Below are positions 1-64,000 of a stretch of 64,000 nucleotides of DNA, one piece after another (positions within the stretch are counted from its first letter, which is position 1; each line of letters starts with the position of its first letter). This stretch comes from Bispira polyomma. Its lineage: Eukaryota. Location of the stretch: contig OZ287753.1 in assembly GCA_965649765.1 (NCBI GenBank), positions 7,502,001 through 7,566,000 on the forward strand, in the 5' to 3' direction. The translations under genes were made by a program, and so were the position numbers. The notes under the pieces were generated by a model. It made no database searches and was not told where the DNA came from. It saw only the letters and a program-made list of their open reading frames with translations.

Positions 1-582
1 TCACATCAATTAGTGATTTAGTGATGTTTCTCACATAGAAATACAATCTAAAATTAAAAAGTATGACGGTCAATCATTAAAATAAATAAGTAACATCAAA
101 GAGCAGGAATTAAGAGATTTAGCAACTACAAATATCCAGTCAGTCTATGTTTACTTGGCCATCTCAAGAAAGTTACCAAGCATGGCTAAATATACTCTTC
201 ACTAGACTTGGATAATAGTCAACTTCTGATGTGGAAAAAGAGTAAAACTATTTTGAACACCACCTATATTTTGCAAATAGTTGTGTAGAATGATTTTAGA
301 ATATAAAACCATTTCTTATATGTGCTTTAATTCTTGTTTGAATAAATATCAATCATTTCTAAGGAATATTTTGGGGGTCTTTCTTTGAGAGGTGTTTATA
401 GTCTGGTCTAACTGTATTAACTAAAAGCCTTGGATATAAATAGAAATTAACATTGACAAAGAACAAGTTCGGATCTTTCTTTAAATAGTCTTTATAGACA
501 GGTCCCACTGTATTAACCATACATGAGGACAACTAAGGGAACTTCTTGGCTTCTTCATGCATATTTTATCTCATTAATGTAC

Positions 583-696
583 CTGTAAAGCCAGCAACAC
601 ATTCGCATGAGAAATCATTTACGAGATCAGTACAGACTCCTTTGTTTTCACATGGCTCTGGAGCACATTCATTAATATTGGTTTCACAGGTATCAC
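583..696 (-). CDS. Array EGF exon [38 protein letters not shown]
   Basis: 114 nt, ttttag/gtacat. Confidence 0.88.
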
Positions 697-3600
697 CTAA
701 AATCACAATTGTTAGTCATAATAATAATATACTTGTATCACAAACTATGCTTTTCAGAACAAATTAGTAAAAGTGGGAAATTTACTATGTCACATCAATT
801 AGTGTTTTAGTGATGTTTCTCAAATAGAAATACAATCTAAAATTAAAAAGTATGACGGTCAAACATTGAAAAATAAGTAACATCAAAGAGCAGGAATTGA
901 GAGATTCAGCAACTACAAACATCCATTCAGTCTACGTTTACTTGACCATCTCCAGAAAGTTACCAAGCATGGCTAAATATACTCTTCACTAGACTTGGAT
1001 AATAATCAACTTCTGATGTTAAAAGGAGTAAAACTATTTGGACACCATCTATATTATGTAAATAGTTGTGTAGAATGATTTAAAAAAAATAAAACCATTT
1101 GTAATATGTGCTTTAATTCTTGTGTTTGAATAAATATCAATCATTTCTAAGGAATATTTTGGGGGTCTTTCTTTGAGAGGTATTTAGAGTCTGGTCTAAG
1201 TGTATTCACTAAAAGCCTTGGATATAATTATGAATTAACATTGAGAAGGAACACGTTGGGCTCTTTATTTAAGAGGTCTTTACAGACAGGTCGCACTGTA
1301 TTAACCATACATGAGGACAACTAAGGGAACTTCTTGGCTTCTTCATGCATATTTTATCTCATTAATGTACCTGTAAAGCCAGCAACACATTCGCATGAGA
1401 AATCATTTACGAGATCAGTACAGACTCCTTCATTTTCACATGGCTCTGGAGCACATTCATCAATATTGGTTTCACAGGTATCACCTAAAATCACAATTGT
1501 TAGTCATAATAATAATATACTTGTATCATTAAACTATGCTTTTCAGAACAAAATAGTAAAAGTGGGAAATTTACTATGTCACATCAATTAGTGTTTTAGT
1601 GATGTTTCTCAAATAGAAATACAATCTAAAATTAAAAAGTATGACGGTCAAACATTATAAAAATAAGTAACATCAAAGAGCAGGAATTAAGAGATTCAGC
1701 AACTACAAACATCCAGTCAGTCTATGTTTACTTGGCCATCTCAAGAAAGTTTCCAAGCATGGCGAAATATACTCTTCACTAGACTTGGATAATAGTCAAC
1801 TTCTGATGTGGAAAAAGAGTAAAACTATTTTGAACACCACCTATATTTTGCAAATAGTTGTGTAGAATGATTTTAGAAAATAAAACCATTTCTTATATGT
1901 GCTTTAATTCTTGTGTTTAAATAAATATCAATCATTTCCAAGGAATATTTTGGGGGTCTTTCTTTCAGAGGTATTTATAGTCTGGTCTAACTGTATTAAC
2001 TAAAAGCCTTGGATATAAATAGAAATTAACATTGACAAAGAACATGTTCGGGTCTTTCTGTAAGAGGTCTTTATAGAGAGGTCTCATTGTATCAACCATA
2101 TATGAGGACAACTGAGGGAACTTTTTGGCTTCTTCATGCATATTTTATCTCATTAATGTACCTGTAAAGCCAGCAACACATTCGCATGAGAAATCATTTA
2201 CAAGATCAGTACAGACTCCTTCATTTTCACATGGCTCTGGAGCACATTCATTAATATTGGTTTCACAGGTATCACCTAAAATCACAATTGTTAGTCATAA
2301 TAATAATATATTTGTATCATTAAACTATGCTTTTCAGAACAAATTAGTAAAAGTGGGCAATTTACTCTATGTCACATCAATTAGTGATTCAGTGATGTTT
2401 CTCACATAGAAATACAATCTAAAATTAAAAAGTATGACGGTCAATCATTAAAATAAATAAGTAACATCAAAGAGCAGGAATTAAGAGATTTAGCAACTAC
2501 AAATATCCAGTCAGTCTATGTTTACTTGGCCATCTCAAGAAAGTTACCAAGCATGGCTAAATATACTCTTCACTAGACTTGGATAATAGTCAACTTCTGA
2601 TGTGGAAAAAGAGTAAAACTATTTTGAACACCACCTATATTTTGCAAATAGTTGTGTAGAATGATTTTAGAATATAAAACCATTTCTTATATGTGCTTTA
2701 ATTCTTGTGTTTGAATAAATATCAATCATTTCTAAGGAATATTTTGGGGGTCTTTCTTTGAGAGGTGTTTATAGTCTGGTCTAACTGTATTAACTAAAAG
2801 CCTTGAATATAAATAGAAATTAACATTGACAAAGAACAAGTTCGGGTCTTTCTTTAAGAAGTCTTTATAGACAGGTCCCACTGTATTAACCATACATGAG
2901 GACAACTAAGGGAACTTCTTGGCTTCTTCATGCATAATTTATCTCATTAATGTACCTGTAAAGCCAGCAACACATTCGCATGAGAAATCATTTACAAGAT
3001 CAGTACAGACTCCTTCATTTTCACATGGCTCTGGAGCACATTCATTAATATTGGTTTCACAGGTATCACCTAAAATCGCAATTGTTAGTCATGATAATAA
3101 TATACTTGTATCACAAACTATGCTTTTCGGTGACGGGAGCAAGCGCGGTAGCAATTACCGGTTGCTTTGAGGTTGTAACAGGAAAAGACAAAAAGTTTCA
3201 CTTAACAAATTTATTTTAACAAATAAAATAACAATTACAGAATTACAAAATTATACAATTACAAAATTACAAAATTACAGTCAACTGAGATACCCTTAAT
3301 AGCTCACACAATAATACAATAATGAAATCAATCTGACCTGACCACAGTCCTGTCCACTCAAATAACAATTAAACCAGTTTGTCCACTGTATCCAGCAATC
3401 TGTCTTGAGATCCGCTCAATGTCCACACAATGCCTGTATCCTGCTATCCGTTCAGTGTCCACGCACACAAAATGTATATATCCAGAGAATCTGCACAACC
3501 AAGCTATCCAGTCCAGGATGCAAACACTATCCAATATGTAGTAAATCCAATCTCTGGTAGATCCACAACTTTTATCCAGTTCACTCCAATGAGTTCACCA

Positions 3601-6600
3601 CAAAATGTATATAACAAACAGTTTATATCCACAGTATAGTAGTTCATATAGCATTCATATAGCACCTCAGCTCCACTAACTCTCTTCTGTGGCCAGGCTG
3701 TCAACCCTTATATATACCACTGCTAGAGAAGGTTGCTAAAATGTGTAAGCAATCGCTAGGACATTCCAGAGATGAGATATACATATGAATACAACTTTAA
3801 TAACCTTCAGAAATAAAATAGAACTGGTTTCTAGAATCTTAGGGGTTTCCCCAAATCTATCAATAGATCACTCCAGCAGAGTGTAAGACCATTAGTACTA
3901 ACTAGACCGGATTTTCTTCAACACACCACAATGTCCCCATATGTAACACCTCCCCCCTTAAAGAAAAATTTTGGAAGCCAAGGGGTTACAAAATTTCATA
4001 TTACACAAAACATAAGTGAACATACAGTGTACATATTGATCCATGAAACATTGTATTTTAAGTTACACAAGTAATATCCATAAGTAAACATCTAAGTTTT
4101 ACAAGTTACAACTTTTCAGTTACTAACATACAAAATAACCTTTAACTACAACTTCTTGATAGAGCATCAGCACAAATGTTATCCTTTCCTTTAACATGCT
4201 CTATTTGTAAACTGTATTCTTGCAAAACCAAACTCCAATTCAATAGACGTCTGTTTTTGTTTTTCATTTTGTGCAAGAATACTAAAGGGTTGTGATCTGT
4301 GTACACAATAGTTGGTTTTGATGATGAAGATATATATATATCAAAGTGTTTAATGGCTAAAATGAGGGCTAAACATTCCTTTTCTATTGTAGAGTAATTC
4401 TTTTGATGTACGTTAAATTTTGTTGAAAAATAACAAATGGGATGTTCAATATCTTCATCGTCAGTCTGCAGTAAAACTGCACCTGCCCCAACATCACTGG
4501 CATCCACAGCTAACCGAAATGGTCTATTGAAGTCTGGAGCAGTTAGTACAGGCTCCGAACAGAGAACATTTTTTACTTTGTCAAATGCTTTTTGACAAGT
4601 TTCAGACCAGTGATATTTTACGTTTTTTTTCAAGAGCTCAGTCAGTGGAGCAGTGACATCTGAGAAATTTTTACAAAATTTCCTATAATAACCTAACATT
4701 CCCAGAAACCTCATTAAACTTTTCTTATTTCTAGGAATGGGATAGTCAATGATGCTTTCAACTTTTGCTTTAATTGGTGTCACAACTCCATGACCAACTA
4801 CATGCCCTAAGTAAACAACCTTCGCTTTTACAAAGTCACTTTTCGATAGATTCACAGTAAGGTTGGCTTGCTTGAGCTGAAACAGAACTTGTTCAAGTCT
4901 TTTCAAATGTTCTTCCCAAGTATCACTAAAGATGACAATATCATCCACATACACTTCAACCCCTTCTAAGTTCCTTAAACATATATTCATTAGTCTCTGA
5001 AATGTAGCTTGGGAATTTTTCATGCCAAATGGCATTACCTTGTACTGATACAGACCATCGGGAGTTACAAATGCTGATATTTCTTTTGCCAAAAGTTACC
5101 AAGCATGGCTAAATATACTCTTCACTAGACTTGGATAATAGTCAACTTCTGATGTGGAAAAAGAGTAAAACTATTTTGAACACCACCTATATTTTGCAAA
5201 TAGTTGTGTAGAATGATTTTAGAATATAAAACCATTTCTTATATGTGCTTTAATTCTTGTGTTTGAATAAATATCAATCATTTCTAAGGAATATTTTGGG
5301 GGTCTTTCTTTGAGAGGTGTTTATAGTCTGGTCTAACTGTATTAACTAAAAGCCTTGGATATAAATAGAAATTAACATTGACAAAAAACAAGTTCGGGTC
5401 TTTCTTTAAGAAGTCTTTATAGACAGGTCCCACTGTATTAACCATACATGAGGACAACTAAGGGAACTTCTTGGCTTCTTCATGCATATTTTATCTCATT
5501 AATGTACCTGTAAAGCCAGCAACACATTCGCATGAGAAATCATTTACGAGATCAGTACAGACTCCTTCATTTTCACATGGCTCTGGAGCACATTCATCAA
5601 TATTGGTTTCACAGGTATCACCTAAAATCACAATTGTTAGTCATAATAATAATATACTTGTATCATTAAACTATGCTTTTCAGAACAAAATAGTAAAAGT
5701 GGGAAATTTACTCTATGTCACATCAATTAGTGTTTTAGTGATGTTTCTCACATAGAAATACAATCTAAAATTAAAAAGTATGATGGTCAAACATTATAAA
5801 AATAAGTAACATCAAAGAGCAGGAATTGAGAGATTCAGCAACTACAAATATCCAGTCAGTCTATGTTTACTTGGCCATCTCAAGAAAGTTACCAAGCATG
5901 GCTAAATATACTCTTCACTAAACTTGGATAACAGTCAACTTCTGATGTGGAAAAAGAGTAAAACTATTTTGAACACAACCTATATTATGCAAATGGTTGT
6001 GCAGAATTATTTTAAAAAATAAAACCATTTCTAATATGTGCTTTAATTTTTGTGTTTAAATAAATATCAATCATTTCCAAGGAATATTTTGGGGGTCTTT
6101 CTTTGAGAGGTATTTATAGTCTGGTCTAACTGTATCAACTAAAAGCCTTGGATATAAATAGAAATTAACATTGGGAAAGAACACATTGGGGTCTTTCTTT
6201 AAGAGGTCTTTAAAATCAGGTCTCACTGTGTCAACCATACATGAGGACAACTAAGGGAACTTCTTGGCTTCTTCATGCATATTTTTTCTCATTAATGTAC
6301 CTGTAAAGCCAGCAACACATTCGCATGAGAAATCATTTACAAGATCAGTACAGACTCCTTCATTTTCACATGGCTCTGGAGAACATTCATTAATATTGGT
6401 TTCACAGGTATCACCTAAAATCACAATTGTTAGTCATAATAATAATATATTTGTATCATTAAACTATGCTTTTCAGAACAAATTAGTAAAAGTGGGCAAT
6501 TTACTCTATGTCACATCAATTAGTGATTTAGTGATGTTTCTCACATAGAAATACAATCTAAAATTAAAAAGTATGACGGTCAATCATTAAAATAAATAAG

Positions 6601-9600
6601 TAACATCAAAGAGCAGGAATTAAGAGATTTAGCAACTACAAATATCCAGTCAGTCTATGTTTACTTGGCCATCTCAAGAAAGTTACCAAGCATGGCTAAA
6701 TATACTCTTCACTAGACTTGGATAATAGTCAACTTCTGATGTGGAAAAAGAGTAAAACTATTTTGAACACCACCTATATTTTGCAAATAGTTGTGTAGAA
6801 TGATTTTAGAATATAAAACCATTTCTTATATGTGCTTTAATTCTTGTTTGAATAAATATCAATCATTTCTAAGGAATATTTTGGGGGTCTTTCTTTGAGA
6901 GGTGTTTATAGTCTGGTCTAACTGTATTAACTAAAAGCCTTGGATATAAATAGAAATTAACATTGACAAAGAACAAGTTCGGATCTTTCTTTAAATAGTC
7001 TTTATAGACAGGTCCCACTGTATTAACCATACATGAGGACAACTAAGGGAACTTCTTGGCTTCTTCATGCATATTTTATCTCATTAATGTACCTGTAAAG
7101 CCAGCAACACATTCGCATGAGAAATCATTTACGAGATCAGTACAGACTCCTTTGTTTTCACATGGCTCTGGAGCACATTCATTAATATTGGTTTCACAGG
7201 TATCACCTAAAATCACAATTGTTAGTCATAATAATAATATACTTGTATCACAAACTATGCTTTTCAGAACAAATTAGTAAAAGTGGGAAATTTACTATGT
7301 CACATCAATTAGTGTTTTAGTGATGTTTCTTAAATAGAAATACAATCTAAAATTAAAAAGTATGACGGTCAAACATTGAAAAATAAGTAACATCAAAGAG
7401 CAGGAATTGAGAGATTCAGCAACTACAAACATCCATTCAGTCTACGTTTACTTGACCATCTCAAGAAAGTTACCAAGCATGGCTAAATATACTCTTCACT
7501 AGACTTGGATAATAATCAACTTCTGATGTTAAAAGGAGTAAAACTATTTGGACACCATCTATATTATGTAAATAGTTGTGTAGAATGATTTAAAAAAAAT
7601 AAAACCATTTGTAATATGTGCTTTAATTCTTGTGTTTGAATAAATATCAATCATTTCTAAGGAATATTTTGGGGGTCTTTCTTTGAGAGGTATTTAGAGT
7701 CTGGTCTAAGTGTATTCACTAAAAGCCTTGGATATAATTATGAATTAACATTGAGAAGGAACACGTTGGGCTCTTTATTTAAGAGGTCTTTACAGACAGG
7801 TCGCACTGTATTAACCATACATGAGGACAACTAAGGGAACTTCTTGGCTTCTTCATGCATATTTTATCTCATTAATGTACCTGTAAAGCCAGCAACACAT
7901 TCGCATGAGAAATCATTTACGAGATCAGTACAGACTCCTTCATTTTCACATGGCTCTGGAGCACATTCATCAATATTGGTTTCACAGGTATCACCTAAAA
8001 TCACAATTGTTAGTCATAATAATAATATACTTGTATCATTAAACTATGCTTTTCAGAACAAAATAGTAAAAGTGGGAAATTTACTATGTCACATCAATTA
8101 GTGTTTTAGTGATGTTTCTCAAATAGAAATACAATCTAAAATTAAAAAGTATGACGGTCAAACATTATAAAAATAAGTAACATCAAAGAGCAGGAATTAA
8201 GAGATTCAGCAACTACAAACATCCAGTCAGTCTATGTTTACTTGGCCATCTCAAGAAAGTTTCCAAGCATGGCGAAATATACTCTTCACTAGACTTGGAT
8301 AATAGTCAACTTCTGATGTGGAAAAAGAGTAAAACTATTTTGAACACCACCTATATTTTGCAAATAGTTGTGTAGAATGATTTTAGAAAATAAAACCATT
8401 TCTTATATGTGCTTTAATTCTTGTGTTTAAATAAATATCAATCATTTCCAAGGAATATTTTGGGGGTCTTTCTTTCAGAGGTATTTATAGTCTGGTCTAA
8501 CTGTATTAACTAAAAGCCTTGGATATAAATAGAAATTAACATTGACAAAGAACATGTTCGGGTCTTTCTGTAAGAGGTCTTTATAGAGAGGTCTCATTGT
8601 ATCAACCATATATGAGGACAACTGAGGGAACTTTTTGGCTTCTTCATGCATATTTTATCTCATTAATGTACCTGTAAAGCCAGCAACACATTCGCATGAG
8701 AAATCATTTACAAGATCAGTACAGACTCCTTCATTTTCACATGGCTCTGGAGCACATTCATTAATATTGGTTTCACAGGTATCACCTAAAATCACAATTG
8801 TTAGTCATAATAATAATATACTTGTATCACAAACTATGCTTTTCGGAACAAATTAGTAAAAGTGGGAAATTTACTATGTCACATCAATTAGTGTTTTAGT
8901 GATGTTTCTCACATAGAAATACAATCTAAAATTAAAAAGTATGACGGTCAAACATTGAAAAATAAGTAACATCAAAGAGCAGGAATTGAGAGATTCAGCA
9001 ACTACAAACATCCATTCAGTCTACGTTTACTTGACCATCTCAAGAAAGTTACCAAGCATGGCTAAATATACTCTTCACTAGACTTGGATAATAATCAACT
9101 TCTGATGTTAAAAGGAGTAAAACTATTTGGACACCATCTATATTATGTAAATAGTTGTGTAGAATGATTTAAAAAAAATAAAACCATTTGTAATATGTGC
9201 TTTAATTCTTGTGTTTGAATAAATATCAATCATTTCTAAGGAATATTTTGGGGGTCTTTCTTTGAGAGGTATTTAGAGTCTGGTCTAAGTGTATTCACTA
9301 AAAGCCTTGGATATAATTATGAATTAACATTGAGAAAGAACACGTTGGGCTCTTTCTTTAAGAGGTCTTTACAGACAGGTCGCACTGTATTAACCATACA
9401 TGAGTACAACTAAGGTAACTTCTTGGCTTTTTCATGCATATTTTATCTCATTAATGTACCTGTAAAGCCAGCAACACATTCGCATGAGAAATCATTTACG
9501 AGATCAGTACAGACTCCTTCATTTTCACATGGCTCTGGAGCACATTCATCAATATTGGTTTCACAGGTATCACCTAAAATCACAATTGTTAGTCATAATA

Positions 9601-12600
9601 ATAATATACTTGTATCATTAAACTATGCTTTTCAGAACAAAATAGTAAAAGTGGGAAATTTACTATGTCACATCAATTAGTGTTTTAGTGATGTTTCTCA
9701 AATAGAAATACAATCTAAAATTAAAAAGTATGACGGTCAAACATTATAAAAATAAGTAGCATCAAAGAGCAGGAATTGAGAGATTCAGCAACTACAAACA
9801 TCCAGTCAGTCTATGTTTACTTGGCCATCTCAAGAAAGTTACCAAGCATGGCTAAATATACTCTTCACTAAACTTGGATAACAGTCAACTTCTGATGTGG
9901 AAAAAGAGTAAAACTATTTTGAACACAACCTATATTATGCAAATGGTTGTGCAGAATTATTTTAAAAAATAAAACCATTTCTAATATGTGCTTTAATTTT
10001 TGTGTTTAAATAAATATCAATCATTTCCAAGGAATATTTTGGGGGTCTTTCTTTGAGAGGTATTTATAGTCTGGTCTAACTGTATTAACTAAAAGCCTTG
10101 GATATAAATAGAAATTAACATTGGGAAAGAACACATTGGGGTCTTTCTTTAAGAGGTCTTTACAATCAGGTCTCACTGTGTCAACCATACATGAGGACAA
10201 CTAAGGGAACTTCTTGGCTTCTTCATGCATATTTTTTCTCATTAATTTACCTGTAAAGCCAGCAACACATTCGCATGAGAAATCATTTACAAGATCAGTA
10301 CAGACTCCTTCATTTTCACATGGCTCTGGAGCACAATCATCAATATTGGTTTCACAGGTATCACCTAAAATCACAATTGTTAGTCATAATAATAATATAC
10401 TTGTATCATTAAACTATGCTTTTCAGAACAAATTAGTAAAAGTGGGAAGCTTACTATGTCACATCAATTAGTGTTTTATTGATGTTTCTCACCTAGAAAT
10501 ACAATCTAAAATTAAAAAGTATGACGGTCAACCATTAAAATAAATAAGTAACATCAAAAAGCAGGAATTGAGATATTTAGCAACTACAAACATCCATTCA
10601 GTCTATGTTTACCTGACCATCTCAAGAAAGTTACCAAGCATGGCTAAATATACTCTTCACTAGACTTAGATAATAATCAACTTCTGATGTTAAAAGGAGT
10701 AAAACTATTTTGGACACCACCTATATTATGCAAATAGTTGTTTAGATTGTTTCAAAATAAAAACATTTCTAAAAAAAGTGAAATTTTTTAGAAAGATTTT
10801 AATAAAATTAAGAAACATAATTTTATTGGAGAGTTGAAATTGTTTTCCATATACAGTTGACATACCTTCAAATCCCTCAACACAATCACATGAATATTCA
10901 TTTATTCCATCTACACAAACACCTTCATTTTCACAAAGATGACTAACACAATCATCAATGTTTGTCTCACATCTTCCTCCTAAAATAAGTATCAATCAAT
11001 ATCATTAACAACCTTTTGCATTTACATCACATTACAGATAATAAAATACCAGTTGTAAATTATGATTCTAGTATAGGATGGTCACATTATTTTTTTACAT
11101 AAAAATTTCACTGCAATTTATTTTCTTGTTGGCACAGAAATCAGTAAATCGTACTCATGCTAACATGAGACATGTATATTTGCAAGCTTTTTTTCCAAGA
11201 GAGGTCTTGATATATAGATGTATAATGTCAAGTTGTAAGACTGATCTACACAAAGTTTGATATATTTATTTGAACATTAAAACAGTAAAGGCTAGGAAAT
11301 GGTGGATTTTGGGTTACATGTATAGGTCCAGATAATAACTCCAACCCATTAAAATTCAACTTTTAATCTCAAATGATTCATCACACTCATATAATGTCAA
11401 GTTAATATCTGATGACATATTAAATATTAAAGAGTGTCCCTGATATAAAAGACCCAAAAACCATTATGTTTGTGTTGCATGTTTAGATCTAAATCCTAAA
11501 TCAAGATCACATCTATCAAAATAAAGAATGTGGGTATTATGTCAACAGTAATATTATTAAATTTGAAAAATTATAAACTAGTGACATGAATAAGAAGTAT
11601 GCCAAAATGTCATTGTTACCCCAAAGCGTATTAAATGCTTGGAGAAAGATTTTACTAAAATAAACAAATATAATTTAATGGAGAGTTGAAATTGTTTTCC
11701 ATGTACAGTTAACATACCTTCAAATCCCTCAACACAGTCACATGAATATTCATTTATTCCATCTTCACAAACACCTCCATTTGCACAACGATGTCCAACA
11801 CAATCGTCAATGTTTGTCTCACAGCTTTTTCCTGAAATATATATCCATAAATATCATTGACAACCCTTTGCATTTGCATCACATTAGAAATAGCAAAATA
11901 CCGTTGTTTTGAGGACAATGATATTGCCATCAACAAAATGCATATTAGGTGTTTTTCAGGGATAAAATGTATAAATTATTTTCAAATATAAAATTTGTCT
12001 GATCTAGTTTTTCTGTGACAATCATATAAAAAAAAGAATATTTAATAAAAAAAGACATCAGGAACAAATTAAAGTGGCATATTACCATGTATACAACAAC
12101 ACTAATGTGTTCAATAGTATTTAAAAATTGTGAATTGAATCATTGAATTTTATTTGTAATTGAAGTACAGAAGACCATTACATAAAATTATGAAAACAAA
12201 TCGTGGACATGGATAACTTATATCAAGGAATACACTCTATTTTGAAGAATGGAAATACTGATAAAAAGTTAGTTGTATTTTGCATCAATATTAAAATCTA
12301 GTATAAAGATAATAATTTTTAATATACACTTTGTGACCACATGGGAAAGGGCCAACTTTATTGAACAATAACAGTCAACTGGCGACTTTGACATTAACTA
12401 ACTGGGAGAGCACCTGCATCTTGAGGTGAGACCCAGTTGGCATGTTATGCAACACTTATACCGTGGTCACACTGGGCTTACGTTTTGATTCGCACAAAAA
12501 ATGGCTAGCGCAAGGTAAAACATAGTGAAATGTAATGAAACACAAGCAGAATGTTGTAAATGTAAGTAAACATAAAAATGGGTGAACAAGATGGTCCCTT

Positions 12601-14091
12601 AATATCCCTTTTTTCAAAACGTAAAAAATTTCAGACTGCTCAAAATTTTTTTACGTTTTCAGTCGTTTTTTCGAAATTTAAGGAAATGGGTGGTGCATTC
12701 GTGGGAAACGTATGACACATAAACAATGCGTTTTTGACTTAAAGGACAGGAGTAAAACGAACTATACTTCCAAATAATATTAAAAGCGAGGAGAACTTGA
12801 ATACAACAGGTTTACAAATATTAACAGGAAAACGAGACCGAAACGGGTTTAGATACGTGGCTAACGTATTTCCAAAACTTACCTAACAAGGCTAATGTAT
12901 ATCTAAAATGTGGCTAACGAGTTGAACATAGTTGAAACGGCTATTAAAAGGTATTAAATGCGTGTACAAACGTGTACAGATCCAAACTGAACATGTACAT
13001 AACAGCATATACATTGATTTTTGCTACAGTTCCCGAAATTCCCACAGTTTTTCACTTAAAACGTAACACGCATGGTACTTAGTGTGACCATAGCTTTAAT
13101 ATGTTGAGCCAATTCTCCCTAGTGTAAACATATAAAAATATGTGTCAAATTTCCACAAAAATTCAATGTTACTACATACAATCATCAATCATTCTATATT
13201 TACAATCCAGAAAATTAGAGTGTTGGGAAAACAGCTAGTGACAGAGACTCAGAATATGAAATGATTTTTATGCCACTGTATAATCTGCCTCTATTTTGGA
13301 TGAAACGAATATATTTTGAAATTGTAAACCAGTGTGTCACCCAGAAGGTCACAGAGTTGAAACAAGCGATGGCAAGCATGGGCTATGCCATTTATAACCA
13401 CATATTTTAATTTGATTCTAAAATATCTAGTGGCACATGGCGTGGTACATTTCCGTGACATCTGGTAAAATCTCTTTTATTTGATGACATAACACCCCTA
13501 CCTTCAAATCCTTCAACACAGTCACATGAATATCCATTGAGTTCATCTTTACAGACACCTCTGTTTTCACACCCATGTCCAATGCAATCGTCAGTGTTTA
13601 TCCCACATCTGCTCCCTGAAATAAATTGTTATATCTTATCAATAAGAAATATGCCACAAGGTATCCAACCTTCAAACGTCTAAAGAAAAGAAATTAACCA
13701 CACTACATAGGTGGACACATTACTGGAATACTTAGTTTTACTATTTAACATTAAAACAGAATAAATAGTTTTTAAGTATATTTGTATGTGCAATTACGCA
13801 TCATTTATACTTTCCTTTCATTGTTACCCAAAGGTGTAGTAAATGCTTTAATAAAGATGTTCATGAAATGAACTAAACTTATTTAATGGAACCGTGAATT
13901 GATTTCCATATGCAGTTGGCATACCTTCAAAAACCTCAACAATAATTTGCTGGAAAAAGAATTTGTGTCAGAAAGATAGATTCTTGAAATAAAGATAAAT
14001 ACTAAAGTTAAATCGGAAGTAGTTTTATTACCAATCTACAAGTGATGAAATGCCGATTAGGGAGAGAACAAGAACAGCCTATAAACATTAA

Positions 14092-14161
<70 letters not shown>

Positions 14162-17100
14162 ATTTCAAAAAAACTACACATAGATAGCATAAGTAAGAAA
14201 ACTATTAACATTTCTATTAACTTACTAACACTTATTTGTTCATTAATTGTAATAACTTGCACTTTAAATGTTGCACAGCCAAATGAAATGAGTTTGAGGT
14301 CAAGGTCATAAGATGGTAGTTTGACCTTGTGTGTGAGGTTTTGAAAGGTAAGAGGTCAGATGTAGTTTGGGAGATTTATTTATAAATCTTTAGTTTATAA
14401 ATGTTTAGCTTCTATGTACAACTATACAGAAAATTTAGATAAGAACTAAAATTTTAACATGCCAATAAGCAAGTAAAGGGTTTAAAAAACCCAACACATA
14501 AGATAAAATATAAGAGTAAGGGAACTCATAGACAAAGCAACATGGTAAATATAACCAATGATGACTAAGAATATAATGTTAGTAGCAATATGGTAAGTAT
14601 AACCAATCATAGCTAAAAAGAAGAAAATAAAGCAATATGGTAAATATAACCAATGATAACTACAAAATAAAATAACATGCTAGTACAGCAATATGGTAAA
14701 TATAACCAGTGATAACTAAAATTAAAATGCTACTGTAGCAATATGGTAAGATTAACCAATCATAGCTTAAACAATTTTAAAAGAATTAAAGTCCTAAGGC
14801 AAAGAAGTGAGTGTTAAATCCACAATCCTTAGATATTCTACAAATATGTACAAGGGAGGAGGGTTGGGAGATTTTTGATGTTGTTAGTTTGATTTCTGAC
14901 TTAATAATGAGCTTATCATAGAAAGGGCGCCAAAGCGCTGGGGAGAGTAAGAGAGATTTGTCTTCTGACTTATCAGTGAGAGTATAAGAAAGGCGGGAAA
15001 TGCCGAGGAGAGTGGAGGTGTTATCTGAATGCAGCATTGGGGTGAGGAGGAGTGACTGTGATAAGCAAGTAGTTTGAAAATAGAAGTACAGTAAAGTATA
15101 GCATTTCCGCGGCTGACTAGCCATGCTACTTCGTGGCAGTGACGAAGACAGGTACAACTTTTTAAAGTTGCTGGTCTTGTGGACCTGAAATATATTTTTG
15201 TAAACTTCATGCACTAAATACGCCAGAATGTCGTTGTTACCTATAATTATTAAATGATTCGGGAAAGATGTTCATAAAATGACTTCACTGGAGATTTGAA
15301 ACTGTTATCCATGTACAGTTGACATACCTTCAAATCCTTCAACACAGTCACATGAATATTCATTTATTCCATCTACACAAACACCTCCATTTTCGCAACG
15401 ATGTCCATCACAATCGTCAATGTTTGTGTTACACCTACTTCCTAAAATGAATTTATTTGTCAATATCTGTGACAAGCCTTTGCCTTTACACCTCATTAGA
15501 GATATTAAAATACTAGCTGTAATTGATGCTTCTGAAATAGGATGGTCACATTATTTTTTGATACCAAAAATCTGTAATTTATTTTTTGTTGTCGGCACAG
15601 AAGTAAAAAAAAATATTTGTGACAATTTTATTCGCTAAATTTGGGATTGATTCATTTCGTTACCTTGATGTTTTAGCTGCACTTGAATCCATGAATAAAA
15701 TAATTTTTAAAATAACCATAAGTTGGATAAGTAATATAAATGAGTGCATTCTTGCTCAATATTTTAAGCAAGAAAATGTGATATGTACAATGTACTTTCA
15801 TGGTAAACCTTGGCCATTCTTTATTGAAACTGTAGCAGTCCATCAAAAACCTAGGAAAATGTCGATTATGTCTGAAGTAAAGTATATCGTACAGATTGTG
15901 TGGCAAATTTTTAGGGCATTTGTTATCCATTTCTTTCCACAGATAAACAGCTACTATATGTTTGAATCCCTATGATTACTGTGCCATTCATTGACTATCT
16001 CTAATTGTCTACAACTTTATGTACATTTCTAGTACCAAAGAGTTTGAATTGACTTGTTTGTTTTTTTACGTCGCTTTCAACAGCTTTGGTCATATTGAGA
16101 CGGCCAGGTTCAGTGGTTGGCACTGGAAACTGCTGACCCATGGCAAGTACCTGACAAACTTTTTCACATGAAGAAGGAATCCGTGTGATTCGATCCCAAG
16201 AGGTGAGAGGCCAGTGATTTTAAAACAGACGCTTATATCCACTAGGCCACCGCTGTCCCTAGCTGTAGTACCAAGTTTTTTTGAATCTCTATTCGTAATA
16301 CCTTCAAATCCTTCTTGACATTCACACACATAGCCATTGATTCTGTCTTGGCATTGCCCTCCATTCTGACAAGGGTTTACAGCACAGTCGTTTATGTTGG
16401 TTTCACACCTGCTGCCTACAATGGACCAATTACATGTGCTAAAACCAATTATCGCCAGCAGACCGGCTGCACACACTGAAATAGCTTTGGTGCATGTTTG
16501 GGCAATATGCTTAAACGTATGCCACAATGCACCAACTAACCCTTATCTACCTGAAACATTATGTAGTAGTTAAAACAAATTTACTTATTGTCACCAATTG
16601 TTTGTTCTGTTATTGTAATTTTGTACGAGGTCATTATGGCTTGATGTCTTCTTGTAGTCATTTGTGGCAGGTTTGTACATGGGGTCATTGTAGGTTTAAT
16701 ATGTTTTTTTCTGGGGTTATGGGTATAGTATTTTTCCTATTTTATGTGGCTGTCAGTGTTTTTGAACTTCACGTGGAAGGTGCTGAAGGTGAATATATTT
16801 CTTGGTGTTTGTTTAACCAGTGGATGAGGTAATGTTCATAATGTATAGTAATGGCTGTAGTTAAAAAAAATATTTTATCCTTTTTTATACCTTATGTGAA
16901 AGTTTTTAATTGTTGTAACATGAGGGACACAATATCTAGTAAATATAACTTCACAGGAATATACTTCACTTGAATATATTCACAACACAATGAAAATATA
17001 CCATACAATATTTACGCAGGTCCACAAAAAGTTAATTTTGAATACAACACAATTTTGTTGTGTTACCTTTGTTATGAAAGTTGTGTGTTTCTTTCAATTG

Positions 17101-20100
17101 TTGTTTTTTGGGGGGCCAGAAAGTTGCATTGCCCAGTGGGGTTGTGCTGCTGGTATTTATGTTGGTGTGATTTGTGAAGTCTCAATTACCTTCATGTCCT
17201 GACACTGGTGTATTCATCTTCACCTTTATACCCCGACACACAGTTACAGGTGTATTCATCCTTATCTTTATACCCTGACAGACACAGGTGTATTCATCCT
17301 CACCTTTATACCCTGCCACACAGTTACAGGTAAATTCATCCTTACCTTCATATTCAGGCAAACTCCTATGTATTCATCCTTACCTTCATATTCTGGCAGA
17401 CACCTGTGTATTCATCCTTACTTTCATATTCTGGCAGACTCCTGTGTATTCATCCTTACCTTCATATTCTGGCAGACTCCTGTGTATTCATCCTTACCTT
17501 CATATTCTGGCAGACTCCTGTGTATTCATCCTTACCTTCATATTCAGGCAGACACCTGTGTATTCATCCTTACCTTCATATTCAGGCAGACACCTGTGTA
17601 TTCATCCTTACCTTCATAGTCAGGCAGACACAGGTGTATTCATCCTTACCTTCATACCCTGCCACACAGTTACAGGTGAATTCATCCATACCTTCATATT
17701 CTGGCAGACACCTGTGTATTCATCCATATCTTCATACCCCAACACATAATTACAGGTGTATTCATCCTTACCTTTATATTCTGGCAGACACCTGTGTATT
17801 CATCCTTACCTTCATATTCAGGCAGACTCCTGTGTATTCATCCTTACCTTCATATTCAGGCAGACTCCTGTGTATTCATCCTTACCTTCATATTCAGGCA
17901 GACACCTGTGTATTCATCCTTACCTTCATATTCAGGCAGGCTCCTGTGTATTCATCCTTACCTTCATATTCAGGCAGACTCCTGTGTATTCATCCTTACC
18001 TTCATATTCAGGCAGACTCCTGTGTATTCATCCTTACCTTCATATTCAGGCAGACTCCTGTGTATTCATTCTTAACTTCATATTCAGGCAGACACCTGTG
18101 TATTCATCCTTACCTTCATACCCTGCCACACAGTTACAGGTGTATTCATCCTCCCCATCGACACATGCGCCACCATTCTGACAGGGGGAAGACTCGCATT
18201 CATTGAAGTCACAAGGGGTGCCTAAACAGACCAAACAATAAGCTTGTAACCAACTTTAACACAGGTCAAGTTGTACTACACTACTACTGAGAACCGTTCT
18301 TATTTCTCAGCAAGTTAAAGCGCATCGTGTTTGTATGTGTGTCTGGGGTGTATTCTATAACCTTCCTAAAAAAATAGGAAACACAAATGAAGTCATCGAT
18401 TTGAATTGATTTTCAGTATGACTATTTAACAACTGCTTATTATGTGGTGATTGACAGTTCATTAGTGGAGAAAAGCAGTACATTGTGGTTTGTCAAGGTT
18501 TTTTCTGTAGTGCAAACCACCAGCCGTCAGCAATCTTTACACCCTCTGGATATTAAACCTGCCACCCAGTCTTAAGTTGCTTCACAATGATTTAGACAAA
18601 TAGTGACTTTTAAATAGTACAGTATTTGATCTGTTGGACAAAGATATATTGCGATTCTTTTGCTACTAAATTGTTAATGTCTAGTCTGTGCACATGTATT
18701 GTATTCTGCATTTTCAACGCCTTATTGATATAAGGCATGCTCCAACGACAGAATCGATTAACCAACTGAGAAAATAATAGCAAGATCATAATAAAGGATG
18801 TGGAGGTGTCCAGGGAGGGAATTAACAGGAGTTTGTTTTCTCCTAAACCCAGAGTGTCTTTCTAGTGATCTAAAATCAACTGAGAGACTATTATATAACA
18901 CCGGGGCATGGTTCTAGATCCAACCATCTTATTGGGTTTAACAGAGAAAACAAAGTTTTCTCTCTTGGGGTTACTATAAGACAGATGAGTGGCAAGGTAG
19001 GAAGGCTGTTGAAAGCTTTAAAAGTCGTAACATAGAACACACATAGCAAAAACATACTGAGGTTTCTAATATTATATGTGTCAAAGCATTATATACAGTT
19101 TATTAGACTAATCAACCGATGTCACAAAGGGTGTGCTGACAAAATGTCGATGGACAAAATGCAACTTTGTGAAGGTAAACAAAATGCTGGCCCGTTTTGG
19201 AGTTGAACAAAATGCCAGTGATGTCAAAACATCTTCCAATATGTCAATATCTCATAGGAATGTGGATGGTTGGCTACAGGATATTCCGTCTTAGTATCAG
19301 TTACTAGAGCACCCGTGCAATGCAAAGCAACTCTCTGAGAACTAGATCAAGTTTTCGACTGCCATTTCATGGCATTTGCAGCCACCGGTGACAGAGTGTG
19401 CACCATTGGCAAGTTAAACACATAACAAATAAAAAGAATCAGTTAGTAATTGTGATTTCTTCATTTCTCATTGGTGGGAATAAGTGTGAATTAGTGGGTG
19501 TTAGTAGTTTTGTGTTAGGTCCTCGGCATGTTCATATCAAAAAGGCCACGAAACAAAATTTGGTAGATGCCACGAATATTGACAAATGTTTGTCTATGAG
19601 ACCAGGCCATTATATCATACAAAAATACAAAAAGAATCGTCTTTTTATTTAGTTTGTGGTTGTATTGATTAATTCTATAGCTGTACACAATATGATAACT
19701 TTGAGTTAATAGTTTTAGCGTGTACCGGGGGAAGACTGCTACGGGAAAAATACCATAAAATTTTGTAAAAAATCAACGTTTATGGCTACATCTTTACGTT
19801 TAATTGTTACTATTTATGTTTTTCTACCCTTTTTACATTAAATTTGAGTAATTTTACTGTTTTATGTTGTGAATTTAGCTAGAAAATTATAATAGCCGAT
19901 TATCGCCCACTTCGTTTGGCGGGAGTGGGCCGTACTCTACTATAATATTTTGTAATAAGATCTACATCTGCACGGTTATTTGTTGGTATTTATGTTTTTT
20001 CTAACCTTTTTACATTAAATTTGAGTAGTTTTGCTGTTTTATGTTGTGAATTTAGCTAGAAAATTATAATAGCCGATTATCGCCCACTTCGTTTGGCGGG

Positions 20101-23100
20101 AGTGGGCCATACTCTATAGATCTATAATATCTGTAATAAGATCTACATCTCCACGGTTATTTGTTGTTATTTATGGTTTTCTCCCCTTTTTTACATTGAA
20201 TTTGAGAAATTTTGCTGTTTTATGTTGTTAATTTAGTCTCGTTTTGCTGTTCTATATTGTAAAAATTTTTCCAAATTCTGTACATTTATTTATTACTATT
20301 TATGATTTTTCTACTCCCTTTACATTTACTTTTTATCTCATTTTGCTGTTCTATATTGTAAATTACATGTTGGTGTGGTTGTACTTAGCTTAAGGTCAGG
20401 CTATAGTGTGGGGTGCTAGGGTGCCCGTGAGTCGCCCACGGGACGAAGAATTATGCGGTGAGTTGTAGGGACAAGCTTTCGGAGGCTCCCCACTGTTGAG
20501 TTCAGGTTAAGGGCTTCTTTTTTTCTACAACCTCACTAGGCATGTTTCTGCTTTGGGTTGTCCTTTTTTCAGCACTTTTTGCTGTGGCTATGGCTCATAG
20601 GTATGAGTTGTTGCATCACAGTGTTGCTCATACATCAGCAACCTCATTGGCTAAAGTGGCAAAAAATTTTCATACACATGTTCTTGTCGTAAATTTCCTA
20701 CCACCATTAATGGAAGAGGTCTTGTCTTGTTACTTTTACTCGCCGGCGATGTGTCCCTTAACCCTGGTCCTGTCATGCTCGGGGTGTTAAATGCTAGATC
20801 CGTGAGGAACAAGGGTCCACTCCTTGCAGATATTGTGACATCGCACGACCTCGACTTCCTTTGTGTTACTGAGACCCATGTCCGTCTATCTGATACGGAT
20901 AGCTTCCTACGGTCTGTTACTCCTCCAGATTTTGTGTTTCCTCAAACGCCTCGTCCCTCACGGATTGGTGGCGGTGTTGGTTTCTTCATCAGATCCTCCT
21001 ACAAACCACATAAAATAGATTCTCCTGTCTATCAGTCCTTTAAAAATATGGTGGTGTCAATTGGGCTTCATGGCCGCTCACTGTTGCTTGCCTGTGTCTA
21101 TCGCCCCCCAGGATCATGTACCTGTAATTTTTTAGAAGAATTTATGTCTTTTGTTGGTTTCTTGTCGTCCATTAACAGTTCATATCATATCTGTGGTGAC
21201 TTTAACATCCATGTTGATGCACCAGTTGGTGACGGTCATAAATTTATGACCTTTCTTGATTCATACGATTTAAAACAGTTAGTTAGACAACCTACCCATC
21301 TGCATGGTCACATTCTGGACCTTATTTTATCTCCTTGTGATCAGGATACTATTGTGGATGTCAAAGTCTGTGATTTCATATCGGATCATGCATTAGTCAA
21401 ATGCTCAATTGCCACTCCCCCTCAGGTGGCTCATATTCCTAATAAAGTGCATTATAAGAGGTACCACCGTATTAACATGTCTGACCTTCGTACTGATCTT
21501 GAGAGTACTTCCTTTATTAAGTCACCTACCAATTCTGTAGCCAAACTTTATGAACAATACATACATGACTTGGGTGATGTACTAGATAAGCATGCACCAC
21601 TTGTATCCAGAATGTCAAAGAAAGAATCTGTGCATTGGCTCTCTGATTCTTACCGACGGGCTAAATCTCTCAGGCGCCAATATGAAAGAACTTGGCGAAG
21701 GGCCAAGAATCCATTAAATAGAAGTCGACTACATCGCCAGATTGCTCGGTGCAATGTACTTGTTAACGAGGATAAGTCGGTGTATCACAGTAAACTTATC
21801 TCTGACAACAGTCACAACTTCAGGAAGCTGTGGCACGAACTGCGCAAGACCCTTAATATGGATACCAATGTGGCACTCCCGTCCCATGATTCCTTTTTTT
21901 CGGACAAAATTAAGAGAATTAGGGATACTTTTATTGTCTCTGGAACTAAAATTGATGTTCATCCTCTTTCTGATCCGCCAGAAATTATTGCCTTTGCCAG
22001 AGTCTCTGAAGATGATGTTAGTAAAATAATAAGTAACTCGCCTACAAAATCCTGCATGTTGGATCCATGGCCAACATCTCTTATTAAAGAATGTAGTGAT
22101 ATATTACTACCATCCATTACAAAACTTGTAAACTGCTCACTTACGGAGGGACTTCTACCTGATGGTTTTAAAACAGCTGTGGTTACTCCTCTTATTAAGA
22201 AGGCTTCTCTTCCAGTTGATGACCTGAAGAATTATCGCCCTGTATCTGGTCTTAGTTTCATATCAAAACTGGTTGAACGCGTGGTTGCTAGGCAACTGTT
22301 AGATCACATCTTTGTCCACGACTTAGACAACCCATACCAGTCTGCGTATAAAACTGGTCATTCGACTGAGACAGCTCTTCTGTCTATAAAAAATGAAGTT
22401 CACTTATCTTTGTCAAGAGGGGAACCTACTGCCCTGGTATTGATCGACCTCTCTGCTGCCTTTGACACCATTGATCATTCCACGCTTCTCAGTTGTCTTC
22501 AGACTTGGTTTGGAGTTACAGGCTCTGTTCTTAAATGGTTCACTTCCTACTTAACTGATCGTTATCAGTCGATAAAAATTGGCTCTACTCTGTCCGATCT
22601 TTGTAAACTCTTGTTTGGTGTCCCTCAAGGTTCTGTTTTGGGCCCTCTGTTGTTCTCATTATACACTGCTCCTCTCAGATTGGTTATTGGCAAATACACA
22701 GGAATAAAGTTTCATTTTTATGCAGATGATACCCAAATTTATGTACACCTATCCCATAAAAACACATCTACTGCCTTTGAACAGTTGAACAGGTGTCTTG
22801 ATGATGTGAAAGAGTGGATGTCAACTGGTAAACTCAAACTTAATCCCGACAAGACTGAGTTCATAATCTTTGGCTCAAAACAACAGAGGGATAAGTTGAA
22901 AGCATTGTTTCCAGTTGACATCCTGGGTAGCCCTTTCAGTCCAGCTGATTCTGTCAAGAACCTGGGTGTATGGTTTGACTCTGACTTTTCTTTCTCTAAA
23001 CACGTTCAGAGTGTCTGCAAAAGCTGTTTTATGCAACTCCGTGACTTTAGACGTGTCAGATGGTTTCTCACTTATGATGCTTCTATACTTGTGGCCAATG

Positions 23101-26100
23101 CTTTTGTCAGTAGTAGACTGGATTACTGCAATTCACTTTTCAGGAGTCTCTCAAAGTTTAATTTACGCAAATTACAATGCATTCAAAATAGTGCAGCTAG
23201 AATTGTGTCAAACACCAGTCGATACACTAGTATAACTCCTGTTCTTAAGAAATTGCATTGGCTCCCTGTTGGACAGCGTTCAGTGTTTAAGACAGCTACA
23301 CTTGTTTATAAGTTTCTCCACACTGGGTTTCCAAAGTAAATGCCCCATATCTTTCCACTTACAGTAGTTCCTACAATACCAGATGTAGTCAGAGTGGTAG
23401 TAATTTCCTTGTTGTTCCGAAGTTCCACCCATCTACTCAAAGGTCGGTAAAACAGTTTGGTCACAACTTTGCTTTTGATGCTCCCATTGTTTGGAATGCT
23501 TTTGCTGATGTGATTTGTGCTTCTAAAGCATACCCACCTTAGTCTCAATCATCCCCCGGCGCGCTCTATGTTGCTGACCCTTTGTCTGTCCCTTGATTTT
23601 GGAAATTGGATAACTGTCTTTTGTGCTGGTGCGCCTTAGAGTCCCCTTTGTTAAGGGGAGATTAAGCGCAATAAAAGTCTAATTACAATTACAATTTGAC
23701 CGACCTATAAGTTCCTATTTACATAAATATCATTATTTTAAAATATTTCCATTTTTTTTGCCGTTGTATAGGACGTAGTAATGTGCCCTGTCAGATTTGT
23801 TAAGTTTTACTAATGGTAACTGCTCTGTCGCTCACCGTGTGTATCATCAGTAAAAAAAACCCAAAAGAATAGTCAAGGACAGATAATTTGGTTCATAAAA
23901 TGTTATGACATTGTTCATGGTACTGGTATATCAATTATTATATCAATTGAAGTTATGTATTCACTGTTTTAATAGAACTGCCATCCATTTACTAGAGTCA
24001 TCGACCGCGGTTCGGGGGTCAATTTGAAAATTGTTTGTAAATGTAAGGTCTTTAATATGTTTTGATGTTTTGACAATGGGGGCATTTTGTCCACCCACAC
24101 CCAAAAATAGCCCGACGTTAAGTCCACCTTTGCACAATTGACCGACATTTTGTCTATCGGAATTTTGTGCTGGATTCGTCACAAATATTGACCTTGTAAA
24201 AGTTCAGGTCAAGGTCACAATTTGATAGGCTTCCAATAATAAACCAAATCTAGTTGCTTACCCAATATGCTGTATGGGAGGAGCAGGGTGGTGACTCTGT
24301 GTTGTGACTCAACTAAAATCTTGATATCCTTAACACCTAATTATAGGTGTATGTCAACAGGATTTGATAACTAAATTATTATAAAATGTACCTAAATTAT
24401 GCTTACTTTCCCGAATTTGTCTTCTATAAACAGGATAAAAAGGTTCATTACAAATAAAAATGGGAGACTTTTAATTTATTATGATCTCAGAAGAAAACAT
24501 TTAATCCTTCTACAAGTTGTCTGGGATTAAATCCAATAATAATAAACACACTGGCACCTTAAGTGGGGCAGCCATTAAGTCCACAAGGATAACACCAAGT
24601 CAACATTCGAACTTTAATTAATAGCTGGTGTTTATTATTTGTAGATCTCCTTTTCTGCTACACTATATTCTACTGTAGATTGAGTTGTTCACCTTCAAGC
24701 ATTTTGCTAGGATATTTACTCACTCCATTACATGTATTGTGTCCGGCTTTTTGACAGTACCAAAGTCCTTACCTCACACTTACAATAAAAGCCTTCTCAG
24801 GTGACATGAATAAGCCCCACTCTTGTGAGCAAATCCTTTTTACAAAAGCACCACCACAGAGTTTTGGTCAAATATTTGACCTTCCCGGTGTCAAAAGAAG
24901 AAGTAGTAACAACATAGTGTTGATAAAAGAAGTCAATGAAACTCATTAAACAAGGTAAATAAAAAATACATGCCGAATAATTGTAAACGTTTACGATTTC
25001 TTATTTTGATATGACAATTCTAACCCTATTTATAGTCACAGAGTACACACACTAACTAAAAGCTTATCCACCTGATCCCCCTTCTATTCAGGACTACTGA
25101 CATACATAGCATGTCAGCCATTTTAAAACATAGAAAACATTTTATTCACAAACATTTTCTATTAAAACTGTTTCTTTAAAAACTACTATGTAAACCTGGT
25201 CACTGTGCTCTAAGGAAAGAATATAAGTTTCTTTGGTATATTGTATTTATTTTTGTACAAAGACTGCTTTAAAAGTCGTAAAAACAAAGATGAAAAAAAT
25301 CATGATTTTGACAATACCAGGATTTTGTCCAGCCACCCCAAATATTGACCGACATTTTGTCCACCCCAGCAAATTTCACCGGCATTTTGTCCACCGGCAT
25401 TTTGTTTGATCACCAGAATATAAAACCGAAATAAATGGAATTTTTAACAGAGGTACTAAGTTATTTTTAGCAGTGTTTTATCATTATATATAATGTGACA
25501 GTTGCTTTTCAGTTCCTACATACGTCATCGGAGGGATAGAGGCATTTCTTCCCCATCATCGCCCCCCCCCCTCCCCCCGTGCCCCCTATTTCATTTTGTG
25601 ATGAGGTCAAATGGTCAAAAGCCCCTCTTTCCCCGCCGTTCTCTATATGCATACAAATTGTTGAAAAAATGAGCTCACTTAAGTGGGTGTTCCATTATAG
25701 TTATTTGGTCCCGGACCTTTCTAATTTTGAGGTCCGGGACGAGTTTGTATAGGTCCGAGGCAAAACCGAACATGGTATTCAGGAAGGATATTCAACATGT
25801 TTCATATTTCAAAAAAGTTGCCCAGACTATCTTCTCGATCCCTAAAAACGGGAAGGTCGGCATCGCTGAATAAGTTAAATCTGACTGTCATTACGTTAGC
25901 ACTGGCCCGTTAAAACGTATAGGTCAGGGGGAGAAAACGGGCTAAACAGGGGATCAGGAAGAATATAAGACAATTTTCGTCACATAGCAGTCCCGACCTT
26001 GATTATGACAAGTAAGATTGTGACGGACTGGGGGTAGATCCTATCACCAATACGATCGATCCTAGGGTGATGCGTCTGATCCTATCGTCCGATCCTGGTA

Positions 26101-29100
26101 AGTTCGATTCTAACCTGGGTCGGCGACCCTGGGCCGTCTTAGTATGGACTTTAGTTTCGATTGTGGTCGTTGTCCTGTTAAAACGGGATGCAATCAGTTG
26201 GATCTGGAAGGTCGCCCCGCACTTACATTTTCCTGCCCAAAATATAACATTTATTGATTTTTCGCCCCTATCTCTAAATCTGGCCCACATTGCCAATCGT
26301 ACTTGATACTGGAACACCCACCTAACATTAGATCTTTATTCTGAAGATGTCACTGCCTATTATCTTAAAAAAGTGAAAACTGTAAAAAACTGTTCATGTC
26401 TTTGTAAAATAAACTTTTCAAGTGTCCAAAGCTGTTTGACAAAAACCTAATTTGCCTGTAAATATCGATCAACTTCTATTAAACTAAGGGATTCTGTCCT
26501 AATCATAAATGCTGAATGGGGTGTTCCCCACGATTCACTGTGCTCTACCAAAGGGGGGAAAAAACACATGGATTCGTCACCTGGGACTCTGTGTGTTATG
26601 GCTGGGTCCAAATTTTGCGTTTCACGAAAGTGACGCCAATGCAAACTAGGCGATCTACAAATTGCACTCATCAGCACTAAATATGCATGTTTTTTAGCAT
26701 TCGCCATGCTTTATCAACTCGACCCTAACCCAATGACAACTTGTTATTTATGCAATTAATGTGGTAAGGTGGCAGTTTTTTTCAGTCAGTGCATTTTTCT
26801 TGCAATGGCGATACATGCAACAATGGCGATTACTGCACAGATGATCAATTCTGCCCACTGTAATCTCGATTGAGTTCTTCTAAACTGGCTTACAGGTCAA
26901 ATATAGTGATCGGCGATCATTTAAATCTGTAAATTGAAATCGTACTTTGGGAATTTTTATCTGTCTCGAGTTAGTATCAGCTACATGGTTAAAAAAGGGG
27001 GGTACGTCCTGGAAAAGTGCCCCATGGAGAACAAGAGAACATCACTCTGGTCAGGTCACTTTCATTGCCACCACTTTGGTCAAACTCAAAATAGTGAAAA
27101 ACGTGACCCACGGCAAAAATGGTGGTGACGAAAGATGATATCCACTATGACATTTCTGTACTCCTATGTTACAGTATAATGTCCCTACCCACTATGATAT
27201 TCCTCCACTTCTATCTCACACTACAATGTCTCTATCCACCATGACATCCCTGTACTCCTATTTTACACTATAATGTCCCTACCCACTATGACATCCCTGT
27301 ACTTCTAGATTACACTATAATGTCCATATCCACTATTACATCCCTGTACTCCTATATTACACTATAATATCCTTATCCACTATGACACCCCTATACTCCT
27401 ATTTTACACTATAATGTCCATATCCACTATGACTCCTACATTACACTATAGGGGGCCGCGGTGGCTTAGTGGTTAGCTAGCATTGCGCTTCACAATCACT
27501 GGTGTCTCACCTCTGGACAGCCTGAGTTCGAATCCCGTCGATGCCTATGTGAGAAAGGTGGTAGTTCCTTACTGTGGGCCGCTGGTTTCAGTGCAGAACC
27601 TTGATCAACTGTATGCGTGTTTCTTCCAGCATTTCTAACTACCCGTCCCAATATAACCTAAACAGATACTAGAGTGGACGTTAAATATCCAAATTCAAAT
27701 TCTAGATTACACTATAATGTCCCTACCCACTATGATATCGCTGCACTCCTGCCGACACTCCTCCCAGCGCCAGGACCTCCAGTACGAGTACTCTCTGTCT
27801 GTAGAACACCAGGGGGAGTCATTGTTGGTTGTGATACACACACTGTACTCATTGTCCTCGTAGATAAAGGGGATCACACAATCACTGTGAGGCACCCAAT
27901 TACATTCTGTCCTGATATCATCTGTAAAACATGGGTAGTGTAAGCACTGTACACTAAATCAAATTGTATAAAGGTTACATCAGGTTATCATGAAACCATT
28001 TGCTGAATTTCTTTGAGAATACGAAAACTGTCTATTCTGCATGGTACACTTGGTACACATGGTCGACACTCCTATCGCCAGAACCTGCATTACAACAACT
28101 AGCTAATCTCTCCTGAGTATACCTGTACTTAAATACTCTCTCCTGAGTACACCTTTTCTAAGCTATTCTTACCTCAGTACTTACTTATTCCATCTTTGGT
28201 ACACCTGTACTTACCTATTCTCTTCTCAGTACACCTTTCCTTAGCTAGTCTCTCATCATTAAACCTGTACTTACCTATTTTCTCCTCAGTACACCTAAGG
28301 GGCCGCAGTGGCCTAGTGGTTAGCAAGCATTGCGCTTCACAATCACTGGTCTCTCACCTCTGGGCGGCGTGAGTTCAAATACTGTCGATGCCTATGTGGG
28401 AAAGGTGGTAGTTCCTTACTGTGGGCCGCTGGTTTCAGTGCAGAACCTTGACCAACTGTATGCAGTGTTTCCTCCAGCGTTTCCAACTATCCGTCCCAAT
28501 ATAACCTCAAACAGGTACTAGAGTTGACGTTAAATATCCCAATTCAAAAAAAAAATTCCTCAGCACACCTGTACTTACCTATTCTCTCCTGAGTATACCT
28601 TTCATTAGCTATTCTCTCATCAGTACACCTGTACTTACCTATTCTCTCCCCGGTACACCTGTACTTACCTATTCTCTCCTGAGAACACATTTCCTTAGCT
28701 ATTTTGATCTCAGTACACATGTACTTACTTATTGTCTCTTTGGTAAACCTGTACTTACAAATTATCTTCTCAGTACACCTGTCCTTACCTATTATCTCAT
28801 CAGTACACCTGCCCTTACCTGTTATCTCCTCGGTACACCTGTCCTTACCTATTCTCTCCTCAGTACACCTGTACTTACCTTTTCTGTCCAGAGTACACCT
28901 GTACTCTGTACACTCCTCCCACCTCCAGGATCTATACCACACATACGCCTCATCAGTACTACACCATGGGTAGTCACGGTCATCATAGTTTGCCGTTGTA
29001 CACCCCTCATACTGGGTACCATCATAGGTGAATGGAATTTGGCAATCAGCATGGGGTATCCACCCACAAGTCTCCGTAGTTACTAAAATATACAGTTTCA

Positions 29101-31775
29101 GGTTATAGCATTTCCAATTTTTTATAAACAAATACAGTTACATGTTACCAAAAAGATGATTGAATATGTCATGTTACATCAGTTGGTTGGTGAATTTTTT
29201 TCACTTTGAAATGAGATCCCATTCTCCATCTGACCTTGTGCAATCTAATCAGAATTCCAACAGTTCACGTCAAATTCAGTTATTATATGGTAGATGGACA
29301 GGAAAAGGTCAAACAAATTCGTCAAGATTACAAAATCAACTGGCACAACAAGTAAGTATTCAGTTTGCTCCTATAAAAGAGGAAGCGAAGGAAACCTCGC
29401 AGATTTCATGCCACAAATTCAGAAATTTAGAAAGACTGTAAAAATCGAAAAATGGGATTTACTTTTTTGTAGTTTAATATGGATGATAATACAATTTATA
29501 CAAAACCCCATTAGTCATTATTAAGGTCTCTCCAAAGCTGTCTGAGATGTGATATTATAAAGTACATCACTATAGGAATAACACCAGACAAAGCATGGTA
29601 TATGCAGAATTTTACTATGATTCAATGTTTAGGCCCACAGAGGCGTAAAATTTAGGCCCACAAAGGGGTCAAATTCTGCTCATACCATGGTTTGAAGCGT
29701 GTTATTTCTTTTTCCAGCATGACAAAGTAATAAAAAAAATTGAAAATTTAACATAATAAATGTACATAAAAATAGGCCATTCCATCTTACTTACCTTGCC
29801 AGGGGAACTTATGTAACAGCCAATAAGTAAATGCTGAGTTTTACCAACGCTTTTGGCCAATTAAAATTGCCGACACATCTGTTTTATGCTAGAATGTGAT
29901 ATTTATGTTCTTGTACCATATTTAGTTGTAGAGAGACAATAGTCATGTCACCCATATGACCTTGGCCAAAGAACCAGTGTAATAATTAACCTAAAAGTGT
30001 CATATCAAACTTCTGTGAATCCTTAGTTCCCCCATAATTTATAACATTCAACAACCTGATACATTTTGTAAAGATGTCTGCATTATATCTGAAAAATGTT
30101 CGCCGTGAGCTTGGTAAAATTGAGTGAAATAATAAAAAAAGACTTACTACAAGCTTGAGTTTCACTGGCTTGTCCTGAAGGAGAAACGGTAAACTTTTTA
30201 TAGTAATAACAAATTTTTTCTTTTTTTTTAAATATTGCATTGTATAAAATATATACATAATAATTACAATGCAATACAGAGGTATAATACAGAGGTACAA
30301 TACAGAGGTACAATACAGAGGTACAATACAGAGATACAATACAGAGATACAATACAAAGGTACAATACAGAGGTACAGTACAGAGTTATAATACAGAGGT
30401 ACAATACAAAGATACAATACAGAAGTAAAATACAAAAATACAATACAGGGGTACAATGCAAAGATACAATACAGAGGTACAATACAGAGGTACAATACAG
30501 AGATACAATACAAAGGTACAATACAGAGGTACAATACAGAGTTACAATACAGAGGTACAATACAAAGATACAATACAGAAGTAAAATACAAAAATACAAT
30601 ACAGGGGTACAATACAGAGGTACAATACAGAGGTACAATACAGAGTTACAATATAGAGGTACAATACAGAGGTACAATACAGAGTTACAATATAGAGGTA
30701 CAATACAGAGGTACAATACAAAGATACAATACAGAAGTAAAATACAAAAATACAATACAGAGGTACAATACAAAGATACAATGCAGAAGTAAAATACAAA
30801 AATACAATACAGAGGTACAATACAAAGATACAATACAGAAGTAAAATACAAAAATACAATACAGGGGTACAATACAGAGGTACAATACAAAGGTACAATA
30901 CAGAGGTACAATACAGAGATACAATACAAAGGTACAATACAGAGGTACAATACAGAGTTACAATACAGAGGTACAATACAGAGATACAATACAAAGGTAC
31001 AATACAGAGGTACAATACAGAGTTACAATACAGAAGTACAATACAAAGATACAATACAGAAGTAAAATACAAAAATACAATACAGGGGTACAATACAGAG
31101 GTACAATACAGAGGTACAATACAGAAGCACTAGATACAATAACACAATACAACACAGCAATACAGTGTAATAAAACAAATACTGTATCATAATAATACAT
31201 CAATTATTGAAATATACATGTACTTTATATCCTTACTATATTACATTACTACCTCTACACTGAAATAACGAGATATCACTTTCAATATATCCCTATTTGT
31301 ATAACAAAGTAAAATATATGTTTATACATATGCTTTTTAATATCAATAATGAGAAATACTACTAGTTGAAGGAATGGACGATCAGAAAACTAATATTTCT
31401 ATATAACATAGAGTCGTTTTAAAACACTTTAATCTATTAAAATTTATTCAAATATTACTCATACAAAAGGAAATTTTTTTTTTTTTTTTGTGATTAAAAG
31501 TGTGTTTATGAAATCGAACATCCAGTTTAACAGAAGTTCAGATAATAGAGGCTCTACTATATTTTCATTACAATGAATATCCTATACAATTAGCAGGGTT
31601 TTTTTTTTTTTTTAAACAAAATATCTTTCACACCATTGTGTATACATTTTTAACAGCTAGTCTCGTCATGTAAAAGATAAAATATCTATATATATTAAAA
31701 GATACTTAATACTTAATTCGCTTTACCTATTAACCACAGTATGCCTACAAGGCGATGTATCATTGGCTTTTCCAT
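583..31775 (-). CDS. Spliced gene for a secreted or cell-surface protein: signal peptide + 2 FN2 domains + >=17 Notch/fibropellin-type calcium-binding EGF repeats; 21 coding exons in window, 3' end beyond left edge
   Basis: All exons have canonical splice sites, phase-1 junctions and join in frame: [43 protein letters not shown]...(FN2)x2...[14 protein letters not shown]...(EGF)n. Confidence 0.88.
1371..1484 (-). CDS. Array EGF exon (TNIDEC/CENEG variant)
   Basis: 114 nt, ttttag/gtacat. Confidence 0.88.
2162..2275 (-). CDS. Array EGF exon (TNINEC/CENEG variant)
   Basis: 114 nt, ttttag/gtacat. Confidence 0.88.
2956..3069 (-). CDS. Array EGF exon (TNINEC/CENEG variant)
   Basis: 114 nt, ttttag/gtacat. 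Confidence 0.88.
3131..3948 (-). repeat. 3' LTR (~820 bp) of the Gypsy element
   Basis: Minus strand starts TGTTACA after the PPT, has TATATATAA (~3708-3716) and AATAAA (~3210-3215), ends ...CCCGTCA at host junction. Confidence 0.75.
3131..5091 (-). mobile_element. 5'-truncated Ty3/Gypsy LTR retrotransposon (Gmr1-like domain order): RT C-terminus + RNase H, PPT and 3' LTR
   Basis: ORF 4142-5092 with MPFG, YVDD and DAS...E...TDH...ADALSR; PPT aaggggggagg (3949-3959) abutting LTR start TGTTACA; host repeat resumes ~5092. Confidence 0.92.
4142..5092 (-). CDS. pol: Gypsy pol fragment: reverse transcriptase C-terminal half + RNase H
   Basis: YVDD catalytic motif, RNase H D-E-D residues, stop directly after ADALSRSCS. 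Confidence 0.92.
   Translation of the reverse strand: MAKEISAFVTPDGLYQYKVMPFGMKNSQATFQRLMNICLRNLEGVEVYVDDIVIFSDTWEEHLKRLEQVLFQLKQANLTVNLSKSDFVKAKVVYLGHVVGHGVVTPIKAKVESIIDYPIPRNKKSLMRFLGMLGYYRKFCKNFSDVTAPLTELLKKNVKYHWSETCQKAFDKVKNVLCSEPVLTAPDFNRPFRLAVDASDVGAGAVLLQTDDEDIEHPICYFSTKFNVHQKNYSTIEKECLALILAIKHFDIYISSSSKPTIVYTDHNPLVFLHKMKNKNRRLLNWSLVLQEYSLQIEHVKGKDNICADALSRSCS
5508..5621 (-). CDS. Array EGF exon (TNIDEC/CENEG variant)
   Basis: 114 nt, ttttag/gtacat. Confidence 0.88.
6301..6414 (-). CDS. Array EGF exon ([10 protein letters not shown] variant)
   Basis: 114 nt, ttttag/gtacat. Confidence 0.88.
7093..7206 (-). CDS. Array EGF exon (TNINEC/CENKG variant)
   Basis: 114 nt, ttttag/gtacat. 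Confidence 0.88.
7881..7994 (-). CDS. Array EGF exon (TNIDEC/CENEG variant)
   Basis: 114 nt, ttttag/gtacat. Confidence 0.88.
8672..8785 (-). CDS. Array EGF exon (TNINEC/CENEG variant)
   Basis: 114 nt, ttttag/gtacat. Confidence 0.88.
9460..9573 (-). CDS. Array EGF exon (TNIDEC/CENEG variant)
   Basis: 114 nt, ttttag/gtacat. Confidence 0.88.
10251..10364 (-). CDS. Array EGF exon [38 protein letters not shown]
   Basis: 114 nt, ttttag/gtaaat, phase 1-1. Confidence 0.88.
10866..10979 (-). CDS. EGF exon 6 (114 nt) [38 protein letters not shown]
   Basis: cbEGF consensus, ttttag/gtatgt. Confidence 0.9.
11718..11831 (-). CDS. EGF exon 5 (114 nt) [38 protein letters not shown]
   Basis: cbEGF consensus, ttcag/gtatgt. 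Confidence 0.9.
12459..13095. mobile_element. Non-autonomous PIF/Harbinger-type MITE
   Basis: TIR core TGGTCACACT...AGTGTGACCA, TTA on both flanks (12456-58, 13096-98). Confidence 0.7.
13502..13615 (-). CDS. EGF exon 4 (114 nt) [38 protein letters not shown]
   Basis: Six Cys in place, ttcag/gtaggg. Confidence 0.85.
13925..13941 (-). pseudogene. Remnant 3' end of a destroyed EGF exon with intact donor
   Basis: TGTTGAGGTTTTTGAAG|gtatgc plus ~110 bp of intron homologous to that following EGF exons 3, 5 and 6; rest of exon replaced by unrelated DNA. Confidence 0.7.
14093..14157. repeat. (TA)n microsatellite
   Basis: Pure TA run. Confidence 0.98.
14537..14770. repeat. 5 copies of a ~47-56-bp unit (agcaatatggtaaatataaccaat...)
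   Basis: Directly visible. Confidence 0.85.
15328..15441 (-). CDS. EGF exon 3 (114 nt) [38 protein letters not shown]
   Basis: cbEGF consensus, ttttag/gtatgt. Confidence 0.9.
16040..16258 (-). mobile_element. Degenerate tRNA-derived SINE
   Basis: Minus-strand A box GGTGGCCTAGTGG, B-box-like GGATCGAATC, tail related to other SINEs here. Confidence 0.65.
16302..16415 (-). CDS. EGF exon 2 (114 nt) [38 protein letters not shown]
   Basis: cbEGF consensus, AG/GT, phase 1-1. Confidence 0.9.
17186..18113. repeat. 38/42-bp minisatellite derived from EGF exon 1 3' end + splice donor
   Basis: Minus unit ...TATGAAG|gtaaggatgaataca...; some units retain exon sequence CACCTGTAACTGTGTGGCAGGG. Confidence 0.92.
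18114..18221 (-). CDS. EGF exon 1 (108 nt) [36 protein letters not shown]
   Basis: cbEGF consensus; gtttag acceptor, GAAG|gtaagg donor. Confidence 0.9.
18380..18570 (-). mobile_element. Highly degenerate SINE fragment
   Basis: ggagaaaagcagtaca...gtcaaggtt matches reverse complement of the SINE core. Confidence 0.45.
19720..23695 (+). mobile_element. L2/CR1-group LINE, near full length (5' boundary approximate)
   Basis: APE-RT ORF, 3' stem-loop GCGCCTTAGA...TTAAGCGC, (TTACAA)n tail; ~176-bp repeats in presumed 5' region. Confidence 0.88.
20727..23339 (+). CDS. LINE ORF: 2A-like motif + APE endonuclease + reverse transcriptase (premature stop near C-terminus)
   Basis: LNARS, TETH, GDFN, SDH (APE); [28 protein letters not shown] (RT); homology continues past stop at 23339. 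Confidence 0.93.
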   Translation: MLLLLAGDVSLNPGPVMLGVLNARSVRNKGPLLADIVTSHDLDFLCVTETHVRLSDTDSFLRSVTPPDFVFPQTPRPSRIGGGVGFFIRSSYKPHKIDSPVYQSFKNMVVSIGLHGRSLLLACVYRPPGSCTCNFLEEFMSFVGFLSSINSSYHICGDFNIHVDAPVGDGHKFMTFLDSYDLKQLVRQPTHLHGHILDLILSPCDQDTIVDVKVCDFISDHALVKCSIATPPQVAHIPNKVHYKRYHRINMSDLRTDLESTSFIKSPTNSVAKLYEQYIHDLGDVLDKHAPLVSRMSKKESVHWLSDSYRRAKSLRRQYERTWRRAKNPLNRSRLHRQIARCNVLVNEDKSVYHSKLISDNSHNFRKLWHELRKTLNMDTNVALPSHDSFFSDKIKRIRDTFIVSGTKIDVHPLSDPPEIIAFARVSEDDVSKIISNSPTKSCMLDPWPTSLIKECSDILLPSITKLVNCSLTEGLLPDGFKTAVVTPLIKKASLPVDDLKNYRPVSGLSFISKLVERVVARQLLDHIFVHDLDNPYQSAYKTGHSTETALLSIKNEVHLSLSRGEPTALVLIDLSAAFDTIDHSTLLSCLQTWFGVTGSVLKWFTSYLTDRYQSIKIGSTLSDLCKLLFGVPQGSVLGPLLFSLYTAPLRLVIGKYTGIKFHFYADDTQIYVHLSHKNTSTAFEQLNRCLDDVKEWMSTGKLKLNPDKTEFIIFGSKQQRDKLKALFPVDILGSPFSPADSVKNLGVWFDSDFSFSKHVQSVCKSCFMQLRDFRRVRWFLTYDASILVANAFVSSRLDYCNSLFRSLSKFNLRKLQCIQNSAARIVSNTSRYTSITPVLKKLHWLPVGQRSVFKTATLVYKFLHTGFPK
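25683..26322. mobile_element. Harbinger-type MITE
   Basis: TIR GTGGGTGTTCCA...TGGAACACCCAC flanked by TAA. Confidence 0.75.
27140..27726. repeat. ~49-bp minisatellite derived from FN2 exon 2 3' end + donor (SINE inserted)
   Basis: Unit cactataatgtccctacccactatgacatccctgtactcctattttaca mirrors the exon/intron junction ATCATAGTGG|gtagggacattatagtg. Confidence 0.85.
27451..27701 (+). mobile_element. tRNA-derived SINE
   Basis: A box TGGCTTAGTGG, B box GTTCGAATCC, (AAATTC)n tail, ~15-bp flanking direct repeat. Confidence 0.9.
27727..27921 (-). CDS. FN2 domain exon 2 (195 nt)
   Basis: [17 protein letters not shown]...PWCST...WEEC; gttttacag acceptor, GTGG|gtaggg donor, phase 1-1. Confidence 0.9.
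28105..28878. repeat. 30-bp minisatellite derived from FN2 exon 1 3' end + donor (SINE inserted)
   Basis: Minus unit GTACAGGTGTACTGAGGAGAGAATAG|gtaa versus exon end GTACAGGTGTACTCTGGACAGAAAAG|gtaa. Confidence 0.9.
28299..28556 (+). mobile_element. tRNA-derived SINE (same family)
   Basis: A/B boxes, same body, TSD-like tcctcag(t/c)acacct. Confidence 0.9.
28879..29082 (-). CDS. FN2 domain exon 1 (204 nt)
   Basis: [16 protein letters not shown]...PWCST...WEEC matches the FN2 C-x-x-PF-x-Y...C...PWC-x-T...W-x-x-C pattern; tattttag acceptor, AAAG|gtaagt donor. Confidence 0.9.
30148..30174 (-). CDS. 27-nt microexon (G)QASETQAC, carrying the probable signal-peptidase site T-Q-A|C
   Basis: Acceptor tttctccttcag, donor gtaagt, phase 1-1. 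Confidence 0.72.
30271..31140. repeat. 13-bp satellite (tacaatacagagg)n in intron 1
   Basis: Directly visible, with recurring variant blocks. Confidence 0.95.
31727..31775 (-). CDS. Coding exon 1: signal peptide start [16 protein letters not shown](G)
   Basis: ATG at 31775-31773, hydrophobic h-region, donor ATAG|gtaaag in phase 1; joins the microexon in frame. Confidence 0.72.
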
Positions 31776-33895
31776 TTTACATGGCAATATTCAACTTAAT
31801 AGAAAAAATCCGAAGAAGAAAACAGAAGATTCTTTGAACAGTTCACAAAGATATATCCCACTGCAGTAATCTTCCCAAAAACAAACCTGACTTTGAATAG
31901 ATAACGTTGTATGGCTGATTTAAAGTGGTTAACGGAAAGTCACGAACATTTACGAATGAAGCTCACATATTATTGCGTTCCGTTTATTTTAGGGTTTAAT
32001 GGATACACACATATATCAATGAAGTGTCCTTAAGTAGTAAATAATCCCCGGATTGTAATGTCAATACAATATATACAATATACATACAGTTCTATTTATA
32101 TTCCCGCCGGCTCTTGTTGTGCAGTCTTTAAGTGTAAGAAAATATATAGTAGAAAAATAAGTGGCCGTGCAACTGGGTATATCCTTTTTCTTGTTCAGGG
32201 CTTTACAGAAGTCTGCATTTCGTTTTTGTGCTGATACTATTTCTAAATTTGGAAGTATACAAAACAGTACATGGAATAATGTAAACAATCAAGGCGCATA
32301 CCGTTAATTCCTTTATTGATTTTTTTTCTTTTATAAAAGAACAAAACGGTAAACTACCCTTTACCCTTTACCGTTTTACTGTTTGAGTCCTTTTTAACCC
32401 CTATTTCCTTTTTGGTGTTATATTAGTCCCAAATTTAGTAGTACATAAAACAGTATATCTTATCAAGGGACATGCCATTAATTACTTTATTTCTCTTTTT
32501 TTTTAATAAAAGGATAAAACAGTAAACTATCTATCACCGTTTACCCTTTTTCTTTTTTAGGGCTTCAAAGAAGTCTGCATTTCGTTTTGGTGCTTATACT
32601 ATTCCCAAATTTGGAAGTGCATGAAGCAGTACATGAAATAATGTCAAACTACCTGTTTTCTTTGAAGTATTTGTGTACAATTTAGATGCCTAGGACCGTT
32701 CACACAGCCAATCAGGTGGAGGTCAGTTCCTTCTAGCTCCTGCTTTTATAAGTCATTATGACATCAAATTTTGTCACCAAGGCAAAAATAAAATATAAGG
32801 TGTTATATTATGTAAAAAAAAAGACAAGCATAAATTTATAAGCATAACTTTATAAGCATCAGCATAACTTTATAGGGTAGTAAATTAGATGAATATCTGC
32901 AATATACATCTGACTGTGCGATGTCACAAAACTACCTTTACATGTGTGAAATAACGGTTTTTCCACCATAATCCAGGTTGTGGAAGTATATATGGGCCAC
33001 CAATGGAAAAAATTATTTATCCCCAATTATCTCGAATAATTGACTCAATATCTCAAGTAATACCCCTGTTCCACTATACCAATCCTGGCCCTAGATTGTT
33101 ACGATTATAAGATCAAGTTAACATCATTATATGGGCCAATTATTGGGGAGGTCGGGGGGTTCCAACGACTTTTTGTTTCCAATAGGGGAGGTTGCAGAGG
33201 TTCTAAAACATGGGAGCAGGGGCGAATATGTGTGGCACGGCCGATCAATTGGGACCAGTCAGGGGCCAAATGTAAACCCATTTACGACTTATCTTTACCA
33301 TGTAATGACCTATCTTTTCAATCTTCCCCGATACCGTTTAAAACAATTCATCTTTCCATCACAAAAATAGGTCGGGGGCCATTACGAGTTATCTTTTGAC
33401 CCTTTGACTTATCATGTCATGTGTCAATAATAGATCCTTTGTTTGCCTCCAATTGAAATGATAACAAAACAAAAGAAAAGTCGTTAGGGATGCCCAGATC
33501 GAAAAGATAGGTTGGGCCAAACAAACGATACATTGTTGGCACCAGCTGAGTGAAAAGATAACTCGCGGAGACAAAAGCTAGGTCAGGGAATTGAAACGAT
33601 GTATCAGGTGTCAAAAAATAACTCGGGTGCAAAATATTGTTGGTTGGCGCGCATGTCGGGAGAAGGCCCTAGGGTATATAAGGGGGTTCATTCAGCTACA
33701 GCATCTTGGAGACTTCACAACTATCAACAATTCTATAATTCTACAGACAGAGATTATTATTGAGATTATTATTGAGAATATTACTTTGTTGGTTTTTTTA
33801 GAATAAAATGTTACAGTTAGAAAATGTTAAGCATTGTGCCCCTTGTCATCCCTGAGACACAGCTTTCTCAGCGTTCACAGACTCCAGTGGTTGAG

Positions 33896-34570
33896 CAGGA
33901 GGGAACCCAGGAGAATGAGGCTGACACAACTGGGGGATGGAGAGGTGGCTTCCATATTGAGGAAACAGAAGAAGGGGAAGATGCGTACGGTCATGTACAG
34001 TGAGGCAGGGGAGGAGGCACTGGTGGACTTTCTGTGGGACCATAAATGGCTATACAACAAGAGCGACCCGCGATACAAAGACATGTTGTGACTGGAGTTC
34101 TGCTCGGGCAAGGGATTGGACATGGAAAAAGTGAAGAAGTGGTTTCTTTCGCAGAGGACTATCTATGGCAAGCTGAGCATCATGAAGTTCCAGTCAGACA
34201 CAGAGATGGAGTCTTCCTTGCTGATAGCATCCCCTGGGAGTGCCTATAAGCAGTTTTTAGTCTGTGCCAGATCAACCCCGATCCCTGAGGCGGAACTGTC
34301 TAGTAAGCTGAGAGATAGTGCTGGCCACGATGCAGGACACCATCTCAGGCTTCTTCAAGGATGCCATTAAACCCAGGACTGAGGAACCCAGGGGGGAATT
34401 TCTCAACTGGTTAACATTGGAGGCCGAACATTTCAACCACTTCAGAAGGGAGGCATTTAACCTTGTGAACACTATCCAGGACAGGGTTGCTAGACCACAA
34501 CTAGTACCACAGCCCCAGCAGCATCCTCAGTACCAGCCACAAACCCAGATGCAATACCATGCTTGTCATA
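33896..34570 (+). pseudogene. Harbinger Myb/SANT-like (MADF) accessory protein, disrupted
   Basis: EEALVDFLWDHKWLYNKSDPRYKD...VKKWFLSQRTIYGKL, interrupted by a stop and frameshifts. Confidence 0.75.
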
Positions 34571-34689
34571 AGGAGTGTTTATGGGGGTTTTCAACAACCA
34601 CTCAAACATTGTTTTTGGATGTTTTGGGTGGCCCTAAAAAGGGCCTTTTAGGTTTGTTCTTGGCTTAGGCTCAGGCTCAGGTGTGGACT

Positions 34690-37600
34690 CAAACTCGGTC
34701 GTTCTGCTAGGGCACTTCCCCTTATAGGTGAAATATTTCATGAGTAGCTCCCTCTGTTCTCTTGGTGCCCTACTGAGATTTTTACAGTTGGGTGGGTTGT
34801 TTCCTCCAACACGTGCTTCCATGGGTGGGACAGTTGGGTCATCTTCTGGATTACCTGGATTAGCCATGTTGATAGCTGCGGTCACATTGTGCAGGACCAC
34901 ACATGCTAAACCACAATTCCTAGAGACCCTTAACCTTCTCCCATTTGAAGCTATCATCCTTGGTGATTTCAACATCAAGCTTGACATAGATAATACTACG
35001 ACAAAAGATTTCAACACCCTCCTCGACACTTTTGGGTTCTCACAGTTTATCTCCACTTCAACCCACATCCACAATCACATACTCGATCTGGTAATCGCAA
35101 GACCAAATGCAAATCTCATCAGAGAATCATGGGTAACTGATGGGATTTCAGATCACCTAGCAACCTTCGCCTATTTAAATTTACCAATACCTGCCTCACA
35201 TAGACCTCGTGTCATAAAATACAGAAACATCAGAAAAATCAATATAAACAAATTTAGAGACGATATCCTGGAAACTAATCTCATCAAAAATCCATGCAAA
35301 AATGCTGAAAGCCTTAGCCTACAATACAATCACTGCCTTTCTACTGTCCTCGATAAACATGCGCCATGGGTATCAAAAACCCTTCCCCCAACTAACACCC
35401 AGAAATGGACCAATGCCGCCATTACAGAGGCCAAAAGACGCAAAAGCCAACTTGAGCGTCAATGGCGACGCACAAAATCCTCCTTAGACAGAAGCTGTTA
35501 CCGTATCGCCACAAATAATTACAACAGGTTAATAACGGATGCCAAAAAGCAACACTACGACTCCATCATCACTGAAAATCAGGATAATCCCAAAAGGTTA
35601 TGGGCCTCCATAAACAAAATTCTACATCGAACATCAGAGAAAGTTCTCCCCATAAACCACTGCCTTACTTTTTTAGCAGAAAAATTTGGAAAATTTTTTA
35701 TTGAAAAAATTGGCAAAATTCGTGACACCTTCCCAACGATACATCATTTCTACCCTCCAGCCCCAGGATATAAGGTTTGTAACCTGTTTCATTTTAGTAC
35801 ACTGCCAGAGCCTGAAGTTCTGAAACTCATCAAATCCTCTACCATTAAATCTTGTGACTTAGATCCCATCCCAGCAGTTATACTGAGTCAATGTCTTGAC
35901 ATTCTTGTCACACCCATAACAAATATATTAAATTTTTCTCTTCGGGATGGTGTTTTTCCCACCTGCTTCAAGACGGCAAACGTAACTCCCTTGATTAAAA
36001 AACAAGGGCTTGATAAAAACCGGCTCAAAAACTACAGACCGGTGTCAAACCTCAGCTTCGTCTCAAAAGTCATCGAGAAAGCTGTAGCTAAACAAATTTC
36101 TGACCACCTTAATAGACAAAACATTCAAAATCGCCATCAGTCTGCTTATAGAAAATTTCACTCTACAGAAAGTGCCCTTTTTTCAATTAGCAATGATATC
36201 AATCTTGCACTGGACCGCAACGACACAGTGGCCCTTACCCTTCTAGATCTCTCAGCTGCTTTTGACACTATTGATCATGTCCTGCTCTGCGACACTCTCA
36301 AGCAGTGGTTCGGTATAAATGGCAGTGTCCTTAAATGGATCAGATCCTACCTTACTCTTAGAGCACAAAGAATTAAACTAGATGATCACCTATCATCTTC
36401 CATAAAACTTCCATATGGAGTACCCCAGGGATCCGTCCTTGGTCCTCTACTTTTCACCCTTTATACACATCCTCTCAGCACTGTCATCAATAAACACAAT
36501 ATAAAGCACCACATGTATGCAGACGACACTCAAGTCTATCTCTCCATCAATCCACAAAATGCAGATACTAACATAGACCTACTTGCAGACTGTCTGTCTG
36601 ATGTCCAGGCGTGGATGAACTATTCCAAACTAAAGCTTAACCCAGACAAAACAGAATTCATCCTCATAGGAAACAAGAAAAACAGTGAACTCCTAAAATC
36701 TTTGTTTCCCATCTCCCTACTGGGAAAAGACATACTACCTTCCGAAAATGCTAAAAACCTGGGTGTCACTTTTGATTCAGCTTTTTCGTTCGATACGCAT
36801 GTTGCCAACATCTGTCGCTCCTGCTATTACCACATACGTGACATCAAAAGAATCAGAAACCACTTGTCCATGGACACAGCGATAACTGTGGCAAATGCCC
36901 TTGTGAGTAGCCGCCTCGACTACTGCAATTCTCTCTTGTACGAAGCAAACAAGACAAACATTAAAAAGCTCCAGTCCATCCAAAACTACCTATGTAGGGT
37001 CATTTTTCGCCTGGGTTGTCGCACAGATGTCACTCCTTACCTCAAAAAATTACACTGGTTGCCCATTGAATCTCGAATTTTGTTTAAGATTCACGTTACC
37101 ACTTTTAAGGCTGTAGTCACTCAACAGCCACCCTACCTTGCCTCCCTTCTTTCCTTCAGTAACCGTAAGAGAGGAAACAGACTCTCTGTCACTTCGGTCA
37201 GACCAATCAGAAAGGCGGGTTTCAGAGCATTCTCCACTGCAGCTCCACGGTTATGGAACAGTCTCCCAGTCGACCTCAGATCAGTTGATACGCTTATCGG
37301 TTTTAGGAAAAAGCTTAAAACCTATCTTTTTAATCTTGCCTACCCACCTTAGCTTTCCTCGTGCACGCTCCCACTTCCTTCCTTACGACTTTGCAATTTC
37401 CACGGACTTAATGAGTGGACTAATGATTCTGCTGTTGCGCTTTAGAAGATGCCTAGCATCAATAAAGCGCGTTAAAAAATCCATAATAATAAAGCTATGG
37501 TGGCCACCACTGGTGGTTCCTGCTGCATCATTGGCAGAAGCACCAAGGATCTCTGGACTAAAATCCCAAATGCATTTTCGACCACCCTTCGGCCTCTGGA

Positions 37601-38570
37601 GATCCTGTAATTGTATATCATTTTGTTCATGTCCACCCCCCCCCCCCCCCCCCCCCGTCGGGAGTATGGTTTTATCAACTATGTCTTTAGGCCAAATGCA
37701 GGATGCCAGGATGAAGTAGGGGACAGGGGCTCTTACAGGGGTAATGGTTTCAGGGGGTGGGGGTGTTGCTTAAGTGGTCCACTATTTTCTCCTTCAGTTC
37801 GGATCTGTTAAAAAATCTCATGATCCATGAGCCGCTTGAACCTATGTCGACCCACAGGAAATGGTGATCCCCCATCTACCAGGACAAGCATGACGGTTGA
37901 GTTGTACTCTTTGTAGCTGAGAAATTTGCTCACACCTTTCCTCCAGCATCTCATAGCAATGTGTTTGCCGTTTATGGCCCCCAGGCCGTTGGAAACGTTC
38001 CATGTGTTCTGAAACACGGACTCAACCTTCTTTCAGTCGTCAGGGCTGGTGGGGCATGTGAGGAATTCCTGGCAAACTTCTAGCACAAACTTAGTTATGG
38101 TTGGCCTTCCCATTACGAACGAGTGCTGCAGCGATGTGTAGGACTCCCCAGTAGCCAAATTCCACAAAGAGATAGCTATCTTTAGTTCAGGGACCAGTGC
38201 CTTCCTGTACCAGGTGGTGTGTCTCTGTATCTTGTGCCCCACCCGCCTCTCCATCTCCTGGAATACATCAGGGGGCATCCTGAGGAAGTTATGGTACGAC
38301 TGGAGATCTTGCAGCTCTAGGTGTGCCATGAGCAATGTGTAGTGTCCATGTGCTGCCTTTTCCCTGAGCCAGAGCTTGATCCAGAACCTTGGCCTTGTCC
38401 TTCATCTTCTGGCCACCTGACCCTGGGACTGAGGCTGTACATTAAGTGCTTCCCTTTGCCTTCTTAATTGTCTTATCCTGTCTTTGATGTCCATAATAAC
38501 CATCAGTTGCATGTAGGCAATTACAGCCCCAAGTCCACTTGCTGGATTTATTATTCTTTGTGGAATCATG
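34690..38570 (-). pseudogene. Harbinger DDE transposase (HARBI1-like), fragmented and split by a LINE
   Basis: FLRM...[35 protein letters not shown] motifs. Confidence 0.88.
34911..37489 (+). mobile_element. 5'-truncated L2/CR1-group LINE with open APE(partial)-RT frame to 37352
   Basis: GDFN, SDH, YADD; (TAA)n tail; removing it restores transposase ...ATIA-LACVVLHN. Confidence 0.92.
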
Positions 38571-39569
38571 TTGATCACTTGACTTGTGAATAAAAACTGT
38601 CTGGATTCGAGTTTCAACCCTTGTTTATAAAGCGTTTGATGGAAACGGTACCAGCCGATTATTATTACCAACATTTCAATCTGGATCAGTCATTCCATCG
38701 GCCGACTTATCCTTGTGTCCAATGGCTGGATCGTAATGCCCTTACAACCAATCTTTTAGATCGTAAGTAGTTTCAACGACTTATTTTTAGCAATCAGGGA
38801 AGTTGGGAGCCAATAAATGTGATCTTGACAACTAATCAGGCCGATCGATCAAAATGCTAACTACTTATCGGGTTGGTGGGGAGTTCCAACGACTGATCTT
38901 TAGCAATCAGGGAGGTTGGGAGTCCAAAAATGTGAATACAAATCGGGCTGATCAATCGTAATACCTACGCTTTATCAGGGCAGTCGTACGACTTATCTTA
39001 CAGATCGTGGGGCCCCTTTTTTTCCCGCACAATTTTTTAAAAATCGTGAAAAAATGCCAGGGATTGCTCAAGATCTCATAATCAGGGCCTCTCCCCGACC
39101 GTTCGTGATAGTGGAACAGCACCATAAGTAAAATAAAATCTTTTTATCTAAAAACCCAAGTTTTTATCTTAAAAACTTAAAACTGTATAGTATCTTGACT
39201 AACTGACTAACTTACATCTCGATTAATCGACTTAATAATGTAGGCTTCAGTAATGTTTTAGATAGGGTTAGGGGTGTAGAAGTCCAATTGATGTTTCCTT
39301 TTGGTGTTTTTATGCAATAACCAAATGGTAAAAAGATAGAGTACATATAATTATAACTTATGTCTATCTCTGCTTTTAAGGAGCTATTAACGTAAACACA
39401 AAACTGGGTGGGGTGTATATGGTAGAGAGGGTGGGTGGGGAAAGAGGTATTTCTTTTAGATTTGCAAGCTCCACACTGATTCTAAACAGTACAGTGCTTC
39501 AGAAGGAAAACTATTTTAATATATTTCCCTCATTCACAGAGTTGAACTATAAAGTCTGAACTGTTCTAC

Positions 39570-39603
39570 ACTGTCACTCCCTTCCCAGACATAGCAGTCA
39601 CCT

Positions 39604-39636
<33 letters not shown>

Positions 39637-40104
39637 GTTAGGCCAGACATAGTTAATCTCTTGATTTCGACTGACAAATGGTCACGACCATATACACAGT
39701 TTTCAACAAGAATTATATGGGTTGAGATTATTTAGGGTTGCCTTAAGTGGTATGAGGGATATTCCCCGAGTCCAAGAGTGGATTTGTACATAATAAAATT
39801 AACAAACAATAAATACAACAGTTTAACAACTTTGGGAATTTATTTTAATTCTATAATTTGTTGTGTTAACTGTACACATAATAACACATACACTACTGAT
39901 AAATCTATATTAGTAAGTAATAAATCCCAAGCCCAATCCTGAACCAGCCGATTTTTGGGGTAGGAAACTGGAGGTGGAGAGACGATGGCTGTGACCATTT
40001 GTCAGTCAAAATCAAGGAATTATATGTGTCTGGCCTAACGTGCGTACGTGGGCGGCGTGGGCGAGTGTTGAGTGACCTCTATGTGTGAGAGTAGAGTGAT
40101 GTAT
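39570..40104. mobile_element. MITE with ~120-bp imperfect TIRs
   Basis: acgttaggccagaca...ctgacaaatggtcac is inverted at 39990-40040. Confidence 0.65.
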
Positions 40105-40124
40105 ATAATTCAGAACTAAATACA

Positions 40125-40345
40125 TTTATCTGGTGATCACCAGTTGATCTCGTGCTTACCACTTAATAAATAGTGATCACCAGATGTTCTTGTGCTCACC
40201 ACATATTAAGTCTTATTAAGTGGTGAGCACGAGATGTGGTGATCACCAGATAATTGTATAAAGTGGTGATCACTAGATCATCTCATGCTCACCCCCTTAA
40301 TAAGTCGTGATCACCAAATCATCTCGTGCCCATCACTTAATAAGT
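40125..40345. repeat. Cluster of GTGGTGATCAC / TTAATAAG repeats in direct and inverted orientation
   Basis: Directly visible. Confidence 0.7.
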
Positions 40346-41484
40346 GAAAATATATATATATATTGATGTCCTATTAGGGGGTTCCTAACTACCTTATACA
40401 TTTTTGTATTTATTTATGTGTCCCTATATTTTGGGTTGTTTAGAACTTATATGTAAAATTGTATATTTGATGTTAGCAATTTTTTACATGTAAAACTTTA
40501 TGTTTTATTGTTGCCTTGGTGATATAACAACTTTGTGATGTCATAATGACTTTAATACGAGCCAATAAAAAGTTACGTTCATCCTATTCCACTAAAGCCC
40601 TAGGCATTAAAATTGTTTACACAAACAGTTAAAAGGAATTGAGTAGTTTTCCATTAATAAAGTCAACTGTTTTGTGTATTTCCAAATTTGGGACTAATGT
40701 AAGCACAAAAATGTAATAGAGAGTTCTTTAAAGCCTCAAACAGTGAAAAGGTAACCAGTAATGGGTAGTTTACTGTTTTGTCCTTTGATAAATATAAATC
40801 AATAAAGGAATTAACGGTATGTACCTTGATTTTTTTCCCATTATTGACGTCTATGGTTTTGTGAACTTCCAAATTTGGGACTAATACAAGCGGATAAAGG
40901 TAATAGACACATATTGAAAGCCTCAAGCTATAAAGGGCAAAGGGTAATTGGTAGTTTACCGTTTTGTCCTTTGATAAATATAGATCAATAAAGGAATTAA
41001 CGGTATGTCCCTTGATTGTAAACTACCTGTTTTCTTTGAACCATTTGTGTACAATTTAAAAACCTGGGACATTTCACACAGCCAATCAGGTGGAGGTCAG
41101 TTGCTACTGGCTGCTGGTTTTATAAGTCATTATGACATCACAAAGTTTATCACTAAGGCAAAAATAAAATATAAGGTGTTATATTATGTAAAACAAAATT
41201 GACATATAGATTTGTACAAATAAGTTATCCATCTTAAAATATACAAACTTATAAGCATAAATTTATAAGCATTACTTTATAAGCATCAGCATAACATTAT
41301 AAGGTAGTAAATTAGATGAAAATCTGCAATATACACCTCACTGTGTGATGTCACAAAACTACCTTTACATGTGAGAAACTGTTTTTCCATTAAAATGCAA
41401 GGTATGGAGGCATATGTGGCCCACCAATGGAAAAAGATATTTATCACCTATTATCTCGAATAATTGACTCAATATGTTAAGTAA

Positions 41485-42290
41485 TACCCCTGTTCCACTA
41501 TGCCAATCCTAGCCCTCGATTGTTACAATTATAAGATCATTATATGGGGCAATTATCGGGGAGGTTGGTGGGTTCCAACGACTTTTCGTTTCTAATAGGG
41601 GAGGTCGCAGAGGTTTTCAAACATGGGAGCAGGGGCGCATATGGGTGGCATGGCCGCTCAATCATGGCCAATCAAGACCAGTTGTAACCCACTTACGACT
41701 TATATTTACCATCTAACAACCTATCTTTTTAATCTTCCCCTAAATTGTTTAAAATGTCATTATGATTTATTTTTCCATTACAAAAACATAGAGAGTCATG
41801 TGTCAAAGATAGAACCTTTGTTTGCCCCCAATTGAAATGATAACTCGGAGGAAACAAAAGTCGTTAGGGAACCCTTGATCGAAAAGGTAGGTTGGGCCAA
41901 AAAAAACGATAAACTGTTGGCACCAGCTGAGTGAAAAGATAACTCGGGGGGACAAAAGATAGGTCAGGCGATTGAAACGATAGCGATGTGTAGTGTTCAT
42001 GTTCTTCCCTTTCCCTGAGCCATAGCTTGATCCAGAACCTTGGCCTTGTCCTTCATCTTCTGGCCACCTGAGCCTGAGGCTGTACATTCAGTGCTTCCCT
42101 TTGCCTTCTTAATCGTCTTATCCTGCTTTAAATGTCCATAATAACCATCAGTTGCATATAGGCAATTACAGCCCCAAGTCCACTTGCTGGATTTATTATT
42201 CTTTGTGGAATCATGTTGATCACTTGACTTGTGAATTAAAACTGTCTGGATTAAGGTTTCAACCCTCGTTTATAAAAAAACATTTGATGG
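41485..42290. mobile_element. Internally deleted second copy of the Harbinger (left end joined to transposase 5' segment)
   Basis: 41485-41975 matches 33061-33600; ~42000-42290 matches 38370-38640. Confidence 0.85.
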
Positions 42291-42613
42291 TGTTTACATT
42301 CGTAGCCCCTTAAGTTCTCTTCACTGACTTGCATATTCTTTATTTATTTTCTCAGTTATGAAGTTTACTTTTACTTTTTCATCACTATTTAACTATGTTC
42401 TATGACTGTCTCTCCTAAGTTTCGTTCTGTCCAAGCATCTACAACATAGCGGTTTATATAATCACTCTAACAATACTATCTGATTTTTAAATATAATGAA
42501 AGCAGACAAAGCATTATAAAACGAGCCTTTCAGGGAACGTTTTGTAAGTATTTTGTCTTCTTGAGTGATATAATTAATTGATACACAGCACAATAAAGAT
42601 TTTATCATTATTA

Positions 42614-44854
42614 GTCACCATTAGCAGTCTCCTGCTGATAATGCCACTGACCTATACACACAGTACTGCACTGACCTGCTGTCTCTTATAGAACGCCATG
42701 CGCCATGTAAATCAAAGACATTGAAGAAGCCAGCACCTGAGTGGATCACCAGTAATTATCGTGAAATGAAGATGCTGCGCAGGCAAGCCGAACGAACATG
42801 GAGCCGAAACAAAACAGCTACAAATAGATCTAGACTACGCCAATGGATCACCCAGTGCAACAACACTATAAATGACTCAAAACGTGCCTACTATGCTAAC
42901 ATGATATCTCAAAGCGAGGGTGACCCGAAGAAACTTTGGCAAAAACTAAATAACACCCTCCACCGCAAAAAACAGACTATACTACCCGAAAATTCCAATA
43001 GCAAATCACTGGCAAACATTTTTAGTACTTTTTTCACTGATAAAATTACCAGAATCCGTGACGGTTTTACATTAGCTGTCCCAAATGCCCCTTTACCAAC
43101 AGCTCCACCAACCGTCTTCAACTGTTTCTCCACAGTAACTGTTGATGAAGTCAGGCAAATTATACTGGCATCACCCGTAAAATCTTGCTTGCTAGATCCG
43201 TGGCCCACATTCCTTGTCAAAGAATGTATTGACATTTTATTGCCCTCAATCACAAAACTTATCAACCTCTCGTTGATAAATGGTGTCTTTCCAGATGATT
43301 TTAAAAAGGCTATTGTCACTCCTTTAATAAAAAAACCTTCTCTTCCAAAGGCTGACTTGAAAAATTACCGTCCTGTCTCAGGCCTTTGCTATATCTCTAA
43401 GTTGGTAGAACGCGCGGTTGCCTTACAGATCAAACAACATGTTGATGTCAGCAATCTGTCCAATAAGTATCAGTCAGAGTACAAAAGTGGTCATTCTACT
43501 GAGACTGCACTTCTCTGCATCAAAAATGATGTTCATACATCTTTATCCAAAGGTATGCCTACTGCCTTAGTACTGCTGGATCTGTCAGCAGCCTTTGATA
43601 CTATTGATCACAAAGTTCTTCTTGAGTGCCTATCGTCCTGGTTCGGTATCAGCGGTATGGCGCTTAAGTGGTTCACGGCATATTTATCTGATAGATTCCA
43701 ATCAGTCAAAATTGGCAATATCTTATCCGACCCAACATGTTTAAAATTTGGTGTTCCCCAAGGTTCCGTCCTGGGTCCCATTTTGTTTTCCATGTACACC
43801 ACTCCACTCAGCAAGATTATTGCTGCATACAAAAACATAAACTTTCACTTCTATGCTGATGATACCCAACTGTACATCCACCTTACACCTGACTCTGCCC
43901 AGGTAGCTTTCACTTCCTTACAGAACTGCCTTGTTGATGTACAACACTGGATGGCAGCAAATAAACTCAAGCTGAACCCTGAGAAGACTGAGTTTATTTT
44001 GTTTGGCTCCAAGTCGTAACGGGAAAAATTGTCCAGCTGTTTTCCACTTGACATTCTTGGCAGCAGGTTTTTTCCAGCTGACAAAGTACGAAACCTGGGT
44101 GTGGTGTTCGACTCTGAATTTTCCTTCTCGAACCATGTCGCATTGGTGTGTAGATCATGTTTTGTTGGCCTCCGTGATTTCAGGCGGATTCGACGCTATC
44201 TTTCAAAATCCACTGCAATCACTGTTGCCAATGCTTTGATCAGCAGCAGGCTTGATTACTGCAACTCTCTGTTCCGTTCCTTATCTCGTAATGATCTCAG
44301 ATGCCTTCAGAATATCAAACACTCCTTGGCACGTATTGTGACCAAAACATCAAAATTTTCCCACATTACTCCTGTACTGAAGTCACTACACTGGCTCCCA
44401 ATAAAATATCGTGTTGCTTTCAAAACAGCCACAATAATATATAAATTTCTTAATTCTGGATTACCCACTTATTTTAGCCCCCATCTATCCAAATATACAT
44501 GCTCAGTCAGGACTAGGCGCAGTAACCCTGATAAATTAACATTCCCACTTTCGACCCTCGCATCCACAAATCCAAAGTTCAGTTCAATCACTGCCTAGCT
44601 CATGATGGCCCCCTCATTTGGAACAGCCTACCTGATCATGTGCGCCTGGCTCAAACTTTCTCCTCTTTCAGGAGTAAGCTGAAGGCCTTTTCCACCTTAG
44701 CCGTCGCAACCATCTACGGTAGTCTCCCTGGTTACGACTTCCATCCGCCCACTATTTTTGATTTGCGATTAACGTTTTTGGTTTGTTGCGCCTTAGAATT
44801 TGTTGTACAAAGATTAAGCGCTATAAAAGTACGACTAGATTAGATTAGATTAGA
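42614..44854 (+). mobile_element. 5'-truncated L2/CR1-group LINE (RT with in-frame stop at ~44019)
   Basis: [14 protein letters not shown]; (TAGAT)n tail; empty site visible in the inverted copy at ~45820-45850. Confidence 0.9.
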
Positions 44855-44951
44855 TATATTATATTATTTTAGAGGAAAGAGGTCTTTGTTTTAGCTTGCT
44901 TTAGAAGAAAAACGATTTTAATACATTTTCCCCATTCTCAGAGTTGAACTA

Positions 44952-45751
44952 GAAGAGTTTATCAAATGATGATCCTAATTTAGGCATATTTTAGACTTTG
45001 AACCTCTATAACTCTCCCAGTTTTCAACATTTTTTCAATGTTAGTGGCTTAACCAATAGGTATGGCATTTATTTATGATTCCACCAAATATTATGGCCAT
45101 TGTAAGTATAGAAATATTTAATAAGTTTATTTTTCCTTCTGTCATTGGGCTAAACCCAGTGATCAAACTATGATCCTATTTGTGGCCAAGTGACAGTGTG
45201 AACTATTTACTGCTTGCATTTTTTATGTTATGCCAAATATGGGACAATATTGCTAATTCAGTATTATACATAATATTGTATGTACATAAAGGTGAGAGAA
45301 GAATGTCAAAAATGGAAAAACACATGTATTCTAAATAATTCTACTATCTATTTATGCATAGCATATTGTATTTAATGGCTGATTTATTTTTGCCATTGTA
45401 AATGTTGTAGCCCAACTTACAATTTGCCAACCTTACGATGGCCTATAGTCCAACTTAGGATAAAAAGTTTGCCAGCCTATCTTGAGATGGACCACAAGCC
45501 CATCTTATAAGTCAATCTTAAGATTGGTCAAGAGAACTAGCAAAAGTTAAGAGTGGATAAAGATTTAAAACTAGCCCAACTTGAGATTTCCTTATACATA
45601 CAATGGCCATAATATTTGGTGGAATCATAAATAAATGCTATACCTATTAGTTGAGCCACTAACATTTAAAAAATTTTGAAAACTGGTGGAGTTATAGAGG
45701 TTCAAAGTCCAAAATATGCCTAAATTAGGATCATCATTTGATAAACGCTTC
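44952..45751. mobile_element. MITE with ~150-bp TIRs, TA-flanked
   Basis: gaagagtttatcaaatgatgatcctaatttaggcatatttt... is inverted at 45600-45751. Confidence 0.8.
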
Positions 45752-46686
45752 TACTGTTTAGAATCAGTGTGGAGCTTGCAAAGCTGAAACATAGACCTCT
45801 TTCCCCACCCACTCTCTCCAATATAATATAATAATGATAAAATCTTAATTGTGTTGTGTATCATTAAATTATATCACTCAAAAAGACAAAATACTCACAA
45901 AACTCGCCCTGAAAGGCTCGTTTATAATGGTTTGTCTGCTTTAATTATACAATAAATTAAATAGTATTGTCAGAGAGATTATATAAACCGCTACAATATA
46001 GATGCTTGGACAGAACTGAGCTGAGCAGAGACAGATATGGAACAGAGTTAAATAGTGATGAAAAAAGTACAAGTAAACTTTAGAACTGAGAGAATAAATA
46101 AACAATATGCAGGTCAGTGAAGAAAACTTAAAGGGCTATGAATGTAAACACATAAATTGATTCCAAGAACCACGTTAAATGTGCTCGAGTGTCTCATAAA
46201 CTGCACAACTTTACTTTTGTTGCCTTAAACTCGATTTAGGTATTATATATTTAAATTTTAGAAATAATAAAGAATGACATATATTTCAATTATATGCTAA
46301 AATAAAAATGGTTAAATTGTTGCTAAAAAGCAATTTATGGCCGCTGTGTAGGATATATAATCTAAAATTAAAATTCCTAAATGTAGCACAATATATCGGC
46401 AGCGCAGTTTTGTGTTTACGTTGATAGCCGCTTAAAAGCAGAGATAGACATAAGTTACAATTATATGCACTATCTTTTTACCATTTTGTTATTACATAAC
46501 AAATTAATGTTTCCAAAAGGAAACATCAATTGGACTTTTACACCCTTAACCCTATATAAAACATTACTAAGGTCAACATACTAAGTGAATTAATCGAGAT
46601 ATTAGTTAGTCAATTAGTCAAGATCCCATACAGATTTAATGACTAAGTCATTTTATTGATATAAAAACCCGATTTTATTTTACTTA

Positions 46687-47955
46687 TGGTGCTGGTCCAC
46701 TATCACAAATGTTCGGGGAGAGGCCCTGATTGTGTGATCGTGAGCAATTCTTAGCATTTCTCATAATTTTTTTAAAAGAAGGGTGGAAAAAATTGTTCAC
46801 CACGATCTGTAAGATAAGTCGTACAACCACTGTCATAAGTTGTAAGCATTACGATCGATCGGCCAGGTTTGTATTCACATTTTTGGGCTCCCGACCTCCC
46901 TGATTGCTAAAGATAAGTCGTTAGAATCCCCCGACCAACCCGATAAGTCGTTAGCATTATGATCGATCGGCTGAATTAGTCGTTAAGATCACATTTTTGG
47001 GCTCCTGACCTCCTTGATTGCTAAAGATAAGTCGTTGGAACTATTTACAATCCAAAAGATTGGTCGTAAGAGCGGTACAATCCAGTCGTTGGACACTAAG
47101 ATAAGTCGGAACTTCTGATCAAGATCGAAATCTTAGTAATAACAATTGGCTGGTACTGTTTCCATCAAACGCTTTATAAACAAGGGTTGAAACTTAAATC
47201 CAGACAGTTTTAATTTAGAAGTCAAGTGATCAACATGATTCCAACAAAGATCAACAAAGAATAATAAATCTATCAAAGAGGCTGTAATTCCCCATATGCA
47301 ACTGATTGTTATTATGGACATCGAAGGTAGGATAAGACGATTAGAAGGCAAAGGGAAACACTGAATGTACAGTTTCAGCCTTAGGCTCAGGTGGCCAGAA
47401 GACGAAGAACAAAGCCAAGGTTTTGGATCAAGCCATGGCTCAGGAAAAGGGCAGAACATGAACACTAAACATCGCTCATGCCACGCCTGGAGCTACAAGA
47501 TCTCTAGTTGTACCGTAACTTGCTCAGGATGCCCCCTGACGTATTCCAGGAGATGGAGGGGCAGGTGGGGCACAGGATATAGAGACACACCACCAGGAAG
47601 GCACTGGCCCCTCGACTCAAGATAGCCATCACTTGTGGAATTGGCTACTGGGGAGTCCTACACATCACTGCAGTACTCGTTTGTAGTGGGCAGGTCAACC
47701 ATAACCAAGTTTGTGGCAGAAGTTTGCCAGGCCATTATGGACGAGTACCAGGAAGTATTCCTTACATGCCCCACCAGCCCTGACAACTGGAAGAAGGTCG
47801 AGTCTGTGTTCCGGAACACGCGGAACATTCCCAATGCCCTGGGGGCCATAAACGGCAAACACATTGCAATGAGATGCCCGAGGAAAGGTTGGAGTGAGTT
47901 CTTCAAATACAAGGGGTACAACTAAATCGTCATGCTTGCCCTGGTACATGGGGAT
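46687..47955 (+). mobile_element. Inverted third Harbinger copy (TIR + transposase N-terminal part)
   Basis: tta|TGGTGCTGGTCCACTAT; reverse match to 37870-39124; LATGESYTSL, GAINGKHI. Confidence 0.85.
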
Positions 47956-48429
47956 CTTCTTTTTCTTTCTTTATTTAAGATAGTTTTCTTTGATTACAAT
48001 TTAGTACCCACCCAGCTTAAATGTCAAGCTTTACAGTACTCCCCACTGTGACCCCATTCAACCCGGTGTGATGCCATATTTAATGGGAGATGGACAAATT
48101 GTACCGGGACAAAATGTACCAAGATTTTAAAGCAAGTTAAAAAATAATGTTTAGATGTTCATTGGGTGGGTTTACATTATAAATATACAGTCTAATTATA
48201 GGTCCGACAGCTTCAAGGGACTCCACCCTCATTATTTGTGATAATATCCATGATATTAAAATAATGCCCGCTTGCTGGTTCATGTTGCCCACCTTGTATA
48301 CACATAGACAGTAAAATGGTGGTTCCACATTCAAGTTTGATTGGCAAAATGGGCCCGATTTTAAGATGGGGGCGGTCGGAGCGAAAAAAGCAATAAAATT
48401 TATTTTTGGGGCGAAAAAAAAGTGACTGA

Positions 48430-49940
48430 CTGCTTCCCGTTTTGATTGCTACAAGTTGGCCAGACCTTTCAGACCCTGGTAGGATCAAAATTATTGGTGA
48501 GAGATCTGACGTATCGCCCTACGATCGAGCGTATTGGCAATATGATCTGACGGATTCATAACCCAGAACATGAGGATTGAACTTTATAAAAATGAATTTG
48601 GGACTGGTATGCGAACGCTATCAGACCCTATGAATACCTATTTTGAGCCCTAAAACTCATGGATTTTTAAGTAACTAATTTAGTACAATGCCAGCAACCG
48701 ACAAGAGAAAATGTATAAGGAAACTAGGGACTTTTTTAGTTTGTTTTTTTTAATTAGAAATACGCTTCCTCATGTTTATGCTGCAACAGGAAAGAGACAA
48801 GGTTCGGGCTCAGGCTTAACAGGAATTAAATCCAAGACCTCCACCAGCCCTTGGGCTCCCCTGGAGAAGGTACGGCTTCCACGAATGTCACCTTTACACT
48901 GGGCCAAGCCCTGGATCGGTCGAAGAGAGGCCCTTGTATATTACACAAACTTAATGCCAGAGTTAGAGGGAGGGGATGGACCTGCATACAGGAACTTCTT
49001 TAAGTTGCCACCAGATCTATTCAAGGAATATGAGACCGAAAATCTGGCCTGCTCAACCACATTAGCTGACTGGATGAAACTGGAAGAAGTCTACAGAAAT
49101 AGATAGAACATCCCCGCGATGTGGGCTCCATTGACAGAAACCTCCCAAGGCTGGCAGTGAATTTTTTTTACTACAAAGGGCTCCATTCGATTGTGCTGTT
49201 AGCCTTGGTTAATGGTGACTACAGATTTGTTTGGGTAGACATTGGCTACAGTGGTTCCTGTTCTGACGCTCAAATTTTGAACCATTCGGAAATGAAAGAA
49301 AGGTTGGAAGATGGATCCATCTGGCTCCCAGACCTGCACAACTGTTTAAAGGATCCAGACATGATGTCAACTACTTCCTCCTGGTGGACGACGCCTTCGC
49401 CCTGAAGACCTGGTTGATGAAACCGTATTCCAGGAGAGCACTGACTAACCAGCAAAGGATATGTAATTACAGAATATCCAGGAGAAGTAGGGTCGTCAAG
49501 AATTCCTTTGGAATATTGGTCAGCAGGTTCAAGGTTCTACTGACAACCATGCAACAACATCCTTTAGTGGCCACTTTAACGTGTGTTATATTATACAACA
49601 TCCTAAGAAGCTGCCGTGGGAAGCCAGCACTGGAGCACCCAAATCCTCAAGATGATCCGCCTGAGCCTGAGGAGCAGCTGGTAGGGGATCAATTGGCCAA
49701 CGATAGGAATCCATCTAGAAGGGCGAAAGAGCAAAGGGACACTTTGATGGACTACTTCATGAATGACGGAGCTATCCCGTGGCAGAATGACAGAATATGA
49801 AGTTTGACCTGAGCCTGAGCCTAACCACCTGATTCTGATAAGAAGCCACACCGAACCTGATTACTTGAAGTAGCTGCAACCAAAAAAGGTCCTTTTCAGG
49901 ACCATCCAAATATTTCAAAAACAATTACTAAGCTGTTTGT
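48430..49940 (+). mobile_element. Another Harbinger family member, frameshifted transposase
   Basis: YYKGLHSIVLLALV...GSCSDAQI, DDAFAL..WLMKPY, RSRVVKNSFGIL, CVILYNIL. Confidence 0.85.
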
Positions 49941-50665
49941 TACACCCCTTACACATCTCACAAGACACACTTCATAAAGTTCAGACCCACCGCCCATACA
50001 TGTAATATTTTTGGCCCAACCATAGAAACATAGTAGATTCCCACCAAACATGAAATATGTTTGACCCAAACACACACAGTGATGAAAGAAACCCCTTAAT
50101 GAAACAGATTCGAACCCAAGGCCTTAGACTAACATTATAAATTCCTGGGAACCCCCATAATATATAAGCTAAAGATTCCCCAGCAATACATAGTTTCATG
50201 GGTCATTCAGTGTAACAGATCATTTTTTCAAACTTTGTCATTTGTGTGACCACTTGGTTGGGAACAAAACTGGGTTTTAACCCTAACAGTGGTGTAACCA
50301 CTTGTTTGGAAGAGAAATATCTCAGGAAATGTTTGTTTTTTGTCTATGAGAAACTCCTTCTATTGCACAACTGTCAAAATATGGGGTTACAAAGAGTTTC
50401 TCATTTTTTTTCTAAATTGTTTCTAAATCATTTCTTTTCTCTTAGGGGCTTTTTCTTTCAATTTGGTAATTACTTAGGCTTTCTCTATTTATGTTACTAG
50501 GAGATTTACTGTCATATAATTTTTACTTTTGGGTTCAAACTCTGGGTCAGTGACTTATAACTTCTGTCTGTATGTGTGACAATTATTTTTGTGGGGATGG
50601 TGTAATGATTACAGTATAGTATACTAAAGTTGTGTTCAAGGGAACATATTATTCCAAAGATCACA

Positions 50666-50885
50666 GGTTTTCACAGTAGTTTTCAAAGAAACAGTTTTAA
50701 TTGGTTTTCACAGTAGTTTTTAAAGAAACAGTTTTAATTGGTTTTCACAGTAGTTTTTAAAGAAACAGTTTTAATTGGTTTTCACAGTAGTTTTTAAAGA
50801 AACAGTTTTAATTGGTTTTCACAGTAGTTTTTAAAGAAACAGTTTTAATTGGTTTTCACAGTAGTTTTTAAAGAAACAGTTTTTA
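50666..50885. repeat. 37-bp tandem repeat, ~6 copies
   Basis: ggttttcacagtagtttttaaagaaacagttttaatt. Confidence 0.95.
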
Positions 50886-51481
50886 TTGAACATGTTTGTA
50901 AATAAAAGGTCTTTAAAATGTGATAAAATTGTTTGTTGTATCAAAACCTTATATTTTAAAATTTTAAATATAATGTGTCTAAAATTGTATGACATTAATT
51001 GTTTGTGGTACTCTTGTATCATAACATTGTTTGTAAGTGTAATGTCTGTTCGACAATATCAGCATTTTGTCCGCCCACCACAAAATGGCATGTCATATGT
51101 CCACTTTTGCAAATTTTACCTGCATTTTGTCCATCAGCATTTTGTCCTGGATTCTAAATGTTCACACATCACTTGATTACAATGACAATCCTTACAATAA
51201 AACCTCAGTATGGTGGGCTCTAGTTCAACGGGATTACCAATACAGTAACCACTATGGTTGATGTATTAAGGCTACCTACTAGACCTCGGACTTCTTCTCG
51301 GATCTCAGACTTTCCTTAGACTTTTTGTGGCGTTTCGCCACTACCCCCTCCCCTCTATTACCAATTCACGACTCCCCTCCCATCTCGGACGATCTCCACC
51401 CCCCTTCTCCCTCATTTTGCCCTCCTCCCCATTTTCTTCCTTAGATTGTGCTTCAGAGGGCCTTTTATCTGTGTTTTTTTG

Positions 51482-51745
51482 GACAAAAACATATGATCAG
51501 GGCGATTTTTATCCAAGTTATAGGTTGGAGACAAAAAAACTATGAATTTTGACCTGTATAAAGAATTACAGGTTTACTACAAAATAACATATGACCAGGG
51601 CGATTTTGTCAAAGTTATAGGTTGGAGACAAAAAACAATTCATTTTGATTTGTATGAAGAACTACAGGTTTACTACAAATACATGACCAGGGCGATTTTG
51701 TCAAAATTAATTGTTGGAGACAAAAAAAAAATCATTTTGAATTGT
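51482..51745. repeat. ~95-bp tandem repeat, ~3 copies
   Basis: catatgaccagggcgatttt...gttggagacaaaaaa repeated. Confidence 0.85.
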
Positions 51746-52489
51746 ATCACAGTTACCTCCAGACTTCTTACTAATTAATTGTACTACATGTCAACATAAT
51801 ATGACTACCATGTGTGCATCTTTAAAATAGACTTGATGAAACTTTTAAATTTAAGATCAGCCCCCCCCCCCCCCCCCCCCACAAATGCCACTCACCCTCC
51901 ATCGGACTATCGCCACAAAAATTGTTTTTCGACAGGACACTTCAGATCTACCAAAATAATTGATACATTGTATCAGGGTTCTTTGTCATGTTTTCGTTTA
52001 AACAAAGATTAATAGTAAGTGTCATCATTAATGTTTCTAATGACATTCTGTGTTCCTCTCTTCCTTTTATGTCAGAAAATTAAGTAAGTGGTCCCAATAC
52101 TCTTCCATAGTCACTGGTTTTAAACGTTGCATGAAGATCAAAGGAAATGAATACTTATGGAATATTGAGGTTGCCTAGTTTCAAAGTGATATTCACATCT
52201 TAACTTTTATTTAAAATTAAGAAGTTATGTTGTACATTATCTTTAAAAATCCTTTTATGTAATTTAATTAAAAACTGGTATAGCACAAAAAAAAACTCAT
52301 AGAATAAGTCACTGTGAAAGAAACTATTAATGCAAATTAAAAAAATCCTCGATCACATATAGTTATAAATCACCTCAAAGGGGGAAAAGGCAAGGATTTT
52401 GCCCCCCATCCCCCCCTTGCGAAACACACCTCCCCTCCCCTGTGACAATTTCGTCCAACCCTCCCCCCCCCCCCCCCCCACACACACAC

Positions 52490-53007
52490 GTAAATTGTAC
52501 ACAAATAGTTCAAAGAAAACAGGTAGTTTGTCATTATTTCATGTAGTTTTGTGTACTTCTACATTTGGGAATAGTATATGCACAAAAACGAAATGCAGAC
52601 TTCTTTAAAGCCCTGAACAAGAAAAAGTGTAAACGGTAATAGATAGTTTACTCTTTTATCCTTTTATTAAAAAGGATCAATAAAGTAATTAACGGTATGC
52701 CCCTTAATAAGGTATACCATTTTGTGTACTTTCAAATTTGGGCCTAATACAAGCACCAATCAGCAATGAAGAGTTATTCAAAAGCTTAGTCAGTGAAATG
52801 GTAAAGAGTAATGGGTAGTTTACCGTTTTGTCTTTTGATAAATATAAATCAATAAAGGAATTAACGGTATGCCCCTTGATTGGGTAGGGGGGGGGGGGGG
52901 GTATGTAAGGTCTCAAACAAAAAAAACGGTAAATGGTAAAGGGTAGTTTACCGTTTTTGTCCTTAAAAAAAAATCAATAAAGGAATTAACGGTATGCGCC
53001 TTGATTG
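52490..53007 (-). mobile_element. Inverted terminal arm of the foldback-like family
   Basis: Reverse match to 32286-32690, ends CTTGATTG. Confidence 0.75.
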
Positions 53008-54266
53008 AACTCCCATGTGACACACAACATTTAGTGACTTCCAGATATTATATCCAACACAGTAAAACGCCCAAGCCCCAGCTGTCTATTGTTTAAGGCC
53101 GATACACTGGCCTGCTGGTACACAAATGATCACAACTTGCACCCCAGGAAGAACCACTGTGAAGGAGGAAGACACAAAAAACGTGGATGCCTTTTGAAAT
53201 CTTTTCCTTTGGAAGTCCAATCTCACACTGAAGTGATATTGTACAGCACTGACCAAGGAAAACCCCTGACCCTTTTCCACCAATCACATTATGCCACATT
53301 CACATTATATTTACTACACTTACTTACACTTTCTACCAAGTGAATTACTCTAAGTCTGCACATGGTTTCAGGCCACACTAGCCTAATTCAACTAAAAGGC
53401 CATTTTAAACTAAATATTTGTTTTCTACTGACAAGTGGTTTTAACCACAAACACATCCATACCATAATATATCCTGAAACTAGAAAAGTACATTTACACA
53501 GGGCAGAGGTGGGTGGATGTTTGAATGTTGTCATTCTGTGACCATGTATGTGTAAAAGGTGGGAGAATTTAAAACGAGGCTGCCTTTAATTATTTTAAAG
53601 CCTTTCATACAGAACCTTTTTACTAGTGTACATATTTATCATGTTTTTGTGTGATGCTATTTTATCTTGCACTAATTATATTTTAATATGGGCCTTGGGC
53701 CTGAAATAAAATCTATCTATCTATCTATCTATCTTTAACATTAGCCACAATCGATGAAATCTAGAAAAAGACAGGTACCCCAGAACTAAAAGCGCCCAGG
53801 TGTTGATTATACACCTGCTGCAAATGGGAATTCTGTCACGTGAACAGTTTAAAGCTTATGTAACAAACCACAGAAACTTCGAAATATGTTGAAGTGAAGG
53901 TGAAGGGAAACATATATTAAGTATAATCTACAACATATATTAAGTATAATCTACAACACTACTAGTCCTTGGAGAAATATCTGTACACAATGGTTTGACA
54001 AAACTATCGACCTAACAATTTGATGTAGTCGTTTTAGAGTCCCTTTATGGCTGTATAGAATAAGAGGAAGTTTTATGTGTTTTCAAATAAAATCTATACC
54101 TACTTTAAAAAAATATCAGTGTTAAACTTATGATCATCCATTTGTATTATGTAAATATATTAAACTTTTTGTGTAGAATATATTATAACTATATTAGGAG
54201 GCTATTATAGGATATATACTGACAAACTTATATGGTTTCATCATGGGTTCCTCCTACAAATGTATA

Positions 54267-54523
54267 GGGGCCGCGGTGGCCTAGTGGTTAGCAAGCACTG
54301 CGCTTCACAATCACTGGTCTCTCACCTCTGGGCGGCATGAGTTCGAATCACGTCGATGCCTATGTGGGAAAGGTGGTAGTTCCTTACTGTGGGCCGCTGG
54401 TTTCTCTGCAGAACCTTGACCGACTGTATGCAGTGTTTCCTCCAGTGTTTCCAACTACCCGTCCCAATATAACCTACTAAAAGGTACTAGAGTGGACGTT
54501 AAATATCCAAATTCAAATTCAAA
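54267..54523 (+). mobile_element. tRNA-derived SINE, young copy
   Basis: Perfect 15-bp TSD tcctacaaatgtata (54252-66, 54524-38). Confidence 0.93.
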
Positions 54524-56528
54524 TCCTACAAATGTATACTATATGGAGTTAGTCTGCTGTGCACTTTAGCAATTCTTTTGGATGAAAAACAATGCAAAGG
54601 TAATGTACTAATTGAATTTGTCTGCTTGTGATAAACATTTAACATATTGTATGTAACACTATAAATATAGGGGTTGTACAAATCGACCAGCACCTCTTTT
54701 TTATATAAAAGCATTGTTGTTGGACATTTTGGCAATGACATAATTTAGTATACAATTAGATGATATAAAAATATGTTAGGTAATACATTTCGAAAACAAC
54801 ATGCATTTAATTAATGACAAGCTGTCAATGGTTAATGAAATATTACATAAAAGTAGTACTACTAGTTATCATGTTACTATTAACAAAATGCACTCTTCTA
54901 TTTGGTAATAAATATTGTAATTTCTAAGTATTCATATTTGTTATAAGAGGAATGATGTAATTGTGCACATATTATACATCTATAGATAATAAAAAACTTT
55001 AAAAAAATAGTGTTACATTGTTATTTCTAAATATTGATATTGCATAAAAACATTGACAGTTAACAGAGGTTATATAAGCAGTGGGAATATAATTGAGTTG
55101 AGAAATAAGACATCATATCCAAAATCACTAGAAATCAAGCAAATAGACCATCACAGGCATAATTAAGAGATAAGCTGATATCACAGAACCCATCAATGAG
55201 GATCAACTACGAATCATTAACATCAGATTATACTGAGTGCTCCGAAAAAAACAGATCTACATAAAAAAGAGCCATGCACTTTTGAATTATTCAGCTAGAA
55301 CTTCTGCCATGTAGCTGTCATTAAAAATAACCATGTGTGAGTGGATTTAAATTCGGGGCAGACAAAGTGGTAAAATAATTGAGGACATTGCTGATTGCAA
55401 GACGACCTTTCTTCAAGAATAAAAAGAGATCTAGAGAAAAAGAATATCTGAAACTATCTAGACTTTAAATAAGTTTAGATAAAACCATTGTATAACATTA
55501 CACAAGTTACTCAAGTTACACGCCATTTGATGACAATAAATAAGAGAAAATAAAGCCACTGTATCAAATTAAAAAAGTTAAAATAAATCCACTGTATGAT
55601 GATTATAGAATGTTGCGACCAAAAAGTGGGTTTGGTTGTCAATGAACGGACATTTTTATCGCAATGGAAACGCAGCCAAAATTGCAAGGCCAACATGAAA
55701 GTGGGACCCGCCCTTAATATAGCACAAACAATACCTTATGATTCCTGTTTAAATAATGTCCCCAATGCATGTTGGCTTTGTGATAACTTTTTGCCAGTTA
55801 ATTACAAAGTATTTACAAACACCAAACATTTCATGTCAGTTTACAGGAATTATTATAATGACATAAGCACACAAAATGCTTGTACAGTAATACTTGTACT
55901 CCCTACCATGCTATACTCATTAAGATAATTGAACGATGAAAGTCAATGAACTAAATTAGTAATAATTCAGAATATGGTTGGTGGGAAGAAATTCTTTAGA
56001 ACAATGTATTGACAAGTCAAACTCTGATGTAGGAATGACATTGGTGGGGGAAATATTATGTCACCAAATTATGTGTTGTTGAATGCCAGTGTAAAAATAA
56101 ACCAAATGTCCCAGGGGCTCACGTCATACCCCACATGTGAAGGTGAGACACTTCTCCTGTTTCAAAAACATGTCTTATATTTGTCATGATTATATCCTCT
56201 TGAGATACATTTCCACAATTTAGTAAAACTTTTAATACCCCAAAATGTATTTTTTCATCGACAGTTTTAATGTTTGATGGACATGAACATGTTTTAACAG
56301 GAACGTTATAAATGTAAGTATTGGCCTGGTTTTGGATTGGCAGGTGATTGCCAATATATAAGGTATAACTTTGTGACCGAAGAACTTCATCCTTACTACA
56401 TCCCATAATGTATATGCTGATTGACTTTGGTTAGAACTTTGAATCAGATGTAACTTTGAGTGTAAGCCTTGATGGTTCTATGTTTTAAAGTAAACTTCAT
56501 TTGATGGCTATTTTGAATGTAATTTCAG

Positions 56529-58172
56529 GTGAACCATTTTGGCTGAATCTAAAAAATCAAAACTACATGGCAGTCTTCTAAGCGCACATGTAGATATACA
56601 GGAATAGTACACACCAGTTCACTTGCTGTGGATGGATGCACAGATCCACTGTTTGTAAATGAATGCTGCACCCATACAGAAAACGAGTCTAAGGCCTGGT
56701 GGTCTGTAGATTTGGGGAAGATGTATACAATTGTTCCTGTGAGGCTGTTCAACAGACAGAGTGGTCAGTGTAATAAATTACTAATATTTTATGTGTATTA
56801 CATATTAATCCAGTGCATTCTATATTTAATATAGGAAAATGACAGATTAAGTTAGTACAAAAAAGAAACAACTGGCTAATCTGTCAGTAAATTAATCTCT
56901 TCACTGCAAACTTTATCATATGATACTTGTTCATAAGAGTGTATATAAAAAACTAATAGTACTTAAATGGTATTGTGTATCTTTTACAAAATTGTTGACA
57001 AAAACATATAGTTTGTAATCAGGTAAATATTCATTAGTTCATTCAGAAATCGTATATAATGACCTTGCTTTTACCCTTTACCTTGGAGTTGTGACCTAGG
57101 TTTTAAAGTATTTACTAATGTTTTAGCTTCGGAATGGCTTGTCATACCTGGTACAAATATTTTCATTGGAGATTCAGACAGCCAATGTAATTTCACTATT
57201 ATGTTATTTTGAGGTATTTTTACATAATGCAGAATTGATGAATGCATCTTCAAAAGTGAGTTTGCTTTGAGAAGGGAGACTTATGTAACATAGCATTGGT
57301 CATCATCCATATGCAATGATAGCTGCACATCTTGTCAAATGAGTTTGTCTGTCAATGTGCATTATGTCGTTACTGGGAATGGAACCTTGGACCTTCTAAT
57401 TGGTAACTCCGTAAACACTACATAATGGAACACCAAATGTAGTGAACTTCATGTTATGTTCTGATAAACTATATGACAGGAGATTCAATTTTGGTACAAC
57501 TAATTTTGATGGGTTACATCACAAAAGGTGGATAAGTAAAATTTCTTTACCATGACTTTGTGTATTTTTTTAGAAATTTTAGTCAGCTTCAATGATGTAA
57601 TTAGTTAACAAAAACATTAAATAACATGGAATGATATGTATGATTGCTTTGCAAATGAAAACAGGCCAAACAATATGACATAATGACAGCTAAGTATTTT
57701 TTTTTACTTTGTTTTGGTTTTGAATAAAACTTTTAAACATTTAGTAGTTTTACAGAGCTTAATTACCAACATTTGTCATTTAATATGACTTCTACAACCA
57801 TAAAATTGAAAATGATTAGATATTTAAATATTATATCTAGGTATGTTTACCAAGCGCTAAAATACTATTACATATATTCTCATTTTTGAGAAAATGTTAA
57901 CTATACATGGCGTTGGGTATATTGTATGGTAAGTTTTCTCAACGAAACTTTTTTATTGCTCCCTGACTGTCATTTTTATGGGGGTTACAGCTAGATAATT
58001 CATGTCTGGCTCTCTTTTCAGCTGACAGACTGCAGAAGTTCTATATATATGGATCCACAATATCTCACAGACCCTCTGATGACCTTGATAAAGCTACCTG
58101 TGCTTACATAGAAGGCCCGTTAGGAAGTGCTGAAACAAGGACATTTGATTGTGGTATTGTTGTAAGAACTAG
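56529..58172 (+). pseudogene. F-type lectin (fucolectin/FTP) domain exons 56529-56763 and 58022-58172; +1 frameshift in the first
   Basis: KTTWQSS...LAVDG...CCTHT...AWWSVDLG...VRLFNR | ADRLQKFYIYG...TC...TRTFDC...RTR; AG/GT boundaries; first exon 235 nt. Confidence 0.75.
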
Positions 58173-59314
58173 GTAAAACTAATTTACACTGTGTACGCTA
58201 TTTATCAATATGTTTCAATCGGGCTGTGATTTAATTGTGGTATGCTATTCATGAAATGTATAAATTACCCATGGTAACTTATCCTTACATTATCCTTAAA
58301 TGATACCCTCTAGATAATTTGTATAGTAAAAAATAATATCCAATAGGAATGGATGACTGGTATTTATATTGTTAAATGTGATTTGTGATTACTGTATTTT
58401 TCGTATAATTATTTTCTGTTGTTGTCATATGACATTTGTGGGTATACTTTGGTTGGTTTTCCAGTTCAATTTACAAGTAGATACCAAATAAGTAAATTAC
58501 CCAATTTATGCGGCAAGACTAATTATATCCACCAATTTAAGAAAATTTGGTCAGACATCCTGTGTACTGAGTTACTAAAATGGTTCAAAATATTAATATG
58601 AAAGGTGTTTTGAATAAACATGGTCCATTAACAAAATTTTTGACTCGACCAAATAATCTGTCCCTATTTAGCGAGATTCCTTGCTGTTATTTTGACGATG
58701 GCATCACAAAAATGGACAGAACGGCTTCCATAAGCAAAACGTTGTCAATTTAGTGTGACGATAAATGGCCGACAGAGTTGTGCCAATGTATGTGGTTTTA
58801 CGTTTTATTTAATATTAATTGATATGTACCATATCCGCACGAAATAACAGAAAATCGGCTACTATATCATATATAAGGAATGAGGGTAAGGTATATATTT
58901 ATTTTTACCAGGTTCTATATATAAGGATTTGAAAAAAGCCAAACATACCAAGACCAACTGAACTACTAAAACAAAATATTATTTTCAATACGGCTATAAA
59001 TCTATATAGACCATAGTTCTTGTCTTAAAGGTCCTGAACTACAATGGAGATGTCAACAACACTAAATAATACATGCCCAAATGTGATGATCTTTAGACTC
59101 TTTCAAAAAAGTTCAATGACTTTTTACTTGAAGATGGAATTTCCCCTCTTGCTTCAAAACCGCTTATGGTGCCCCCTTACTAAAAATGGCTTGCAAAAAA
59201 TGTGCTGAAAAAGTATAAACCAGTATTTAAACTAATTTTTGTCTCTGAACTCACTGAAAAATCTGTTGCAAAACAAATGTATGACTACCTTTGCAAATGA
59301 AGAAAACCTTAGTG

Positions 59315-59406
59315 TGCAGTGTTTCCTCCAGCATTTCCAACTACCCGTCCCAATATAACCTAAACAGGTACTAGAGTGGACGTTAAATATCCAAATTAAA
59401 AAAAAA
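59315..59406 (+). mobile_element. 5'-truncated SINE (3' half)
   Basis: Matches SINE 3' body and tail. Confidence 0.85.
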
Positions 59407-59439
59407 TACACTTAGGGTACCATGACTATTTCAATTAAT

Positions 59440-59695
59440 TGAAGTTGAATTTGGATATTTAACATCCACTCTAGTACCTTTTAGTAGGTTATATTGGGAC
59501 GGGTAGTTGGAAACGCTGGAGGAAACACTGCATACAGTCGGTCAAGGTTCTGCAGAGAAACCAGCGGCCCACAGTACGGAACTACCACCTTTCCCACATA
59601 GGCATCGACGGGATTTGAACTCACGCCACCCAGAGGTGAGAGACCAGTGATTGTGAAGCGCAATGCTTGCTAACCACTAGGCCACTGCGGCCCCC
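59440..59695 (-). mobile_element. tRNA-derived SINE
   Basis: Full reverse copy, TSD ctatttc(a/t)attaat. Confidence 0.92.
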
Positions 59696-61387
59696 CTATT
59701 TCTATTAATCTCTCTCTATATATACATATAGAAATACCCCATGAATATTATATAAAATAAAGGGGATATATACGTTTTCGTTTAAAAAGCAAATACATCT
59801 AATTTTATATACATATATATACATCTATATGCTGTGTATATATAGCAGCGAGGGCTATTAAAAATATGTGAATCTATCTGTGTAGAGTGTAATATGTCGA
59901 GGAAACAGTATTTAAAAAAATGGCAAATCGCTTTATTATCACATAGTGAATATACTCACGGATTATTATTTTTAAAAAAAGCAAGCCCTTTTCTGGACAT
60001 TTTGGAACACAAGAAAGTAAGTAAACTCTTTATTTTGTCATATACATAAAAATTTAAGAGGACCCGATCCATAAGATTAACTTACCACCTTGTAAACTTA
60101 TATTTCTATCATCGAGAGCACCCACAAGTACCAACTTCCATATAAAGACATTTTCTCGTCTTCAGCAAAAAGATGTCAAGCAGTATAATGTACACATGTA
60201 TGTTTAATTGCTATTTTCAGGGAGTTAAGTGAAGTTCTGTTAATTTTCGAAACACAAGAAAGTAGGATAAACTCTTTGTCATACGAATACAATAACATTT
60301 CTTAAAATTTACCTTGTGTCTTATTAATCCCTTCAATTTTCTTTTCAAATATCCTTACATTTTATCTCCTTGTGCTTTCTAAACTATTGCCAATGTTTGT
60401 CTGTTAAGATGCTTTAAAACGTCACATGTGTGTGTGGTCAGCCAATCAGAATCACTGATACAGTAAACAATGAAATCGCTTCATACAAACAGACATTAGG
60501 GTGAGCGAAAATATATGATGTTTTGTACAAACGAGTATGGCAATACTACTTCATCTTCTCGACCAGTGACTAGTCGACTATTTTAGTATTCTTCAGCAAT
60601 CTTCCATCTTTATATGTGGTGACCACAGTTCCCCGGTAGCAGGCTAAAGGATCCGAGGTCACGAAGACAAGGTAAGTAAACACAGAATGCGGTAATTTAT
60701 TTATTAGACTACATGTTAGAATCTACTATGTACATGGTGACTCAAAGTCACCTGGTCAAGTTATACAAGATACTTAGGATGACTTAAGGTCACGTAAGTA
60801 TCAAATTAATATCATTAGGAATAATAAATAAATTAGCTAAAGGTCACCTTAGAGTACTTTAAGTTGTAATACCCGAACCCGAAGATTGGAAGATAAGGTG
60901 ACTTTACGTGAATAAGAAAAAGTTTGGATAAAATTTAACATTTAATGTAGCTACTGTACTGTAGCAAAACTGGGCGTACCCAAGTCTTTAATTTACAACT
61001 ACAAAAGTATTTTAAAGATGTAGCTACTGTACTGTAGCAAGACTGGGCGTACCCAAGTGTTTAAGTTTAACTAGAAAAAGTATTCAAAGTTAGCTTAAGT
61101 ATGAAGCTACTGTACTGTAGCTAAATAAAGTGATGACAGCCATTTACAGTATAATCATTTAGACCTGACATAGAGATACTTAATAGAAAGCAGACCGAAG
61201 TCCGTTTAAGAAGGTATAATTACATAATACTGTTAAGCTTAAGGATTAACTTCAGTTTTACGACAAAGGTAATATGTGAAATGAGTGATAAGTAAAATTA
61301 CGTAATTGTTTTACATAACCATTAATTATTACGTAAGAGAGGAGTTAATTTTAAAGTTGAAGCAGCCAAACCCCAACACAGTAGGAG

Positions 61388-62375
61388 CTAGGAGGTTGGA
61401 GGGAGTAAGTGCAGTTTAAAGGAATCGGCTACCTGATTACCAGCATCCGCGGTGTCAGTAACATATCTCCAAACACAGTCCGACGTCCAGGTGCCATGTT
61501 TTTGGATATTCTGAATGCTTACGTTATGGTTAAAGGCAAAAGTGGCACCTGAACGACGGAAGGCGTGGAGGGTAAGGCCAGAATGTTGGAGTTTAAGTTT
61601 AAGCAAAACACTTTTAAAATGACGTCGCACTCTGGTGTCTGTGAGTGGAATCCAAGCATTGTTAACCTTAATTTGGAACAAAGGAGAATTAGGTCCCAAA
61701 GGAGTGAGTCTCATTAACGCCTTCAGTGAATCCACAGGGCACAAAAGTGAGCCAGGTAACCGGGGAACTGTAAGTAATTTAATTTGGTTATTGCTCTGCA
61801 TGGTTTTTGACCACTTGATAAGTAAGACGGCCTTATCGGGGTGAAACAAAACATCCCCCCTGGCTAGATGTTTAAGAGGAGAGAAAAGTGCCCAGAATGA
61901 GGGACCAGGTTTGAAAGTCTAAGAAAAGAAAAGAAACTAAGCAAGTATACAGCTTTGAAAACTACACCCATGTAGGTTGAGTGTGACACAGAGACAATAT
62001 TCTTTAAGGTTGGAATATCTATAATTTTCTTAAGTTTAACTTGAAGGGGAGTGGTAAGTTGTACAGCCTTTTGATAATAAGCTATACGCGGATCACTGAA
62101 GGCTTGAATGGGAACATTATGTACTATTAATTCAGCCTTGATAGCAGACAGATAATTCGCCATCTGAGCCGGTTTGACTACATTAAAGTGTAGAACTTCC
62201 AAAAAACATAGTATGTGAAACGCAGTCACCTGACAAGTAGGCCACTCCATGAAGATCATAAAAGCCAAGTACACTCTAAACATGGCTCTGTAAGACCTGG
62301 CAGTGGACCTGCAGAAGGCCAGGTGCAGCTTTTTAGTAGCATTGTCATACAGTTGTTTTTGCAACGGAGTTCTAT
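61388..62375 (-). pseudogene. Tyrosine recombinase, frameshifted at ~61890
   Basis: FLRLSNL (R box), HAFRRSGA (HxxR), HGTWTSDCVWRY (catalytic Y); frames join as VPHS.../FSPLKHLARGDVLFHP. Confidence 0.85.
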
Positions 62376-62419
62376 CTGAAATACAAGTTGGTACAGGGAA
62401 GGCGACTCACAAAGTGACA

Positions 62420-63973
62420 TTATATTGTGTTATCCAGTATTAAGTGTTGGTCCGTGACAGGACACCACTGCACTGCACCTAGAAGTGTATGTAATGTAGC
62501 ATGGTTCTGTGTGGAATTTTTCCATCTAGACAGCAAGTCTGCAGTCGTGTTGTGTTCACCTAATATGTGTATAACTTGTAAGTCAATATCATGCTGGCTA
62601 GCCAGCATAAAGATATTACGTGAGTACAAAGCCAGTATACTGTCCCTGGTACGACCATTGGTAAGTACACTAACTACAGCCTGGTTGTCACATTTAATGA
62701 GGACTTTTTGGCCTTGCCAAAGGATACCCCACAGTTTTAAGGCAACGACTATGTTCAGCATCTCCAGGGAGGCAATATTCAGGCTTTGCAATTCATGAGG
62801 TACAGTTAAGGTGTATACTTTATTACCAAAAACCCCCCCCATGCCTGTGAGACAAGCATCCAATTCTACAGTGGCCGTAATGGGGTTATGGTGGAAAAAG
62901 GAGACACCATTGAATTTTTTCAGAAAGGTACGAAACCAATTTAAATCTTTCATGAATTCAGTAGAAATTTTGAACTGTTGTACCTTATAATTACTCCTCA
63001 AGAGATGCAACATGCGATTCAAGAAAAACCTTGAATATTTAACACATTTTGAGACGTAAAGGAGGGAACCCAATAAACACTGGAGTTCTCTCCTCGTACA
63101 ATGTTTCTTCCCAGCCCACTTATCACACAAGGCTTGGATAGTAATTAATTTTTCCACAGGTATAGAAGTAGTGAAATCGACCGTATCTATGACTATACCA
63201 AGACAAGTGACCCGCGTGGCAGGAGGGACTAACTTTTTGTCACTCAGGGTGAGACCCAGTTCAGCCAGAAGCCCCTGCAATCGCTGGTATGTGGTATATA
63301 TGTTAGATGGAACTGAACAACAAAGGAGATCGTCGATGTAGTTGATAATATGGTGACCTTCACCTTTCATGATATACCTGATGCCGTCCGAGATTCTCTG
63401 GAATATGGCCGAGCCGTGCTTGTAGCCGAAGGGGAGGGACCCGTCTACGTAGTACCCATCCCAATATAACTCCAGTAAATTTAGCTCTCTTGGGTCCATA
63501 GGGACATGTCGGAACGCCCGACTGATGTCTGCTTTAAATATGAGTGAACTTCTACCCATAGCAAGTACCTGAGCTGTTATAGTGTCTATGGACGGGTAGG
63601 TTAACAAGAATTGTTTGTCCAGATAAGAATTTGGACACACCGCCGAATTTACTGAGCGGCCTTCAGGCCAGCTTAAGTCAATTATAACACGACGGTTGGA
63701 GGAGCTAGACTTGTCGCGAGTCATGAAAGGGGAAGTATGTAAATTTAAGATTGGTGGCACATCAAAGGGACCATACATGGCCCCTAATTTACACTCTTCC
63801 TTTAAATAATGTGTAACATGGTCAGGGTACTGATTAGCAGAGGAATGATTTTTAAGTTCCGACTCAAAGTCGCCCCTGGCCTTACAGTCAAGAGGAAAGC
63901 CGTACTTAATCAGCAAGGGGAGCTCCCAATCCCAGTAATCCCCCAAATAAGCCGCCCACACTGGAGCATTCAA
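62420..63973 (-). CDS. DIRS-type reverse transcriptase + RNase H
   Basis: RRVIIDLS, KADISRAFRH, LPFG, YIDD, LDAC...LEMLN...CDNQAVV...ADLLSR. Confidence 0.92.
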   Translation of the reverse strand: MNAPVWAAYLGDYWDWELPLLIKYGFPLDCKARGDFESELKNHSSANQYPDHVTHYLKEECKLGAMYGPFDVPPILNLHTSPFMTRDKSSSSNRRVIIDLSWPEGRSVNSAVCPNSYLDKQFLLTYPSIDTITAQVLAMGRSSLIFKADISRAFRHVPMDPRELNLLELYWDGYYVDGSLPFGYKHGSAIFQRISDGIRYIMKGEGHHIINYIDDLLCCSVPSNIYTTYQRLQGLLAELGLTLSDKKLVPPATRVTCLGIVIDTVDFTTSIPVEKLITIQALCDKWAGKKHCTRRELQCLLGSLLYVSKCVKYSRFFLNRMLHLLRSNYKVQQFKISTEFMKDLNWFRTFLKKFNGVSFFHHNPITATVELDACLTGMGGVFGNKVYTLTVPHELQSLNIASLEMLNIVVALKLWGILWQGQKVLIKCDNQAVVSVLTNGRTRDSILALYSRNIFMLASQHDIDLQVIHILGEHNTTADLLSRWKNSTQNHATLHTLLGAVQWCPVTDQHLILDNTI

Positions 63974-64000
63974 TTGAGAGGCGACAGGGATCTGCAGCCC

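Follow-up and report, generated by a model that had tools for sequence, protein, structure and literature searches.

At one end of a 64,000-nucleotide stretch of Bispira polyomma DNA (contig OZ287753.1, positions 7,502,001 to 7,566,000; hereafter, the window) lies a tandem repeat with a period of about 790 bp, which raises the question of whether it is a satellite or part of a gene. An earlier note had proposed that this apparent satellite is coding, each unit carrying a single 114-nt exon of phase 1/1 for a calcium-binding EGF (cbEGF) repeat. All 11 exons found in the window agree with this proposal: they lie on the minus strand, one per unit, measure 114 nt, have phase 1/1, are open and specify six cysteines. 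A repeat search over window positions 1-10,800 recovered 11 copies, spaced by 788-794 bp with a single spacing of 2,552 bp; the array escaped Tandem Repeats Finder, which considers periods of no more than 500.

The portion of the array included in the window (positions 1-10772, minus strand) comprises units E11 to E01, numbered in gene order. Their exons are located at 583-696 (E11, with the N8 and K18 variants), 1371-1484 (E10, the consensus protein), 2162-2275 (E09, N8), 2956-3069 (E08, N8), 5508-5621 (E07), 6301-6414 (E06, N8 and S11), 7093-7206 (E05, N8 and K18, in a unit identical to that of E11), 7881-7994 (E04), 8672-8785 (E03, N8), 9460-9573 (E02) and 10251-10364 (E01, D9), the last of these being the first array exon of the gene. 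Amino-acid changes among these exons are D/N at residue 8, E/D at residue 9, A/S at residue 11 and E/K at residue 18, exactly those listed in the first reading of the sequence. Read on the minus strand, the exons have the form ttttag/GTGATA...TTACAG/gtacat, with a CTAAC branch point at about -17, and are separated by introns that are 674-680 nt long, except for one of 2,438 nt. The gtacat donor that had been ascribed to all units occurs in 10 of the 11 exons, E01 having gtaaat instead. These donors are not notably weak: of the 9 positions of the U1 consensus, CAG/GTACAT matches 7 and CAG/GTAAAT matches 8.

The window cuts the array, and the 11 exons first described are those inside it: about 28.7 kb more extend beyond window position 1, and the whole array spans 39.5 kb (C6:7473269-7512772) with exactly 40 intact exons. 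Each of the 40 is 114 nt long and has AG/GT splice sites and six cysteines; all 240 cysteine codons are intact, and neither stops nor indels were found in any array exon. Nucleotide identity among exons is 95-100% (at most 6 of 114 nt off the consensus) and amino-acid identity 89-100%, with 23 distinct exon proteins that differ by 1-4 loop residues. All 40 copies reside at a single locus of the 1.04-Gb genome, in which the next-best matches are at most 65% identical.

Exon boundaries are out of register with the encoded domain, each array exon supplying Cys6 of one EGF and Cys1-5 of the next. Pfam profile searches, made exon by exon, gave 27-36 bits for EGF (PF00008; cut-off 21.5) and 29.3-35.8 bits for hEGF (PF12661; cut-off 29.3). 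With EGF_CA (PF07645; cut-off 27), one array exon reached 20.7 bits, a score under the cut-off that is expected since a single exon lacks the Cys6 of its own domain, and one 3' flanking EGF exon reached 31.7 bits, above the cut-off. The consensus for calcium binding and beta-hydroxylation, N-x-D/N-E/D-C ... C-x-D-x4-F-x-C, is readable in array exons. All 40 have N-I-D/N-E/D-C before Cys1, in line with the calcium-binding consensus D/N-x-D/N-E/Q-C, together with a segment between Cys3 and Cys4 that fits C-x-D/N-x4-F/Y-x-C, and variants of this calcium consensus are confined to x positions or to the allowed D/N and E/D choices. By these sequence signatures, the array exons are predicted to encode calcium-binding EGF modules of the Notch type.

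The array has grown by duplication of single units and of multi-unit blocks. Two copies of a 6-unit block of 6,510 bp, with a retroelement fragment inside, share about 99.9% identity. The order of unit subtypes, cbdaed, is repeated, and units E26-E35 have their nearest neighbours 5 units apart, at 1.8-5.5% divergence, the trace of an older 5-unit register. The fragment, a truncated Ty3/gypsy-type element of about 2 kb (window 3129-5093, minus strand), sits in the intron between E07 and E08, in the 2,552-bp unit, and has a 317-aa open RT-RNase H frame (window 4145-5095). The same insert is present in 4 of the 39 array introns and was therefore copied along with the units. The layers of the array can be dated in this way, from the old 5-unit register, through the retroelement insertion that was copied to four introns, to the duplicated block, whose copies are still about 99.9% identical. 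Unequal crossing-over, the mode of growth suggested at the outset, would produce duplications of this kind, in steps of one or several units. The array had also been described as expanding, a description that suits only its gene-5' half, where nearest-unit intron divergence is 0-1.3% (E01-E19); the 3' half is older, with intron divergence of about 10% and many intron indels in E23-E40.

Two 6.5-kb blocks with about 99.9% identity are of a kind that assemblers can misplace, and no read among the three genomic DNA runs used here spans the array. The near-identical blocks, and hence part of the copy number, might then have been made or inflated by the assembler, a possibility that the earlier note had itself raised. 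Copy number was estimated from these runs by short-read contig depth and 31-mer multiplicity. In sample S1, the observed and assembly-expected 31-mer multiplicities of three separate pieces were 18.4 and 17.7, 3.96 and 4.03, and 3.8 and 3.5, an agreement with the assembled copy numbers that argues against an artefact, contig depth being a rough and noisy measure. Summed read depth across the array was 15-30x the unique depth, and we consider an assembly origin of the blocks very unlikely. Normalized contig depth of the array pieces in a second sample, S2, was about 0.5-0.7 of that in S1, a weak hint of a lower copy number in S2, as these values are noisy and the unique depth of S2 itself ranges over 54-115.

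Whether the exons are maintained or simply recent can be judged against their own introns. The earlier note had stated that length, six cysteines and splice sites are kept in the 11 exons of the window while introns vary, which holds for all 11, and had called for exon and intron divergence to be compared between units. Exons have a nucleotide diversity of 0.035, about a third of the 0.101 of introns; 26 of 114 exon sites segregate, compared with 417 of 678 intron sites (Fisher p = 1.3e-14); and 46 indel events in introns stand against none in exons, a zero with a Poisson probability of 4e-4. The diversity minimum coincides with the exon and the splice-proximal intron. The exons are thus under purifying selection relative to their own introns. 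Among exons, 20 of the variant codon types are nonsynonymous and 7 synonymous, for a pN/pS of only about 0.67; amino-acid constraint outside the framework of Cys, Gly and aromatic residues is therefore weak, unless gene conversion and the few sites available have blurred it. The same ratio, together with the very young gene-5' half, in which units diverge by 0-1%, would also suit an array that is real but mostly unused, with few exons spliced or the gene silent or decaying, and with exons intact because the duplications are young. Such an array would hardly account for E23-E40, where 18 of 18 exons keep length, frame, six cysteines and splice sites despite the roughly 10% divergence of their introns, or for exon diversity at a third of intron diversity in the same units. 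A largely unused array is unlikely on this evidence.

Midway in each intron, an island of low diversity was observed. A comparison with Rfam gave no match for it with E values up to 1, it has no open frame, and folding of either strand gave a z-score of about -0.9, with no significant structure; a small RNA or structure hosted in the island was rejected on these results.

Tandemly duplicated exons with conserved flanks, and a low-diversity island in each intron, would also suit a Dscam-like cluster, in which one of the 40 exons would be chosen per transcript. However, exons of this array are near-identical instead of diversified, so that a choice among 23 proteins 1-4 loop residues apart yields almost no diversity, the mid-intron island is devoid of significant fold or Rfam match, and the symmetric phase 1/1 permits serial inclusion, as in ordinary EGF genes. 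Mutually exclusive choice was rejected on the near-identity of the exons and is highly improbable.

The sequences flanking the array place it inside a predicted gene. From 5' to 3', this gene comprises two fibronectin type II (FN2) modules, six diverged EGF exons, the 40 homogenized EGF exons, about 4 further EGF modules, a basic juxtamembrane segment, a transmembrane helix encoded over two exons and a cytoplasmic tail of about 50 aa. On the minus strand of the window, the first and second FN2 modules fall in open frames at 28547-29137 and 27710-27958, respectively, these being limits of frames and not of exons. The first EGF exon of the gene (18114-18221) has 108 nt and phase 1/1, and is followed by diverged 114-nt EGF exons at 16302-16415, 15328-15441, 13502-13615, 11718-11831 and 10866-10979; the last of these, a phase-1 exon upstream of the array, has 63% amino-acid identity to the array exons. 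A Pfam search of the exons after the last EGF returned no domain; the 3' end exons contain the transmembrane segment, a KRRLSRKK stop-transfer sequence and the stop codon. Phase 1/1 symmetry extends to every exon from window position 18,221 to the last exon of the gene, and any number of EGF exons therefore preserves the frame, as the earlier note had held. Based on this organization, the repeat would form the middle of a single large gene on the minus strand, coding for a predicted single-pass type-I membrane protein, a reading to which we give a probability of about 75%. The extracellular rod foreseen in the earlier note is retained as an EGF stalk, although one that is anchored rather than free, with a transmembrane helix at its base and two FN2 modules at its tip.

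Several known proteins share parts of this architecture. Notch receptors have LNR repeats and a heterodimerization domain after their EGFs, and a long intracellular domain with a RAM region and ankyrin repeats; they are not known to carry FN2 modules. A Notch receptor was rejected here, since the last EGF gives way to a short basic stretch, the transmembrane helix and a tail of about 50 aa, and the N-terminus carries FN2. Sea-urchin fibropellins (uEGF / SpEGF genes) have an own exon per EGF and similar introns, and their transcripts differ in EGF number. Fibropellins are secreted proteins that begin with a CUB-like domain and end with an avidin-like one, whereas the gene described here has FN2 modules and a transmembrane anchor, and on these grounds a fibropellin was rejected as well; a search of the available literature found nothing on fibropellin gene structure.

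The best public match to an array exon was the Lingula anatina protein XP_013388135.1 and its isoforms (34 matched stretches, 55% identity), annotated as 'neurogenic locus notch homolog'. It contains about 10 nearly identical copies of a 76-aa cbEGF pair with the motif CETNIDDC...CTDLV...GFTGK, and its 17 annotated isoforms, which are database predictions, have 2441, 2517, 2555 or 2593 aa, in steps of 38 aa that correspond to one EGF. With VWD and TIL domains, no FN2 and a two-EGF repeat, in contrast to the FN2 modules and one-EGF unit found here, the architecture differs and the Lingula protein is not an ortholog. A 60%-identical match, P0007, was dropped as a comparator, being an intronless gene on a metagenome contig beside prokaryote-type genes. 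A second homogenized EGF array occurs in the same genome (C10:51.668-51.688 Mb), where units of exon and intron carry at least 32 cbEGF repeats of nearly identical sequence, with blocks that are 97-99% identical. It differs from the present array in that amino-acid identity between the two is 56-58%, some of its exons hold 1-3 EGFs and its unit sizes vary.

Intragenic tandem arrays that bear exons are known from human LPA (kringle IV-2), DMBT1 (SRCR) and NBPF (Warburton et al. 2008, PMC2588610). These human arrays exhibit high unit identity including introns, higher-order repeats and transposable elements carried along with the units, features explained by unequal crossing-over (PMC2588610). 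In common with them, the present array has one or more whole exons and an intron per unit, one protein domain for each, and a copy number that would set domain number. It resembles the LPA kringle IV-2 type in its head-to-tail units of whole exon and intron inside one gene, in the frame neutrality of these units (114 nt, phase 1/1, with neighbours of phase 1), and in homogenization that includes introns, with a higher-order repeat of 6,510 bp. The LPA unit measures 5.6 kb (PMC2588610), compared with 0.79 kb here, where the domain is a cbEGF, and copy-number polymorphism is documented for LPA, whereas here the noisy depth of S2 gives at most a hint of it. Drosophila dumpy, a giant membrane-anchored extracellular EGF-rich protein, has about 40 near-identical tandem repeats under concerted evolution by unequal crossing-over (PMC2930355); unlike the exon and intron of each repeat here, the homogenized repeats of dumpy (PIGSFEAST, 102 aa) lie within one large exon and are not EGF.

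If all or most array exons are spliced into one mRNA, about 50 calcium-locked EGF modules would form a stiff stalk that holds the FN2 tips off the membrane. Each cbEGF contributes 2.5-3 nm in fibrillin and Notch fragments, and by analogy the stalk would measure roughly 100 nm or more in length, its rigidity and length both being extrapolated from other cbEGF arrays. Unequal crossing-over could make stalk length differ between alleles. We advance, tentatively, the possible though doubtful reading that the stalk is a heritable, splice-adjustable ruler, in which the allelic number of EGF exons and the skipping of symmetric exons would set the reach of the FN2 modules. Young 6-unit blocks would still be gained and lost, giving alleles with different EGF-exon numbers, and cells may leave out some of the symmetric exons. 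Elsewhere in this genome, the C10 array has the same design.

Taken for what it is, the array is a large but ordinary case of a known mode of gene growth, of the LPA KIV-2, DMBT1 and NBPF kind, and reveals no new mechanism. It is a clean and unusually large protein domain array caught while growing, in which selection is visible against the introns of the same units, and about 1,500 codons of a real gene would be lost from view under automated repeat masking. Should individuals differ in copy number, the locus would serve as a convenient model of receptor stalk-length tuning, comparable to human LPA; if the ruler reading were true, this organism would lend itself naturally to work on how coding macrosatellites drive the evolution of receptor reach.

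The repeat unit at the start of the window consists of an exon and its intron (ca. 790 bp). A direct-repeat search of window 1-10,800 gave start-to-start distances of 786-794 bp, except for a single interval of 2,552 bp; Tandem Repeats Finder, run with a longest period of 500, missed this array. Sequence reading and unit extraction placed its coding strand on minus, where the motifs ttttag/GTGATA...TTACAG/gtacat bound, in each unit, a phase-1/1 exon that is always 114 nt long. The window contains 11 of these exons, with lower coordinates at 583, 1371, 2162, 2956, 5508, 6301, 7093, 7881, 8672, 9460 and 10251, each extending 113 nt further. Their translation begins DTCETNI(D/N)(E/D)C(A/S)PEPCEN(E/K), and the amino-acid variants listed in the earlier note (N/D, D/E, K/E and A/S) are exactly those present. 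Exons and domains are out of register, each exon supplying Cys6 of one EGF together with Cys1-5 of its successor. Single exons exceed the curated cut-offs of Pfam EGF and hEGF; the EGF_CA score (20.7 bits for a cut-off of 27) falls short, as expected because the exon piece lacks its own Cys6. Every copy shows the consensus motifs for calcium binding (N-x-D/N-E/D-C) and hydroxylation (C-x-D-x4-F-x-C), and the proposal of one 114-nt, phase-1/1 calcium-binding EGF (cbEGF) exon per unit was borne out for all 11 window exons.

The earlier note had correctly recognized the repeat and these 11 exons at the window edge, but not the extent of the array, which is four times larger. Searching the genome with one unit returned matches confined to positions 7,473,269-7,512,772 of the same contig (C6), and the window with its fetched flank holds exactly 40 exon copies, none partial or broken (E01-E40 in gene order, E01-E11 being in the window). 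All 40 exons have 114 nt, an open frame and six Cys. The AG acceptor occurs in 40/40 (39 in the form ttttag), and the donors are gtacat (29), gtaaat (8), gtaaaa (2) and gtacgt (1). A whole-genome search with the exon protein found these 40 exons again (89-100% identity), with matches elsewhere reaching 65% at most.

Exons and introns of the units have a common history, so that constraint accounts for differences between them. Comparing units, as the earlier note had proposed, gave a nucleotide diversity of 0.035 in exons versus 0.101 in introns, with segregating sites at 26/114 and 417/678 positions, respectively (Fisher p = 1.3e-14). Exons were free of indel events (Poisson P(0) = 4e-4), whereas introns carried 46, made up of 30 deletions and 16 insertion runs. 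Exons keep their length, six Cys and splice sites while introns vary, as the earlier note had described. The lowest diversity is seen in the exon, the first ~60 bases of the intron and its last ~70, and a CTAAC branch point lies near -17 in array introns. In the older half of the array, intron divergence reaches ~10%, yet 100% of the exons are intact. Cys residues are unchanged throughout, and Cys codons vary solely by a synonymous TGC-to-TGT substitution. Less favourable to the coding case is the pN/pS of ~0.67 among array exons (variant codons comprise 7 synonymous and 20 nonsynonymous types), the loops outside the structural framework being only loosely constrained. Overall, exon constraint relative to their own introns supports the claim that this satellite is coding. 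Each array intron also has a mid-intron island of low diversity (0.05-0.07 versus 0.10-0.16 around it; unit columns 451-540), for instance at window 142-258, 935-1045, 1721-1835 and 2513-2629, in which an Rfam match, a significant fold and an open frame were looked for and not found.

The history of the array can be read from its introns. Clustering these at 3% produced the subtype string abcbdaedcbdaedadaedfbg... from E01 onward, in which E03-E08 and E09-E14 share one series of six subtypes in identical order at 0-0.3% divergence; in the DNA, C6:7,497,734-7,504,310 recurs 6,510 bp further along the contig with a handful of mismatches. From E22 onward each unit forms its own subtype, and in E26-E35 the nearest relatives are five units apart (1.8-5.5% divergence), a spacing that marks an older block duplication. 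A truncated Ty3/gypsy element with RVT_1 and RNase H domains lies in an intron at window 3129-5093 (minus), including a stop-free RT-RNase H frame of 317 aa at 4145-5095 in the orientation of the host gene. Near-identical copies of this insert occupy four array introns (2438, 2438, 2429 and 2415 nt), and it was therefore inserted once and then copied along with its unit. Block duplications in shifted register are the pattern that unequal crossing-over produces, and support its proposed role in growth of the array. The kinds of events are those ordered for human LTR-derived repeat arrays, where amplification into units preceded a transposable element insertion in one unit, which was followed by expansion and, at a later stage, unequal crossing-over (Warburton et al., PMC2588610).

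A search for runs covering the locus returned no RNA run; copy number was examined in three read runs from one study, representing two samples (S1, with runs X1 and X3, and S2), with a unique depth over the locus of ~16x, 80x and 13x. All three are genomic DNA, because their contigs tile introns. For contig pieces within the array, the expected copy number was taken from the assembly as the average multiplicity of 31-mers. The piece at window 8696-8803 had 18.4 copies in X1 (17.7 expected); that at 9099-9222 had 3.96 in X1, 4.7 in X3 and 2.4 in S2 (4.03 expected); and that at 9246-9412 had 3.8 in X1 and 4.1 in X3 (3.5 expected), with S2 giving 1.7 at 9246-9363 (3.4 expected). Observed values in S1 approximate expected multiplicities, so that independent reads from this sample bear out the copy numbers of the assembly and speak against an assembly artefact. 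In S2, normalized depth summed over the array was ~0.67 of that in S1, contig depth being a rough measure that for unique sequence in S2 alone spans 54-115; this is only a hint that copy number could differ between samples. Across window 8600-10400, noisy contig depths in runs X1-X3 gave an S2/S1 ratio of normalized array depth of ~0.5-0.7.

In the host gene, also on minus, the array is preceded by six diverged EGF exons of array-exon size and phase (window 10,866-18,221) and, further upstream, by two fibronectin type II (FN2) modules (27,710-27,958 and 28,547-29,137). Downstream of E40, phase-1 exons encode about four further EGF modules, after which an exon reads ...RQRRSRSGRQEADEPQTETGASTSTIAGTSVGLLGLIGIVGL; the frame goes on in the last exon with AAYVIKRRLSRKK and reaches a stop roughly 50 residues later. 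This end would correspond to a classic type-I membrane anchor, and the product, proposed in the earlier note as an extracellular rod, reads as an anchored stalk and not a free rod. All junctions are phase 1, and the frame therefore holds at any number of EGF exons. Array donors are not especially weak; CAG/GTACAT matches the U1 consensus at 7/9 positions. Near C6:~7470000 (minus), the juxtamembrane run of basic residues RQRRSRSGR lies just outside the membrane and could be a cleavage site of the proprotein-convertase type. The transmembrane exon is followed by about seven copies of a ~60-bp minisatellite (C6:7469400-7469960, minus) built from the 3' end of that exon and its gtaagtga donor. CUB and TSP1 exons ~21 kb past the stop codon (C6:7447454-7449164, minus) probably belong to a different, adjacent gene of the same orientation.

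Intragenic arrays of domain-coding exons are already documented, and the B. polyomma array is another of that kind: in humans, 23 arrays, among them LPA, DMBT1 and NBPF, are wholly intragenic with at least one such exon per unit (Warburton et al., PMC2588610). Drosophila dumpy has ~40 homogenized repeats evolving by unequal crossing-over (PMC2930355), but within one exon, whereas those of B. polyomma are separate exons. The exact array repeat had no representative in a public protein search, the top match being a multi-EGF protein of Lingula anatina (XP_013388135.1; 34 stretches at 55% identity). That protein has its own array of about ten nearly identical 76-aa EGF pairs, differs in architecture by its VWD and TIL domains, and is annotated with 17 isoforms that vary in length by exactly 38 or 76 aa; public annotation thus already includes variation in EGF cassettes. 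Notch was rejected as an identity (short tail, no LNR or ankyrin repeats), as was fibropellin (FN2 modules and transmembrane anchor present). The same genome has a second homogenized cbEGF array (contig C10:51668001-51688000, minus), with at least 32 nearly identical repeats, 1-3 EGFs per exon and blocks 97-99% identical; it is unrelated to and independent of the first, and probably extends past the 20 kb examined.

Array anatomy, exon constraint, duplication history and copy number are matters of observation; the evidence supports a coding role and growth through unequal exchange. The original observation is confirmed and extended, and its interpretation as a whole partly supported, with length polymorphism and exon skipping hypothetical. 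Spliced in series, the array exons would yield a protein of roughly 50 cbEGF modules. The cbEGF pairs of fibrillin and Notch have calcium-locked interfaces, and similar interfaces here may form a stiff stalk bearing two FN2 binding modules, whose module number unequal crossing-over would alter.

Follow-up and report, generated by a model that had tools for sequence, protein, structure and literature searches.

An EGF-rich gene of Bispira polyomma with paired FN2 domains, 51 EGF domains and a furin-type site, possibly the precursor of a released extracellular rod

In a stretch of 64,000 nucleotides of Bispira polyomma DNA (the window, G000:C6:7502001-7566000, from a genome of 1.035 Gb in 75 contigs), which is AT-rich and laden with retroelements, an initial annotation had noticed a signal peptide, two FN2 domains and at least 17 calcium-binding EGF domains at 10866..31775, and this raises the question of what protein the locus encodes and what that protein might do. 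Six-frame translation of the window gives two FN2-like and 17 EGF-like segments, every one on the minus strand, and the elements do lie where they had been placed, with the FN2 exons at 29082-28879 and 27921-27727 scoring 32.2 and 37.9 bits against the Pfam fn2 (PF00040) cut-off of 22.2. The extent needs correction, as the 17 EGF exons run from 18221 down to 583 and the interval 10866-31775 contains only six of them. Examination of 200 kb of leftward sequence places a further 33 kb of the gene beyond the left edge of the window; an FN2 pair carried by a long stalk of calcium-binding EGFs had therefore been recognised correctly, but from the first third of the gene only. The C-terminus recovered to the left brings the stalk to 51 EGFs and shows what had been overlooked: a furin-type site and a transmembrane helix, followed by a short tail.

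31727..31775, minus strand: exon 1 (49 nt), start codon (ATG at 31775) and predicted hydrophobic core of the signal peptide, from splice sites, phase and hydropathy
30148..30174, minus strand: exon 2 (27 nt), probable end of the signal peptide and Cys25, placed by splice sites and phase only
28879..29082, minus strand: exon 3, FN2 domain 1 with six cysteines and the aromatic residues of the pocket retained (Pfam fn2, 32.2 bits)
28177..28905, minus strand: 30-nt minisatellite derived from the end of exon 3, its repeats carrying the splice donor in phase and free of stops
27727..27921, minus strand: exon 4, FN2 domain 2, 55% identical to domain 1 (Pfam fn2, 37.9 bits)
18114..18221, minus strand: exon 5, Cys162 (outside the EGF pattern) and EGF1, from Pfam EGF and cysteine parsing
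10866..16415, minus strand: exons 6-10, five diverged 114-nt calcium-binding EGF exons starting at 16415, 15441, 13615, 11831 and 10979, from Pfam and splice phase
583..10364, minus strand: exons 11-21, the first 11 of 40 near-identical 114-nt EGF exons, period about 790 bp, from translation and splice phase
1..582, minus strand: intron 21, cut by the left edge of the window, beyond which the gene continues
G000:C6:7473611-7501904, minus strand, left of the window: exons 22-50, the remaining 29 near-identical EGF exons
G000:C6:7470601-7472731, minus strand, left of the window: exons 51-54, membrane-proximal EGF47-51
G000:C6:7469916-7470044, minus strand, left of the window: exon 55, encoding the furin-type motif RQRRSRSGRQEAD and the greater part of the transmembrane helix
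G000:C6:7469017-7469195, minus strand, left of the window: exon 56, end of the helix, 53-aa tail and stop (at G000:C6:7469017)

Joined by their coordinates, the 56 minus-strand exons can be read through without a stop as a single frame of 2,215 aa, and all 55 introns have canonical AG/GT ends and compatible phase. The predicted protein comprises, in order, a signal peptide, two six-cysteine FN2 domains, 51 EGF domains, a furin-type RQRR and a transmembrane helix, and ends in a tail of 53 aa. Exons 1 and 2 both end in phase 1, as do nearly all later exons, and the leader that they encode reaches a Kyte-Doolittle value of 2.54 over its best 9-mer, this hydropathy being the basis of the signal peptide call. 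The ectodomain holds an even number of cysteines (320); two of them, Cys25 and Cys162, are left unpaired by domain parsing, flank the FN2 pair and might act as a staple of the head. Phase, order and the even cysteine count together suggest that the FN2 and EGF exons belong to one gene. Three sequence runs from one study (X1-X3) cover the introns and have no exon-skipping joint among the 15 of 71 joints listed, so we take them to be DNA.

The earlier statement that the window lacks DSL, LNR and CUB domains holds, as these, along with LamG and ZP, gave no match in 75 stop-free minus-strand frames of at least 42 aa taken from the large introns at the 5' end of the gene, from its upstream flank and from its 3' end. 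We rejected a continuation of the gene into downstream TSP1-EGF-CUB exons, since the frame stops at the end of exon 56, with polyadenylation signals after it; those exons form a neighbour gene 20 kb past the stop (G000:C6:7443000-7449200, minus strand), with TSP1-like, EGF, CUB-like and EGF exons as named from motifs. Minisatellites repeating an exon end and its splice donor follow four exons (window 28177-28905, 27139-27433 and 17207-18120; G000:C6:7469442-7469915), and the one after FN2 domain 1 provides eight extra in-phase, stop-free donors whose use would insert 10-residue cysteine-containing repeats. Mobile elements are also present: a reverse-transcriptase fragment within the EGF array (window 4145-5095), duplicated along with the blocks; what we take from its sequence to be a LINE-like remnant at about 20650-23300 of the window, in the 9.5-kb intron between FN2 domain 2 and EGF1; and a minus-strand reverse transcriptase/RNase H frame (Pfam) followed by recombinase-like frames at 61388-64000, presumably a DIRS/Ngaro-type element truncated by the window edge.

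Calcium is established to stiffen tandem cbEGF stalks, and each such domain adds 2.5-3 nm. Cysteine parsing of the present protein gives exactly 51 six-cysteine EGFs with spacing 4-5-8-1-8, and 47 of them carry the calcium-binding motif (D/N-x-D/N-D/E before C1, C3-x-D/N-x4-F/Y), as is characteristic of a cbEGF array; computed from the per-domain length, the stalk would measure about 130-150 nm if extended. All seven distinct EGF exons of the window that were scanned pass Pfam EGF; with Pfam EGF_CA the scanned window exons fall below the cut-off and EGF47 lies above it. The EGF region contains 460 acidic and 20 basic residues, one O-glucose site, two O-fucose sites and 42 matches to the EOGT consensus C5XXGX(T/S)GXXC6, for which an excerpt of PMC3650022 supplies both the pattern and the precedent of Dumpy.

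The 40 near-identical EGF exons all lie at this locus, repeat with a period of about 790 bp and are 94.7-100% identical to one copy, with 24 distinct sequences among them. The six cysteines are invariant in all 40, the calcium-ligand positions vary only between D and N and between E and D, and no copy has a stop, a frameshift or a broken splice site. With 20 amino-acid-changing against 7 silent variants (pN/pS 0.67), purifying selection within the array appears to be only weak. Higher-order blocks are present, as a long intron with a retrotransposon fragment occurs three times and a 6.5-kb block of seven exons differs from its twin at only three positions; given this near-identity, the EGF count may be polymorphic or assembly-dependent. 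In a read-depth test of 19 variants, six of eight single-occurrence variants stand at about single-copy depth and two at 5-10 times that; four multi-copy variants roughly match their depth (for example 14 copies against 15.6 times), and the other seven fit poorly or are not judgeable. Variants common to the copies reach 16-19 times single-copy depth. The depths from the three DNA runs support a many-copy array without fixing its exact number.

At the membrane-proximal end, RQRR at 2115 is the sole RX[KR]R of the protein and the helix follows at 2144-2162. RRSR and RSGR overlap RQRR, about 20 residues above the helix, so that three overlapping RXXR sites are present. This predicted cleavage site stands ahead of the helix as is expected of ZP-domain proteins, and it is invariant in the paralog described below. 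Only about 30 residues separate EGF51 from the helix, which leaves no space for a Notch-like heterodimer domain or a ZP domain. The 53-aa tail has no tyrosine and no PDZ-type end, the protein terminating in THHK. For mollusc EGF-ZP proteins, an excerpt of PMC9290575 suggests that furin sites before the helix may free the proteins into the shell matrix, and also that the majority of EGF-ZP proteins that carry one probably remain at the cell surface.

Both head domains score as FN2, retain the four core cysteines and the aromatic pocket, and have six cysteines in all, as do six other aligned FN2 exons of the same genome. A model of FN2 domain 1 has a pLDDT of 82.8; its fold matches are FN2-containing structures, none at E <= 0.001, the best including uPARAP/Endo180 (all E > 0.02). 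Sequence searches with the FN2 domains recovered MMP-2, MMP-9, fibronectin and PDC-109. The pocket residues of PDC-109, given as Y30, W47, Y54 and W58 in an excerpt of PMC2823774, have counterparts in FN2 domain 2 and, by alignment, in domain 1, while the rim residue Y60 is replaced by Glu. Such a pocket is general to FN2 domains, so on sequence grounds it would not specify the ligand.

The initial annotation had called the architecture unusual for an invertebrate. FN2 domains as such are described as largely restricted to chordates in an excerpt of a review (PMC3308698). Against this stand the 43 places at which the present genome by itself matches Pfam fn2, together with named FN2 proteins from sponge, coral, copepod, prawn and rotifer, those of coral, prawn and rotifer including FN2 combined with EGF. 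An EGF end motif is borne by seven of the 259 FN2 proteins listed (the best 150 of 335 from one search, and 109 not already counted from the best 120 of 125 of another), and the six of these that were inspected lack an FN2 pair ahead of a long EGF stalk, among the matches listed. The six-cysteine type beginning C-x-W-x-P (window 28892-29071) was seen in 20 of the 150 representatives listed, most of them transcripts without a name (P0003, P0009, P0054, P0072 and others), and a dinoflagellate protein carries a similar domain; a tree of 67 FN2 domains (58 columns) does not separate descent, transfer and convergence as its origin. Six-cysteine FN2 loci elsewhere on C6 and on C1 had no EGF array within the 60 kb and 80 kb examined, respectively. 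Elsewhere in the genome, one open frame of 1,368 aa (G000:C9:36837717-36841190, minus strand) has 13 Pfam fn2 matches with Thr-rich linkers between them.

A genome search with exon 55 found one other locus, on a different chromosome (G000:C8:58114129-58240257, minus strand), which comprises a candidate leader exon, 24 alternating two-exon modules, 43 EGFs (42 of one unit) and six 3' exons, with 49 EGFs in total. Its last six exons are homologous to exons 51-56 and share their phase pattern. Over 208 EGF codons the base is 55% identical between the paralogs (pS 0.83, pN 0.29), and the helix and tail, at 33% identity, are the least conserved part, although the tail ends are weakly similar. The basic motif RQRRSRSGRQEAD is identical at 13 of 13 residues with 10 of its 13 codons changed, which is the best evidence, from sequence comparison, that both genes may be expressed and that the motif probably matters. 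A degenerate pattern for this motif occurs at exactly two places in the 1.035-Gb genome, namely both paralogs (control, 0). No third member was found in three further genome searches, in which two weak matches on C9 and C3 proved to be ordinary EGF exons.

The amplified units are 96% and 99% identical in nucleotides within the two genes but 66% identical in nucleotides and 55% in amino acids between them, from which it follows that the stalks were homogenised separately. Despite these different units the paralogs agree in EGF number (51 and 49), in the EOGT consensus and in the 10 acidic and 0 basic residues of the commonest unit; the 42 copies of the paralog comprise five distinct exon sequences, none with a stop, frameshift or broken splice site. 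It had been proposed that the head is presented at a tunable distance, for which no isoform or allele speaks; 49 against 51 EGFs points instead to a constrained stalk length, albeit from two genes. The heads are different: the Pfam fn2 genome scan has no match within the paralog interval, and the head there is built from a module of about 120 aa in two exons, present in 24 copies with an odd count of 11 cysteines (9 in three copies), 16 of the copies being near-identical with a 2,008-bp period. This module gave no credible Pfam match (14 exon frames) and no PDB sequence match of note, and fold searches with one of its exons gave nothing better than Z 3.3 and E 0.5, three-finger/TGF-beta-receptor folds being common among the matches. 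It may be an uncatalogued cysteine module, with no more than a faint hint of a three-finger-like fold.

The order of domains matches no named family within what was searchable, in agreement with the earlier reading, and every membership tested failed overall. A tandem calcium-binding EGF run is shared with Notch, DSL ligands, Crumbs and fibropellins. Unlike Notch, the protein has no LNR, heterodimer domain or ankyrin repeats, with its some 30 residues from EGF51 to the helix and 53-aa tail (the genome has six LNR matches, none on C6). DSL ligands differ in that the head exons here are FN2, with no MNNL/C2 or DSL domain. Crumbs has Laminin G domains and a C-terminal ERLI, whereas here there is no LamG match and the C-terminus is THHK; fibropellins are secreted, with a CUB domain after EGF1 and a C-terminal avidin-like domain, neither of which is found here. 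Mannose receptors such as uPARAP/Endo180 share the FN2 fold, the pocket and a membrane anchor, but that family has a cysteine-rich domain, one FN2 and C-type lectin domains, against two FN2 domains and neither of the other types here. BSP and ELSPBP1 likewise have tandem FN2 domains with the choline pocket residues, bar the Glu for Y60, but they are small secreted proteins of FN2 domains only, in contrast to 2,215 aa with a stalk, a helix and FN2 domains of the six-cysteine type. Dumpy carries ZP and DPY modules, which are absent from this gene, and to our knowledge has no FN2 head. It is otherwise comparable, being described in an excerpt of PMC3650022 as a giant, transmembrane, largely extracellular EGF-repeat protein with a matrix role and EOGT sites in 86 of 300 EGFs, against 42 of 51 here. 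The mollusc EGF-ZP shell matrix proteins have in common with it a signal peptide, EGF domains, a furin site and a transmembrane helix, but, as far as the excerpt of PMC9290575 goes, two EGFs and a ZP domain rather than 51 EGFs, no ZP and an FN2 head; a ZP domain, as in EGF-ZP proteins, Dumpy and VERL, is neither found nor accommodated here. Eater and Nimrod proteins, from excerpts of PMC4359741 and PMC4073527, also combine a long EGF-like array, a single helix and a tail without known domains. Their NIM consensus CxPxCxxxCxNGxCxxPxxCxCxxGY and CCxGY motif, as given in the excerpt of PMC4073527, are absent here (spacing 4-5-8-1-8), where calcium-binding EGFs, a separate FN2 head and a furin motif are found instead.

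Uncharacterised invertebrate proteins of coral (XP_022789314.1, P0109), prawn (XP_064112099.1, P0013) and rotifer (P0248), together with the unnamed P0113 and P0123, also contain both FN2 and EGF domains; P0113 has a C-terminal hydrophobic helix too, and in P0123 FN2 precedes EGF. Order or number differ in all five (alternating, EGF first, or one EGF), and in none of them does an FN2 pair precede a long EGF stalk. The search for orthologs gave no candidate with FN2 domain 1 alone and 0 of 63 by EGF51 alignment (proteins of up to 2,000 aa). Metagenome scans matched 0 of 179 stretches and, in a second scan, 1 of 289, this sole match being a chance one, out of frame and on the strand opposite to a bacterial gene that is presumably GTPase-like. 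No paper on an FN2-FN2-EGF(n)-helix architecture was found in the non-subscription literature, where 'fibronectin type II' also matched 'type III'.

Taking the exon chain, domains, motif and paralog as read from the DNA, we infer what lies past this anatomy. Our tentative hypothesis, which is quite possible yet falls short of an even chance, is that the product is a type I membrane precursor from which furin, cutting a short way above the membrane, releases an acidic, calcium-stiffened EGF spacer rod or tether with an FN2 tip, in an extracellular matrix or coat; the adhesive or matrix role suggested initially is compatible with this. The leader would direct secretory entry, calcium at 47 of the 51 EGFs would stiffen the stalk and O-GlcNAc could be added at up to 42 EOGT consensus sites. 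Cleavage at RQRR or at the overlapping RRSR/RSGR would then free the ectodomain, as the halves would not be held together by a Notch-like heterodimer domain. The FN2 pair may bind a collagen-like or choline-lipid ligand through the aromatic pocket, and the conserved EGF47-51 base may dock a partner common to both paralogs, so that a variable head would sit on one surface and the conserved base on another. Unequal crossing-over would homogenise the stalk while selection retains its length, charge and cysteines. The invariant stretch exceeds the need of a furin site, hence the basic motif may serve another purpose, and the weakly similar tail end kept in both paralogs would be unneeded if the anchor were simply discarded.

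It is this tail-end similarity, weak as it is, that also suits an anchored capture or adhesion receptor, Eater-like or mannose-receptor-like, in which the FN2 head is raised above the glycocalyx for collagen, microbes or cells and the basic site allows regulated shedding only. We regard such a receptor as unlikely but worth serious attention. The type I topology and short tail without known domains are as in Eater, which has 32 EGF-like repeats according to an excerpt of PMC4359741, the collagen receptor uPARAP/Endo180 is among the best fold matches of FN2 domain 1 (all E > 0.02), and exchangeable heads would suit recognition. A receptor would not, however, readily account for the strict conservation of a multi-basic motif in which three RXXR sites overlap, nor for a tail without tyrosine or PDZ-type end that is, together with the helix, the least conserved part, and a family of only two members contrasts with expanded immune families. 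Gamete recognition, which had also been suggested initially, would make this a gamete-coat or sperm-surface protein like abalone VERL or mammalian BSP; the FN2 pair has a BSP-type pocket, and homogenised tandem repeats with a furin site before the helix resemble egg-coat proteins (VERL repeats and egg-coat furin sites being described in an excerpt of PMC13361971), yet there is no ZP domain and nothing speaks specifically for gametes, so that we find this improbable.

An equally doubtful reading makes the calcium-binding polyanion itself the main job, in a biomineral matrix protein whose heads anchor it to an organic scaffold. The excess of 460 acidic over 20 basic residues would suit it, as would the enrichment of EGF domains in a brachiopod shell proteome (PMC13425148, excerpt), but acidity is usual for calcium-binding EGF repeats. 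That only a short core matters, the stalk length being a neutral by-product of repeat instability or assembly inflation, seems to us very improbable. Near-identical blocks in the array, as few as five distinct sequences among 42 copies in the paralog and the weak pN/pS would be consistent with it; the intact frames and splice sites of 40 of 40 copies here and 42 of 42 there, depths of up to 16-19 times single-copy for shared variants, and a long intron with its retrotransposon fragment in three copies rather than two argue against it.

Returning to the released rod, one may speculate further, although we think it unlikely in full, that the two genes represent a new family of released molecular rulers. 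These would have a conserved base and 13-residue processing motif, a rod rewritten independently in each paralog by concerted evolution while selection holds its charge, its O-GlcNAc site and its length of about 50 domains, and plug-in heads (an FN2 pair or 24 11-cysteine modules) that choose the surface to be bridged.

The surprise is limited, as a head with an EGF stalk, a furin site and a helix is a familiar design and domain shuffling is common; since FN2 and EGF mixtures occur in other invertebrates, the novelty is that of a variant of a known design. What is added is a pair of paralogs whose heads have been exchanged, whose stalks were rebuilt independently and whose processing motif is invariant. 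Such a family could be missed, because these genes collapse in short-read assemblies and are automatically named 'fibropellin-like' or 'Notch-like'. If our hypothesis is correct, the paralogs would also provide an invertebrate FN2 ligand that can be tested, along with an uncatalogued cysteine module. The two paralogs would then be a natural experiment on long EGF stalks, in which selection has kept length, acidity, cysteines, the O-GlcNAc site and the processing motif while the stalk sequence and the head have turned over.

Follow-up and report, generated by a model that had tools for sequence, protein, structure and literature searches.

The analysed window comprised 64,000 nt of the Bispira polyomma genome (contig OZ287753.1, positions 7,502,001-7,566,000), and the genome searched comprised 1.035 Gb in 75 contigs. 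The minus strand of the window carries a large modular gene, in which domain profiles identified two FN2 exons followed by EGF exons, with boundaries predicted from the domain, the AG and GT consensus and phase. A 30-bp minisatellite starts at the end of the first FN2 exon and repeats its splice donor down the intron. The features of the locus are listed below, with a slash marking the exon-intron junction in donor motifs.

29082-28879, minus strand: FN2 exon 1, 204 nt, phase 1-1, six-Cys module, predicted boundaries
28905-28557, minus strand: 30-bp minisatellite (Tandem Repeats Finder: 11.6 copies, 78% matches, no indels)
28873-28881, minus strand: first donor AAG/GTAAGT, GT at 28878, top score of the array
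28813-28821, minus strand: best alternative donor CAG/GTAAGG, GT at 28818, which would add 60 nt or 20 aa
28297-28556, plus strand: high-copy SINE in unit 11, with a 14-bp target-site duplication (28283-28296 and 28557-28570)
28296 to about 28100, minus strand: distal half of the 30-bp array, about 7 units
27921-27727, minus strand: FN2 exon 2, 195 nt, phase 1-1, predicted boundaries
27750-27139, minus strand: 47-bp donor-spanning array of FN2 exon 2, split by a second SINE at 27451-27705
18221-18114, minus strand: first EGF exon, phase 1-1, predicted boundaries
18120-17189, minus strand: 38-bp donor-spanning array of the first EGF exon, with 42-bp units at its far end
16542-569 and on past the left edge of the window, minus strand: further EGF exons of the same gene, found by pattern match

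Both FN2 exons matched Pfam fn2 above the cut-off (E 1e-7 for exon 1 and 2e-9 for exon 2) and are 57% identical across their aligned part. The fn2 domain of exon 1 sits in a minus-strand ORF of 197 aa (29137-28547). Each module (28880-29080 and 27727-27921) holds the usual four Cys and an extra flanking Cys pair, a six-Cys pattern also present in two of the four protein hits checked (P0005 and P0114). A single pattern picked up 46 EGF exons, the farthest lying about 29.5 kb beyond the left edge of the window, and 45 of these end in a phase-1 GT; additional EGF-like exons reach about 59 kb to the left. With fn2 matches above the cut-off, exons of phase 1-1 and EGF exons under purifying selection, the gene is real. 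The host of the array is a large animal gene of cell-surface type.

Around 40 of the EGF exon-plus-intron units are near-identical and lie in tandem at about 0.8 kb each (569-10383 in the window and 28 kb leftward), several with a weak donor, CAG/GTACAT. A retroelement pol fragment recurs among them, at 4145-5095 and at approximately -1.4 to -2.4 kb and -7.1 to -8.1 kb. The 5' end of the FN2/EGF gene was not located, and an upstream search for a signal-peptide exon returned a single unconvincing candidate at 35284. A strong minus-strand donor, AAG/GTAAGT, lies at 29795, about 700 nt upstream of FN2 exon 1, with no exon assigned to it.

A search of representative proteins gave 187 hits at E<=0.001, with identity of at most 51% among the 150 listed; 11 of these were inspected by eye and all 150 were screened for a 10-residue periodicity. 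None of the six hits looked up was an orthologue, these being FN2 proteins of fish, frog and coral or unnamed proteins. Likewise, no array-free paralogue was found in the genome: 20 candidates yielded three matches, two of which were this gene itself. Two long intronless frames were seen elsewhere, one of 1368 aa with 13 FN2 matches (C9:36837717-36841190) and one of 2415 aa with many Sushi matches (C3:25393221-25400417).

The repeat unit of the FN2 array consists of the last 25 bases of FN2 exon 1 followed by GTAAG, so that the first unit spans the exon-intron boundary. Including the part beyond the SINE there are about 17 copies, with a weak higher-order period of 90 bp. The donor positions recur at 28878-30k and are all in phase 1. 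Among the 10 downstream positions, AG/GTAAG is intact in six (28848, 28818, 28788, 28668, 28638 and 28578), GT alone is kept in two (28758 and 28728) and GT is lost in two (28698 and 28608). The frame of exon 1 meets no stop over 10 complete units and into an eleventh, until a TGA at 28546-28544, past the T-run of the SINE tail; this stop, the first in frame, comes with the SINE. These results bear out the preliminary description, which had reported a 30-bp unit keeping frame and donor phase, a frame open through about 11 diverged units up to a SINE tail, and several units retaining AG/GTAAG (the peptides it quoted are units 1-3). Its proposal that successive donors lengthen the FN2-FN2 linker in 10-residue steps is also arithmetically sound, as each downstream donor, were it used, would add 10 in-frame residues.

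An assembly artefact was ruled out because contigs from three DNA-like sequencing runs (X2, X3 and X4) cover 28531-29600 with 0 differences, in exon and intron alike. These runs represent two samples of one study and may derive from the source animal; as a view of allelic copy number, their identity to the window is limited further because contigs drop variants. Contigs of a further run (X1) aligned on the SINEs only. The array and its donor copies are true duplications. An origin from a dispersed repeat was unsupported, because the 30-bp unit matched nowhere else in the genome in a search that skips simple repeats.

Compared with the majority sequence of 25 copies, the SINE carries changes at 9 of 252 bases, and the array units differ from their commonest form at 39 of 300 bases, suggesting that the SINE likely inserted into an already older array. 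Beyond it, about 7 further units absent from the preliminary description run to about 28100. Three full units of this distal half are open in the unit frame, followed by an 8-nt deletion and decay; the half is out of frame and beyond in-frame reach from exon 1. As the SINE is young, the distal units made a poor control for sequence released from selection, and this use of them was abandoned.

Donor strength was scored by a matrix derived from 208 phase-1 donors predicted in this genome, a set biased by its selection via a prior matrix and from Cys-rich modules. The first donor (28878) scored 7.3 and the downstream positions -0.2 to 7.2. Donor 28818 came closest at 7.2, the three distal sites 28578, 28638 and 28668 scored 4.6, 28848 scored 2.8 and the rest scored 2.8 or less. 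In their match to U1 the three distal donors equal the first (9 of 11 positions). The predicted exon is 204 nt long at the first donor and 234-504 nt at the downstream donors. Recursive splicing via TAG/GT was ruled out, as the site is preceded by purine-rich sequence.

The open frame follows largely from how the array is built. Neither the exon codons nor the phase-1 GTAAG introduces a stop, and phase is preserved by the 30-bp period, as one period in three would do; the array thus began open, and the commonest unit still has no stop in the exon frame. Only the absence of later stop-making changes therefore needs explaining, and of the 90 possible single changes per unit just 7 create a stop. 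The simulation of the no-stop chance that had been proposed as a check gave, under neutrality, P = 0.08-0.28 for 10 units, making the open frame only mildly unusual. The value was 0.086 when the observed spectrum was permuted and 0.166 when a widespread T>G variant was fixed. Adding the three full units past the SINE lowered these figures to 0.057-0.21, 0.012 and 0.054, respectively.

The open frame is thus largely inherited, and the mild shortage of stops is the single result favouring coding use. It is weakened because units share changes (mean unit distance 5.6 at three-unit spacing versus 7.1 otherwise), because the feature was chosen for being stop-free and because other arrays with periods divisible by three look alike. 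Of 10 such arrays examined elsewhere, eight had an open unit frame, and three of these eight contain stop-free runs of at least 300 nt. The antisense frame, also without stops, offered no usable control because its openness is itself expected (P 0.68).

Changes among units were spread across codon positions as 13/15/11, a flat pattern also expected of an unconstrained coding linker, so that this test cannot separate linker from intron. Distinct changes included 3 synonymous of 25, versus 4.0-5.9 expected. As a positive control we used 30 distinct EGF exon sequences from the same gene, where changes fell 29/30/48 by codon position and 38 of 107 were synonymous versus 20% of sites (P = 1e-4); the synonymous share differed between array and EGF exons (P = 0.03). 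The excess of synonymous or third-position changes that marks a coding repeat under selection was not seen in the array, and unit changes look neutral, as if free of protein-level constraint. Donor GT was kept in 8 of 10 units versus about 6.7 expected. The Cys of the repeat, kept in 10 of 13 units, is the sixth Cys of the FN2 module, as it is in exon 2, P0005 and P0114; extra copies of it would likely be unpaired.

The preliminary description held that the other two arrays of the gene mostly shift frame, and the counts agree. None of the 21 downstream donor-like sites of the 38-bp array is both in phase and stop-free, and all 7 downstream donor positions of the 47-bp array lie behind stops, GT being present in 2. 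Three neighbouring exons each carry a donor array (periods of 38, 47 and 30 bp at 17189-18120, 27139-27750 and 28100-28905). Such clustering goes far beyond what the surveyed rate would give (P 7e-5). Two of the three arrays are split by one SINE family.

The rate was obtained from a genome search with four module families and from 40 further 10-kb stretches of exon-rich genes, for which profiles were built. Grouping 774 domain hits by ORF and removing duplicates, array-internal hits and hits covering less than half of a model left 302 unique exons. The donor survey covered the 215 of these with a called donor, and the acceptor survey the 269 whose acceptor had 300 nt of room; the exons are a non-random set and were reused by the controls. 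Donor-spanning arrays occurred at 9 of the 215 other exons versus 38 of 1061 control positions placed 100-600 nt further into the intron (P = 0.69), and are thus not enriched over shifted controls. Including the three of this gene, 2 of 12 donor arrays have a period divisible by three. Acceptor-spanning arrays were found at 23 of 269 exons versus 42 of 1305 controls (P = 3e-4; loci L088-L181), a difference that boundary calling inside arrays may inflate, and 10 of these 23 have periods divisible by three (P = 0.21). Mirror images of the FN2 array were seen at LDLa acceptors in L091:980-1441, where a Cys-bearing 39-bp array stays in frame over about three units and then shifts register, and in L158:3534-3899, where 30-bp units give a stop-free run of 333 nt that enters the exon frame.

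With a first unit that spans the boundary, a repeated splice signal and a real host gene, the FN2 array is a junction-spanning minisatellite of an already known kind, represented by human F7, 6-16 and CBS and by the 'mirages' of amphioxus, the latter reportedly described by Ebner et al. in 2010. The amphioxus mirages are minisatellites at donors and acceptors, and splicing is apparently undisturbed (PMC3087553). According to the available text of that source, those of Adh3 and of the globins BflGb6 and BflGb9 resemble the FN2 array as invertebrate boundary duplications found in several genes per genome, with many units keeping splice signals and with tandem duplication on donor and acceptor sides alike, as in this genome. 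RT-PCR suggests normal splicing there and length instability is documented (PMC3087553), whereas splicing of the FN2 array is predicted from sequence.

As far as the available text of PMC1557585 goes (Borensztajn et al. 2006), the 37-bp VNTR of F7 intron 7 is built in the same way, with a first unit spanning the exon-intron boundary, donors repeated down the intron and copies that look functional. It differs in having 5-9 near-identical units with 4 exon bases each, whereas the FN2 array has about 17 diverged units with 25 exon bases each, in frame and split by a SINE. Its donor use was established by RT-PCR, whereas that of the FN2 array is predicted. Although functional, the F7 copies are passed over in favour of the most upstream donor, and downstream copies strengthened to a consensus value of up to 91 failed to compete. 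The arrays of LMNB2 and PDGF likewise use the first donor only, while 6-16 (IFI6) and CBS splice from two donors in addition to the first, the most in any donor-repeat case listed in that text (PMC1557585). The minisatellites of 6-16 and of CBS intron 13 repeat a donor as the FN2 array does, but extra-donor use has been demonstrated for them, whereas the donors of the FN2 array are predicted; moreover, the CBS unit of 31 bp shifts the frame (VNTR notation of PMC2630376), unlike the 30-bp unit here. The available text of PMC10078293 contained no donor-repeating case, and we found no described case of a many-step donor ladder in the open-access literature.

Taken together, these data suggest that the first donor (28878) is probably used almost exclusively and that the copies in the intron are neutral. 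The last 25 bases of exon 1 with the splice donor would have multiplied in the intron to about 17 copies, through local tandem duplication followed by unequal crossover or slippage, and the SINE would later have split the array. Judging by precedent, the spliceosome would take the most upstream donor and leave the copies as neutral intron. Dominance of the first donor is likely from the behaviour of F7, LMNB2, PDGF and the amphioxus mirages, although the rule that the first donor wins by scanning was shown in mammalian cells and the host here is an invertebrate. It is favoured further because the first donor is the strongest and gives the shortest exon. Three points weigh against it, namely stops rarer than in the average neutral case, a score for 28818 almost equal to that of the first donor, and the two extra donors of 6-16 and CBS.

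The last two points would fit leaky splicing as in 6-16 and CBS, in which the first donor is joined by one or two near ones (28818 and 28848) and 10 or 20 residues appear, unselected, in a minority of proteins. Donor 28818 would give a predicted exon of 264 nt, and the resulting in-frame products would be spared from decay, but the low score of 28848 and the failure of strengthened F7 copies to compete make this outcome unlikely. Conversion of the intronic minisatellite into protein is a bolder idea and a rather improbable one; here several in-frame donors or one distal donor would be used, the Cys-bearing 10-residue repeat would set the spacing between the FN2 domains and the SINE would have capped the ladder. 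If a distal donor (28578, 28638 or 28668) were the normal one, the repeats would form a freely drifting, stop-free Cys/Arg/Glu-rich coding linker of 70-100 residues. The run of 10 units with neither stop nor indel (P 0.01-0.09 in the harsher models) and the U1 match of these sites agree with this. However, the exon would reach 414-504 nt with a stronger donor inside it upstream, the stop-free run extends into units cut off by the SINE, and FN2 exon 2 and its relatives stop a few residues past the sixth Cys. The hits to the repeat part inspected among the 150 representatives listed were unrelated low-complexity repeats, with no orthologue-like hit, and we consider such a linker very unlikely.

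The same mild shortage of stops, together with six intact in-phase AG/GTAAG copies in an open frame, would agree with a working ladder, with many donors used and the linker tuned in 10-residue steps. The rungs have not been maintained, though, since 4 of the 10 are degraded or gone and the SINE removed the distal half, and donor arrays show no excess of periods divisible by three. Two further arrays of like build in this gene break the frame. Each step would also add a spare sixth Cys, and known cases stop at two extra donors in the available text of PMC1557585. Taken as a whole, the indirect evidence speaks against such a ladder, which we regard as highly improbable. Predominant use of the first donor is thus our preferred reading. 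As all products of the array would be in frame and escape nonsense-mediated decay, the locus offers a clean natural test in an invertebrate of whether the first donor wins. Use of many donors, were it found, would exceed the two extra donors of the cited human cases and provide a route from an intron repeat to a protein linker of variable length.

Several other features were seen in the window. A 13-bp minisatellite of 66 copies at 30272-31125 has long minus-strand open frames and no visible exon link. Exons of a galactose-binding F5/8-type gene, which we take to be fucolectin-like, lie on the opposite, plus strand at 56553-56831 and 57967-58173, the first matching Pfam PF22633 (E 2e-9). The segments at 20655-23336 (plus), 42625-44840 (plus), 61391-64000 (minus) and 47365-49797 (plus) are presumably mobile-element sequence, comprising LINE-like reverse-transcriptase ORFs, a DIRS-like element with a tyrosine-recombinase ORF, and Harbinger-like transposase fragments.
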